Assembly: GCF_963506605.1 (NCBI RefSeq)
Contig: NC_083281.1
Coordinates: 90,644,001 to 90,708,000, forward strand
Direction of reading: 5' to 3'
DNA from: Zootoca vivipara
Taxonomy: Eukaryota
DNA: 64,000 nt
Shown piece after piece: positions 1-64,000 of this stretch. The notes beneath the pieces were generated by a model, which ran no database searches, was not told the origin of the DNA, and worked only from the letters and a program-made list of their open reading frames with translations. Position numbers and translations under genes: made by a program. How positions within the stretch are numbered: position 1 is the first letter of the stretch; each line of letters starts with the position of its first letter.

Positions 1-3000
1 GCGCTGCCGTTGGCGTGGAGGATGCCGTTGGGCTCTGCCTGCTCCTTGGCGGGTGGTGTCTCCTCCCCTGAGTCGGTGCCCTTCCCAGAGGGTGGCTCTT
101 CAGGGCGGCTGCAAGAGAGGAAAGCGAGAGGCCAGTTGCAAACCAGGGAGCCTTCAGTGGGGAGGGGTAGCAGCTGCGTTCCACGGAAAAACACTGAAGC
201 TGTTGCCCTCATCTCTGAGTAGTGGCCAAATCACAAGGTCCAGCCCAGGGTGATGCTGCTGGTGTTTTCAGGCCGAGACTGCCAGCAATCCATCTATACA
301 TCATTTTCATAACATTTTCTTTTTTCTTGAATTTTTTGAATTAATTTTCTTTTCTCTCATTACACATATACTTATAACATACAGCTTGCATAAACATCTC
401 TCCCTCCCCCCTTTTGACTTCCCTCGACTTCCATTTCTGATTTATTAACCTCGTTAATATAATCTGCTATTTTCTACAAATATATTGTTCCTTTTATTAC
501 ATTACCTATTCCCTATCCATAAAATAGGGAAAGTTTATTTAAATCCTACCACCGGATCAATATTCTTCTTTTGTTTCTGCAAATGTAATGTAAAAGGTTC
601 CCACTCTTTTTCAAAATCCCTATGGTCCTTTTCTTGAAGTCTGTGTGTCAGCTTCGCCGGCTCTGCGTAGCTCATCAGTTTTTCTTGCCATTGTTCTTTT
701 GTTGGAATTTCTCTAATCTTCCAATTCTGTGCTAGCAATATTCTCGCCGCTGTCGTCACATACATAAATAATGTTCTTTTCTCTTTTCCTGAAAGACCCC
801 CCCCCTGGTGACACCCCAGAGTTCCCCTGCAGATGGCAGCCTGCCTGGCAGTATCACACTCTCTCTGTGAGTCTTTTTTCTGCTGTGTGAGGCCAGCAGT
901 GGGCTACCCCTCTGCCCTTCTCCCTCTAGGACAGGCATCCCCAAACTTCGGCCCTCCAGATGTTTTGGACTACAATTCCCATCATCCCTGACCACTGGTC
1001 CTGTTAGCTAGGGATCATGGGAATTGTAGGCCAAAACATCTGGAGGGCCGCAGTTTGGGGATGCCTGCTCTAGGATGTTACAGGTGGGTAGCCGTGTTAG
1101 CAGAGAAACCAATAGGAGACAGGACATTCTATACAAGATCTCAAAGCAGCTGTCTTACTACAAAAGAATTTCAGAAATAGCCTGGAAAGAGAAGTTGCTG
1201 AATTGCAACTTATCACCAAGCTTAAAACCATGGAAAGACCTGGTTTGAACAGAGACGTTGGATTCTTATCTCATTATACATGATAAAGCGATCTTCAGCC
1301 ATCTCACCCCTTGCTTTTTCATGCAAGACCATTTGCAGTCATTTACAGTCGTCAACAGGTACCAGTCAGTCAATCACCCATTTCCACCACCCTTCTGAGT
1401 GATACCCCTCCCCACCCTTTCTCTACATATAAGCGTCTGGGGGCTTCTATTTCAGTGTATCTGAAGAAGTGTGCATGCACACGAAAGCTCATACCAAAAT
1501 TTTAAAAAACTTAGTTGGTCTTTAAGGTGCTGCCGGAAGGATTTTTTTTTATTTTGCTCCCTCTAGGATGGACAGAGCACCCGAGGGATGCTTTTCTTTG
1601 CAATGCTTCCGTTCAGATGGGAGTCGCAACACAGTGCCCCTCCCTGCCCCACACGGCTTTGGAACCCTTCCTTTGCACAGAGAGCTGGAGGAGCCCTGAA
1701 GGAAAGAGATCCTTAGAGCCACAAGCCACAAGGGCGGACGGCCCAGCAGGAGGAGGAAAGGAGGAAGCAGCAGGCGAACAGAGGGCTGAGCTGCGGTTCC
1801 TCAAAGCAGCAAGCGCTCTGCCATGCCTCTGCAAAGGAAGACACCTCCCCACACAAGGAGGCTGCTGCTGGGTTGCGCCTGCCCAGGCCCAGCCTCTAAC
1901 CACACCAGGAGGATGTATGTGGGCGTCTAGCAGATGAACGGACGTCAAAGGCCCCAGGAGACACTCAAGGGAACAAACTTACTGTACGGTCGGTGTCTCT
2001 TCTTCTTCTTCCTCCTCCACCTCGTCCTCTTCCAAGGTTTCATCTCCATCCTTGACGGGCACCATCTCGAGACCCTCTGCTGAGCTCTCCAGCTTCCCTT
2101 CCGCACCACCGAGGGAGGCCAAGTGCAAATCTGCCGCAGCAACTTCCTCCTGCAGGCAGGAAGTCCTTCTGGGCTCCTCCACCCATGCGCAAGAAGGCAA
2201 TGGGTGGCCACGGGATGGGGCTTGTGGCTTGTGCTCCTCCTGCTCTGCAGCAGGAGCAGAGAGGACCCGGAAGCTGGAAGAAGCCCAGCTGATCTCTGCA
2301 GGAGACGGAGGCTCTGGGGCAGGGTGGCTCTCCAGAGGCTCTTGCAGCAAAGCAGTCACCAGGGAGGTGCTGCAGACAGAAAACAGCAGGCCTTCCTGGG
2401 CTGGCAAGTCAACACCTGGGCGGGAAGGGAGGGAGGAATGGATGAGACAACAGGTTAATTACATCGTGACAAGGCTCCGCTCTGGTCCTCCATGGAACAG
2501 GGTTGGGGTCAGGTCGGGTGGGTATTTCGTAGGGCTGGGCCATATGTATTGTCCAAAACCGGTTCAAGGTCCCTATTGTGAAATTGGTTTCAAAAATTTT
2601 AACCTGGCAATATATTGCAAATCATGATGTGTGTGTGTACGCTCTGCAAAAATCACAATGCGGGGAAAACCATGAAGCCAGCCAATGCATCTACATAGCT
2701 GCATCCTTATTTCAGACATTGTGTTATCCTATATAATAAAGTCCCTGTGTCTCTGCGTCCAGATTCCCTGTGTCCCGTTTTCCGTGCTACTGAGCATGTG
2801 CCCCAGGGACACAGGGATTGGACGCAGAGACTGCACGCACACACACACATACATGCTCTCCCCACCCCACCCCCACCCCTCTGCCCTGTACTGGCTCAAT
2901 AAGCAGTTAAAACAGAGGCCACCAGGTGGAAGGCAGGAGCAGGCAGCCAGGCCCCTAAGCAGGGCAGGCCTTCTCTCCTCAACGTGCCCAAGGGCCTGAG

Positions 3001-6000
3001 GAGGAAGCCGGGACGACCAAAAAATCGAGGCCCTGGCTTCTCCTCACTAACAGGCCCGAAATTGAGGCCCAAACAGCGCAAGCAACCGGGAGACCCCCGC
3101 TGGGCCGGAACGGCCAGGAAAGGCGCGGGGAGGCCACCGAATGCTCAGCGCCAACCGTGGGACCCTCAGAAAGTGCCGGGGCGGGCGCAAGCCCCCCGGA
3201 CAGCAAAGCTCCCTCCCGGACGCAGCAGGCGACTGAAAAACAGCCGCGGAGGCCAACAAAAGTAGCGGGAGCCACCCCCACCCCCCGAAAAACTGGGCGT
3301 ACACCCCGGAGCAGCCGCCTGGGCTGTCCAGGAGCCAGAATTCGGCCACTGGGCCCTGGCAGCAGCAGCACTATTGATGGGGGGAAATTAGGAACCAAAC
3401 AGCAGGCGCAAAAAGTGCGCGAAAACAGGGTGGGGAGGGATCTGCACTCCAAACACAAGCTTCGGAGGGGGTAAAGGAAGAAATACCCCTGCACCCCCCA
3501 GCCAAGCCCAGGCTGTAAAGGTAAAAAAGGGGGGGACTTTGGTTTGGGGTTTGGGAACGGGGGGGGAGGGAGAATTAGGGATAAATTGAGGATCAAAGGG
3601 AGGGGGGAGGAACAATCAATTAGGCAAGGAATAAAAGCCCCCCACGCGCCGCTGCCACCGAAAAAGGCCGAATGTTCTAGCGCCCGTTTATTAAACTTCT
3701 CCGAACCCCCGAGATGTTCTAGCGCCCGTTATTGAACGGGCTGAAATACACTAGTATCAGTATAATGTAAGGATTAGCTGGTGATATACTATACCATGAA
3801 GTTGAAAACCAGGTATCGCTGAGCCCTAGCATTGGGCCCATTTAGTGTGGGCTTCGAGGGTCCAACTATAGTGGTACTTTGGTTCTCAAACGCCTTGGTA
3901 CTCAAACAACTTGGAACCCAAACACTGCAAACCCGGAAGTAAGTGTTCTGGTTTGCGAACTTTTTCCGGAAGCCGAACGTGCTCCGTTTTGAGTGCTTCC
4001 AATTTGAGTGCCACACTTTGAGTGTTACGCTAAGGTCTGTCTGTTTTTGCTATTTATTTTGTGTTTTGTGGCTCTTTTTTTGGGTGACTGTGCAGAACCC
4101 AGTTCAGCTACTGATGGATTGATTGTGTGACTGCAGTACATTGTTTATTGGTTTCATTTTATGGATCAATGGTCTCGTTAGATAGTAAAATTCATGTTAA
4201 ATTGCTGTTTTAGGGGTTGTTTTTTAAAGTCTGGAATGGATTAATCCATTTTACATTACTTTCTTTGGGAAAGCGTGCCTTGGTTTTGGAACACTTTGGT
4301 TTTGGAACGGACTTCCAGAATGGATTAAGTTTGAGAACCAAGGTACCACTGCTTAATGATTCAGAGGCTAAACAGAGAGGGGGCCTGAAATTGTGATGGG
4401 AACCTGAGATGCATTGCCCCACACCACAAACAGCACTATTTCCCCCCACAGGCCTGTCAGCAAAGTTAAAACTGGAAAATTAAGAAGTCTTCACTTGAGC
4501 TAACAGGTTTAAGCTACTAATAACTTCAGTCCCAGAAAGGATGAGTCACAAGCTCAGGCCCCCGACCTGAATGCCCACACCATGGAAGCTGTGGACGCAT
4601 CCTGCAGCCTCACTTACTCCGATGCCCCAACACTTTTCCAGTCTGCCCCCGTTCCTGGCTAGAGGTGAGGTGACACCAAGATCGGTCAGGTGATAATTTT
4701 TGAGGACTGCTTGTAAATGCTGGATTTTCAATTCTGAAAACTGAGCTCCTGCATGGTTTATGTTAAACCGCAGAAGGCCGTCTTGCGCACGCTGGGCCAG
4801 CAGCCTCTCAAAAGCAAGGGCAAAAGGGAAGCAATGACATCTTGAATGGCATGAGCGATGGAGCCTCAAGAAAAGCGTGGGTGCACATTTTGTTGTCGTT
4901 TAGTCGTTTAGTCGTGTCCGACTCTTCGTGACCCCATGTGGGTGCACATAGAGATCTCAATTTTGACCACACAGTAGGAAACTGTTTTAACTGCTATAAC
5001 AAGCTCATGCAACAAAAAATAATATTTAGAATATACTGGACCCCATTACATTTGTTTTAAAAAGGGCTATCTAAGGTATCGAGGACCCAGGTGGCACTGT
5101 GGGCTAAACCACTGAGCCTAGGGCTTGCTGATCAGAAGGTCGGCGGTTTGAATCCCTGTGACGGGGTGAGCTCCTGTTGCTTGGTCCCAGCTCCTGCCAA
5201 CCTAGCAGTTCGAAAGCACATCAAAATGCAAGTAGATAAATAGGAACCGCTATAGCGGGAAGGTAAACGGCGTTTCCATGTGCTGCTCTGGTTTGCCAGA
5301 AGCGGCTTTGTCATGATGGCCACATGACCTGGAAGCTATACGCCGGCTCCCTCGGCCAATAATGCGAGATGAGCGCGCAACCCCAGAGTCGGTCACGACT
5401 GGACCTAATGGTCAGGGGTCCCTTTACCTTTACCTTTACTAAGGTATCTAACTGTTGGAGAGGCAATAGGGATAATGCTTCTCTAAAACATATGTCCTTT
5501 CATTGTCCTATATTGAAAGATTTTTGGCAGAAGGTAACAAACGATCAACAGAACTGTACAGAACAACCTTACATTTACAGAGCAAAATATCCTCTTGAAT
5601 ATTTACAAAGGGACATTACGAGTAGACTCTCCGTGCCCTTACCACAGTGAAAAGACTGATCCTGATGAATTGGGAAAATAAAAATGCGGCTCCCTACTAC
5701 AATTGGATTGAAGATTTATACAAACTCGCAACATATGAACAACTTGCATATAAATGCGGACTTGCCATGGACAAATTCAATGATATCTGGAATCCATTCT
5801 TACAAATACTGTAATAGGTTAAGATCTGGTGAAGTACAATAACAACCTTGTAAATTATACAGTTTGGGGGTTCCCCTCCCCCCTTATTTCCCCTTCCATA
5901 CATATTCTGTTTCTCTTTTGCTCTCTTTTATGTCTCACAATGTTTAGTGCACACATAATTACGTACTTTTTGAACTTTCAATGAAGATGTTTAAAATCTA

Positions 6001-8554
6001 AAAAAAAGTGCATATACTGTATAATTATGTACTTTTTGAATTTCAATGAAGATGTTTAAAATCTTTTTAAAAAATGTTAAAAGGGGGTGGGGAGAGCGAC
6101 CCTGCACATGAGTGCAAGGACATTTCCACAGTGAAGAAGCTAAAGAGAGCCTTATAATTTCTTGCAGCGGGAGTGAATTTGCATGCGTGCGAGTGTTCTC
6201 TTAAGCCAAAGGCTTTTGGATCACAGAGTCTCTCTTCATCCAATCACTGGGGCTGAACAAGCAGGCCAGAGGGCTCCAGTTCATTTAATTTATTTTCGTA
6301 TGTTCCATATCACTTTTCACCGAAAGTACATAGCAGCATCCTCTTCATGGAGCTATGCCATGCAGGGCCACCCAAGATGGACAGGTCATAGTGGAGAGTT
6401 TTGACTAAACGTGATCCACCTGGAGAAGGAACTGGCAAGCCACTCCAGTATCCCTGCCAGGAAAACTCCATGGACAAAGACAACATGAGTTTGACCAAAC
6501 TGCGGGAGGCAGTGGAAGACAGGAGTGCCTGGCGTGCTCTGGTCCATGGGGTCACGAAGAGTCGGACACGACTAAACGACTAAACAACAACAACATAGCA
6601 GCATGACCTGCCTTTAAAATCTTCACGATCAATTTAAACCAACAAAACACAAAAGTAAAGAACAAGCAGCCCGAGATGACCTGATCTCAAAGGTTATTGG
6701 GCAGATAAAGGGCAGCTGAGAAGTGAACCAGGAGGCCTCTTAGGTGGGGATGGGGGTGGGTGGGGTGGCAGTCATAAAAGAAGAGTCCAGCTTTCTGGGA
6801 ATACTTTGGCGCTCTGGGCAAACTGGAGGAGATTGGCAGGGGAGACAGTGAGTGTAGTAACCTGATGCTCTTAAAAGATGGTCTGCAGCCCACAGCAAGA
6901 CTCACCTGGGGGAGTCATCCGGTCCAAATCACTGCTGGAGGGGGTGTGGTCCGACTGGTCTGGGAAGAAGCCTTGGACCTAGAAGACAAAACCAGAGGTC
7001 AGAGAAAGACAGGCCTTGGAGAGCAGCTCTGGCCCCCTCACCCCACCATGGTCTTGCCTATGGAGTCTCCTGCCAGCCCAGGCAATGGGCAATGTTTCCT
7101 AAGTACCTACGGGGGGAGAGAATGGCAGCCTGTGAGCGGCTGGACCAGGCAGGGAGGGGAGCAAATGATGGTGGGGGCTTCCAAGGAGGCCTTGCACCCC
7201 ATCCTGAAGCACGTCTGCTTGTAGGGAAGGCCACCACGCTGGAGGGAGGGTGGGCAGGCCAGGCTGTGATAGACAAACAGCATCAGTACCAATTGTTAAG
7301 CACCCTTCCTGCAGCTGGCAGGTCTCCTTTGTTCCCAGGGCAGGCTGCGCAGAGATCCAACATTATCTGGCTGACCCTTCGAAGGCCAGGCTGAGCTCTG
7401 GGCTACGGCTGCCTTTCCCTGCAGCCTGGCCCAGGGAAGCAGCAGTAACACCGGGCTGGATGTTCAGGACTCACCTCCTTTGATGCGTCCGACAAGGGAG
7501 CAAGGCAATGAGGCAGCTCCCTGTCCTCCTCTTCCACAGCGCAGGCACTTTCCAGCTCCCCTTCTGTGATCACCAGGGGAGACAAGGAGCGGTAATGAGG
7601 CACGTAGCTTGGGTAAGGGGCTGGGGACGGGTCACCGCCAGGATCTGGCTCAGGCGCAGGCTTGGAGTCCGTGGCCGCAAGGCTCATTGCCACACCTGTC
7701 TGGCATGGCAGGCCGTGGGCACAATCCCTAGAGGTCAGACCACAGGTGGGGATTCCTTCCCCATCTTCCTTGAAGGGCTTTTCTTCCATATGGCCCAAGA
7801 GAGCTGGTCCTTCGGAGCTGGTGGTGCTTGGACTTGCGCAAAAGAGCGGGTTGTCGTAAAACAAACATTCTACCTCCTCCTCCTCCTCTTCCAGCGAGCC
7901 TTCATCCTCCTCCTCCTCCTCCTGCCTCTCCGAGTCCTCCTCCGGCTCCTCCCCACTATCGCTCTCCAGGAGCAAAGGCCCATGGGAAGTGGCTGAGTCC
8001 TGCAAGGGGGGCGTCCCCAGCACCTGCTCAGGGCTAAGGGAGGAACTCCTAAGTGGCTCCTTCTGCCGGTCAATCTCCCCTTGCAGGTCCAGGACGCAGC
8101 GCTCGGCTTGAAGAATGCTGGCCCAGAAGAGAGCATTTGTGGCATCATTGCTGCCGTCGTCCAGGCTCTTCGGATTTTCCGGTGGCTGCTGAGATGCTTC
8201 CCTCCTAGGCTGCACAATCTCCAGGCCCTCTGAAGCAGGGCAAGTTCCAGGGTGGAATTCCTCAGCACGGCTCTGAGCCAGCAGTGGGGAAGGCTTTTCG
8301 GAGGACGTTTCACCTCTGCTCCAGCCCACGCCCTCCAAGCTACCCATGAGGAGGTCTATGTCTTCCAGGCCCAAGAATGGAAGGGGAGTCATGGTTTCAG
8401 TCTGGGGGGTTTCTGAAGGTGCCAGCAGGCCACCCGCCCCTCCTAAGCTGTCTCCAGTTTCACAGGTCACGTCTCTTATTCCTAAATCAGTCAGAAAGTC
8501 TATTAGGTCCGAAGGACTGGAGGATGCAGGAGGCTCCATTCTGGCGTTCACCAT
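1..8554 (-). CDS. PSD4: PH and SEC7 domain-containing protein 4 (EFA6B), 5' coding exons; gene continues beyond the left edge
   Basis: Proposed exons (minus): 8554-7475 (ATG at 8554 within an exon starting at acceptor 8659; donor GTGAGT), 6978-6906, tentative 4654-4618, 2369-1983 (donor GTAAGT) and 108-1 (RPEEPPSGKG...EPNGILHANGS). Phases 0/1/2/2 join in frame. The acidic N-terminus has motifs SILQAERCVLDLQGEI and LFYDNPLFCASP resembling mammalian PSD4. The gene lies immediately downstream of IL1RN in the same orientation, as in human. The Sec7 and PH domains are not in the window. Confidence 0.72.
310..790 (-). mobile_element. L1-clade LINE 3' fragment
   Basis: ORF 535-765 (AARILLAQNWK...PTKEQWQEKL...FEKEWEPF) resembles an L1/Tx1-type ORF2 C-terminus, followed by an A-rich 3' end. 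Confidence 0.65.
932..1067. mobile_element. hAT MITE (palindromic, 136 bp)
   Basis: TIR CAGGCATCCCCAAACT with perfect 8-bp TSD CTCTAGGA (924-931, 1068-1075). Confidence 0.92.
1078..1557 (+). mobile_element. Penelope-like element, 5'-truncated (GIY-YIG C-terminus plus pLTR with hammerhead motif)
   Basis: 1122-1283 encodes GHSIQDLKAAVLLQKNFRNSLEREVAELQLITKLKTMERPGLNRDVGFLSHYT*. A short inverted pLTR piece lies at the 5' end. Flanked by duplicated CTCTAGGATG (1068-1077, 1561-1570). Confidence 0.85.
1455..1495 (+). ncRNA. Minimal type I hammerhead ribozyme motif (PLE-associated), copy A
   Basis: GTAT-CTGAAGA-A-GTGTGCATGCACAC-GAAA-GCTC-ATAC: stem I GTAT/ATAC, catalytic boxes, stem II hairpin and palindromic AGCT stem III. 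Confidence 0.75.
2727..3754 (+). mobile_element. Non-autonomous Helitron (1028 bp)
   Basis: Starts A|TCCTATATAATAAAG and ends CTAG|T. Subterminal hairpin GCCCGTT-attg-AACGGGC at 3724-3741. No TSD. Confidence 0.85.
3869..4351. mobile_element. Tc1/mariner (Tigger/pogo-like) non-autonomous element
   Basis: TIR (C)AGTGGTACyTTGGTTCTCAAAC ... GTTTGAGAACCAAGGTACCACTG. Confidence 0.75.
4889..4937 (-). mobile_element. 49-bp BovB 3'-end insertion
   Basis: Reverse complement of ATGGGGTCACGAAGAGTCGGACACGACTAAACGACTAAACGACAAC with perfect 12-bp TSD GTGGGTGCACAT (4877-4888, 4938-4949). Confidence 0.85.
4990..6000 (+). mobile_element. Degenerate L1-clade 3' fragment interrupted by a Sauria SINE
   Basis: Zinc-knuckle-like CWRGNRDNASLKHMSFHCPILKDFWQKV and an A-rich end. 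Boundaries approximate. Confidence 0.55.
5082..5438 (+). mobile_element. Sauria SINE
   Basis: tRNA-like head GGACCCAGGTGGC..., (ACCTTT)n tail, TSD CTAAGGTATC (5071-5080, 5439-5448). Confidence 0.9.
6340..6592 (+). mobile_element. Bipartite non-autonomous BovB derivative (Bov-A-like)
   Basis: BovB 5'-type segment (GGAGAAGGAACTGGCAAGCCACTCCAGTAT...CCATGGAC) fused to the BovB 3' end with (CAA)n tail. TSD ACATAGCAGCAT (6328-6339, 6593-6604). Confidence 0.8.
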
Positions 8555-8817
8555 GAAAATGTCCAAAAAGGTCCAGTTAGGCTAAGCCCTCATCTTGTTT
8601 GTAAAGGGTTGAGCAACGCGGGCCTCCTGCGGGCAGGATCCATGCCTCTCCTGCTGACGCTGGAAAAGAGAAAGCAAACATTGACGTATCACGAAACAGA
8701 AGTCCGGGGGGGGGGGGAGCTGCTGCAAACAGAACCAGGCCGAAAGGTCACCTGGAAAGGGCCCTGCAGGTGTCACCAGGTTCAAATTGGGAGTGCTTAA
8801 ATTGTCCATCATTTCAA

Positions 8818-9552
8818 AGAACCTTTTCATGAGGGTGAAAGAGGAGAGCGCAAAATATGGTCTGAAGCTCAACATCAAAAAAGCCAAGATCATGGCCACT
8901 GGTCCCATCACCTCCTGGCGAATAGAAGGGGAATAAATGTAGGCAGTGAGAGATTTTACTTTCTTGGGCTCCTTGATCACTGCAGATGGTGACAGCAGTC
9001 ACGAAATTAAAAGATGCCTGCTTCTCGGGAGAAAAGCAATGACAAACCTAGACAGCATCTTAAAAAGCAGAGACATCACCTTGCCTACAAAGGTCCGTAT
9101 AGTTAAAGCTATGGTTTTCTCAGTAGTGATGTATGGAAGTGAGAGTTGGACCATAAAGAAGGCTGATCGCCGAAGAATTGATGCTTTTGAATTATGGTGC
9201 TGGAGGAGACTCTTGGGAGTCCCGTGGACTGCAAGAAGATCAAACCTATCCATTCTGAAGGAAATCAGCCCTGAGTGCTCACTGGAAGGACAGATCCTGA
9301 AGCTGAGGCTCCAAGACTTTGGCCACCTCATGAGAAGAGAAGACTCCCTGGAAAAGACCCTGATGTTGGGAAAGATTGAGGGCACTAGGAGAAGGGGACG
9401 ACAGTGGACGAGACAGTTGGACAGTGTTCTCGAAGCTACGAACATGAGTTTGACCAAACTGTGGGAGGCAGTGGAAGACAGGAGGGCCTGGCGTGCTCTG
9501 GTCCATGGGGTCACAAAGAGTCGGACACGACTAAATGACTAAACAACAACAA
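8818..9552 (+). mobile_element. BovB (RTE-clade) LINE, 5'-truncated
   Basis: ORF 8946-9542 (FTFLGSLITADGDSSHEIKR...ELWCWRRLL...HGVTKSRTRLND) is a BovB RT C-terminus with a (CAA)n tail. Confidence 0.95.
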
Positions 9553-10028
9553 GGAAGCATCATTTCAGCTGGTGGAAGCCAATCCAAGGGGCCCAAATCT
9601 CTCCCCACCAATCCATTGGCATGAAAACAGAAGATGTTGGAGGTGAAGTGCAACCCCACCACCACAACAGCCCTAATAATCTTGGGCTGGAGAAGGAGAA
9701 ACTGGTTGGTGGCAGTGGGGTGGGAGACAGAGACTCACCAGCTCTGGGGCTCCAACCGAGGCAGATCAGAGAGGAGGCAGCGGTAGGTGCTGGCTGACCA
9801 AAGGAGCAGCCTAGCCCAAAGGAATGCCTTTGCTGCCGAAAACACACTCTGAAAAGAAACTAGGTTTCTCTTCAGTATTTTAAGAATTTATATACCGTAT
9901 CCCTGCCCAAAATTAGGTTGCTAATGGGGACTAGCTATACGGATCACATCCCAGCAGTTCTTAAAGCACGGCACCGAGTTCAGATCCATTTCTGGGCACA
10001 ATTCAAAGAGCTGACGGATACCTTAGGG

Positions 10029-10628
10029 CAGTGGTTCCCAACAGGTGGTCCGGGGACCCCCAGGGGTCCGCGAGCTATGCCAGAGGGGTCCGCAAGATGC
10101 TATTAGAATAAAAAATATATTAAATTTATTTTGTATGATAACAGATTTTTTGTTTTAGCCGCTTCCTGCATGAGCAGAGTCTAGCGCAAAACTAGAATTA
10201 GATAGAGGCAGTAGTTCTGCTGTATGCCGTTAGGTGGCGCTTTACAAACACTACTGTTTTGCAAAGAGGCAGCGCGCGCATTCTAAACGCTCACCTCCCC
10301 AAGATGCTTTGCGCGTGTCGGCTTCATTTGTGCGCTACTGCGCAGGTACCCTGTCTTCTCCATTCCTCTCCCTCCTCCCTGGCGCGCGCTGCCTCTTTGC
10401 AAAACAGTAGTGTTTGTAAACAAAGCGTTGTTTTTCGCGGAAGCTACAGTTTGCGTAGTTAAAAATGGACCGTTGGTTAAAAAGTGGTTCGTTAAAACGA
10501 CAAAGGCCTACAGATGAAGAGGAAGATAATGCATTTGATGTTCAAGCAAGTAAGTCAATTAATGGGGGTCCTTGTCACAATAGCGGCTCGATGAGGGGTC
10601 CTCGAGAAAATTTTGTTGGGAACCCCTG
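10029..10628 (+). mobile_element. Internally deleted hAT (Charlie/Buster-like) transposon, 600 bp
   Basis: TIRs CAGTGGTTCCCAACA / TGTTGGGAACCCCTG with perfect 8-bp TSD CCTTAGGG. Probable transposase start MDRWLKSGSLKR at 10465. Confidence 0.88.
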
Positions 10629-11129
10629 CCTTAGGGGGTCACTCTGGTCCCTGGAGGGTCACCTTTCATCCCAGCAGCCAGCCTCAAGGCCAAGCCTCCC
10701 TGGTGCAAAGCCTTAAGTGAGTGGGGAACAGGGAGGGGGCCTTTTGAGTCATGGGAGGGGGCTCACTAGGGAAGACCCTCCTCAGGAAGGCTTGCCAGGC
10801 ATCAGCTATGACATTTCAGTGCCAGGCAAGCACCTGTTTGTTTGCCCTGAAATTCCAGCAGGCAATGATAGTCAGCCTTGACTATTATGTAACCCATTCT
10901 TCTGAACTTTATGAGTTTGCTTTCATTGCTTTAATTCTGTCCTTTATGGTTTTTCGGGTGTTTTGCACACAGGAGCTGCCTTTGTTGTTCTATTGCCTTC
11001 TGACTTACAAAAGAGCAGTACTGGCGATTTCCAAATAAGCAACCCCCGCTTCCCCCAAGCTGGTGCCCTCCCCGGCCAGAAGAGCATCGCCCGCCGCCCC
11101 ATGGTGCTCTTCTGGCCGTCCCCGGTAGG

Positions 11130-12150
11130 GCTTGTGCTCCAAAACACCTGGCAAGGCCCAGCTGGGTGAAGGCTGCAGGCCGACCCTGCACGGTCAGCCT
11201 CCTTGTTCTTTAAGAAGGGCGGCGTCTCCTCCGATTGCGGAAGGGAGCACGTGGGAAAGGGGCTGGGGGCGCCGGGGAGGCAGGCAGGCAGGCATTTGCA
11301 CGCAGGCGGGTAATCTCCACAACTCGACCCGCGGCGCAGGTGGCCTTCCCACTAGGAAAGACCAGGCAGGTAGGCTGGCGCTTGGAAACCGGCTGCCCGA
11401 GGGGGGGGGGGACCCCGTTTCCAGGCTTCTCGGTTCCGGAAGCGGCTTTTGGAAAAGAAACTTGGCTCAGAGTTCTCATCTCGGGCCTCCCAGGGCAGGA
11501 ATAGTCTACCTGCGAGCAGCCTCCGTCCTCCAGCTGCCTCCAACCGGGCCGCACTCGGGAGCTCCTTGGGGGCGCCGCGGAGGCGGCAGCTGCTCCCCGG
11601 GCAAAGTCCCCCTCCGTCGGGGCCGCCAGCCCGCGGCGTCTCCTTCCCCCGGCCAAGGCCTCTCCCAGCCCCGCGAAGGGAGCCCGCCCGGCCCGCTTCC
11701 CTTCCGGGGCCGTCCGATCCGAGCGGCCCCTTCCCACCGGCCGGAGCCCCGCGCACGGCCGCACTTACCCGACCGCGCGCCCGGCTCCGCTCCGCCTTTC
11801 CTGCTCGTCGGGCGGGACTGGCGACGGGAGCCCTCCCCGCCGGGCCAGAGCCAGAGCCGCAGCCGCATTGCCCGGTCGCCTGGCCTTCCTGTCTCCGAGA
11901 GGCGGCGTCGGCCTGTGCCGGCCGAGCTCGGCTGGGGCCCGGTTGCTCTCGCCCCGCGGAGGCTTCGCGCCCCCGACCCGAGGACACCTTTGCGCAGGAT
12001 GGCGCGCCGCGGGCCGAGGTTGGGGACGGGCCCTTTGCACGAAGGAGCAAGCCCGGAGCAGGTGGCCTCTTGCGCCCGAACCGCCTCCGCAGGGCGGCTT
12101 TTGGCACGGCAGCAGCCCCCTCCCCATCAGCAGGGCTCAAGGCAGCCTAG
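11130..12150 (-). promoter_or_regulatory. CpG island; likely PSD4 promoter with non-coding exon 1 (donor after 11769)
   Basis: Very GC- and CpG-dense ~1 kb stretch with GC boxes. A minus-strand donor CGG|GTAAGT lies at 11769/11768, about 3.1 kb upstream of the 8659 acceptor. Confidence 0.7.
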
Positions 12151-13454
12151 GAAGCCTCTCTCTGCCCTTTCCCGAGAGTGCATGCAACCGTTTTGCCTGG
12201 TCCACTGGGGGACCCCATCCCCCAACTGCCCCCAGACTGGCCTTTCCCCCCTTGAGCGAAGTGGGGCAGGTTCTGGGCAACTGTTTCAGCAAGGATCCCG
12301 GAAAACAGCACAGGGTTTGGGGTGGGATGGCCCCCCCTTGCCAAGCCGAGGGGGGCGCTTAATAATAATAATAATACGGTAATACATATTTTTCTCAATA
12401 ATGTGAAGTTTCAGTTAGCTTATTGAGAAGATCCAATAAAAAAGCAACTGTACCAAAATGAATTATTGTGAAAACAAGAAATATTAGAGAGGTTTTGCCA
12501 AATTTTGTTCTCATTCATATGTTTTCCAGGTGGGCCTGTGGAAAGGGGCAGGGTGGGGATCACTCACCTCCGTGTTCATTGCCCGCTGGCACAGAACTAG
12601 ATCCAGCTGAATCCTTTAGGCTCCCTCCACTATGGGGTGCCCCAGAAGCACTTTGCACCCACTCTGTCACTACACAACACCAGGCCAGCCCTGGGCACCG
12701 GGAGGGATGTAGAACTGACCCTGCAACATCCCCTGGGAGGGGCAGATCAACCTGTCCTTTGGATCCCAAGGGCAGTGGCCCCAGCTCCTTGCCGTGGGGC
12801 TCAGCCCCGGACCTGCACAGGGGCGGCTTCAGCCATCAGAGCTACTTTCCCATCCCGCACCTCCCAGCCCTAGGTAACGGATGGGGAAGTTTCAACACAG
12901 ACTTACCCAACAGCTGCCTGTTGCCCAGGGCTTGTGTCCATTTCCTGAGCAAGAAAGATGGGGCAAACTTGCTGCTTCCTGTTTGCCTGCAAGTCTACAC
13001 TCACCGTCAGCACCCGTCTCAGGAAGTAACTGTCAGACTGCTCTTTGGGGGGCTCCTTGCAGGGACACAACAAAAAAATTGTTGGCCCAAAGGATGTGCC
13101 TTTTCATCCTCTGCCAAGGTCACCCAGCGAGAAGAGGGTGCCCAGAGGGGAAGGCAAGCAACTGATTCATTGGTTGCCCTCCCCTCCCTGCAATTGCACT
13201 GGGGAAAAACCGCCTCCAGGGTGCTCACAGACCTCCCTGCAGTGGAAAACAGCAGACTGAGTCACCCCAGAGAAACCACATGGGTACCATGCAGTGGCCA
13301 GCCACCCTCCCACCAAAGCCCCTGCTGCAGGTGGCCCAGGCTCACCCCCCCCAAGCGGTGCTGTGAGCCATCTGGGACTGTGGAAGTGAGGGGGTGGGCA
13401 GCAGAAACAAGCTCTGGCTTTACGTTTTTGTTTGAAGTGGCCGTGGAACAACGA

Positions 13455-13642
13455 AAGGAACATAGGAAGCTGGCTTTGTACTGAACCAAACCACTGGTCC
13501 ATCCAGCTCAGTGTTGCCTGCACTAATTGGCAGCTGCTCTCCAGGGTTTCAGATGGAGGGTCTTCCCTAGCCCTCCCTGGAGATGCCACTGGAGAATGAA
13601 CCTGAAACCTTTTTGCCTGCAAGGCAGACGCTCTGCCAGTGA
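13455..13642 (-). mobile_element. tRNA-derived SINE with CR1-type 3' end
   Basis: The minus strand reads a tRNA-like head (B-box-like GGTTCATTCTCC) through to a TTCCTATGTTCC tail. A related copy lies at ~15960-16100 (+). Confidence 0.55.
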
Positions 13643-13646
13643 TCTA

Positions 13647-13889
13647 CAGTGGTACCTCTACTTACGAATTTAATGCGTTCCAAACGCACATTTGTAAGTA
13701 GAAAAAATTTGTGAGTCGAATCCCATAGGAATGCATTGGGAGAAAAAATTCGTAAGTCGAAGCAACCCTATCTAAAAATCCGTAAGTAGAAAAAATCCTA
13801 TCTAAACCGCATCCAAGATGGCGGATGGAGCTCCATTCGTAAGTAGAAACATTCGTAAGTAGAAACATTCGTAAGTAGAGGTACGACTG
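13647..13889. mobile_element. Tigger-like MITE
   Basis: TA|CAGTGGTACCTCTACTTACGAA ... TTCGTAAGTAGAGGTACGACTG|TA with internal CGTAAGTAGA repeats. Confidence 0.88.
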
Positions 13890-14789
13890 TATATGGCCAT
13901 TCCCCTATTAAAACGGTCAGCATCCGAATTACCTTTGCAGAAAGGGAGGGTCCTGCTGGGGCTGGCACTGGGCCTCCCGAGGCCCTCCCGCAACCTGCTT
14001 AGCACTAAGTCAAACCGCATCACACTCTCGGGGACAAAGTGCACGGGGCACTGATCACGTGACGGGCCGTGTGGCGGGTTTGTTTTTCTTCCCTGGCTAG
14101 CAGCCTTGGGACCCAGATTGGGTTGCATTGCGAGGGGGAAAGGAGGCTTTGAACTCGCACGCAAACCGCATGGTTCTGATCGGGATCAGAGTCCTTGCAG
14201 CTGTTGTGCATCCCATCGATGCCAGTGCAGGCCTGACAGAGAAAGGCTGGAGTGGTTGTGCCTTTTGCACAACTCATTTTGGGGAGTATCCAAGTTTGAC
14301 AATCCCAGCAAGGCTAGGAGAGTTGGAGTAGGGGTGCCCTGGCTCCAGCCCCGCCCCCCCCGAAACTGAGCTGGTTCCCTGCCAACTCCCCTTTACTCAC
14401 CTCAAGTTTTGCCAGCCGAGTTCCTCCTTCCAGGTCTCAGATGGTTCAGATAGGCCTGGGGCAAAATTCACGGCAGGAGGCCCCCTTGAATGTTTCTGGT
14501 CCGGATGGTTTGTCTTTTCACAAGGCTCTCCTGTCCCTTTGATCCTGTTTCGCCTCTTGTGAATGAGCTTCGTAGTTTCTTCTCTCTCGCAGAGAGCCTG
14601 CATGCCTACAGAAGAACAGGACAGGGGAGGATGTTGGCGATTTCTCATCCATGGCAGGATCCTGGCATCGCTCTCGCCACAAGCCTGCAGCTGCTGCGGT
14701 CTCCAGAGGAAGCTGCAGCTGGGAAGGAGCAACAGAAGCCTCACAGTCCAGTGTGACCTCGCTTCCCACCTTTGAGAAAGAGAAGCTGC

Positions 14790-14790
<1 letters not shown>

Positions 14791-14820
<30 letters not shown>
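14791..14820. repeat. (CTG)n trinucleotide repeat
   Basis: About 10 units with one interruption. Confidence 0.9.
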
Positions 14821-14821
<1 letters not shown>

Positions 14822-15206
14822 CAGGGGGCCTTTGCCAGGTGGTGAGTGGCACGGCTGAGCTGAGCCGGGGGACTCCTGGGCCCCCACAAGCTCTCCCTGG
14901 TTGCCAGTGCTGTGGGCAAAGATTAATAATGAACAAAGCGTCTTTCTCACTGTCAGTGGAGCCAGCAGTGGAGGAAGAGGGATGGAGGCCAGAGCCCCTC
15001 CCTCTTAAGCAGGCTCAAGATCCCCCCACCCCCAAATGAGCAAGGCAAGAATGAGGTCGGAGCTTGGGAGGAGGAAAAGCATGGGGTACCAGGGCAATAA
15101 GAAGGAGGAATGCGATTTCATCTTGCTGGCTTTTAACACTGAGCTTTTTGCGATAATGCTTTTTAATTTTATTAATCTCTTTCTACCGTGGATAATTTCT
15201 GTATTA

Positions 15207-15360
15207 TACTACACTGCTGTTTTAATTCTTGATGTGCACTTCCCTGGGATTTTTTTAAGGAAAAATGATAGATACAGGTTTTGATATGATAGATACAGAT
15301 TTTTTCCTTTAAAAAAATCCCAGGGTAGTGCACATAAAGAATTAAAACAGCAGTGTAGTA
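15207..15360. repeat. Inverted repeat with ~60-bp arms
   Basis: 15207-15266 is the near reverse complement of 15299-15360. The spacer carries ATGATAGATACAG twice. Confidence 0.85.
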
Positions 15361-15493
15361 AAATATATAATTTTAATTAAATTTTCTGTTTTTCAATTTA
15401 GAATATTTATTTAAGCAACCTTAAAATATCAATGACTTGCCTTCTTCTCTTTCCATGGTTCATTTTGCATAACATAAATCCCTGCATATTTTA

Positions 15494-15749
15494 CAGGGGC
15501 CAGCAAACTTTTTCAGCAGGGGGCCGGTCCACTGTCCCTCAGACCTTGTGGGGGGCTGGACTATACTTTTTTTTGGGGGGGGGATGAACGAATTCCTATG
15601 CCCCACAAATAACCCAGATATGCATTTTACATAAAAGGACACATAAAAGGACACATGTAAAAACACACTGATTCCTGGACTGTCCGCGGGCCAGATTTAG
15701 AAGGCGATTGGGCCAGATCCGCACCCGGGTCTTAGTTTGCCTACCCATG
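15494..15749. mobile_element. hAT MITE (second family) inside an L1 fragment
   Basis: CAGGGGCCAGCAAACT ... AGTTTGCCTACCCATG. Same family as 25432-25680 in opposite orientation. Confidence 0.7.
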
Positions 15750-17815
15750 AACTAAACCATTCAGTACTTCATTATTACATCCATCAAAACTTATTTACAC
15801 TGTTGAATTAATCTCAATGCTGCCAACGTTTTCAAGTGTACATGATTTCCCCCATATATTCAATAAACATTTTCCAGTCTTTCTTTAAACGTATGTTGTT
15901 CTCGTTCTCTTATGCTATATGTTGATAGGTACATGTTTTAAGCAGATCAGGGAATCTTCCAAGGGCTCCATGGCAGAGTGCCTGGTCTGCATGTTCCGCC
16001 CCCAGCTGGGGCTGGGACAGACCCTGGAGAGGGGCTTCCAGTACTGAACTTGATGGGCCGGTGGTCCGACTCGATGTGAGTCAGTTTCCTATGTTCCTGT
16101 CTTAAGAGTGCAAGTATATACTCCAAAGCCACCAGCATTGGGAAGTGTCGGGACGCCCTCTGGCCTGTGGGTGTCATTGCCAGCACATCCCCCGATTGGT
16201 GGGCTGTGGGGGGGTCTTTCCAGGGATGATGTGGGTTTGTGTGCTGCTGTTGCTTATTATTTTTATCTTCCATTCCTGGGCTGCGTAAGCATAGAACTTG
16301 GTAGCTGTCCCCCTGAAATCTGGGACTGTCCCTGGGAAATAGGGAGGGTCTGCAAGGGGTCGTTTTTGATGGCAGCAATTAGAAATACCCCCCAAAAAAG
16401 CTGTAAAACAGAATGGAAGTATGTTGAGGACTTCTTGAAGAGAGAAGGGATAAATGTAGATTTGGTGATTTGTTTAGATTGAAAGATATAAAGGGAAAGT
16501 TGGAGAATATGTGTAAATAGCAGTTTAGATAAAGCGAGATAAAAGAAATCAATTAAAGGAAAGCGGTATTCAAACAACAGGAAGCATTTCCCCCCCTTTT
16601 TCCCTTTTTCATCCTTTTTTTCTCCCCCCCCTTTTTCTTTTCTTTTTTCTTTTTTCTTTCTTCCCTTTGCCTTTCCTTTCTTTTTATATACATATATTGA
16701 TATATTATTTAATATATATGGATATAAAATTTGAAATATTGTCTAGAATATTATTTGGAATATTATTTGATATATTTGATATAACTTTTTTTATAACATT
16801 TTTCCTTGTTCCTTTTTTGTTGTCTGCTAATTTTGATAATTCCTTTTGGTTATACTTTCTTGAATGCCCTTTTTTGTATTTTTTTTGGTTCCTATGTAAT
16901 TTTTTAAAGAATCGAAATAAAGATTTTTTTATTTTTATTTTTAAAGGGAGGGTCTGCAAGGGGAGACCCCAGCCCTAGACGGGGGGCTTTGACTTCTAGG
17001 CAGCAGCCGACAGTGGCCCTTCTGCTTAGCCCATGTGATGTCATACAAGGCCTCTGCTCCTTCTCACAGAGGAAATGAATCAAAGTGTGGAAAGTTATTG
17101 AAAGAGAAGGCTTACAACTAACAGTGAGGGGCAAGGGGATGTTTTCAAAGGGAGGGGTTTCCCGGGGTTCAGTCTCAAGTGTTGCCGCCCCATCAGGGCA
17201 AGGGAGGCTGGCCAGGCTCATTTGAACCTTTCACTCAGGTAAATAGGAAGAGGACCCAGACTCCCTTCCCTTAAGGAGGGTTTTGCTCAGGATTTAGGTA
17301 ACAGGGGGGACCCCCACTCCCCCTTCCTTTGAATCAGGAAACCCCCTCCCCCTTTCTTTACCAAGGACCCAAGCAAGAACCACCCCCCACCACCCCACTT
17401 CTCCTTACCCATTATTTCATGGCGAGACACGGCAGAGTCCCGGTGCCAACACCCAGGGGGAGTTCGGAGTCCCAACAGGGTCAGAGGTGTGCTGTGAGGA
17501 AGCAACACGCCCCCCCACCCCCTCCCCGGACTGCTGAAGATGGAGCGAGAAGGAATGCAGAAAGCTGTCGCAGAAGGAAGGAGGAGCATGTTGGGCGGCA
17601 GGACAGGTTTGACGGCAGTGGATTCCCCAGGCGCAAGAGGAAGCTTCGCTCTTGGCCAGGGCTCAGGAGCCAAAGGCTGGGATGGAAGGAACAGGTTGCA
17701 GCAGAAAGGCTGCCGGGATCCAGAATGGAAAATAGGGTTGCTGTGCTTTCTGGATGAGGGAGGGTCCTAGGAAGCTGAGGAGCTGGTAGGACCGAAGTGA
17801 AACTGCAGCTCCCTT

Positions 17816-17950
17816 TACAGGTAGGTAGCCGTGTTGGTCTGAGTCGAAGCAAAATTAAAAAATTCCTTCAGTAGCACCTTAAAGACCAACTAAGTTTTTA
17901 TTTTGGTATGAGCTTTCGTGTGCATGCACACTTCTTCAGATACACAGAGA
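17816..17950 (-). mobile_element. Solo Penelope pLTR unit carrying an intact hammerhead motif (copy B)
   Basis: 135 bp flanked by 12-bp TSD TGCAGCTCCCTT (17804-17815, 17951-17962). Same sequence family as 1455-1557. Confidence 0.85.
17905..17945 (-). ncRNA. Minimal type I hammerhead ribozyme motif, copy B
   Basis: Minus strand GTGTAT CTGAAGA A GTGTGCATGCACAC GAAA GCTC ATACC, identical to copy A. Confidence 0.75.
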
Positions 17951-19411
17951 TGCAGCTCCCTTGTTATTTTTTGCTGTTGGGTGTTGATGTAACCGTGTAA
18001 CAGTGTTTGAATGTTGTTATATATTTTTTGTTGTGTTGTTTTATTCCATTATTATAATTTTTTTCTGCATTGCTTGATTTTGAAATGCATTTTTGGGGTT
18101 GTAAGCCACTTTGAGCATTGTGTGTGTGTGTATGGAAAAGTGGCATATAAATAAAATTATGAATGGTTAGCCATGCTTCCATTCTCTGAGCAACACAATG
18201 CACACAAGGACATTAAAGAACCATCTCCGAGCATCACAGGTGGATTGTGTCCATAATTCATGATAATCAATTTAATGTTGTTTTAAAAGGGGTCACAAAA
18301 GAAGGAAATCAAAGATCTGAGTGCGTCCTCAACAGTTAAAATGTCATGGCTGCCTGTTTTCAGGTGCCCCGGGAAATATATTTCAGACTCCTGCTGCTGT
18401 TGTGAGGTGGGGGCTTCAACTTCCTTGCAGTGGTTCTTACGGTTGTCCTGCAGTGTCGTCGTCACCCCACCCCAGCAACTTGTAGATAAATAATACCAGA
18501 TTCCTTTCTTTATATTTATTTAATTATTAATAAAAATTTGTACAGCACCCTTCATATTGTAGATCTCAGGGCAGTTCAAAACACACACATGCAAGATTAT
18601 ATATAAACACATTAAACATCATAAAAACGAGAGCAAAATTTCTAGAGGCAGCATCTTTTGGCATCTTAAAAGACATGCAGAATCTGCTCAGGGCTGTTTC
18701 TGTAGGTGATCTGCCTGCCCAAACGCTGCTGGGGGGGGGGGAGTCACAAGCCCAGCAGAAGCCCCGCCCTTCATTTTAACTGAGTTCTTCACGTTCTGCT
18801 AATTTCTTTCGAAACAAATATGTTCAAGCCCTGATGTCCCATATCTTTTCTCCTCATGAGTCCAGAAGATTTCTGGGGAGGGGAATTTGAAGGCAGAAAA
18901 GCAGCAGCTAAGAAAGCTGCTGGAGACATCCCCCCCCCCATCCCCTCCGCACTGGCTTCTCACTGGAGATCTCAGCCATCCCACAGTGGCACAGTGTGGC
19001 TTCAGAAGGGAAGCTGCATGTTCAGGGGTGGCACGATTGGTGCTGGAGACAATCAGCTGGGGGAAGGGGGGCTATTCACACACAGCCCTCCGAGAGAGTC
19101 CCTGGGGCATCTGTCCGGATAAGAAGTGCTGGATCTTGTGAAGCTACTTGTTTGCCCTTAATGACCTGCCTGGAGAGGACCCCTTGAAGGCTGAGAGGGA
19201 TGTCTGGGGGGCTCTCCACGCTTGGCCACCTTTACAGCTGCTCCATCCGAAAACTTCCACTTTTGATGAGGGTGGGAGGACTAGGGTGGCTGAGAGAGGA
19301 GGAAAAAAGGAGAACAGCAGCTTGGAAATCCTCCCAGGAGCCTTAGGAGCCCTCGGTGTGGCTGTGCCAGGCACCTGGGCAGGTCCGGGGGCAGGGGGTG
19401 CCCCTCAAGGC

Positions 19412-20883
19412 TCAGCAGGGCTGGAAATAAAAGTCCACCACATGAGAAGGTCCCGGGAGCTGCGTGAGGCCAAGAGGTTCGTTGGCTCTGGAAGAGGTGC
19501 ACAGGAACCAGCCGGGATGGGCAGCCGACTCAAACCGCCAAGCCCCGTCTTTGTTAGAGGAGAAGAACGTGAAACGGCTGGACTCCTTCCTGCCACCTTT
19601 GGGCAGATCTGTGATGTTGACGCTCTGAGGAGGAGGAGGAGAGAAAAGGAAGCGATCTGATGAGGGTGGCAGGCAGAGGGAGAAGGAGGCTGCCCCCTGT
19701 CTGCTTTGGGCTAGCGTCCCCCTGACTAGTGAGGGGCGAGAGAGAGTTCCCAAGGAAGACAGATCTTTAGAACATAAGAAGAGCCTGCTGGATCAGGCCC
19801 ATGTCCCTTGTGGCCCAGCATCCTGTTCTCGCAGAGGCCAACCAGATGCCCCAATTGGAAGCCCGCAAGCAGGATTTGAGCCAAGAGCCCTCTCCCATCC
19901 TGCGGTATCCAGCAACTAGTAATTCAGAAGCATTGCTGCCTCCAACTGTGGCGGCAGAGCAGACCCATCACGGCTAGTAGCCATCAATGGCCCCCTCCTC
20001 CATCTAAAGCAGGCACCCCCAAACTCCACCCTCCAGGTGTTTGGGGACTACAATTCCCATCACCCCTGACCACTGGTCCTGTTAGCTAGGGATGGTGGGA
20101 GTTGTAGTCCCAAAACATCTGGAGGGCCGAGTTTGGGGGTGCCTGATGTAAAGTCATGGACTTGTCAGGTAGCAGCTACCCAGACTCTTTCCAAGGCCGG
20201 CCTGCCGCTGCTTCCGCCACCCACCCCTGGCTCTCTGCTCTTAAGCTGGCACGTGGCAGGAGGAGGATTGACGGTGAGGCTTTCAACCCCCTAGGGACCC
20301 AGGTGGCGCTGTGGTTAAACCACTGAGCCTAGGGCTTGCTGATCAGAAGGTCGGTGGTTCGAATCCCTGTGACGGGGTGAGCTCCCGTTGCTTGGTCCCA
20401 GCTCCTGCCAACCTAGCAGTTTGAAAGCACATAAAAATGCAAGTAGATAAATAGGAACCGCTATAGCAGGAAGGTAAACGGCGTTTCCATGTGCTGCTCT
20501 GGTTTGCCAGAAGCGGCTTTGTCATGCTGGCCACATGACCTGGAAGCTATATGCCGGCTCCCTGGGCCAATAATGCGAGATGAGCGCGCAACCCCAGAGT
20601 CGGTCACGACTGGACCTAATGGTCAGGGGTCCCTTTACCTTTACCTTTCCACCCCCTCTGTGAGCACATCCTATGAGGATGCCAAACTGCCTCTCCTCAC
20701 CTCAAGCCGCAGCGCAGGCCAGGTGCCGGAGGAGCAGGCCAGGCACCTCTTCCCATCCTGAATGCTCAAGATGATGGAGACCTTCTCGTGGTCAAAGGCC
20801 CGGTTGTGAATCCAGTAGATCTTCTCTAGGGATGGGAAAGAGTAGGTGAGAGAGTATGTTGGCGTCCTGCGGGGAACCCAGTA

Positions 20884-20935
<52 letters not shown>

Positions 20936-23031
20936 TTATTATTTATACCCCGCCCATCTGGCCGGGTTTCCCCAGCCACTCTGGGCGGCTTCCAACAGAA
21001 ACATTAAAATACACTAATTTATTAAACATTAAAAGCCTCCCTAAACGGCTGCCTTCAGATGTCTTCTAAAAATCTGGTACGTAGCTGTTTTCCTTTTTGA
21101 CATCTGATGGGAGGGCGTTCCACAGGGCAGGCGCCATCACCGAGAAGGCCCTCTGCCTGGTTCCCTGCAACTTGGCTTCTCGCAATGAGGGAACCGCAAG
21201 AAGGCCCTCGGAGCTGGACCTCAGTGTCCGGGCAGAACGATGGGGGGTGGAGACGCCAACCAGAGAGGCTGGGGTGTGAGGGCATCCCCAGGGGTCATCC
21301 TGATGGGTGGTGTCAGGGTTAGGGGCTCAGTAGCAGTCAGAGGACAAGGGTGTGGTCTACCCTTGCCTCTTTTGCTGTCCTGGAGGGAGGTGGGGGGATG
21401 ACCTTCAAGCCCAGGATGTGGGTGGCCTTGCATACACAACCTGCCTCTAGCTTAGAGGGCCACAACCAGGGGAAAAGAAGGGTATCCAGTTTCCTTTCCC
21501 AGTGACTGATGCCAAGACACAGGAGCCCATAAGAGAAATCCAGAGCTGATGGTTGAGGTAGAATTGGGCCGGGGAGGGGGCAGCAGAAGTGGTGGAGAGG
21601 CAGAACAGGAGAATGAGCAGGAGAAAGTCTGCAGGAGAGGGAAGCAATGGTGGAAGCAAGAGCACACATGGGCACACACACACAAACACGTTCTGTGCCA
21701 GGCAGGCAATCGAGGGCAGCATCAACGCAGGAGGAGAAGAACAGGCTGTGCCGATGGAAGGAGAAAGTTGCAGGTCTCTCCCTTTGAGAAATCATAGAAT
21801 TTAAAGGGACCCCACTGGTCATCTGGCCCAAGCCCTTGCAATGCAGGAATCACAGCTATGTTCCAGGCTCCCCAAGTGGTCCAACCCCAGGTCCTGTCTG
21901 CCCGGTGGGAGGGAGGCATTGGTTGTGTCCACAATATGGGTCACATCCAACCCATGAGGAATAGGTCTTCTCCCACCAGCCTATAAGCTTCAGGAAAGCA
22001 AAACCCTGCAGACTCACCTTCCAGGGCAGAATCGGGGCCTTGCAGGTATCCAGCTACCAGCTCATTGTTCTGGAGGTAGAGGGACTTCTGGTTGACATCC
22101 CAGATTCTGAAACAACAAGGCTGCCTTTACAAGAAAAATCTTCCCCTTTTCTCTCCCCAGCAAAAAACCTCATAGTATAAGCCTCAGCATTATCCAGATC
22201 TTAAGGTGTGCATGCACACACAGAGGACTGAGCTGCTTCAGACTTGACCAATCAGCATGGACACCTCATTGCCCATACCTGGCTCCACAGGCACGGCCTG
22301 CCATTTACAAAACCCGCCAGCACTGGCAATGCTAAAGATCCTGGCCAGGGCGGTGCTTGTCCCTTTCTAGGCAGAGTGGCATTGGTTCATCACCCCCAGC
22401 AACTCCTCTCCCCTTTGACTCATCAGGCTTGCCTCCCCAACCCCTTGTACTGTCAGCATTACCAGGCAACATCAAACTCGCCAGGAAGAAATCGTATGCA
22501 AAACTGGACTGAAAAGAAACACGCTGTATTCATAATGTGATAAAATAGAGCTGTAGTCTTGCATTGGGCAGTGTGAATGGGGAGGGAAGGTGTGTTGTCA
22601 ATCCATCCCAAGTGAGGAGAGATTCCCTTTCACACTTTTCACTAACTGCAAGACTCGCTACTCATCTACTTTGATGAGAAGCTGGCTTGGTCTTAAGAGT
22701 GACACCTGATTGCAGGCAAAAAGCAGAAATCGGGCATTGTCGAACAGCGTTGATTAGGAAGTCCCAGGACAGAGAAGTTTTTTGGTGGGCACAGAGGTTT
22801 CTGTATTCTCACAAGCATCCAGTTAGCACCCTTTCCCTCCTAAGTTATACTTGCCACTTACGAAGGAGCACCCACTCTGCCATGGAAACCACCTGTACGC
22901 AGTTGGGCCCAGGGCACTTACCTGGACCTGAAGACGGCTGCCCGGGCAAAGACCTTCTTCTCCCCATCTGGACAGAGAAAAGAAAGGAGGAAGAAGAGGA
23001 TATGACTCCCAGGGTATTTGTGAGACTCCAT
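19412..23031 (-). CDS. IL1RN: Interleukin-1 receptor antagonist-like protein, secreted form (178 aa)
   Basis: Exons (minus): 23031-22922, 22106-22018, 20825-20701, 19624-19412 (TGA); 537 nt, all GT-AG and phase-compatible. Protein: [119 protein letters not shown]...[13 protein letters not shown]...DFYFQPC. Exon 2 closely matches human IL1[27 protein letters not shown]. The IL-1 family signature FESAxxPGWFL is present and PSD4 is adjacent. Confidence 0.88.
19769..20009 (-). mobile_element. CR1-type LINE 3' fragment
   Basis: AGAACATAAGAAGAGCCTGCTGGATCAGGCC 3'-end motif shared with other copies in the window. Confidence 0.65.
20010..20145. mobile_element. hAT MITE (same family as 932-1067)
   Basis: TIR CAGGCACCCCCAAACT with TSD ATCTAAAG/ATGTAAAG (one mismatch). 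Confidence 0.88.
20294..20648 (+). mobile_element. Sauria SINE
   Basis: Near-identical to 5082-5438, with (ACCTTT)n tail and TSD-like TTTCAACCCCCT/TTTCCACCCCCT. Confidence 0.9.
20883..21260 (-). mobile_element. L2 LINE 3' fragment with (TAA)n tail
   Basis: (AAT)n followed by TTTATACCCCGCCCATCTGG...CCCAGCCACTCTGGGCGGCT. Shared with copies at 37627, 42140, 48390, 50850, 58150 and 61240. Confidence 0.8.
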
Positions 23032-23082
23032 TCTAAATCAGGCATTACCTGGTAGCTCTGCTTGACCAGTGTGGCTGATCCC

Positions 23083-23090
23083 TTTTTATA
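23083..23090 (-). promoter_or_regulatory. TATA box of the IL1RN secreted-form promoter
   Basis: TATAAAAA on the minus strand ~55 nt upstream of the ATG (23031, strong Kozak agaATGG). An NF-kB-like AGGATTTCC at 23162-23170 is a weaker call. Confidence 0.6.
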
Positions 23091-24243
23091 GATCCCTTGA
23101 CAACCACTGGGTGGGAATGTACATGATTGCTAGACACGAATTCATTCTGTGGTTGTCCCCCAGGATTTCCAGCAGCTCTTTTGCATGTTGCAATTCATGT
23201 CGCAACTTTGGACGCTGAAACTAAAGTTCCCTAAAATGACAGCTCAAGCTCCTTCCTCTTGCTACGTGCAAAGGGGAGGAAAGAGTAACACATAAGCAGA
23301 GTGACAAGAAACCCTGACGCATTTTTAAATTATGCCCATAGCAGGGGATACAGATATTCCAAATGCTTCATTCTTCAAAAGAAAGCCAAGACTCAATTCC
23401 TCGATAAGAGCTGCAGCCAGCAACCCCATTTGAGCGGAGCATTATCTCAAATCTCAAAACAACAGCTGGTCTCTCTTTTGTTTAAAATAGGCTTACCAAC
23501 GGTCCCAGTTTCTGCACTCCGCTACCCAACCACCCTGTTCCGGCATTTCCGCTTACAGAATGAACCAATTCACCACAAGACGAGCATGAGAAGCAGTTGG
23601 TCTTGCTCCCTTAACTTGGCGTCTTGCAAATGACCAGTATTAAAAAAGAGGCACACTCGAGTACACTAAAGCACACTATACTGTACCAGCAGAGTTGGAG
23701 GGTTCCTGCTTCTGCTGGTCACACATGGTTTCAATCCTGGTTCCTGGGTGGCCTTGTGGGCCTCACCCCCGGCTATTTATGGTGCACTTTTAGGAGGCGT
23801 GGCCAGGCTTGGGAGGGTGTCAGTGTAACCACAAAATATGCAAGAGATAATTACATCTTGGGACAAAGCTCTCTGGAGTCATTCCCCAAACCTTGAGTGG
23901 CCTTTTGCAGTGTTAGGAAATGCTGCTCAATTATGGATCTTCTCAATTTTGTACCCCTTTAGCTCTGCAACCTTTTTTTTGGGGGGGGGAACTGCCCAGA
24001 TCACCCTAAATCCAGCAGTGGAGGAGTTGCCTGCTGTTCATGGTAGAGCTTGATGGGGCTGTTTTAGGGAGTGTCAGAAAGGGGGTATACCATTGCTGCT
24101 CTGAACTGCTCTGCTATTTTTCTCTGTATCTCCTTCTATGCTTGCAATATATCTTCCTTCAGCATATATGGTTGTTCCTTGCTCTGTGTATGGTTGTAGG
24201 GGTGTTGGTGCCATCTGAGTGTGTTTGGGACATAATAAGATAT

Positions 24244-24583
24244 AGAATCATAGAGTTGGAAGAGACCACAAGGGCCATCCAGTCCAACCCCCTGCCAAGC
24301 AGGAAACACCATCAAAGCATTCTTGACATATGCCTGTCAAGCCTCTGCTTAAAGACCTCCAAAGAAGGGAACTCCACCACACTCCTTGGTAGCAAATTCC
24401 ACTGCCGAACAGCTCTTACTGTCAGGAAGTTCTTCCTAATGTTTAGGTGGAATCTCCTTTCTTGTAGTTTGAATCCATTGCTCCGTGTCCGCTTCTCTAG
24501 AGCAGCAGAAAACAACCTTTCTCCCTCCTCTATATGACATCCTTTTATATATTTGAACATATATATTTTTATATAGAGAGACC
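24244..24583 (-). mobile_element. Young CR1 3' fragment with AT-rich leader, inserted beside an older CR1 (24594-24845, +)
   Basis: RTRSNGFKLQERRFHLNIRKNFLTVRAV ORF2 C-terminus, (ATTCTATG) tail, TSD AATAAGATAT (24234-24243, 24584-24593). Confidence 0.85.
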
Positions 24584-25431
24584 AATAAGATATTATAGTC
24601 AAATACCTAAAGGGCTGTCTCACGAAAGATGGAGCAAGCTTGCTTTTCTTCTGTTCTGGAGGGTAGGACTCGAACCAATGGATTCAAGTTACAAGAAAGG
24701 AAATTCCAACTAAGCATTAGGAAGAACTTTCTGACAGTAAGATCTATCAGTGGAACGGTGGTGGACTTTCCTTCCTGGGAGGTTTGTAGCAGAGGTTGGT
24801 CATTTGTTATGGATGCTTTAGTTGAGATTCCTGCATTGCACAATTCTGGTCTCGGGGTGCTTGGAGGAATCAGCAGCTTCATGTGGATTTGTTTACAGCA
24901 TCATGCTCGGTTGCACATTTTGTGTACATCCATCAGTGACTGTGCGTGGTGGGCAGCGTGCCTTGACTGGGTGACAAAGGACACAGTGTGTGCATCATTG
25001 AGTCCCCTCTGCCAGGCTTGGACTCTCTGGCAGTACCAGCCCACTTTCAAAATACAGCTATATTAAAGCTTTTCTATAGTTTTTAAGGTAAATGACTGAA
25101 GCAAGGTATGTTTACCCAGGACAGCTTGTCTGAAGTGAAGAGGAAGCTACTATTCTGAGAAAAAAGGAACTTCAGATTGGCTTACAATGAAAGGGTACAT
25201 GATGCTTACTCATACACCAACATCATGTAGTAGGAAATGGTCTCCTATGGACACAAGCTGGGGTATGAGGAAATGAGATCATTTCCAATAAAACTTGTCT
25301 GTATTTAGGAACGCATGGCTGCAAGATGTTGTGCAACACATGTCCAGCCCCCATTAAAAAAATATGCACGCCTGTGGTCACTTTTGCTGTGTGTCACCAG
25401 CTGAACACGATCCAGCAGTGGTTATGCTAAC

Positions 25432-25680
25432 CAGGGATCCCCAAACTAAGGCCCGGGGGCCGGATGTGGCCCAATCGCCTTCTAAATCGGCCCATGGATG
25501 GTCCGGGAATCAGCATGTTTTTACATAAGTAGAATGTATCCTTTTATTTAAAATGCATCTCTGGGTTATTTGTGGGACATAGGAATTCATTCATTTTCCC
25601 CCCCAAAATATAGTCTGGCCCCCAACAAGGTCTGAAGGACAGTGGACTGGCCTCCTGCTGAAAAAGTTTGCTGACCTCTG
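25432..25680. mobile_element. hAT MITE (second family)
   Basis: CAGGGATCCCCAAACT ... AGTTTGCTGACCTCTG with TSD-like TGCTAA on both sides. Confidence 0.75.
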
Positions 25681-26399
25681 TGCTAATCCATTCTTGATCC
25701 ATGTTAACAGAAACGGAGGTTTTTTAATATGGTAACAGGAACCACCAACCGGTCCTACTCAATTCCACATTGCTCTGGCCGCATCTGGAGTAGACCTTCC
25801 GAGTGCCACGTTTCAAGAGCCTGGGCCCACTGCAGCATGTGCAGAGGAGGGCAACCAGGATAGTAAGGGGGGTGGGTAGAAAACCAGGCGGAATGGTTGG
25901 AAGGAGCCAGCTTCGCCTTAACCTGGAGAATCAAAGAATTGTAGAGCTGGAAGGCACTCCAAGGGCCACCTGGCCCAACTCCCTGCAGTGCAGGAAAAAC
26001 AGCCGGAGAAGCCCTGATTAAACGGAAGGCATGCCAGTGGTCTTCAAATGCCGGAATATATGCGTGCCTGGTGGGGAATGTGTGTTTCCCGCCCCCACGG
26101 TTTAAATATTCTGGGATTCAGTGTTATTCAAAGCAGCTGATGGCATCTGCCTCGCACTGGGCGGCTGCGCCTCTCGCTCAGTCCTGCCCAGGCGGAGGGA
26201 CAGCAGGAGGAAATGCCTGACTAGATGCCCGTTTAGTCCTCCTATCCAGAGGCCTCAGTCCTTTTCCTCCTCCCTGCAGGGGTTAAAACGTCCCCGAGGA
26301 GGCTCCTTCCCAGCCTTGGGGTTGGGCTCGATGACCACGCGGGAACCCTTCCTTCGTGCGGCTTCTTCCGTTCGGGCTTCCGGGAAGGGAAAGCCTCCC

Positions 26400-26900
26400 A
26401 ATGCTTTCTGCGCACGCGCAGCCTTCTCCGTCGGGCCGAGTCACCTGACCGGCGCTGTTTCCCCCTCCGGCGAGTGGTGGTGGGAAGGGCAGCTTCAGCG
26501 CATGCGCAGCAGTTGACAGCGTCAGCCAGAGTCGTTCATGGCAGGCGGGTGTTGCTCGGGGGATCCCGCGGCCTTCTCGGCCCGGCCGCCGGGGAGACGG
26601 CTCGTGGCGGCGGCGGCGCTGCTGGTGCTGTTGGTGGCGGGCCGCGGGGCGCAGGCGCTCTACTTCCACATCGGGGAGACGGAGAAGCGCTGCTTCATCG
26701 AGGAGATCCCTGACGAGACCATGGTTATCGGTGCGCATGCGCGAGGGGAGAGAGAGGGGCGGGGTGTGGGAGAGCGCGGGGGTGCGCGCGCACCAGCTCA
26801 CCTGTCCCCTGTTGACGGTGGCGCGCCTGTTCCTCCGCTCCGCAGGGAACTACCGGACGCAGTTGTGGGACAAACAGGCCGAGGCCTTCCTGCCCTCCAC
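26400..26900 (+). promoter_or_regulatory. TMED4 CpG-island promoter with NRF1-like motifs
   Basis: CpG-rich. GCGCATGCGC at 26498-26507, TGCGCATGCGC at 26732-26742 and variant TGCGCACGCGCA at 26409-26420. Confidence 0.65.
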
Positions 26901-28694
26901 GCCGGGACTGGGCATGTTCGTGGAGATCAAGGACCCCTATGGGAAGGTGAGCAGCAGCAGCAGGAGGAGGAGGAGGCGGGAGCGGGAGCTGCTTCTTCTT
27001 GGTCTGACAGCAGCAGCCAAGGGGGTGCTGAGCAAGGAGACCCTGCCCGCCACCCTCTCCTTCCTGGGGCCTTTCAATAGTTTGGGGATGGGGTGGGTGT
27101 GTGCAGGGGTGAGGGAGAGGATTAAAAGTCCCTGAATGGGCTAGGCCAGTGCTTCCCAACCTTTGGTCTCCAGCTGTTTCAAGACTACAATTCCCACCAT
27201 CCCTGACCACTGATCTTGCTAGCTAGGGATCATGGGAGTTGTAGTCCAAAAAGAGCTGGAGATCAAAGGTTGGGAAACACTGGGCTAGGCGACTACTTGG
27301 TGGGGGTGGGGGTGAGGATGGCCTGGGGTTATTGCCCCTGGCGAAAGCACTAGCTCCAATCAGATATCATAGGGAAGCAGGAATGGAAGCAGCAGGTGAG
27401 ATACACCCACACTCCTACCTGCCTGACTTTGCTGCTGCTTGATGGTTTCAGATGGTCCTCTCCAGGCAGTACGGCTCTGAAGGCCGCTTCACCTTCACTT
27501 CGCACACCCCAGGAGAGCACCAGATCTGCCTCCACTCCAACTCCACCCGCATGGCCCTTTTTGCAGGCGGGAAACTGGTAAGCAGGTTTCTCTGTGCCCT
27601 TTCCCTCTGTCCATCTAGCTCCAGCCAAGATGGTGGGGGGCTGCTCTTCAGGTGCTCTGCCCTCATGAACTGGACCCCACCTCACACTGGCTATTGCTTG
27701 TGTAAGGAGGCAAGAGAGAAGCTGGTGTAGAAGGCCAGAGCTCCTTCTACATTTGCTGAGCAACTGAGGTGGAAGGGAGGAGGAAGGAGCCTTGATGAGG
27801 CCGGGGTGGGGAATGGGTTGAACTGCAGTGGTGGCTCTTGAACTAGTGTGTGTGTTGCTGTGTTGTATTCAGCGGGTGCACTTGGATATCCAAGTCGGGG
27901 AGCACGCCAACAATTACCCAGAGATTGCAGCCAAGGACAAACTGACCGAACTGCAGCTAAGAGCCAGGCAGCTCTTGGACCAGGTGGAGCAGATCCAGAA
28001 GGAGCAGAACTACCAAAGAGTAAGTAACACCCACAACGGATTTCATTCATTCATTCTTTCTTTCTTTCTTTACCATAATGTCATTCAGGAGGAGGAGGGG
28101 GATCTTGAATGGCATTATTGGGGGGGGGGAATCTACCCTGTCCATGGTTTGTGAGGAACCTGTTAGACCTCGATGTTTAAATGGTTCCTACCTAATCACT
28201 AATACCATACTTAAGGAGCATCATCTTGAAAGGCTTTGCTCATCTGAAAGTTCAGAGAAGCACTTGTCAAATCCTAGGAACTTCTTTGGGAGGGGGGCAT
28301 TCAAGCTGCATTGGTGCAGGCCGACTGGAGTTAGGGTGGCGTTTGCTGTAGGTAAATAGCAGCGGGTTTACAGGTGGTGTGCCTGCAATAGAACAAGCTT
28401 GGCAGGAGTTGTTCAGAGGGGAAAGGTTCTACATCTGCAAGGACCCACCTGCGTAGATGGAGAAGTTGGGTTGTATGGGTCTGGTGTGGGGAAGGGGAGA
28501 GGGAAGTACCTTCTCTGACTCTCGCCACCATGTTCACTTTGCAGTACCGAGAGGAGAGATTCCGCATGACCAGCGAGAGCACCAACCAGCGGGTGCTGTG
28601 GTGGTCCATTGCCCAGACCATCATCCTCATCCTCACTGGCATTTGGCAGATGAAGCACCTCAAGAGCTTCTTTGAGGCTAAAAAATTGGTGTAG
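26538..28694 (+). CDS. TMED4: Transmembrane emp24 domain-containing protein 4 (p24 family, 238 aa)
   Basis: Exons 26538-26730, 26846-26946, 27452-27577, 27873-28019, 28545-28694 (TAG); 717 nt, GT-AG. Signal peptide, GOLD domain ([21 protein letters not shown]), coiled coil, TM helix and C-terminal FFEAKKLV dilysine motif. Adjacent to DDX56 as in human. Confidence 0.96.
27147..27282. mobile_element. hAT MITE (variant TIR) in TMED4 intron 2
   Basis: CAGTGCTTCCCAACCTTTG ... CAAAGGTTGGGAAACACTG with perfect TSD GGCTAGGC. Confidence 0.9.
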
Positions 28695-29785
28695 CCCCTC
28701 TGACAGCACAGGCACCGTTGCTCTTCCGCTTCCACTGAGCACTTCTTGACCCTCCTGGATTTGGCACAGCTGAAAGGACAGGTGGAAGCACAGCATGTGA
28801 AACATCTTTGGACCAGCATTTGCATACTTCCTCTTCCCTGATGAAGGGGGTGCCCTGCCCACAGAAGTCTCTCACGTGCCACCCCGTTCTTTGCTTTGCT
28901 GTGTTGCAGCAGCTGGGAAAAGCCTCTGTGAGCAGTGCCCTTGTGCCGATCCAAAGGAAGAGAAAATTGCTTTCTAAGAGACTGAGTAGGCTCTTTTTTT
29001 AAAAGTGCTTTCCTGTTTCTACATCCCGATTGGTGGGAGTGACTTCTGGGTTGTTCTGTCCTGGTGGTTCCCTGTCATTCTTTGCTCTTAACACATGAGG
29101 TTTGTGGGGGCAGCCCTTATAATGGAAAATGGCCTGGAAGAGGAAATGGGAGGGGTGGAATAACATTTATACTAAAATGGGGGTTTTTCTTGCTGGGGGT
29201 GGGGTGGCCTGATACCACTTGGAACTTGGGGTGGGGGCTGCTTAGGACAACAGCAGTGGTTGCCTACAGGGTTCTGGCAGTATCTCCTCTTGTAACCGTC
29301 CCCAGTTTCCTGCAAAGGGGCTAAATAGCCATTGTGAACAAGGGCAAAACTTTAGGCTCCAGGTGTGTTTCAAGTGCTAGCACAGATGGGATCTCTAGAC
29401 TTCTGCAAATGAGCCTAGCTTAAGGATACCCACAGGTAGTATCTTTTAATTGCACAGAGAGGAGTTTCCACTTGGATGAGTAGGGTTTTTTAACGGCCCT
29501 GCTAATGCCTTTAGTGTGGATGGCAGGAAGCTTGCTAGGAGACAGCATTAAGTGAGTTGCCATTTATGTACCATGGAGCTCCTTAACAGCCTTTCTTGAG
29601 TTTGGAAAGAGAGGCCTCTACCTATGCAAATGTATTCCTGATGATTTGTGGGTGACAGCAGGACCGGAGCATAGAATGGTGGAGAATTTGAAATGCGGTT
29701 ATCTTCCCCTCCTCTTCCCTGTGTTTTATTTCCTGCCCCCTATGGTAAATTCTTAATAATGTTCCTTGTTACAGTTCTGGAGTGA

Positions 29786-29791
29786 AATAAA
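29786..29791 (+). terminator. Probable TMED4 polyadenylation signal
   Basis: AATAAA ~1.1 kb after the stop, followed by a GU/U-rich tract and lying before the DDX56 CpG island. Confidence 0.6.
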
Positions 29792-30379
29792 ATTTCTTGC
29801 AAAAGGCTTTCTCTTCCATGTGTTATTGATTTGGGGGTTGGGTGGGGGTGCGGGGACAAGGGTGGCTGAGCTCAAGAGGAAAATATACTGTAATTGGCTC
29901 CTCCTGCAAGTTTCTTCTTGGCAAAGGAGCCCCCCCCCCCAACCAGCAGCTTCAAAGATTTTTTTGTGGGGAAGGTGTAAGGTGGGCCAGGCTCTCTAGA
30001 GAAGGTTCCTCTGGGTCCTTAGGCAGTGCCTGGCATGCGAAGGATCATAGAGCATGAAGACAGATTGCTTAAATGCAGGTAAGAAAGGCCCAGTTGCCCA
30101 CTCACAGTGGCCAAGCAGATGCAACAGACATCAGCCAACCTGTTTCTGGGGTGATGGGATCAGTTCCTTGGTAGCTGCTCTAAACCCAAATAGGGTTGGC
30201 CAGTCGAACCAGATTTGGGCTAATAAAGTCCGATTTCGGGTAGATTGCCCTGCACCTGTCTGCCTGGCTGACGGTGCCCCCTTCACTCCAGGGACCCAGA
30301 GGAGGCCGCTCGCTTGGTCAACATTCCACCCATCTAGGCTATGGAGTAGGTCGTCAGTACTGAAAGGGCACCCGAGTCC

Positions 30380-30990
30380 CGGCAAGGAGTTCCGCCGGTG
30401 CGCGCTAAGCCATCGAGCCAGCCAGTCGCGTTTGGCTCCGAGACCCCGCGCTGCAATACCACCGAGTGAAGCAAGCGCAGCTCGAGCTGCCAAGGACTGC
30501 AGGGGGCGACGTTGGGGCCGCGTCTCGCTGCTCGGTTTGACCGGCTAGAGCGGCTGCTTCCGGCTGGGGAAAGCGGAAACGGCCGCCGCGCGGACAGGAG
30601 CAGCATGGAGGGAGAAGCGGCCAGCTTCGCGCACCTCGGGCTGGACGCGCGGCTCCTGCAGGTAACGCGGGCGAGGTGGGGAAGGGGGAAGCTGCGGCCT
30701 CCGCCGCCTCCTCCAGGCCTGACCTCCTGTCTCTCGTTCTCTCTGCCGAGCAGGCGACGGCGGAGCTCGGCTGGGCGAAGCCGACGCTGATCCAGGAGAA
30801 GGCCATCCCGCTGGCCCTGGAGGGCAAAGACCTGCTGGCGCGGGCCAAGACGGGCTCCGGCAAGACGGGCGCCTACGCCCTGCCCCTCCTCCAGCATCTG
30901 CTCCGGGGGAAAGCGGTGAGCGCCCCGGGGCCCCGACCTTCTCCCTCGCTGCGGGCTCTTTGCGGCTCCCTCCCTCTCGGAAGAACCGGA
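30380..30990 (+). promoter_or_regulatory. DDX56 CpG-island promoter
   Basis: CpG-dense region spanning exons 1-2, with ETS-like CTTCCGG/CGGAA motifs just upstream of ATG 30605. Confidence 0.65.
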
Positions 30991-33900
30991 AGGTGGAGCT
31001 GTAGAGTTGGAAGGGACCTCCCCCCCCCCCAAGGCCATCTAACCCAGGCCCCCGCAGTGCAGCGGTCTCAGTGCCGGATTTACATATAAGCTAGACAAGC
31101 TATAGCTTAGGGCGCCACTCTCTTGGGGCTCCAAAAAAAAAATGTAAAGGAAAAAATACTGGATGTACATTTCCAAAATATAAGATAAAGTTAAGTTTAA
31201 GTTTGTTATGAATAAAAATCATTTTAAGTTAGAGCTTAATAACTATTTCACTATTAGTATACTTCTTATTAATTGTATTTCAGTTCAACAATTACTTTGA
31301 TAAAATACATATTTTGTTATGTGCAAATGGCTTTAGATACCTATTAGGTCCATAAATGACAGGCATGTCCAACAGGTAGATCGTGATCTACTGGTATATC
31401 ACTGGACCTCTGCGGTAGATCACTGTTGGATCATTGACTCCCCCCAAAGAAGCTGAACAACTGTGGCTTCCCTAAAAAAAGCTCAACATTTACCTCCCTG
31501 AAAAAGCTCAACAACTTTGACCTGAACCCCCAAAAAGGGGGTAGATCACTGCTAGTTTTTAACTCTGTGAGTAGATTGCAGTCTCTTGGGAGTTGGCCAC
31601 CCATGTAGCATATAATCAACACAAAAAAAAACAGCAACAATTTGTTGTTGACAAAGGACAGCTGGACATATAAAGGGCTCCATCATCTTCAGTAGCTTAG
31701 GGCCTCATCAAACCTAAATCTACGGTAGCCCTGGGTCGCACCTAAAGAGCCCCTTTTGTGATGGCCTGGAGAGGGTGGGACTCTTCTGACCAGGTCTCTT
31801 CTTGATTCCTAGTCAGCGCTGGTAGCAGAGCAGGCCGTTCGGGGACTCATCCTGGTCCCCACCAAGGAGCTGGGTCAGCAGGTGCTGCAGATGCTCCGGC
31901 AGCTAACCTCCTACTGTGCCCGAGACCTGCACCTCGTTGACATCTCTGGCCAGGCGGACTTGGCAACTCAGAGGTGAGTGGTGGGCAGAAGGGCAGGATG
32001 GCTGTCTCTTGGGCTGGCCGTGTTAATGAAGTCCCCAACCCCAAAACGCTTTCTGAATCCTGGCCCGACCGCACTGGCTGCCAATTTGTTTCCCTGCCCA
32101 ATTCGAAGTGCTCATTTTGACCTAATAAAAAAATTCCTTCAGGTAGCACCTTAGAGACCAACTAAGTTTGTTATTGGTATGAGCTTTTGTGTGCATGCAC
32201 ACTTATTCTGATTTTGACCTGTAAAGCTGTAAGCTCACAACCGCAATACCTCAAGGACTGTTCTCCCCATATGAACTGACCACGGACCCTGCGATCGTCA
32301 TCTGAGGCCTTTCTTTGTGCGTCGTCTCCATGTGAGGTCTGGAGGGTGGCAACACAAGAACAGTCCTTTTATGCAGTGACTGCCTGTTTGTGGAATGCTC
32401 TCCCCAGGGAGGCTCGCCTGACACCTACGTTACATATATTTAGGTGCCAGGTGTGGCCTCTGGTTGCTTTCTGGGTGGAAACAATGAATGGGGGACCTCT
32501 TCTGCAGTTGACACTGTCCTCTTGGGGAGATCCTCTGTAGCCCAGCTAAGGGTGGCAGTCTCTTCCCATCAGCAACCTATGGTTATGGTTGCATTGCAGA
32601 CCCAAAGCTTTCCATTCAAGGTCAGGCGGTAGTTTCAAAGAGACTGGGCCTTCCCATCTCTGATAGAGGCTTTTGTATGTTGTGGCTTCTCTTCCTTCAA
32701 GACCCATCTTGATGGAGAAACCGGATGTTGTGGTGGGGACGCCATCGCGGGTCCTGGCTCACTTGAAAGCTGGCAGCCTGAGCCTGCAGGATTCCTTGGA
32801 AATCCTGGTGTTGGATGAAGCTGACCTCCTTTTTTCCTTTGGCTTTGAGGAAGATTTGAAAAGTCTGTTGTGGTGAGTTTATCCTGGCCCTGGGTTGTTG
32901 GCTTTGAAAGGCCTGGGGCCAGCCTGTGATTTTGTGGGTGGGTGGAGGAGGCCTAGGAGGTCTCTGGGGTCTTATGAGCAGTACCTGCTCAGGTATCCTG
33001 CTACATCATTTGTTGAATGTTGGGTGCTATGCCAAGGGATAGTCCAGGAGCTAGATAAATTGCTTTTTGTATCCAGGTAGAATCCGTTTTGATGCTTGTT
33101 GGATCCATTTTGGTTTTGTGGCATATCTTATTGGGGAAATTGTGTAGTATAAGCAGAAATCCTGAGTTGAAATCCGCTTTCAGGCTGGAAAAATTTGGTG
33201 TCATCACACTAGGAAAAGAAGCTCGGCATATTTATAGTGACAGCTATGGAAGCAGAGGGATAGGTTGGGACTGTTGTGCCTGCAATGCCCTGTTTTACTC
33301 TCATGCTGGAGGCATCTGGTTCATTGCCTTTGGGTGCTGAGTGCTGGGCAAGGGGGGCTTTTGGTGTGACCTTACAAATGACGGGCTCTTGTTTTCTCTC
33401 CAGTCACTTACCCAAGATCTACCAGACGTTCCTCATGTCTGCTACCTTCAATGAAGATGTTGAGGCCCTAAAGGAGCTGGTGCTCCACAACCCTGTAAGT
33501 TTGTGGGGAAAGGGGTTGGAGGTTGCGGGGGAATGGTTTTGGATTCAAAGGAGGCAAGGTTAGAGGCTGGGATTTCCTTGTCCCATTGCTCTGGGGTTGT
33601 GGTGGTTGGGGAAATGCTCTTCACAGATAGGAATGGTCCCGTGTCTGTCTGCCTCTTGCAACTTGCGGGCGTTGAGTTGGTTCTGGTGGTCTCCTAGCAA
33701 TCTGTGGCCCAGAAAGGGAGCAATTAAGAGTAATCTGGGGAGCAGGCCTCCCTCCCGGAGTCCATCCACATGGCCTTGCCAAGCTCTGCCCTGAAAGAGG
33801 AAACAGCAGCATCAGGGGCCCATTGAGGCAGCCCCCAGCCTGCAAGAGCCTTCACACTTGCAGCTGCATTTAGCTGCGGGGGGCACTGGCTGGAACATTA

Positions 33901-36900
33901 GAGGCCCCCACCAGGGAAGGGATTCACATATGCCTTGGCCCCGCTGCAGTAACGACTGTAATAGCTGAAGCTGCCTCAACAACATTGGTTGGTAGGCAGC
34001 GCATAAATACTCCAAAATAAAAATGAAGCCTCTTTTCACCTCCTGCACAGGTGACCCTGAAGCTGCAGGAATCGCAGCTGCCAGACAGCTCCAAGCTGAG
34101 CCAGTTCCAGATCCGGTGCGAGACGGAGGACGACAAGTTCCTGCTGCTCTATGCACTACTGAAGCTTTCGCTGGTGAAGGGCAAAGTCATCCTCTTTGTT
34201 AGCACCATCGACCGCTGCTACCGCCTCAAGCTCTTCCTGGAGCAGTTCAGCATCCCAGCCTGTGTCCTGAACTCCGAGCTGCCTATTCAGTCCAGGTGAG
34301 CCTTGCTAGGTAGGTATGGGGGCAGTGTTGGAGGCAGCAGCAGCAGCTGCCATCCTGGGTGACGGGAAAAGGAGCTGCAGCTATGGTGCTTTGGCCTTGT
34401 AGGGGGAGAGGAACAAATTGGCAGGCCGTGGCATCCATGCCTGGCCACGATGCAGCCCCGGGCACTGCCTGCCATATCCAGAGGTGATTTCCCCTGGTGA
34501 AACCACAGTTTCCATCAATTGATCTGTTCCAGGTGCCATATCATCAGCCAGTTCAATCGGGGCTTCTGTGATTACATCATCGCCACCGACGAACAGGACC
34601 TGGCAGAGAAAGAGGGACCGACAGGGAGGAAGAGGAAGAGGAAGGGCAACAAAGCAGGAAAGTAGGTTTGAGTTAAGAGCCACAAATACATTCTGTTTGA
34701 CAACGGATGGTGTAAAATAGGAGACTTGGGGGCTAGGTGCCATCGGTGTGCAGCTGACCCTCAGGTCTACTTCTCCATAATCAGGAAGTGCCATGTGGAC
34801 CAGGGCCTGGAATAAATGGTGGCGTAGATCATAGAGTTGTAGAGTTGGAAGGGATCCCAAGCATCATCTAGTCCAGGCATCCCCAAACAGGCAGCCCTCC
34901 AGATGTTTTGGCCTACAACTCCCATGATCCCTAGCTAAGAGGACCAGTGGTCAGGGATAATGGGAATTGTAGTCGAAAACATCTGGAGGGCCGAAGTTTG
35001 GGGGTGCCTGATCTAGTCTAACCACCTGCAGTGCAGGAATCCTGCCCACATCAGCCCCTGGTTGTGCTTGAACCCTCAACCTTCTGGTTAACAGAGAGAT
35101 GCACTGTCCCACTGCACCACAAGGAAATAAGCTGAATTTGAATCATGGCAGGTGACTGGTTCCCATGGCTTCATACATCTGTGGTGGCAGAGGTGACCTA
35201 TTTATGTTCCAGCCGGCCTACCCTTCAGCCGCTCCGATTTGTGTGGTATAGAGTACTCTCCTCACCTCAGACCACTTTTCTCTCTCCAGTGAGTGATCCA
35301 ATGACTTCTACCCAACTGGCCAGTCAGAAGTGAATTTTACAAACCTCCTAGCACAGCATAAATAGCAGCCTCATGCAACTCTGGCAGCTGGCAGCCACCA
35401 ACTGGAGACTGGTGTTTTCCCCACATAACCCTGTATAAGCAGTAAACTCTTATATCTTTGTGGAAGGAGAATAAAATTAGAAAGGAATTAAAAGAAAATT
35501 GAAATGCACATGAGGAAAGGCTGAGCAAGGTTGTTTTCGCAAGAGAACCATGAGAGAAGTGCGGAATGACATGTATGCGAGAGCAACTGCTATGACTCTT
35601 GAGGACAAAGGAAGGAGGGAAAGATAAGGAAGTTTTTATGCCTCGTGATTCAGTCGGTAGAGGCAAGTAGAAGGAAATACTGCCATACGTGGACATAGCT
35701 GCATTTCCCCTTGTGACTTGTGCTTTTTTCATATTTGGTGTGCCACCCCCGCAACTAATAAACATCCTGTTTGACTTTGAGCTGAACCCACAGGGTATTC
35801 AGTATTGAAACACAACACTTCCCTGACACCTCGAGTATAAAACAATCCCCCTCTGAGTAAATGCAACTTTAAAGGTGATTTCTCCCAAGAAGCTGGTGTT
35901 GTGCATGGTAACTTTAGTTCATAATGTATGCTTTTAAGTGTTGGATTTTATTCACTTTGGTTTTGAAATTTGTTTTTAAATGTTGGTTTTTGTTGACAAC
36001 TTAATGCATTTTTTAATGCTCTTTGATAAGCAGCTTAGAGGTTTTAGTTGCAGTTAAGCAGTATATAAACAGGTTAAGTAGGGCTGCAGGATGCATCCAA
36101 GTGGCTTCGTTAGCAGAGGCCCAGAAAGGCCCGGATGCTTCCGAGGGGCCTCTTCCTTGTCCTGCTGCCTAGGAGAGGGAGAGAGTCGCCCCCTTGCCTT
36201 CATTGTTCTCTTCTGCTGCTTTCCTTGCAGGGGCAAAGACCAGGAATATGGAGTATCGCGTGGGATCGACTTCCAGAATGTCTCTGCTGTCCTGAACTTT
36301 GACTTCCCTCCCTCAGTAGAGTCCTACATTCACCGAGCAGGCAGGTGAGCAGCAGGTGGCCTTGCATTTACAGAACTGAGAATTCCGCATTCCTGGGACA
36401 AGGCACCCAAGCCACACTCGGGTTTCTAAGAACAGGGACTTATCAAAGGTCACTTGATGCCTGTGTGTCATCTGGGACTTGGTTGTTGTTGTTTTTTTGC
36501 AAGCTGCCTGGCACAGAACCCAGCCTTCTCTGAATTTCCTCTTGAGTCGGTTATCAAAGACCGAAGCTGGTCATTTTCATAAAGGTGCTTCAGGGGGAAG
36601 GGGCCAAGCGTGTTTGTGTCCTGCCTCCCTTTTCACGGACCGTGCCTTTCCCCTGCGCAGCCCTGGTGCCCCTCCTGAGCCCCTTCTTGCCTTCCAGCTG
36701 TGGCACCCTCTCTTCCCTGCCCTTACCTGATCTCCTGACCCCTTCCTCCCTTGCAGGACTGCCCGTGCGGACAACCCGGGCACTGCCCTTACCTTTGTGC
36801 TGCCCTCTGAGAAGGCTGTGCTGGCTGAGATCGAGGCGGCTCTCACAGGAGGAGGTGGGTGTGCTCGCGAGGCAGGGAAATGCTTCCCTCGGGAGGTCTT

Positions 36901-39832
36901 CCAAGCAGGCAGAGGGAACACCTCCCCCCGGGGGCGCAGGGGTAGTGAGATCACCACGGGGCACTGGCTTGGTTCTGGGCACAGAATTGCCCAATTCAAG
37001 AGTTGCCCCATGCAGTGGCTGCTTGCCTTCCTGTCGTGTCAACCAGTCCCGATCCTCCCCCACCAGGCAGTGACGACACTCCCTTGCGGCCCTACCTGTT
37101 CCGGATGGAGGAGATTGAGGGCCTCCGGTACCGTTGTCAGGTGAGTGGGCACGGCCTGGCTGCTCTGGGAGGTGGCTGATGCAGCACCACCTCCTCTTGC
37201 CCTCTCCCTGCACGGGGGCAAACGGCGGGGGGGGGCGGAGGCAGCTGTTACAGGTGGTGCTTCAGAGCCATCCTTGGCAGGGCAGACTGCAAGTTGGGGG
37301 CAAGGTCGGCATGGGCCCAGACTTTTGAAAGAGGAAGAAACCCGTAAGGGATAGCAGTTTCAGGCAGATCTTGGGTTCTCTGCGTCGAGGACAGGCCTTC
37401 TTCAGGGATATACAATGGTACCTCTACTTACGAATAACTCTACTTACGAATGGAGCTCCGTCCGCCATCTTGGATGCGGTTTAGATAGGATTTTTTCTAC
37501 TTACAAATTTTTAGATAGGGTTGCTTCAACTTACGTACGAATTTTTTCTCCCAATGCATTCCTATGGGATTCGACTTACAAATGTGTGTTCGGAACGCAT
37601 TAAATTCGTAAGTAGAGGTACCACTGTAATAATAACAACAACAACAATAATAGATTTATTATTTATACCCTGCCCAACTGGCTGGGTTTCCCCAGCCATT
37701 CTGGGTGGCTTCCAACAAAATATTAAAATACAGTAGTCTGTTAAACATTAAAAGCTTCCCTAAACAGGACTGCCTTCAGATGTCTTCTAAAAGTCTGGTA
37801 GTTGTTTTTCTCTTTAACATCTGGTGGGAGGGCGTTCCACAGGGTGGGCGCCACTACCAAGAAGGCCCTCTGCCTGGTTCCCTGTAACTTGGCTTCTTGC
37901 AGAGAGGGAACTGCCAGAAGACCCTCGGCACTGGACCTCAGTGTCCGGGCAGAACGATGGGGGGATGCTCCTTCAGGTATACTGGATCGAGGGAGCCCCC
38001 TGATACCCCCTTCCCTGAGTGGTTTTGCCAGGCGCTAGAGGGGGGAAATCTCAGAGGAGGCAGGAACGTTTGGCGAGGAATTGTAAAGCACAGAATCCAG
38101 TTCTCTGGATGCCACAGCATGACTTGGAGGCATTGCCTCTTCCCCCTATTTCTTGCTTTGGTTGGGGTTGCTTTCTCCCGACTCAGCTGCTGCTTTTGGT
38201 AATCATGGGGGTGGAGTAAGTCCTGTGCTTTAAAACCAGCCACCCATCTCCGGCTGGTCCTCAGTTGGGTTCTTTGCTTTCAGGACGCCATGCGGTCCGT
38301 CACCAAGCAGGCCATCAAGGAAGCTCGCCTCCGGGAGATCAAGGAGGAGCTGCTCAACTCTGAGAAGCTGAAGGTATTCACCTGCGCAGCACCTGGGGGA
38401 CCCGAGAGAGTGGGAGGGGGCCGTCAGGGAGGAGCGGCTGCTGACCTCCATTTCTCTCCTCCCAGACATACTTCGAGGACAATCCCCGGGACCTGGACCT
38501 CCTGCGGCACGACAAGCCTCTTCACCCAGCCATTGTCAAGCCCCACTTGCGAAACATACCAGCGTACCTGGGTAGGAGGAGGGGGCGGCATTTGTGGCCT
38601 CAGCAGCGGGGCTCGAAGCTGCGTCTTCACCATGTCTGAGGGGATGGCAAACAGCAGCAGGCCCTGTAGATGAGCCCTGGGGCGGGACTTGGGCTTCCCT
38701 CCTCCAAGGGGGAAAGAGAGGGAGCCCCTGCTTCTCCTGCAGAATCCTCACCTTGGAGCTCACACGCCCCCTTGCCACTGTCCATGCAAATCTTCAAGGC
38801 TTCTTAAGCTGTTCCAGGGCAGAAGAAAAAGTGCAGCAAAGGGGGCTGGGTATTGGGCAGGGGGGGAAGCTGGTGCAAAAGCACCGCAGGCCTCTCGAGA
38901 ATGGGCTGCAAGAGGGGGCTCTTCCACCTCCTGTTTGGGCCAGTAACTACCAGTGGCTGCTTCTCTTCTCTCTCCAGTGCCTCCCACCCTCCGGGCTGTG
39001 GCGCAGCCCCTGGGCAGCAAGCGCAGGCGACGGAAGCCGCTGCCACCCAGGACCAGGGTATGTCTTGCTCCTCTGCTGCTGCCCCCAAACTGGAGGGGGA
39101 GCGGGGACTGGCCTGCCTTTCCTCACACCCCAGCATGGGCCCAGGGAAGGTTTCTTCACAAAACTTTGCGGAACCGGGCACGGTTCCCTGTTGCCCAGCC
39201 TATGCCTGGGAAAGTTTGTGGCGCCGCTGCCGATCGTGCTCTGGGTCCTGTAAAGAAGGCTTGACAATTGAGGGGGGGGCTGTGGAGGGCTTGACAGCTG
39301 GGGGGCCTTGACACCTGAGGCCCTATTTCACCCCCTCCTCTGTGCTTGTTCCTTCACCCCCTTACTCTCTGGGGTGCAAGAGCAAAAATCTCACATCTTG
39401 CTGCTTCCCGGGATCTCCACTCTTTGCCACATTGGATGTGGGTTGAGTTTGGGACCTGCCATTAGCCAGAGGCACCTGCCATGTGGGGCCTTGGGCAGTT
39501 CTTCTGCCCCTTTGTGTGGTGCTGCCCCTTCATGGGGGGAGTCCCAAGTGCTGAGAACAAATGGCGGGTGGGCTTTACAGACCCAATCCCCAAGCTAAAA
39601 GCTCAGAAGTCTTTGCCAGAGGCCCTTTGGATCTGTGATTGTGGCAGCAGGCCAAGGGACCCAGCAGCCTAGTGGTCAGGGAACCCCCCTCCCACTGTGA
39701 GATCCACTTCTACACTGTCTCTCCCTCCCCTGATAGGGCCAGCGGAATCCCCTGCGGAGTTTCAAGTGCACGAAGCGGAGATCTGGAGCTCCAGCCAAGC
39801 ACCAGAGGGCCACTGGAACGCCTGGATCCTGA
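30605..39832 (+). CDS. DDX56: DEAD-box RNA helicase DDX56 (557 aa)
   Basis: Exons 30605-30661, 30754-30915, 31813-31973, 32702-32872, 33404-33494, 34051-34295, 34533-34661, 36231-36344, 36757-36854, 37067-37140, 38284-38373, 38466-38571, 38978-39057, 39737-39832 (TGA); 1674 nt, in frame. Motifs: Q (GWAKPTLIQ), [38 protein letters not shown] and C-terminal NPLRSFK. Confidence 0.96.
31069..31733. mobile_element. Non-autonomous DNA transposon with a nested hAT-like MITE (31360-31605)
   Basis: Outer ends CAGTGCCGGATTTA ... TAAATC..CCCTG with AGCTTAGGGC repeats. Inner element CAGGCATGTCCAAC ... GTTGGCCACCCATG. TSDs not clear. Confidence 0.55.
32124..32210 (-). mobile_element. Degenerate solo Penelope pLTR unit (copy C, hammerhead core mutated)
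   Basis: 87 bp with TSD ATTTTGACCT (32114-32123, 32211-32220). The core reads CAGAATAA...CAAAAGCTC instead of CTGAAGAA...CGAAAGCTC. Confidence 0.8.
34874..35010. mobile_element. hAT MITE (family of 932-1067) nested in a CR1 3' end
   Basis: Perfect TSD ATCTAGTC (34866-34873, 35011-35018). Confidence 0.9.
35432..35828 (+). mobile_element. Possible solo LTR in DDX56 intron 7
   Basis: TG...GACA ends with an internal AATAAA near 35757. No clean TSD. Confidence 0.3.
37413..37626. mobile_element. Tigger-like MITE (family of 13647-13889, inverted)
   Basis: TA|CAATGGTACCTCTACTTACGAA ... GTAGAGGTACCACTG|TA. Confidence 0.85.
37627..37990 (-). mobile_element. L2 LINE 3' fragment
   Basis: Same 3' end and body as 20883-21260. 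Confidence 0.75.
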
Positions 39833-39909
39833 CCGCCGCTTATAGCTGAACTGTGTCGGGGAAGAGGCTGGCGCTGGGCCCCTGTTTTGGGGCCAGGATA
39901 TTTGATGTA

Positions 39910-39915
39910 AATAAA
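39910..39915 (+). terminator. DDX56 polyadenylation signal
   Basis: AATAAA 78 nt after the stop, followed by GTGTTTGTG. Confidence 0.7.
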
Positions 39916-41158
39916 GGACAGGTGTTTGTGCTCGGCCACCGTCTTGTCAGGTTCGGAGGCCTTTCTCAGAAGAACATTAAAGGGGTTGACCTCCCTTGGC
40001 CATTACAGTGCCTTAAGGCCAGGAGCAACTTTTCCTGCATTCTCAAGTCTTTGTCGGGTTTTTTTTGTTTGTCTTTGAGCCCCTGAAACCAGCTGGCTCC
40101 TCTGTCCTGGCACCACTGCCTGGGGAGTAGCCCTGGGCCCCTCGTGCCTGCCTCTCTGGGCCGGGTGGTGGGCACAGGACCCCCCTTCCCATTGGCTTCC
40201 TTGTGTGGGTGAAGGTGCTTTGTCTTGGAACCTGGGTTCCTCCCACGGAGATTCCTGGCAGCAGCTGCTGCTTGGAAGAAGTCCTGAAACTCTGTAAACA
40301 TCCTTTGCCTTCAATCACATCCCACACCCCCTGCTTCTGGATGTGCCAAATGCCCCGTCTGCAGTTCCTTCTCACCTGGTTTCTGTAAACCGGGTGGTGT
40401 CTCTTGTATCGCACTCCTTCGCCCTCGCAAGCTGGGCCCAGCCCCAGCCCTTTGCTCCCTGGGTCTGAGGTGAAGGTAGAGCATGGCTCTTCCAGGGTGG
40501 TGGTAGCTGGTCTGCTCACAGCAGTGCATCCTGTGGCCCTTTGTCCTGACTCTGCTTGTGGCTACCTGTGCCAGCAGCTGCCAATAATGGCAACTGGTGG
40601 ACTATTGCCCGGGCTCCCCTGGCCTTATCAGGCGTCAAGGCCAAGCCAGGCTTGTAAACCTTGAGGGAGGAAGATAAGCGGCTCAAGGTGGAGGCAGCAG
40701 ACAGGATCAGGAGCCTGCGGACCATAAGCAACAAACACGTAACTCCCTCTCCTGTTCCTCAACCCCACCACCCCTGGTTTCCCTTGCCTTCAACTGCACT
40801 GCTTCCTCCTCCGATGTTTCCCCAAGAAGCTTACGTGGCTTTGCACTTGCAAGGGTCAAAGCCAGGCGTGGTGTGACTTGGCAATTCAAGTGTCTTTGCC
40901 TTGAGTGGGTTACCAGGTTGAATGGGCTACCAGGCCTGCCATTTTCACATGGAGGGAGGAAGACGGGCACCTTCCTTGTTGCCATGTGGCAAAATGAATT
41001 AGACCCACCTGGGGGTGTTCTCCCATCTGGGCTGCAACAGCAGTTTGGTGCCGAAGAGCCCCCCCCCCCGACCTGCCTTCACCCCTCAGCTGGGTACACA
41101 ACTTCAGCTGTTCCTGAGAATATCCTGCTCCCTCACAAACCCTGAAGGGTTGCATTGA

Positions 41159-41510
41159 TCTCTATATATAAAAATATATTAAATATATAAGTTCAAATAT
41201 ATAAAAGGATGTCATATAGAGGAGGGAGAAAGGTTGTTTTCTGCTGCTCCAGAGAAGCGGACACGGAGCAATGGATTCAAACTTCAATAAAGAAGATTCC
41301 ACCTAAACATTAGGAAGAACTTCCTGACAGTAAGAGCTGTTCGGCAGTGGAATTTGCTACCAAGGAGTGTGGTGGAGTCTCCTTCTTTGGAGGTCTTTAA
41401 GCAGAGGTTTGACAGGCATATGTCAAGAATGCTTTGATGGTGTTTCCTGCTTGGCAGGGGGTTGGACTGGATGGCCCTTGTGGTCTCTTCCAACTCTATG
41501 ATTCTATGAT
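41159..41510 (+). mobile_element. Young CR1 3' fragment with AT-rich leader
   Basis: About 7 differences in ~315 bp from the 24244-24558 copy, with (ATTCTATG) tail. Confidence 0.85.
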
Positions 41511-41769
41511 TTTTACAATGTATTGGGGGGGGGGGGCAAAGGACGACAACCCCAGAAGGGGGAAATAGCACCTGCTGCATTTGCTTTAAATAGTGAATTG
41601 CTTGAGGCAGGGGGATCCTGGAGGGAGAACTGAGCAGATGCTGGGTGGTGAGGCAGAGTCCGCCAGGTGCTCCATCGTACCTGAAGAGGACCATCAGTCT
41701 TTGGAGGGGCAGCGGTGGGGAGTTCTGGGCAGCCAGGATGCTGTGGGATGTGTTAGGCAGCTTACAGCT

Positions 41770-42742
41770 CGCCTGTTTCAATGCTAGTATACCAAATCTG
41801 GTGCAACTGCATTTGGGATACTGCATGCAGTTTTGGTCGCCTCGCTTTAATAAGGATATTGTGGAGCTGGAGGTGGATCCCAAATGGCCAACCCAAATGA
41901 TCAAAGGGATGGAGCGACTCTCCTACAAGGAAAGGTTGCAGCATTTCGGACATTTTAGTTTAGCTAAAAGGTAAAGAAGCAGCATAATGGACATTTATAA
42001 AATAATGTGCAGCATGGATAAAATGGAGAGAGAAGTTTATCACCTCTCACAATGCTAGAACTTGTGGACGTCTAGTGCAGCTGAAAGTTGGAAGATTCGG
42101 GGTAGATAAAAGGAAGTCCTAGACCTGCACAGTTGAAGTGTGTATTATTTATACCCTGCCCATCTGGCTGGGTTTCCCCAGCCACTCTGAGTGGCTTCCA
42201 ACAGAATATTAAAATACAATAATTATTAAACATTAAAAGCTTCCCTAAGCAGGGCTGCCTTCAAATGTCTTCTAAAAGTCTGGTAGTTGTTTTTCTCTTT
42301 GACATCTGGTGGGAGGGTGTTCCACAGGGTGGGCGCCACTACCGAGAAGGCCCTCTGCCTGGTTCCCTGTAACTTGGCTTCTCACAGCGAGGGAACCGCC
42401 AGAAGGCCCTTGGCACTGGACCTCAGTGTCCGGGCAGAACTATGAGGGTGGAGATGCTCCTTCAGGTATACTGGGCCAAGGAGGCAATGATGGCCACCGA
42501 CTTGGATGGCTTTAAAAGAGGGTTGGACAAATTCATGGAGGAGCAGAGGGCCATCCATGGCTGCTGGCCATGATGGCTCTGCTCTGCTTCCACAGTTGGA
42601 GGCAGCCATACCTCTGGATCTCAATTTCTGGAAGCTACAGGATGGGATGGCTCTGGTGCGCCAATCTGGCAACTGTGAGGACATGATGCTGGACTAGATG
42701 GACCATGGGCCTGATCCAGCAGGCTTTCCTTATGTTCTTATG
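41770..42742 (+). mobile_element. Old CR1 3' fragment interrupted by an L2 piece (42140-42480, -)
   Basis: HLGYCMQFWSPRFNKDIVELE...MIKGMERLSYKERL ORF2 remnant and CTTATGTTCTTATG tail. Confidence 0.7.
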
Positions 42743-42799
42743 ACTGAAGTGCATACAACTGGTAGGTCTCCCCGAAGCAGGTCAGAAGAACTTCAGCTC

Positions 42800-42987
42800 C
42801 ACTTTCAGGTTAATGATAGCAGAGGTTTTACAGCCTTGGCGCAGCCTGATTGGCTCCACAGATGTCAGACCAGGGCTGCTAATAACTGGGCGTCTGGTGG
42901 ACTCGGGACAGGCACCTTGGCACAGCAAGTCCTGGGCACTCCCTCCTTTGTGAATCTTCTGTCTGGGACTGAGGAAAAGCTGCCAGG
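42800..42987 (+). promoter_or_regulatory. NPC1L1 proximal promoter (HNF1-like site, inverted CCAAT)
   Basis: GTTAATGAT (HNF1-like) at 42809-42817 and ATTGG near 42849, upstream of ATG 42988. Motif-level evidence only. Confidence 0.4.
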
Positions 42988-45900
42988 ATGCTGAGCGCCA
43001 TCCTGCTTGCCTTGGTGCTTTCCAGGGCCGGGTTGGGCCTGGTGAGTGAGGTCAGGGGCCTGGTGGGGGGATGATGGAGGGAAGGGCAAGAGGGCTATAG
43101 GAGCCAACAGGCTTCGAAAGGCCTTGGGCAACTGAGCTGTTTCTTAGGGGAGCAGGATGAGATGGAACTAAATGGGCAGCCCAAGTCCATCTCTGTCTGG
43201 TTTCAGCTGCCCACAGAAAATGGGTCCTATATCTCTGGACTGCCAGGGAACAACAGACAGGCCTTGTTCAACTTTGCTTTCCTAAGAAGTTCACACTGGT
43301 TTACGAAGGTATAAATCATACAACTGTAGAGTTGAGAAGGACCCCAAGGGTCATCTAGTCCAAATCCTTGCAGGGCAGGAATTGCAGCTAAAGTATCCCT
43401 GGCAGATGGCTGTTCAACATCTGCTTTAAAATTTCCACTGGTGTCTGTCACCTTCAAAGGGAGTCTATTCCGCTGTCAAACGGCTCTTACTGCCAGAAAG
43501 TTCTTCCTAGGGTTTAGCTGGAATCTCTTTTCGTCACTAGAATCCACTGGTTTGGGTCCTGCTGTCCAGAGCGGTGGAAAACCAGCTTCCACCATCAGTA
43601 ACAAAATAGCATAGCAAGTACATGGGAGACAATACTGCAAGCAATATTGACAGCCTTGTGGAAGAGGTGCCTCGCCTCTCCATCTTGCTCCACATCTCCT
43701 CGAGGAGTCCCAGTTCTTGCAAATTCCAAATCAGTCTGATGCGATCCACCCCTCCTGGACAGATCAGAATTTAGTTGTACTTTCACAGTTCCAATGCAGT
43801 TCTTGGCTCAAAAACAAGGCCTCCAAATATATTTTAATGTGTGCGTTTTGAGAGGAAACTGGGATTTTAGTGCAGATTCTCACACCCAAGGAGAAACCTA
43901 GTGGAACAGAGAGGCCTGGTGAGACAATTATCTACAGTTGCAAACTCAATAGGAAGAATAGGGCAGAGGGCTTTCTGGAGGAGGTCTTGCAGTATGTCAA
44001 AGAGGACACAGAGCAGCATCGCTCCAAATGATCATTGTGTGCGGTAATGCTGGGCCCCAAGAGTAACTTTGTACTGGGGACATGTTATCCCCTTGGCGAA
44101 AATGCCCAGGGAGATATTCAGATGGAGAACGAAATCAAGGAAACATCCAAATGAGGAAATGCTGTAGTAATAGGCAGGGCCGGCGCGTCAATTCAGGCGA
44201 CCTAGGCAGCTGCCTAGGGCGCCAGAATGGAGAGGGTGCTGGCCAGCGCCCCCCCCCCAGTGCTGAGTGGCTTCAGAGGTGCAAGCCTGAGGGCACCTCG
44301 CAGCTGTAGAGCCGCTTCAGGCCGCTATCCCAATGTGCACGCGTGTCTCCGGAGAGCGGCCTGAAGCCGCTCTACAGGCTACAGCTGACAGGCACAGTGA
44401 GGTGGCCCCAGGGTTGCACTCCCGCGCGAAGCTCCGGAGGGGAGCGGGAGCCTGGGACCACCTCCCTGTGCCTCTCAGCTGTTTTTTAATTTTATTTTTA
44501 TTTTTTCTACTTTCCCCTCTATTTTTTCCCTATTTTTTTATTTTTATTTTTTCTATTTTCTATTTTTATTTTTTCTATTTTCTATTTTTACTTTTTTATT
44601 TGGGGGGGGGCAGAAGGTGATCTCGCCTAGGGCGCAAAAAACCCTAGCACTGGCCCTGGTAATAGGCAACTTCAGTTATGCTTGCCTAGGCTGTGGGTAC
44701 ACACCACACTTAGAGATAACATTTCTAGATGCCCTCAATATCTGTGCGCTAGGAACAGTAGCACAGAGCGGGGTGCCTGGGACTTAAGTGGCACCAGAAC
44801 TTGGTGCAAGTGATCTTGAACCAGCTGGGAATAGCGACCATAGAGCTATCTGATTCAGTGTATGTGCAAATAGACAATTGCAAAGAAAATCCAACAGTCA
44901 CATTTGAAACTTCCGAAAACCGAGAGGACTGGGAGAAAAAGGAAGTTGCAAGGGTCAAAGTCAAGAGGGTCAATTCTCTCCAAATATTTGGGGTTTGTTT
45001 AAAACTACAGTATTAGCTAGAATGTATACACTGCAGATCAAACGAGGTAAGCTGTTAGAGAGGCAAGAAGATTCCCAATAGAAAATGGAAGTCTTGTTCA
45101 AATGAGACCAAAAAGGAACACGAAAATGCAGAGAAAAGTAAGCAGACAGAAAGGAAAGCAAAAAAGAAGAAGAAAAGTATTTGAGGAGCAAATTGCTAAA
45201 AACAGAAAGACCACGAGCAATGAAAGGTCTCTGGTAAGTTGCTAGCAGACAGACAGTTAGGGAGGCAGTGGAGTGTCTTTGGGTGGTGAGGGGGTGACTC
45301 AGAGAAGCAAGAATGAATTCTCCGCTTCTGTCTTCACAATAGAAGAGACCTTGACTTTCACAGGAAGGAAGTTTGAGGAACTGAAGACTCAGAAACTCCA
45401 GCGGGTGCAGAATGCCACGGCGAGACTCCTTACTGTGATCCTTGCTGTGGGATCACATTCATCCATTGCTTTACCAGCTGCACTGGCTCCCGGTGGAGTA
45501 CATGGTCAGGCTTAAGGGGGTGTTTTTGACCTTTAAAGCCCTATGCGGCCTAGGACCCTTGTACCTACGGGACCGCCTTTCCTGGTATGCCCCGCGGAGG
45601 ACCTTAAAGGTCCATAAATAACAACACTCTGGAAGTCCCGAGCCCCAAGGAGGTTAGATTGGCCTCAACCAGGGGCAGGGCCTTTTCAGCTCTGGCCCCG
45701 GCCTGGTGGGACACTCTGTCACAAGAGACTAGGGCCCTGTGGAATTTGACATCTTTCCACAGGGCCTGCAAGACAAAGCCTTTGGGCTGGACTCAATCTA
45801 ACCTCCAACCCCTCTCATTTATTTTTTTGATGGAACCCCTTATATGGGATTTGTATATAAATTTTCCCTCGGCTCTTTTTGCTGGGCCATGTAGGACCAG

Positions 45901-48900
45901 CGTGGATAGTTGGCCCCAGTGAATATTTGACGTTTTCTCCCCTTATGGCTTTGTTCTATAGGCTACCACTAAAACGAGGCTGCATTTTAAACTGTATTCT
46001 AACTTACATTTTAATCAACTGTTTTGTTGTTGTTGTTGTTTTGTTGTTTTTAATGTTTTTACTGTATTTATATTCGGTTTAGCTGCCCTGAGCCTGGTCT
46101 TGGCTGGGGAGGGTGGGGTATACATAAAAAATTATTATGATTAAATTTATTATAGTGGTGACAAAAAAGTCTAGACCTAATTGACAAAATAAATACTAAG
46201 AAATGACCAGTTCTGTGTGGCATCTCTCCCTCCCCCTTCTATGGGACCAAGGCGGCTGCCCTCACACCAATCCATAAGGCAAAATACTGCTCCTTCTACG
46301 GAAACTGCGGCAAGAACCCTGAAATCGGTTCCAGTCTTCTCCCGTCAAATGTCCCTTGCATCTCCAACACGCCGGCCCGGAAGCTCAATGGCTCCCACCT
46401 CAACCTCCTCCAGGCCATCTGCCCGATGCTGTTCACGGGGGCCGATGATACTTTTGCCTGCTGCTCCGAGGCCCAGCTGCAAGACCTCGGGAGCAGCCTG
46501 GCCATGTCCCAGGTGATTTTGTCTCGCTGCCCGGCCTGTTCGGAGAACTTTGCCAACATCTACTGCCAAAACACCTGCAGCCCAGACCAGAGCCTCTTCA
46601 TCAACATCACCCGCTCTTTCAACCGCACCGTCCAGGGGGAGGAGAAACAAGGGGTCTTGGAGTACCAGTGCTACTACAGCCAGCGCTTCGCTCAGGAGTC
46701 CTTCGACTCTTGCAAAGGGGTGAGGATGCCGGCCACGGGCGGCTACGCCATCGGCACCATGTGTGGCAAATACGGGGCCACCTTGTGCAACAGCCAGCGG
46801 TGGCTGGATTTCCAGGGGGACACAAGCAATGGGCTGGCCCCTTTGGCCATCTCCTTCCAGCTGGTGCCCGAAGGCTCTGCCCCAATTCAGGATGGCATCG
46901 TGCCCCTCAACGGAACGACCTGGAAGTGCAGCGAGGCAGTGGGCAATGGGACCAAGGAGAGGTGTTCCTGCCAGGACTGTTCCCAGGCATGCCCTGCAGC
47001 CCTGGACCCTCACCCTGCCCAGAAGCCCTTCCAAGTGGGGGAAATGGGTGGGGTCCTGTTCCTGTGCACCTTTCTCTTCCTCCTCCTCATGGTACTGTTT
47101 GTGGCCTTCCTGCTCCAGCAAGGGTGCTCCTGCTCATGTCGGAAACAGAAGGAGGAAGGCCCCAAGAAAGCCATGCCCGGGCCAACCTGTTCTCAGAAAG
47201 CGAGCCAGGCCACCCATGACTTCCTGGCCAGGATATTCAGCCGCTGGGGCACACTGGTGGCCTCCTACCCTGTCACGGTGATCACCATCTCGGTGGTGGT
47301 GGTGATAGGGCTCTCCAGCGGGCTGGTCTTTCTCCAGCTGACCACAGACCCTGTGGAGCTGTGGTCCAAACCCGACAGCCAGGCCCGGAAGGAGAAGACC
47401 TTCTACGACGAGAACTTTGGGCCCTTCTTCAGGACTAACCAGGTCATCCTGACCGCCAAGGACCGTCCCAGCTACACCTACGACTCCCTCGTCCTGGGCA
47501 ATAAGAACTTCAGCGGAATCCTCTCCATGGAGGTTCTGCTGGACCTGTTGGACCTGCAGCAGAGGCTGCAAGGCATCGAGGTCTGGTCTGCGGAGCATGG
47601 CAGGAACGTCTCTCTGAAGGACATCTGTTACGCGCCCCTGAACCCTCAGAATGCTACCCTCTCCGACTGCTGCGTCAACAGCCTGTTGCAGTATTTTCAG
47701 AACAACGTGACCCGCCTGAATATGACGGCCAACCAGACGATGAGGGGCAAGAATGGCACTGTGGACTGGCGGGACCACTTCCTCTATTGCGTCAAGTAAG
47801 CCCTGGCCCCCAGGGGACCCTCTTTTTTTACATTTTAGTGGGACAGCGGCCTTTGTTTTGATCAGGCTGAGCTGGAGCAGGGTGTGTGGGTCTGGCTGAG
47901 TCCTATGTCTGGAGTCAGGAACAAATGACCTCCTGTGCCATCTTGGCACAGCCCTCAAGGCGGGAGGTGAGGCTGGGCTGTCCCGGGAGCCTGGCTTTTG
48001 TTGGCAGCGCCCAAGGGCAGCCTTCAGAGTGGAGGGTTGGCAACCTCCTGCTGGCTCCGAGTCTCTGCTCATGCTCCGCTGCAGTCCAACAACAGCAGAG
48101 TTCTTCCTCCCACAAGTGTCGTTGTCCCTTTGCCTGTGGCTCAGGCTTAGAGCCCCTGATCGGCAAGCAGAAGGTCCTCTGTTCATCCCCAGCATCATTT
48201 CTAGGTAGGGTTGAGAAAGGCCTGGGAACCTGGAGAGCCGCTGCAAACTGAGGTTGATTGAGGGAGGGGGGGAGAGAAACGTTTTGGCTCTGTGGCCCCC
48301 CACCCCTCCACGGCAACGTGGGCAGGTGGTGAGACCAATCAGGTCACAGCATGAAAATAGGGATGTCTTATTCCATAATAATAAGGATGATATTATTTAT
48401 ACCACACCCATCTGACTGGGTAGCCCCAGCCACTCTGGGCAGCTTCCAACATATATAAAAACATAAGTAATCATTAAAAAACAAGCTGCTTTCAGATGTC
48501 TTCTAAAGGTTGTACAGTGGAACCTCGGTTTTCGAATGTAATCCGTTCCAGAAGACCGTTCGACTTCCGAAACGTTCGGAAACCGAGGAACAATGGGCGG
48601 TCGGCAAAACCCATTGAGGAAAAACAAAAACACGCAGCAGAAGCCTTTCGACTTCTGTGGTGTGTCCGAAAACGGAAGCAATTACTTCCGGGTTTTCGGC
48701 GTTCGGCTACCGAAATGTTTGGCTTCTGAGACGCTCTAAAACCGAGGTTCCACTGTATAGTTACTTATCTCCTTGGCTCGGGGGTGGCATAACTCCATAC
48801 CCTCCAGCATTTCTCCGATGGAAATAGGGACAGCCTAAGGAAAAGCGGGACATTCCGGGATCAAATGAAGAACTGGGATGATGGATTCTGTAAATCCGGG

Positions 48901-50608
48901 ACTGCCCCTGGGAAACAGGGTCTGGCGCAAAGCACCTTGCAAGCCCCATGCCTTCGCCCCAGCCAATGACCCTTCTTTTTTCAGGCACTGGCAGCTCAAG
49001 CAAGTTCCTGGTGTGTGCAGCTGACTCAGCAGGATTTGGCCCTCCCGTCCTTCAGCAGTTTAGGGCTCCTAGTTGTGCCCTGCCCGCTGCTTCTCTTCCC
49101 GCCCCACCTGCAATTTTAGGTGTGGGGCAAGCAACTGCCTTTTGGGGGCCACAGTTGAACTCCTGGTGGGGCAATTTTGGCTTGTGGGCTAGGAGGTTCT
49201 CCACGCCGGAAGCAGACAGCGCTTCCTAGAGGGTCCTTAATGCCGGTCTCTCACTGGGTGTTCAATTCCTTTGCCTTCGCAGCTCACCTCTCTCTTTCCA
49301 AGACATCACCGAGCTGGAGCTGAGCTGCATGGCAGACTACGGAGCACCTGTCTTCCCTTTCCTGGCCGTGGGGGGGTATCCAGGTAGGAGGCATGCCCAC
49401 CCCCACCCCCCGGAAGGAAAGATCGGGTCTTTTGTGTCATGCACAGATTGGGCTGCCCAGGCAGCAAGAGGCTGCGGTATAAGTGGTATTAAGACTTTTT
49501 TAAGGTCACGGGGCGGGGGGTTTGCACATGCACATGTGCTATTTTGGTGCTGTGGCAACCACTACAGCTTATGTTATTTTATTTTAAAAAAATGCTTTTT
49601 ATTAACTTTTTGTTACAACACAGAAACACACACACACACACTAAGATATAAGGGCAATTAAGAAGCAAACTAAAAAGAAAACACAAAACAAATGACAAAC
49701 ATATGACCATAAATCAGTACGCTCTTGCACACGGACCCATGTTACCCATAAATAGCTTATTCCATTTTTTTCTGTTTTTTTTCCTTTCCCCTTCCTTTCT
49801 TTTTTTAGAAATGAGTGATGGGGGGGGGGAACACAAATGAAAATAAAAGAAATTACATTTCTGCACATTTTTATACAGATGTGCGTAATCTTTATCCATC
49901 ACCTAATATATTCTGTATAAACTCGTTCCAAGTATCATTATACTCATGCAGAGAGGGAATTCCTGAGGGCCTCAAGATGCCCCACCTAGTCTGGTCCAGC
50001 AGTGGGGCCTGGCGAAACCACCACACCTGTGGCTTGAGGGAGATGGGGGGGCTGTGTGTGAGGGAACAAGGGCTCCGGGGGGGGGCTTGCTGCCTTGCGG
50101 ATGTGCCACCCCCAACCTGCCTCTCAGTGACCTCCTTCTTCTCCGCCTGACAGAGGAGGAGTACTCGGAAGGCCAGGCCCTCATCCTGACCTTCTCCCTG
50201 AACAACTTCCCTCTCAGTGACCCCCGATTTGACTTCGCCATGTTGTGGGAGAAGCAGTTCCTGAAGATCGTGGAGGAATTCCAGCGGGAACATGAAGACA
50301 GCTACACGGTCGCCTACATGGCAGAGGTGGGTGCTGCTGCTGCCCCGCCAGGGTCCCCACCGAGGACCCTCGTGCCTCCCATTTGCCATTAGGGGTTGGG
50401 GCTAATGGCAGGGGTCACTTCATGCCACTGCGGTCAGCGGTGCCCTACATCTGCCGGCCAGAACCAGCCCATTCCACTGACCGGTGGACCCCAGGTTTGA
50501 AATGAAGGTCCAGGTGCCTGGCCAGCCCCAAAGTGCCCTGCTAGACTGGTTGGAGAGGGTTATACTCCATCCCCGCTCCCCTCCTGTGCTGTGTCTACTT
50601 TATTCTTC

Positions 50609-50648
<40 letters not shown>

Positions 50649-53600
50649 TTCCTTCAGTAGCACCTTAAAGACCAACTAAGTTTTATATTTTGGTATGAGC
50701 TTTCGTGTGCATGCACACTTCTTCAGATACACACGAAAGCTCATACCAAAATATAAACTTAGTTGGTCTTTAAGGTGCTACTGAAGGAATTTTTTTATTT
50801 TGCTTCGACTCAGACCAACACGGCTACCTACCTGTAATAATGATAATGATAATGATAATGATTTAATATTTATACCCTGCCCATCTGGCTGAGTTTCCCC
50901 AGCCACTCTGGGCGGCTCCCAATCGAGTGTTAAAAACAATACAGCATTAAATATTAAAAACTTCCCTAAACAGGGCTGCCTTCAGATGTCTTTTAAAAAT
51001 AGGATAGTTGTTTATTTCCTTGACATCTGGTGGGAGGGCGTTCCACAGGGTGGGCACCACTACCGAGAAGACCCTCTGCCTGATTCCCTGTAACCTCACT
51101 TCTCGCAATGAGGGAACCGCCAGAAGGCCCTCGGCGCTCGATCTCACGATAGGGGTGGAGACGCTCCTTCAGGTATACTGGGCCGAGGCTGTTTAGGGCT
51201 TTAAAGGTCAGCACCAACACTTTGAATTGTGCTTAGAAACGTACTGGGAGCCAATGCAGATCTCTCAGGACCAATGTTATATGGTCCCGGTGGCCACTCC
51301 GAGACACCAGTCTAGCTGCCGCATTCTGGTTTAATTGCAGTTTCTGGGTCACCTTCAAAGGCAGCCCCACGTAAGAGCGCATTGCAGTAGTCCAGGCGAG
51401 AGATAACTAGAGCATGCACCACTCTGGCGAGACAGTCCGCAGGCAGGTAGGGTCTCAGCCTGTGTACCAGATGGAGCTGGTAGACAGCTGCCCTGGACAC
51501 AAAATTAACCTGTGCCTCCATGGACAGCTGTGAGTCCAAAATGACTCCCAGGCTGCGCACCTGGTCCTTCAGGGGCACAGTTACCCCATTCAGGACCAGG
51601 GAGTCTCCGCCCCGCCCCCTGTCCCCCCAAAACAGTACTTCTGTCTTGTCCGGATTCAACCTCAATCTGTTAGCTGCCATCCATCCTCCAACCGCCTCCA
51701 GGCACTCACACATTCACCACCTTCACTGGTTCTGGTTTAAAAGAGAGGTAGAGCTTTTTTGCTGTCCAAATCAGTCAGGTTGGTGGCGGAGGAGAGGAGA
51801 AAAATGTGCCTGGAGAGCCTGGTGTTCATCATTTTTACACTTTGGGATTTTTCAAGTACTATGTCCCTCCCACCCCCGTGTGCCTGGAGAGCTTGAGCTG
51901 AGTGGGCATAGAATCAGGGGCACCGTCCCCTGAAGTAGCAGCAGCTGCTTCATCTCTTGGCTGGTGCAAGGAATGTGGAGGGCCGGCCTAAGTTATGCGC
52001 TTTGAGCATCTTATGTGCCTGAGAAGCCAATGCTGAGCTGGCCTTGCCCATTGGTTGCTGCTTTTCCATGCTCAAGGTGAAGTATTCGAAACTCCCATTG
52101 TTTTGCGACAGGGAATTTCATTAGCGCAAGCAGTTTCTGAGCTCTGGGTGCAGTGCTGCGGCTGAGATTTCAGATAAAAACTGCAGAGTGGAGGGAAAGG
52201 AGGACCTTTTCTGACTCCCCACTTCCAGCTGCTCTCTGAATACTGGATAAGAGACCCTCTTAAGACGATTACGGGGGCAGTGGGGGCAGGCAGGGGAAGG
52301 ACTAGACCTTGTGAAAAATGAACGTAATATTTTAGCTGCATGCAGTTCATTCATTTTCAGTTTTGTATTCTTGTTATTTAAAAAAGTGTGCCTAGACATT
52401 CTGTGGTGGCTCTCATAACCTAGGTTTAAGGTGCCGTTCAGCTCCTAGCTTTCCTGCCTCAGTTTCTAACACTGTTAAGGTGGGATCACATCAACGTACA
52501 AAATAAATATATAGCAACATTTCAAGAAAATGCACTAACAGTTATGGAACAGAGCACGACTGAACCAAATAGTCACACGTAATATCATTAGGGCAAACAT
52601 CTCATACTAATAAACACTGAAACAATGCCAAGCAATAAAATGCAAACATCCAAATAGCAGCAAAAGCAATACCTGCCCTCCACCCGCCAGGAAGGCAGGT
52701 GGAAAGTCTTACCCTTGATGGCTCCAGCAGACTCTCCCCTATAGACTCTTAAGGCCCTCTTATTCTCTCCCCCCCCCCATATACCTGCAGCGTTCACTGG
52801 AGGACGAGATCAGCCGCACCACCTGGGAGGACCTCCCCATCTTTGCTGTCAGCTACCTGGTGATCTTTGTGTACATTGCATTGGCCTTGGGCGAGTACTC
52901 CAGCTGGAAGCGCATCCTGGTATGAAGGGGCTTCCCCAAGGCAAGACGGGTGGAGGTGGCCACACCCGAGAGAAGGAGGAGGAGGAGCGGGGGGGGCAGA
53001 GGAGTTCCAGCCCCTCCTGCAGCATCAAAGCTTCCAGTATTTAAGGAGCTGTTGCTTTCCGAGTGCTTCCGGAGTTTGGTGCCACCACGGAGAGAGCCCT
53101 GCTCTTCTTCTGGACCGGAAGAGGTTTCATGCCTCTCTGGGTGTAGAAGCAGGTGCAAGGATGTAATACAAAGACTGGGCTTGCCTCTGTGTGTCCTCGC
53201 TGCTGAGGAGCATCCTCTCGTCACCATGCCTTCCATCATCTTTTCAGGTGGACTCCAAGGTGACGCTGGGCTTTGGAGGAATCCTGGTGGTCCTGGGGGC
53301 TGTGCTGTCGTCCCTGGGCTTCTACTCCTACATAGGGCTGCCCTCCTCCCTCATCATCATCGAGGTCGTCCCCTTCCTGGTGCTGGCGGTCGGTGCTGAC
53401 AACATCTTCATCTTCGTGCTGGAGTACCAGGTGCGGGAAATGCCCGGAGGGCAGGAAGTGCCCTTGGCTACCAAGGCTTGGCATGTCCAGAACAAAGATG
53501 TTTTTGCTGCTTGAACGGGAGAAGAAACAGAGGCAGGAGAGGATCAAGCAGTGGCAGCCATGGCCCTGCTCTTGTTAGGCAGAAGCCCCCGGCAACGGGG

Positions 53601-56600
53601 GCAGGAGGTGACAAGCAGCATGCTGCTTGGGGGCCCAGGTCTACCACCCCTCCCAGCTGTCCCCGGCCTGCCGCCCAAGGCAACTACGTCACCCAGCCTC
53701 ATGGGTAGGCTGGCCTTGTCCAGAACAGAGCAGCTCTCCTACTTCAGGACTGCTGGGCTTTGGGAAGGAGAATGGGGTCTGAGAGAGCCCGGATTGGAGG
53801 GGCACCTTTGCACACAGCTGAAGCTAGACCACCTCTGTTTGGGAACCCCAGAAGACACCTTGACTTCTCCGCCTTGCTGCTCTGTGGGTGAGGACCCCCC
53901 TTTCTCAGACCCCCCCTTCCTCTGCCTCCCACTACAGCGGTGTGAGCCACGGCCTGGGGAGACGACGGAGCAGCACATCGGGCGGGTTTTGGGTGACGTG
54001 GCCCCCAGCATGCTCCTTTGCAGCCTCTCCGAAGTCATCTGCTTCTTCCTGGGTGAGCAAAGCCACTCCTTCTCCGAGGTTGGAGTTGGGTACAAAACCT
54101 TGGTGGCCAAATGCCGCCAGGTTTGGGCAGAGAAGGGTGGCAGGACTCTCGGGGCTCATCTCGACTTCTGCCCATCCTGCCACTTCTCCCCGGAAAAAGC
54201 CCATCTTTACCTCTGAATCTCAGAGCAAACGTCAACCAGGTTTTCTGTGGACGGATGTTTGCACCGATTCAGTGCTAAAGAGCAGGTTTTCCTGGGGAAA
54301 TGGTGGGGCTGATAGAAAACGGTCTAGAATGTGGAAGTGTGACGATCCCTCCGTCAGGCTTTGGGAAATGCCTGACTAATCTGATTTTGCAAAGCTTCAA
54401 GCCTGGGAGTCTCTAGAATGCAGAGCTGCTTTGGGGCCCTTTGACTGGCGGCTGCTGTCTAGCTGCACGGACAGAGACCACAACTCAGGTTGTGATGGAG
54501 ACACGGTTCAGGCAGAGAGGGGCTGCCAAATGGGCCAGAGGCCTCCTTGCAGGGATACCCTCATTCCGGCCTTGTGACAAGGCCTGCCTGCCTGGGGGTG
54601 AGCGAGTGCTAGAGCAGGCAAAGCTGCAAGGGGATAGGGGCCCTGAAAAGCCAGGAGAGCCCGGATGTGGGCTTAGCTCTGAGAGCTGAAAAGAAGAATA
54701 CAAGGGAATGGCAGTAGCTCAAAGCTAAAAGCTGACCCCGACTCGCCCTGTGGCCAGAAAGCCAGGGAGATCCACCCCGTGCCTTTTTTTCCATGGACAT
54801 CCAATGGAGCTGAATGTTGGAAGATTCAGGACAGGTAAAAGCTAGGACTTTCACGCAGCGTCTAGCCAAACAGTGGGTCTCCCTCTCAAAGGTGATGGCT
54901 CCCAATCTGGCTGGCTGTAAAAGAGGATTAGATGAATTCATGGAGGAGGAAAGGGCTGTTGTTGGCAACTGGCCAGGATGGCTTGGTTCTGCTTCCACAG
55001 TCAGAGGCAGCAATAATGCTTCTGATTCCCCGTTACTGGAAGTCACAGTTGGGGAGAGGGCTCTTGTGCTTGGATCCTGCTTGTGGGTTTCCTAATAGGG
55101 CAGCTCATTGGCCACTGTGAGGACGGGATGGACCACTGCCTTTGGCCTGATCCAGCAGCCAGGATCTGCTGCTGGACCTTACGCCTCCCCTGCTGCTTCT
55201 AGGTGGCCTGTCGGAGATGCCGGCTGTCCGAACCTTTGCCTTGAACGCTGCCCTGGCCGTCCTCTTTGACTTCTTGCTCCAGGTGTCCATGTTTGTGGCT
55301 TTGCTGTCTCTGGATGCCCGCAGGCAGAAGGTGGGTGGGGCCTTTCTTTTAAAGTGTATTTTTGAGGTTGGAGGGTTCCCTTCCTGACTGGGGTTGGAGG
55401 CTCCCCACTGCCCCAGACTGATGCTGGACTCCCAGGCAGGTCCTGAATTGCCTGCTGTGGCAGAGGGTCCCCAACACCTCTACTCCTCCTCCTCCCCAGC
55501 CCCGCACTCCGACAGGGTCCTCAGCTGGCACCCCTTTTACCCACAGGCCTCTCGCTTTGACCTGTGTTGCTGCGCCCGACTGGAGGAAAAGAGCCCAGAG
55601 GAGAAGAAGAAGAAGCCAAGAAGCCTCCTTCGCACCTTCATAGAACGCTTCTATGCTCCCTTCCTGCTCAACAGCTTCGTCCGGTTCGTGGTGGTGAGTG
55701 CTGCTGGCTAGGTGACGGAGGGTGGTTTTTTCCTGTGTGTCTGTGAATCCAAGGCATAGAGCAGGCAAGGTGGCAAGAGAGGGGCAGGAGAGAACACAGG
55801 GTGTGGGGAGAAAGATCCTTCTCTCTGAGCCTTCTTAACCAACTCCCCCTCGGTGGCTGTTAGTCATGGAAGCCATATCTACCTCCTCCAGGATTAGAGG
55901 CGGGGAGACAGTCACAGGAGAGAGGGTGTGGCCTGCAGGTCCACGGGGGCCACCACCAAGCAGGCCCTGGTCAGGATGGGACACCACCTGGGGAATCCAC
56001 AGGCCCACCCACATGCCCTGAGGGCCATGATGGGTGGAGAGAATGGGGAGGTGGGAATCCATCTGACACATAAAATAATGGCCTTCAGGTGAGACTTGTG
56101 TGCTTCCTGGGAGCTTCCTTGGTCCCTGGTTGCGGGCAAGGGAGGACTGGGATGCTGAACTGGACGCTTTGGCCTGATCCTGCTGCTTCACCTGCAGAAA
56201 CCCTCTTGCATTCTTACCTTCAGATGCTGCTCTTCATTTTCATGTTCTGCGCTGGGATCTTCCTGATGTTGCATGTCGAAGTGGGGCTGAATCAGGAGCT
56301 GGCCGTGCCCACGGTGAGAGCTGGCTGGCCTGCTGGTCTTCTGGGGCAGCGATGATGATGGTCCCCCAGGGGGTTTCTCCACAAGGAACTTCCTTCAGGG
56401 AACTCGAGGACTTGGCTGAGTCTGGGTGCTCTGCAAAAGGCTTGCTGTCCCCAGCACCTTCAAGAAGGGAGCTGCTTACTTCTAATTGGCTTCCTCCAGT
56501 AGCTTTGTTAATTAAATTATTTGCAGTTTTTATAGCTCGCTCTTTGTCAAATGTTTTCAGCCCCAGAGCAGGGGACAGAGTAATAAAAAGAAACAGAAAA

Positions 56601-58171
56601 ACATCAATACAAAAAAAAATTACGGTACAAAATAATATACACAACAGTTCTGTCGGTCGGCAAGCAAGCAAAATGACAGCAACATTATAAATAGTATTTC
56701 CTGTTTAATGAAGTATGGGTCAGCAGGGCTGCAAGTTAGTGATGTGCTGGTAGATTTGCTGATCTCTTTTCTACATACCAGCCTTCCCAGGTAGCATCCA
56801 GGGTCTTCCGGGGTCTTTGAGGCCCCCCCCCCCATTTTATTTTTAAGCTGTCCTCATGGCTGACCTGTTCACTTCCTTCAGACGCCTCATTTCCGCTGTC
56901 TTCCCATGGCTGCTTCGGTTGAAGTGGCGAGATTTATCCCTCTCCCCCTTTTCAAGATCTCCAGTGACTGAGCCTATGGGGACAGTTTTTTAAATGTCCA
57001 CCTCCGGTCCTCCATTCTCTGTTTAATTTCCAGTAGCAAAGGGCCAAGAGCCTTCATTGAGGGATGAAAGGGGCGGGGAGGGTGATGTTAAGGGCTGGCC
57101 CTGGGCACAGGGAGGGCAGAGCTGCTCGGAGTCTGCTGGGGCTCCTCTCTCGGGCTGCTCCTTCAAGGCAAAGGTAGCGGACAGAGGGAAGGAGATGGAC
57201 CCACCCTGTCTCCAGTGGACAGCCGGAGAAACCAAATAATGTTGGAAGATTCGGGGTAGATGAAAGAAAGTTTTTCTTCATGCAGTACATAGTTAAACTG
57301 TGGAACTCCTTCCCACAAGAGGTCGTGATGGCCTCCAACCCAATTGGGTGTAAAAGAGGATGAGACAAATTCATGGAGGGGAGGCCTATCAATTGTTCCT
57401 AGCCACAATGTCTATGTGCTCTGCCTCCATGGTCCAAGGCAGTGAAGGCTTCTGAAGACCAGTTGCTGGAAGCCACTGGAAGGGAGAGCTGCTCTTGTGC
57501 TCAGGTCCTGCTTGCAGGTCCCGGTCCCCCCCCCCCCGGCATCTGTTTGGCCACTGTGAGAACAGGATGCTGGATGGGCCATTGGCCTGATCCAGCAGGT
57601 TCTTCTTATGTCCTTACGCTCTGCTCTCCCCAGGATTCCTACATGCTGCAGTACTTCCAGTACCTGAACGCGTACTTCATGGTGGGGGCCCCAACTTACT
57701 TCGTCACTACGCCGGGCTACAACTTCTCCACGGTGGCAGGGATGAACGGCGTCTGCTCCAGCTCAGGCTGCGATGACAACTCCTTGACGCAGAAGATCCA
57801 GTCTGCCGTGCAGTTCCCGAACGTGTAAGTCCCTTGGAGGAGCCGTTCTGCTCCTGTAAAAAGGGTGTGGGTGAGTGTACAAGAGCGCCCCCCCCCCCAG
57901 TTTTGCCCTCAAATATGCCAGAATATTATTGCATGCTCTTTCCTCCACATACCTGCCAGGAAACATAAGAAAAAAAATAGAGAGAGGGAGGGTTCCTGGA
58001 GGGTTCGTCTCTGAGGGGCAGAGAAAAAGATGCTTTGACTAGGGAGGGTGTGGTGGTAAACGAGCAATTGCAGAAGCTATTTAGCCCTGACCCTTCCTGG
58101 GGGAGATGTAGCTGCAGACCCCCAGGCAGATGCTAGAAAGCAGCCTGGAGTTTGCTTCATGCAGGAATAGA

Positions 58172-58222
<51 letters not shown>

Positions 58223-61041
58223 TTATACTCCGCCCACCTGGCTGGGTTTCCCCAGCCACTCTGGGCGGCTTCCAACAGAACATTAAAATACAATAATCTA
58301 TTAAACATTAAAAGCTTCCCTAAACAGTGTGGTCTAGCCCTCCAGGCTCTAGAAGAGGCACAGGAGATGCTTAGTGGTCTGTGGGGCTCCAGAGGGCAAT
58401 AATCTCAAAATCAAGGCAGCCGCCAACCAGCTGAGGACCAGACAGACAACATGCAGCTTCTCCTGATATTTTGAGGTTCAGCATCAGGCCCAGGATCAGG
58501 TGCCTGGCAGGATTAGCCCAGCTTCCTGCATCTGATCACCGCCAGATCAGCTCCATCCCTCCTCGTTCCACCTCACCAGTGGTACCTCAGGCTGTGCTTG
58601 GCAAGCCAGTCCACAAGCGCCGCTGCTGCTTTTCATTTTGCACCTGCCTCCAAGGGCAGCCCCTGCCCTGCAGACCACGGGCGGTGCTCCTGGAGGGGCC
58701 TAAGGCCTGGAAGATGGCCAAGGGAGCCCGTGACCCCCGGGGAGGAGCAAGTGCCCTGTGCCTGCCTCCCGCTCTCTTGCCAAGGTCCCCTTCCAGCCTT
58801 GGGCTCTCTCTTCATGGCTGGCCATGGGCCTCAGCCCCCCTTCAGGCCACTGTCTCTCCCCCCCCCAGGTCCTTCCTGGCCATCCCTGCCTCTTCCTGGG
58901 TGGACGACTTCATCGACTGGCTGAGCCCCTTTTCCAGCTGCTGCCGCATCCACAGCTTCGGCCCAGACAAGGGCCAGTTCTGCCCCTCCACCGACAGTAA
59001 GCAGAGAAACCCGCCAGAGATTCTTCAGCTGCGGTTCTTGCATTGCAGGGGGTGGGGCTGGATGACCCTTGGGGATCCCTTCCAACTCTACAGCTCTATC
59101 ATTCTATGAAAGTATAGGGGGTGGTGGGACATCCCCGGGGGGGGGGTGTTTCCCTGCCCAAGGTTGCAGCTGCAGGGGACCAGAGATGCCTGCCTGGACC
59201 TGGGGCTCTGCCTCTCCTCTGCTTCTCTCCCCCAGCTTCCCTGTCCTGCCTGTTGAAAAAGTGCATGGCTCTGACGGGCGGGACCCTCCGGCCAAGTGTT
59301 GAGGAGTTCCACCGGTTCCTGCCCTGGTTCCTCCACGACATGCCCAACCTGAAATGCCCCAAGGGGTGAGTACTGCAAGCACCAGGGTGTGTGTATGTGT
59401 GGGTGTCAGGGTCTGGGCGATTGTTCCTGCAGCAAGGAATGATCCCCTCCTCCCCAGAAAGGGTCTCCTTGCCTGGCTGTGCGTTGTAGGGACACCTCTG
59501 CCGGAAGGGGTGACCAGCTGCTGCTCCGGGGCTGAGGAGCGGCCGGATTGAACCAGTGGCGCCCATGAGGCCAGGCCAGGCTGGGCAGGGTGCCTATTGC
59601 AGTGGGTGGACTTTGCCAGGAGAGCAGTAGGAGGAAATGGCCCACAAGGAGGTTGGTATGGAGCCCATGGATTTTTCCTGGGGGCAACTGGACCTCTGTG
59701 GGGAGATGGTTCCAAACCCAGGCCCTGAGGGAGGGACCTCTGAGGCCGTCTTGATGTGTGAGCCATCCATGGGTAGGTGGGGCTGGGGGAGGGCTTTTCC
59801 CAAGCCATTTTTTGGGGAACTGCGGGTGGCAGTTGCCTGCTAGCCAGCTGGGCTGCCCTAAGCCTTTCAGTGTGGTGTAGTGGTTCGAGTGCTGGATTTA
59901 AGACCTGGGGGAGACCAGGGTTCAAATCCCTCCACTCCACCACGAGGCTCGCTGGGTAACCTTGGACCAGCCACAGTGCCTCTTAGCCTAGCCTACCTTA
60001 CAGGGTAGCTGTTGTGGTGGTGAGGCTAAAATGACGGGATGGGGGCGAGGAGTATGTATATACCACCTTGAGCTCCTTGGAGGAAAGGAGGGGGGATAAT
60101 AATTGCAATGAATAAATCAATAAAATAGAATAAAAAGGGCTCTGGGGCCATTTCCAGTTTGCACCTGCTCCATTGGGTCTGACATGGGGAATGTTTCTGT
60201 CTGACACTCAACATGCCCCCCATCTCTTTTTCCAGGGGTCTTGGTGCCTATGACACCTCTGTGCGGCTGGGGCCAGATGGGGAAGTCATAGGTGAGTGTT
60301 TTCCCCCCTCCCATCCCCCAGAGGAAAAAGAAGCTCCAGGTGCGAGTTCTGCCGCCCTGCCAGGAGGGCACCGACTCTCTTGCTGCGGCAACCAGGGTTG
60401 GCGGAGGGATAAGCAGATGGGGAGGTGGGCTTCTGGCTTCGTATACATGCCAGTGCCTGTCTCCTGCCTCCACAGCATCCCGCTTCATGGCATACCACAC
60501 GCCCCTCAAAAACTCCCAGGAGTACACGGCGGCCCTGAAGGCAGCCCGGGAGCTGGCGGCCAACATCACCGCTGCCATGCGGCAGGTGCCCGGCACGGAC
60601 CCCAACTTCACGGTCTTCCCATACACGTAAGATGTCGGGAGCAGCTGGGGAGGGACCGGAAAGGGCATCTTGCCCTTTTTTTTGGGGGGGGGACTGTCCC
60701 TAGTTTCCCGGCTCTTCACCCCTGGGGTCAGCGAGGCTCCGGGGAGAGCGGCAAAGTGGGTCTCTTTGCCTCGCTGGTGTTCCCACGGCCGTTGTGGTTT
60801 TTCCTGCAGGATCACCTACGTGTTTTACGAGCAATTCCTGAGCATCGCCCTTGCGGGAGTCGTCAACCTGGCCGTCTGCTTGCTCCCCACCTTCCTGGTC
60901 TGCTGTGTCCTGCTGGGTATGGACCTGCGCTCAGGACTCATCAACCTGTTCACCATCATCATGATACTGGTGGACACCCAGGGAGCCATGACACTGTGGG
61001 GCATTTCCTTCAACGCCATCTCCCTCATCAACCTGGTGACG
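42988..61041 (+). CDS. NPC1L1: NPC1-like intracellular cholesterol transporter 1, coding exons 1-16 (1184 codons); remainder beyond the right edge
   Basis: Exons 42988-43041 (signal peptide), 46252-47795, 49283-49383, 50154-50326, 52791-52919, 53248-53430, 53938-54052, 55203-55330, 55547-55693, 56224-56313, 57634-57824, 58869-58996, 59236-59365, 60236-60291, 60476-60626, 60810-61041; all GT-AG and in frame. Cys-rich N-terminal domain in one 1.5-kb exon, TTDPVELWS, and sterol-sensing domain ([17 protein letters not shown]). Adjacent to DDX56. Confidence 0.96.
44175..44658. mobile_element. hAT (Tip100-like) non-autonomous element in a degenerate CR1
   Basis: CAGGGCCGG ... CTGGCCCTG with GCCTAGGGCG subterminal repeats and perfect TSD GTAATAGG (44167-44174, 44659-44666). 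Confidence 0.85.
45390..46140 (+). mobile_element. L2 LINE 3' fragment
   Basis: [14 protein letters not shown] and [17 protein letters not shown]2 remnants, then an L2-type 3' end. Confidence 0.7.
48515..48755. mobile_element. Tigger-like MITE nested in an L2 3' end
   Basis: TA|CAGTGGAACCTCGGTTTT ... AAAACCGAGGTTCCACTG|TA. Confidence 0.88.
50648..50837. mobile_element. Inverted pair of Penelope pLTR units (copy D); intact hammerhead motif at 50692-50732 (-)
   Basis: Arms 50648-50709 and 50730-50790 are reverse complements (one indel). Inserted in a (TAA)n tract. Confidence 0.85.
50850..51750 (-). mobile_element. L2 LINE 3' portion with RT remnant
   Basis: [17 protein letters not shown]...[11 protein letters not shown]...[14 protein letters not shown]. 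Confidence 0.9.
54790..55170 (+). mobile_element. Old CR1 3' fragment
   Basis: AAGCTGAATGTTGGAAGATTCAGG-like body ending in GGCCTGATCCAGCAG. Confidence 0.65.
57236..57615 (+). mobile_element. Old CR1 3' fragment
   Basis: Same family. Ends GGCCTGATCCAGCAGGTTCTTCTTATGTCCTTA just before the NPC1L1 exon 11 acceptor. Confidence 0.7.
58150..58326 (-). mobile_element. L2 3' end with long (AAT)n microsatellite
   Basis: (AAT)n at 58153-58221 followed by the shared L2 3' motif. Confidence 0.8.
59868..60125 (+). mobile_element. tRNA-derived SINE (Squam3/MIR-like)
   Basis: A-box TGGTGTAGTGG, B-box GGTTCAAATCC, CORE-like AGCCTAGCCTACCTTACAGGG and A-rich tail. Confidence 0.7.
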
Positions 61042-61239
61042 GTAAGCCAGCCCTTGCCTGCGCACCTCAGGCTGAAGGCCTCCCTGTGGGGCACAGCTCT
61101 GGCTTTGCAGGGTGGAGGCGGTAGGAGAAGGCACCCCTGAAACTCACAACAGGGGGGGGGTGTTTTCCAAGGGTCATCGTGGAGTTCCTTCCAAGGTGTC
61201 TAGCCTCAAAACGGGATTCCACCTTCTGGCTTTGCGAGT

Positions 61240-61698
61240 CTGCAAATTCTACACAAAATCCTCCCCACCCCATATTTATCCTGAAAGATCTACATTGGCG
61301 CCCAGTACGTTTCCGAGCACAATTCAAAGTGTTGGTGCTAACCTTTAAAGCCCTAAATGGCCTCGGTCCTGTATACCTGAAGGAGCGTCTCCACCCCCAT
61401 CCTTCGCCCCAGACACAGAGATCCAGCTCCGGGGGCCTTCTGGCGGTTCCCTCACTGCAAGAAGTGAGGTTTCAGGGAACCAGGCAGAGGGCCTTCTCGG
61501 TAGTGGCACCCGCCCTGTGGAACGCCCTCCCATCAGCTGTCAAGGAAATAAGCAACTATCTGACTTTTAGAAGACATCTGAAGGCAACCCTGTTTAGAGA
61601 AGTTTTTAATGTTTGATGTTTTATTGTGTTTTTAATATTCTGTTGGGAACTGCCCAGAGTGGTTGTGGAGGCCCAGCTGGATGTGCTGGGTATAAATC

Positions 61699-61745
<47 letters not shown>
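61240..61745 (+). mobile_element. L2 LINE 3' fragment with (TAA)n tail
   Basis: [34 protein letters not shown]...[15 protein letters not shown]. Confidence 0.88.
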
Positions 61746-61747
<2 letters not shown>

Positions 61748-63620
61748 CAATTTGATGTGAGGCACATGGAAGCACACTATTTCCACACATTATCCAGCTT
61801 GCACACGTACTTTGTCGAACACATCTGCTAATATTTGCTTTCCATCACAGTATTTTAAAGGAATTCCATCCACACCAACATACCCAAACTGGGAGTTCGG
61901 GGTGGATGAGAGATAGTTGGGGCGACAGGTGTATGGGGTGCAGAACAGGAAATGAAGATCATGGGGAGAGATGAGCATCAGCAAAGTGAAGAAAGCAAAT
62001 GCTCCTTATTGCATTTTCCCAAGAGAGAGTTGAAAATCTGATAGGCAGCATCTATGCTTTGGAACTCCCTGCCTATTGACATTAGGCAGGCACCCTCATT
62101 GTATTGTTCCAGATACTTGCTGAAAACTTTAGTTCAGCAAGCCTACCCAGAAATTTAATGTAGTTACCCACATTTGTTTAAAAATATTTTTCTGTTTCCT
62201 TTCCACTTTATCTTATATATGTATTTTTTTAATGGTTTTGTTGTATTTAGGTGTTTTATTGATAATTTTATCATGTAAACCACTTAAAGAGTTTTCTCAG
62301 TAGTCTATGAATTGTCCAAAATAAAGGGGGATTTTAAAGCACAACTGCCAAGGACCCCTCCCTTTGAGGCCAGCTCTAGAAATATTAAGCAGTAAATAAC
62401 TTTGGCTTTCTTTCCCCAAAGCTCATAGGACACAAAACTCAACAACACATTTGTGCAGTATCCTTAGAACACTAAGGTAGACATAATACATCATGGCAAG
62501 TTGCAAAGATTTTAGTGAGAAAACAAGGGAGCCAGGGGGTTCTTATATGTAAGAATATTTGTTTGGGAATAAAGGAAAGGAATTTTGTCACTTACATTTT
62601 ACCTGATTGCACAGAACTTGGGGCAATGCAGCACTTTCTGGGGGGAAATGTTCCGAGAGAGCATTGATTTAGATGGTTCTAAGGTGATTGTGATTGGGAG
62701 AGAGAAGCATAGCGTAAATTTAAGGGGATCATTTGATGGCAATTGATTGGTTTCGAGACCAATGGTAGGAGAGGCTCCATCACTGCTAAGCCAAACAGAA
62801 ATTTATTTAGAGGTTGATTCCACCTCTCTATTGATTCTGGACTTTCACCATAAAAAGACTACCCAATTCAAGTCAGTTGACTATTAACTAAGAACATAAG
62901 AAAAGCTCTGCTGCTGGATCAGGCCAGAGGGGGCTCTCCTAGTCCAGCATCCTGCTCTCACAGACGCCAGCCAGATGCCCATTATCAGATGATGCCCACA
63001 AGCGGGACCTGAGTGCAACAAGTCATTGCGGAGAAGGGATTTACCTGCGAATGGGTGTTCTGAAATATAACTCCAAATAACTGCCTGTTCAGAATTTCCT
63101 GAAGGGGGTGCCAAACGCTAGACACCTGAAAGTGAGCACTGTTAGACTGCATCGAAACAGAGGTTTTCGTCCACCATAACAAAAAGTATCAGGGAGCTGG
63201 GTTTATTTCCTAGCATTCAAGAGAAACTTTGTGGAGGGGGTTTCTAGGCACTTCACCCTAGCCAGCCTTGGTCCTGAGCTGCAAAGCTGTGTGCCTATTT
63301 GGCAGAGACACAGCAGCTTGAAGGTGAAGGGTAACGGTGGGAAGGGTAAAGCTGCTGCTGCTTCTCTTCCCCCTCTCCATTTTCCTGATTACAAGGATTT
63401 CCTTTACCAATTCACCTATGAGCATTGTAACCACTGGAAAAAAATGCAGAAGATGCCCAGGGTAGGTTGGACCATACAGTATTTCTCCTTCAGTTGCAAC
63501 AGAAGCAAGGTGCAATTTCTTTGCCCATTGCTGATCAGGTCAAAATTGCCACACATGGTACAAAAAAACAACTGGGGCTTTTTGGCCCAGAAAATGTGCC
63601 AGGTGGGCTTTGCAATAATT

Positions 63621-64000
63621 TGTTGTTGTTTAGTCGTGTTCAACTCTTCGTGACCCCATGAACCAGAGCACGCCAGGCACTCCTGTCTTGCACTGCCTCC
63701 CGCAGTTTGGTCAAACTCATGTTTGTAGCTTCGAGAACACTGTCCAACCATCTCGTCCTCTGTCGTCCCCTTCTCCTAGTGCCCTCAATCTTTCCCAACA
63801 TCAGGGTCTTTTCCAGGGATTCTTCTCTTCTCATGAGGTGGCCAAAGTACTGGAGCCTCAGCTTCAGGATCTGTCCTTCCATTGAGCACTCAGGGCTGAT
63901 TTCGTTCAGAATGGATAGGTTTGATCTTCTTGCAGTCCCTGGGACTCTCAAGAGTCTCCTCCAGCACCATAATTCAAAAGCATCAATTCTTCGGCGATCA
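63621..64000 (-). mobile_element. BovB LINE 3' end (continues beyond the window)
   Basis: ARRSNLSILNEISPECSMEGQILKLRLQYFGHLMRR...; highly similar to 8818-9552. Confidence 0.93.

Follow-up and report, generated by a model that had tools for sequence, protein, structure and literature searches.

Metazoan Penelope-like elements (PLEs) carry minimal type I hammerhead motifs in their pLTRs, and solo copies of these motifs have been published (Cervera and De la Peña, 2014, PMC4209133). For one PLE, from the anole, the insertion reaction has been described in vitro; two internal RT starts were used, both strands were extended and the RNA employed was uncleaved (PMC11167929). In that account the later steps of the PLE cycle remain open. 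The window considered here is a stretch of 64,000 nucleotides from Zootoca vivipara (contig NC_083281.1, positions 90,644,001 to 90,708,000), in which four hammerhead-bearing pieces are found. These pieces are dead-end stubs of an abundant and still intact Penelope-type element, and they do not constitute a separate ribozyme-driven family.

A search of the window with the 30-nt hammerhead core gave four matches at three or fewer mismatches, while none of 100 shuffled sequences gave any. The core is exact at 1461 (+), 17910 (-) and 50697 (-) and has three mismatches at 32181 (-). As the preliminary description claimed, an intact and identical 41-nt motif is read at 1455-1495, 17905-17945 and 50692-50732. 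The copy at 32.2 kb is core-mutated, as also described, but it lacks the 5' strand of stem I as well and is therefore an incomplete hammerhead. Thus the full set of minimal type I features (CUGANGA, the extra base, stem II, GAAA, UH and a stem I of 4-5 bp) is present in three of the four copies and not in the 32.2-kb copy. The Rfam covariance-model scan that had been proposed as a check returned 17 matches at E<=1, none of them to a hammerhead family.

Insertion 1 (1078..1556, +) is a 5'-truncated Neptune-type PLE with a short 3' end. At its 5' junction lies an inverted tail piece of 23 nt with the long 3' end (1078..1100, -), recognized by comparison with the pLTR of the intact copy L092 described below. 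This is followed by the GIY-YIG endonuclease (EN) domain's last 52 codons and its stop (1122..1283, +), as seen in the ORF list, and by the 3' UTR/pLTR. The GIY-YIG C-terminal ORF noted earlier thus corresponds to the last 52 aa of the endonuclease (86.5% identical by tblastn to aa 849-900 of the intact ORF). A putative TATA-like box (1427..1433, +) stands 30 nt upstream of G1457, which would be the first RNA base judging from the genome-wide pile-up of 5' ends. The hammerhead itself (1457..1494, +) consists of stem I GUAU/AUAC, CUGAAGA, the extra A, stem II, GAAA, GC, U and C17 at 1490. The right 14-bp TSD is at 1557..1570, and its left copy (920-931 plus 1076-1077) is split by a MITE of 136 bp (932..1067), which has terminal inverted repeats and its own 8-bp TSD (924-931, 1068-1075). 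The MITE is not PLE sequence and arrived later than insertion 1.

Insertion 2 (17816..17950, -) is a leader stub of 135 bp with a long 3' end, its hammerhead at 17906-17943 (C17 at 17910) and a 12-bp TSD (17804-17815 and 17951-17962). Insertion 3 (32124..32210, -) is an 87-bp stub from an older subfamily, with a short 3' end, a degenerate core, no stem I 5' strand and a 10-bp TSD (32114-32123 and 32211-32220). That these two units are ORF-less and flanked by TSDs of 12 and 10 bp is confirmed. The count of four insertions also stands, but at 50.7 kb there are two arms folded back head-to-head (50639-50837) and not a single unit. One arm (50639..50732, -) holds the full hammerhead (50693-50730, C17 at 50697), has a short 3' end and adjoins an (AAT)n tract; the inverted arm (50727..50837, +) begins within stem II and has a long 3' end. 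This insertion 4 sits between exons of an NPC1-family gene, and its TSD is masked by the surrounding microsatellite. Overall, the sequences support independent, TSD-flanked insertions made by a PLE RT/endonuclease and bearing Penelope-type minimal type I hammerhead motifs.

The parent is represented by the intact copy L092, which has a pLTR-ORF-pLTR structure with hammerheads 3,002 nt apart. Its single open frame of 925 aa (901 aa from Met), which is also open in a second copy (L091), contains RVT_1 (6e-12) and, at its C-terminus, a GIY-YIG domain (4.6e-5), both above cut-off. Between RT and EN, the CX2-5CXXC linker occurs as CX4CX2C (CNKPRCQLC at aa 761). The closest named proteins are unclassified turtle RTs with 53-74% identity. 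The lizard element also has a pLTR formed by partial tandem, an inverted 5' copy and a tail of 30-40 bp. By its domains, linker and insertion architecture, the parent is assigned to the EN+ Neptune-type PLEs. The family is young, as had been supposed, with intact ORFs and copies that are 98-99% identical. Genome-wide there are 16,613 exact hammerhead cores, and lengths form a continuum in which 30 EN-anchored loci share 10-949 nt upstream. The unbiased sample of copies is limited to young subfamilies and to 3.2 Mb at the beginning of a single contig.

The 3' ends of the copies fall into two classes about 40 nt apart. Among 99 copies, 49 end at +41..65 and 47 at +91..111, and three lie inside one array. 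All 23 head-to-head (inverted) pairs combine one long and one short 3' end, and 21 of them have TSDs of 12-16 bp. Of 72 further pairs called automatically, 65 are likewise long plus short; inspected by eye, the seven exceptions comprise two miscalls, two tandem arms that follow the rule at their outer ends, one join of two subfamilies and two true short+short pairs.

The 5' ends are not random either. Random truncation had been named beforehand as an outcome that would speak against the preliminary description, and genome-wide the ends instead pile up at stem I, with few at the cut. A base differing from the master at the position immediately preceding the initial G of stem I is found in 5,742 copies, against 2,309 one position later (three letters counted) and 1,005 one position earlier (two letters counted). 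Only 366 copies have a non-C just before the predicted cut, counting this single position. In the sample, 39 of 99 downstream-anchored copies begin at -45..-16 of C17 and 23 at -199..-46 (p=2e-16), and one begins within 0..+3. The pile-up is not confined to one base but spreads over a broad zone (-37 to -16) that contains a peak. In the first 100 copies listed, the base before the stem I G is G in 65, A in 22 and C in 13, and 85 of 92 such segments are true 5' junctions. G stands at 28 of 37 direct junctions (15 of 18 in the young class) and at 14 of 19 junctions with a TSD, in four of which a lone G lies cleanly between TSD and element. A TATA-like box is found 29-30 nt upstream of the presumed RNA start in all 15 spacer clusters listed. 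Extra G is a mark of cap copying in L1 (PMC11702581), and on this precedent the excess of G before stem I is read as copied cap. The pile-up, the G excess and the TATA-like spacing together suggest that the mRNA likely starts at hammerhead stem I. Some of the G excess may stem from short microhomologies at fold-backs, CAG being the reverse complement of CTG, or from TSDs with a terminal G. Two other origins were considered and rejected. A G templated by a master variant is colinear in only two of 92 segments, none of them in the young class. A splice acceptor, for which there is a parallel in the D. virilis intron reported to end at helix I (PMC4209133), does not fit one large subfamily that has no AG at the boundary, and the junctions share no upstream exon.

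The preliminary description viewed the short units as a retrozyme-like non-autonomous system. If they were a self-propagating retrozyme family, hammerhead-cut circular RNA would be mobilized in trans; ORF-less units with their own TSDs and intact cores would be expected from this, and the 16,613 intact cores are compatible with it. Tandem arrays also occur, though rarely: L168 is a 133-nt trimer flanked by a TSD and bearing a private mutation, and L156 is an array of four 598-nt units. Both fit the working definition as given in bioRxiv 10.64898/2026.07.22.740005. The 598-nt array was rejected as a family because its junction occurs at one locus only. Moreover, against the total number of cores, the short unit is joined head-to-tail in only 15 junctions genome-wide (counting long-end junctions), nearly all of these junctions being different, and none of the four window copies is in tandem. 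The units have neither a master of their own nor diagnostic sequence, since the 135-bp unit is identical to the autonomous L092 pLTR at 128 of 130 nt. Their ends follow the two RT start sites of the parent, unpermuted and not at the cut, and they grade into longer 5'-truncated copies. At 87-135 nt, they are also shorter than the 170-400 nt given for retrozyme RNAs (PMC7229834). A retrozyme family is thus very unlikely, and the retrozyme-like system does not survive as an interpretation.

A less drastic alternative accepts that the stubs come from the autonomous element but ascribes the 5' pile-up to RT stalling or template switching at hammerhead hairpins, or to self-priming on antisense RNA, as proposed in PMC3846280. 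Many 5' ends do lie inside the hammerhead (19 of 99 at -30..-16), there are fold-back junctions that rely on microhomologies, AC|GAAAG for example, and some fillers are short inverted pieces. However, the peak coincides with the base of stem I that lies furthest 5'; from there, an RT travelling 3' to 5' would presumably meet no further structure. The G excess is present at direct junctions with TSDs too, and the TATA spacing is fixed at 29-30 nt despite spacer sequences specific to each subfamily. We therefore regard this alternative as improbable. An origin from hammerhead-cleaved RNA, with the ribozyme setting the 5' ends, has hardly any likelihood. Of 100 fold-back junctions listed, about 15 would fit a start at the cut, but 11 of these are explained equally well by the 4-nt microhomology of stem I. 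Eighteen of 30 inspected copies among the few with a non-C before the cut are point variants of the intact core, and complete units keep the whole hammerhead 5' of the cut. For the window's own units, this origin is refuted.

Probably the hammerhead works as a weak ribozyme that depends on a dimer or on protein and is maintained by selection in master elements only. The 38-nt motif is constant across subfamilies while the upstream spacer differs. Among the non-CpG core positions, N7 alone shows much variation (19 of 144 copies, against three or fewer at the others), and the core is otherwise conserved. Stem II folds into 5 bp closed by a 4-nt loop. The 14-nt palindrome of stem II favours intermolecular pairing, as had been claimed, but the product is a 14-bp duplex (-28.0 kcal/mol) in competition with the double-hammerhead fold (-11.1), considering secondary structure only. 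Folding against shuffles gave no z-score support for the motif (hammerhead z -0.44) or the leader. In three RNA-seq runs from one study, aligned to one L092 period, reads showed no begin or end peak at the presumed start or the cut, and the ORF start was covered at a depth of 0-5.5. Between 56 and 86% of aligned reads continue into unrelated sequence, the signal being dominated by stubs within other transcripts. No circular junction was found among the joints listed, in standard libraries from which small circles could be lost. Neither the genomic end counts nor these runs thus gave a trace of hammerhead cleavage.

The numbers point to a capped sense RNA as the template, to priming by both ends of the target at two internal sites, and to cleaved RNA being little used. 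It is most probable that the four pieces are 3'-pLTR fragments of the abundant autonomous Neptune-type PLE, each likely made afresh by its RT/endonuclease through this route. A TATA-like pLTR promoter would yield a capped RNA from the first G of stem I, so that the hammerhead would form the first 38 nt of the mRNA, with the AUG about 100 nt after the cut site. The protein would nick both target strands 12-16 nt apart and prime internally about 60 or 97 nt after the cut site. With the mRNA leader as template, RT would copy about 90 or 135 nt before running off the cap, giving the short units; read-through RNA primed in the downstream pLTR would give longer, variably truncated copies; and extension of both target ends, one at each site, would give the fold-backs. 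The template would mostly be uncleaved RNA, cleaved RNA being rarely used. With somewhat less confidence, we favour a stricter model in which the stubs record PLE insertion itself. The capped mRNA would begin exactly at stem I. An asymmetric RT, probably a dimer, would prime the two target ends at two fixed sense-RNA sites, always one long and one short, before running off the cap. If true, the one-sided tail and the head-to-head palindromes would be explained without an antisense template, and rare template jumps such as the 133-nt trimer would show the birth of retrozyme-like arrays.

As a ribozyme or a new mobile system, the pieces carry little weight because PLE pLTR hammerheads and their solo copies are already published. 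They are of value as a natural archive of the PLE cycle, each step of which is made testable by the intact 901-aa element with its pLTR. They also warn against scoring solo hammerhead pLTRs as monomers of retrozymes. Literature searches, mostly of open-access text without figures or key supplements, found no PLE cap-derived G and no strict long+short rule. An identical reptile motif may already stand in supplements of PMC4209133 or bioRxiv 10.64898/2026.07.22.740005.

Compared with known systems, the lizard motif resembles the hammerheads described in the text of PMC4209133 in its 4-bp stem I, long stem II, extra base between A9 and G10.1, G10.1-C11.1 pair and palindromic 15.2-16.2 region. There too, most copies are solo and tied to truncated PLEs, and reptiles are among the reported hosts. 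Unlike in that account, a Neptune-type master is defined here and the motif, a putative ribozyme, stands at the presumed RNA start. The element shares with Neptune-clade EN+ PLEs, as described in PMC8557442 and PMC3846280, the RT, CX2-5CXXC linker and GIY-YIG order, partial tandems, an inverted 5'-truncated copy, a 30-40 bp tail at one end and a pLTR TATA/Inr. In those descriptions the tail is optional or often one-sided, whereas the lizard element has a near-strict one-long-one-short arrangement and, in contrast to them, 5' ends with an extra G. Poseidon PAc of Anolis (Frangieh, 2024, PMC11167929) likewise has a tail defined by two internal RT starts lying next to each other, and both strands are cut and extended; hammerhead cleavage is reported as unneeded for its insertion. 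However, PAc belongs to a different clade from the Neptune-type lizard element, its ORF starts at stem II and its RT starts lie 111-118 nt into the ORF, whereas both lie upstream of the AUG in the lizard element. Non-LTR retrozymes, as presented in PMC7229834 and bioRxiv 10.64898/2026.07.22.740005, share a type I hammerhead, the lack of an ORF and derivation from, or relation to, PLE pLTRs. They are tandem repeats with linear and circular RNAs. In contrast, the lizard units are solitary or head-to-head, flanked by TSDs and bounded by the RNA start and RT sites of their parent.

A hammerhead motif of Penelope-like elements (PLEs) had been placed at four sites in the window, and both the motif and its coordinates were correct, with a 30-nt core found four times and in 0 of 100 shuffles. 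When the Rfam check proposed in the preliminary description was run, no hammerhead family was matched in the window despite the motif being real. This null result is expected because the minimal hammerhead variants were defined by a relaxed descriptor (PMC4209133). The reported TSDs of 12 bp around the 135-bp unit (17816-17950, -) and 10 bp around the 87-bp unit (32124-32210, -) also stood. The latter copy lacks the stem I 5' strand, which had not been recognised, and the copy at 50639-50837 is a head-to-head fold-back, which had been missed. Similarly overlooked in the first copy (1078-1556, +) were its 14-bp TSD and its 5' start, an inverted tail piece. The left TSD (within 920-1077) is interrupted by a 136-bp MITE with its own 8-bp TSD, so this MITE family was mobile after the PLE copy had landed. 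Three further MITE copies lie near 20.0, 27.1, and 34.9 kb. The fourth insertion lies between exons of an NPC1-family gene (46207-54213, +; NPC1_N, NPC1_MLD, and sterol-sensing), presumably NPC1L1. It landed in the (AAT)n tail of one of a single family of ~280-nt retroposon 3' ends (20941-21223, 37658-37940, 42143-42425, 50864-51146, 58218-58327, and 61361-61728).

Full-length copies were reached by stepwise upstream walking through the 1.44-Gb genome. One intact copy, L092, has a pLTR-ORF-pLTR layout (pLTR, PLE terminal repeat) with hammerheads at 4127 and 7129, an AUG ~100 nt 3' of the predicted cut, and, upstream, a truncated copy in inverted orientation. The encoded 901-aa protein possesses RT and GIY-YIG domains and a CX4CX2C linker, a type described as a mark of Neptune/Nematis (PMC8557442), and the closest named proteins are turtle RTs. 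The ORFs of L092 and a second intact copy, L091, located 53 Mb apart on contig C5, are fully open and 99.7% identical, suggesting that the family was active very recently. Elsewhere, the locus L075 is a shorter partial tandem with a 522-aa frame between two hammerheads 2,524 nt apart. Because the genome contains 20,730 exact matches to the 26-mer 3' of the cut and 16,613 intact hammerhead cores, four insertions in 50 kb are not special.

The 3' ends of a 99-copy sample are bimodal, with 49 at +41..65 (short) and 47 at +91..111 (long). All 23 head-to-head pairs in this sample join one long and one short end (p=2.4e-7 against 0.5), and the TSD is 12-16 bp in 21 of them. At other loci, 65/72 pairs were called long+short; inspection of the remainder left two true short+short pairs and one pair of separate subfamilies. 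The rule also holds for the first and fourth window copies and for L092. The sections of the PLE papers examined term the tail optional or often one-sided, and in PMC11167929 it is the interval set by two RT starts. The literature search found neither a strict long+short rule nor a cap-derived G stated for PLEs.

The 5' ends were sampled from 99 of the first 100 matches listed for a pattern downstream of the hammerhead. Relative to C17, the base 5' of the predicted cut, 39 lie at -45..-16 and 23 at -199..-46 (p=2e-16), while 31 lie farther upstream, four at -15..-1, and two at or after the cut. Genome-wide, the base immediately 5' of the stem I G is non-master in 5,742 copies, vs. 2,309 at the next position and 1,005 at the preceding one (two of the four letters). 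Among the first 100 copies listed, 65 have G as this base. Among segments inspected at this edge, 85/92 were real junctions, with G in 28/37 direct ones; a lone G separates TSD and element in 4/19 TSD-bearing junctions. In L1, an additional G is a trace of the mRNA cap (PMC11702581). Additionally, each of the subfamily clusters shown has a TATA-like box at a distance of 29-30 nt upstream despite differences in the spacer, and promoters in pLTRs were already known (PMC2377424, PMC3846280). Together, the end pile-up, G excess, and box spacing suggest that the mRNA of this element starts at stem I. However, some of the extra G's are explicable by fold-back microhomology, the 5' ends spread over a broad zone, and no start signal was seen by RNA-seq.

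Among 144 copies retrieved without the motif as search pattern, N7 varies in 19, the C11.1-G12 CpG carries 11 and 10 transitions, and the remaining core positions vary in at most three. This pattern fits selection on masters with neutral decay of stubs, the short ORF-less pLTR pieces. H17, the cleavage position, is U rather than C, a permitted change, in several subfamilies (L176, L178-L180, L182, L188, L203; L208, L210, L221, L230). The palindromic stem II does favour intermolecular pairing, as proposed, but its 14-bp duplex (calculated at -28.0 kcal/mol) competes with the double hammerhead (-11.1) and is favoured over it; the palindrome is therefore not clearly helpful to catalysis. Published minimal hammerheads are described as cleaving weakly as dimers or only with PLE protein.

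The proposal of a retrozyme-like, hammerhead-driven non-autonomous family is unsupported. Non-LTR retrozymes are described as tandem repeats whose RNAs, linear as well as circular, span 170-400 nt (PMC7229834; bioRxiv preprint). The short unit has only 15 long-end head-to-tail junctions genome-wide, nearly all different from one another, and no non-autonomous master was found. The 135-bp unit matches the pLTR of the autonomous L092 at 128/130 nt. A trimer of a 133-nt leader with an inverted arm (L168:1150-1640; G000:C3:72.14 Mb) lies within a single 13-bp TSD, and all its units have one private stem II loop change; it looks like template jumping within one insertion event. At a single locus, L156 (G000:C1:2777320-2779740), four tandem 598-nt units, 99.9% identical and each with an intact hammerhead, derive from an internal deletion that fuses the start of the ORF with the end of EN. 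This array does satisfy a published working definition of retrozyme. Four reads of RNA-seq run X22 show a resembling join (L092 4351 to 6806).

Overall, the hammerhead-bearing feature exists but is nothing out of the ordinary. What interest remains concerns mechanism, as the stubs likely chart where the RNA starts, together with a priming step that uses two sites and two ends. Few ends fall at the cut, and cleaved RNA is therefore rarely the template, a statement about template use and not the ribozyme's ability to cut. Specifically, only 366 copies genome-wide have a non-C 5' of the predicted cut, and 18/30 inspected were point variants of an intact core. Among 100 listed fold-backs with one arm reaching stem I, ~15 are compatible with starting at the cut, including 11 via 4-nt stem I microhomology. 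This rarity agrees with the anole PLE data presented in PMC11167929.
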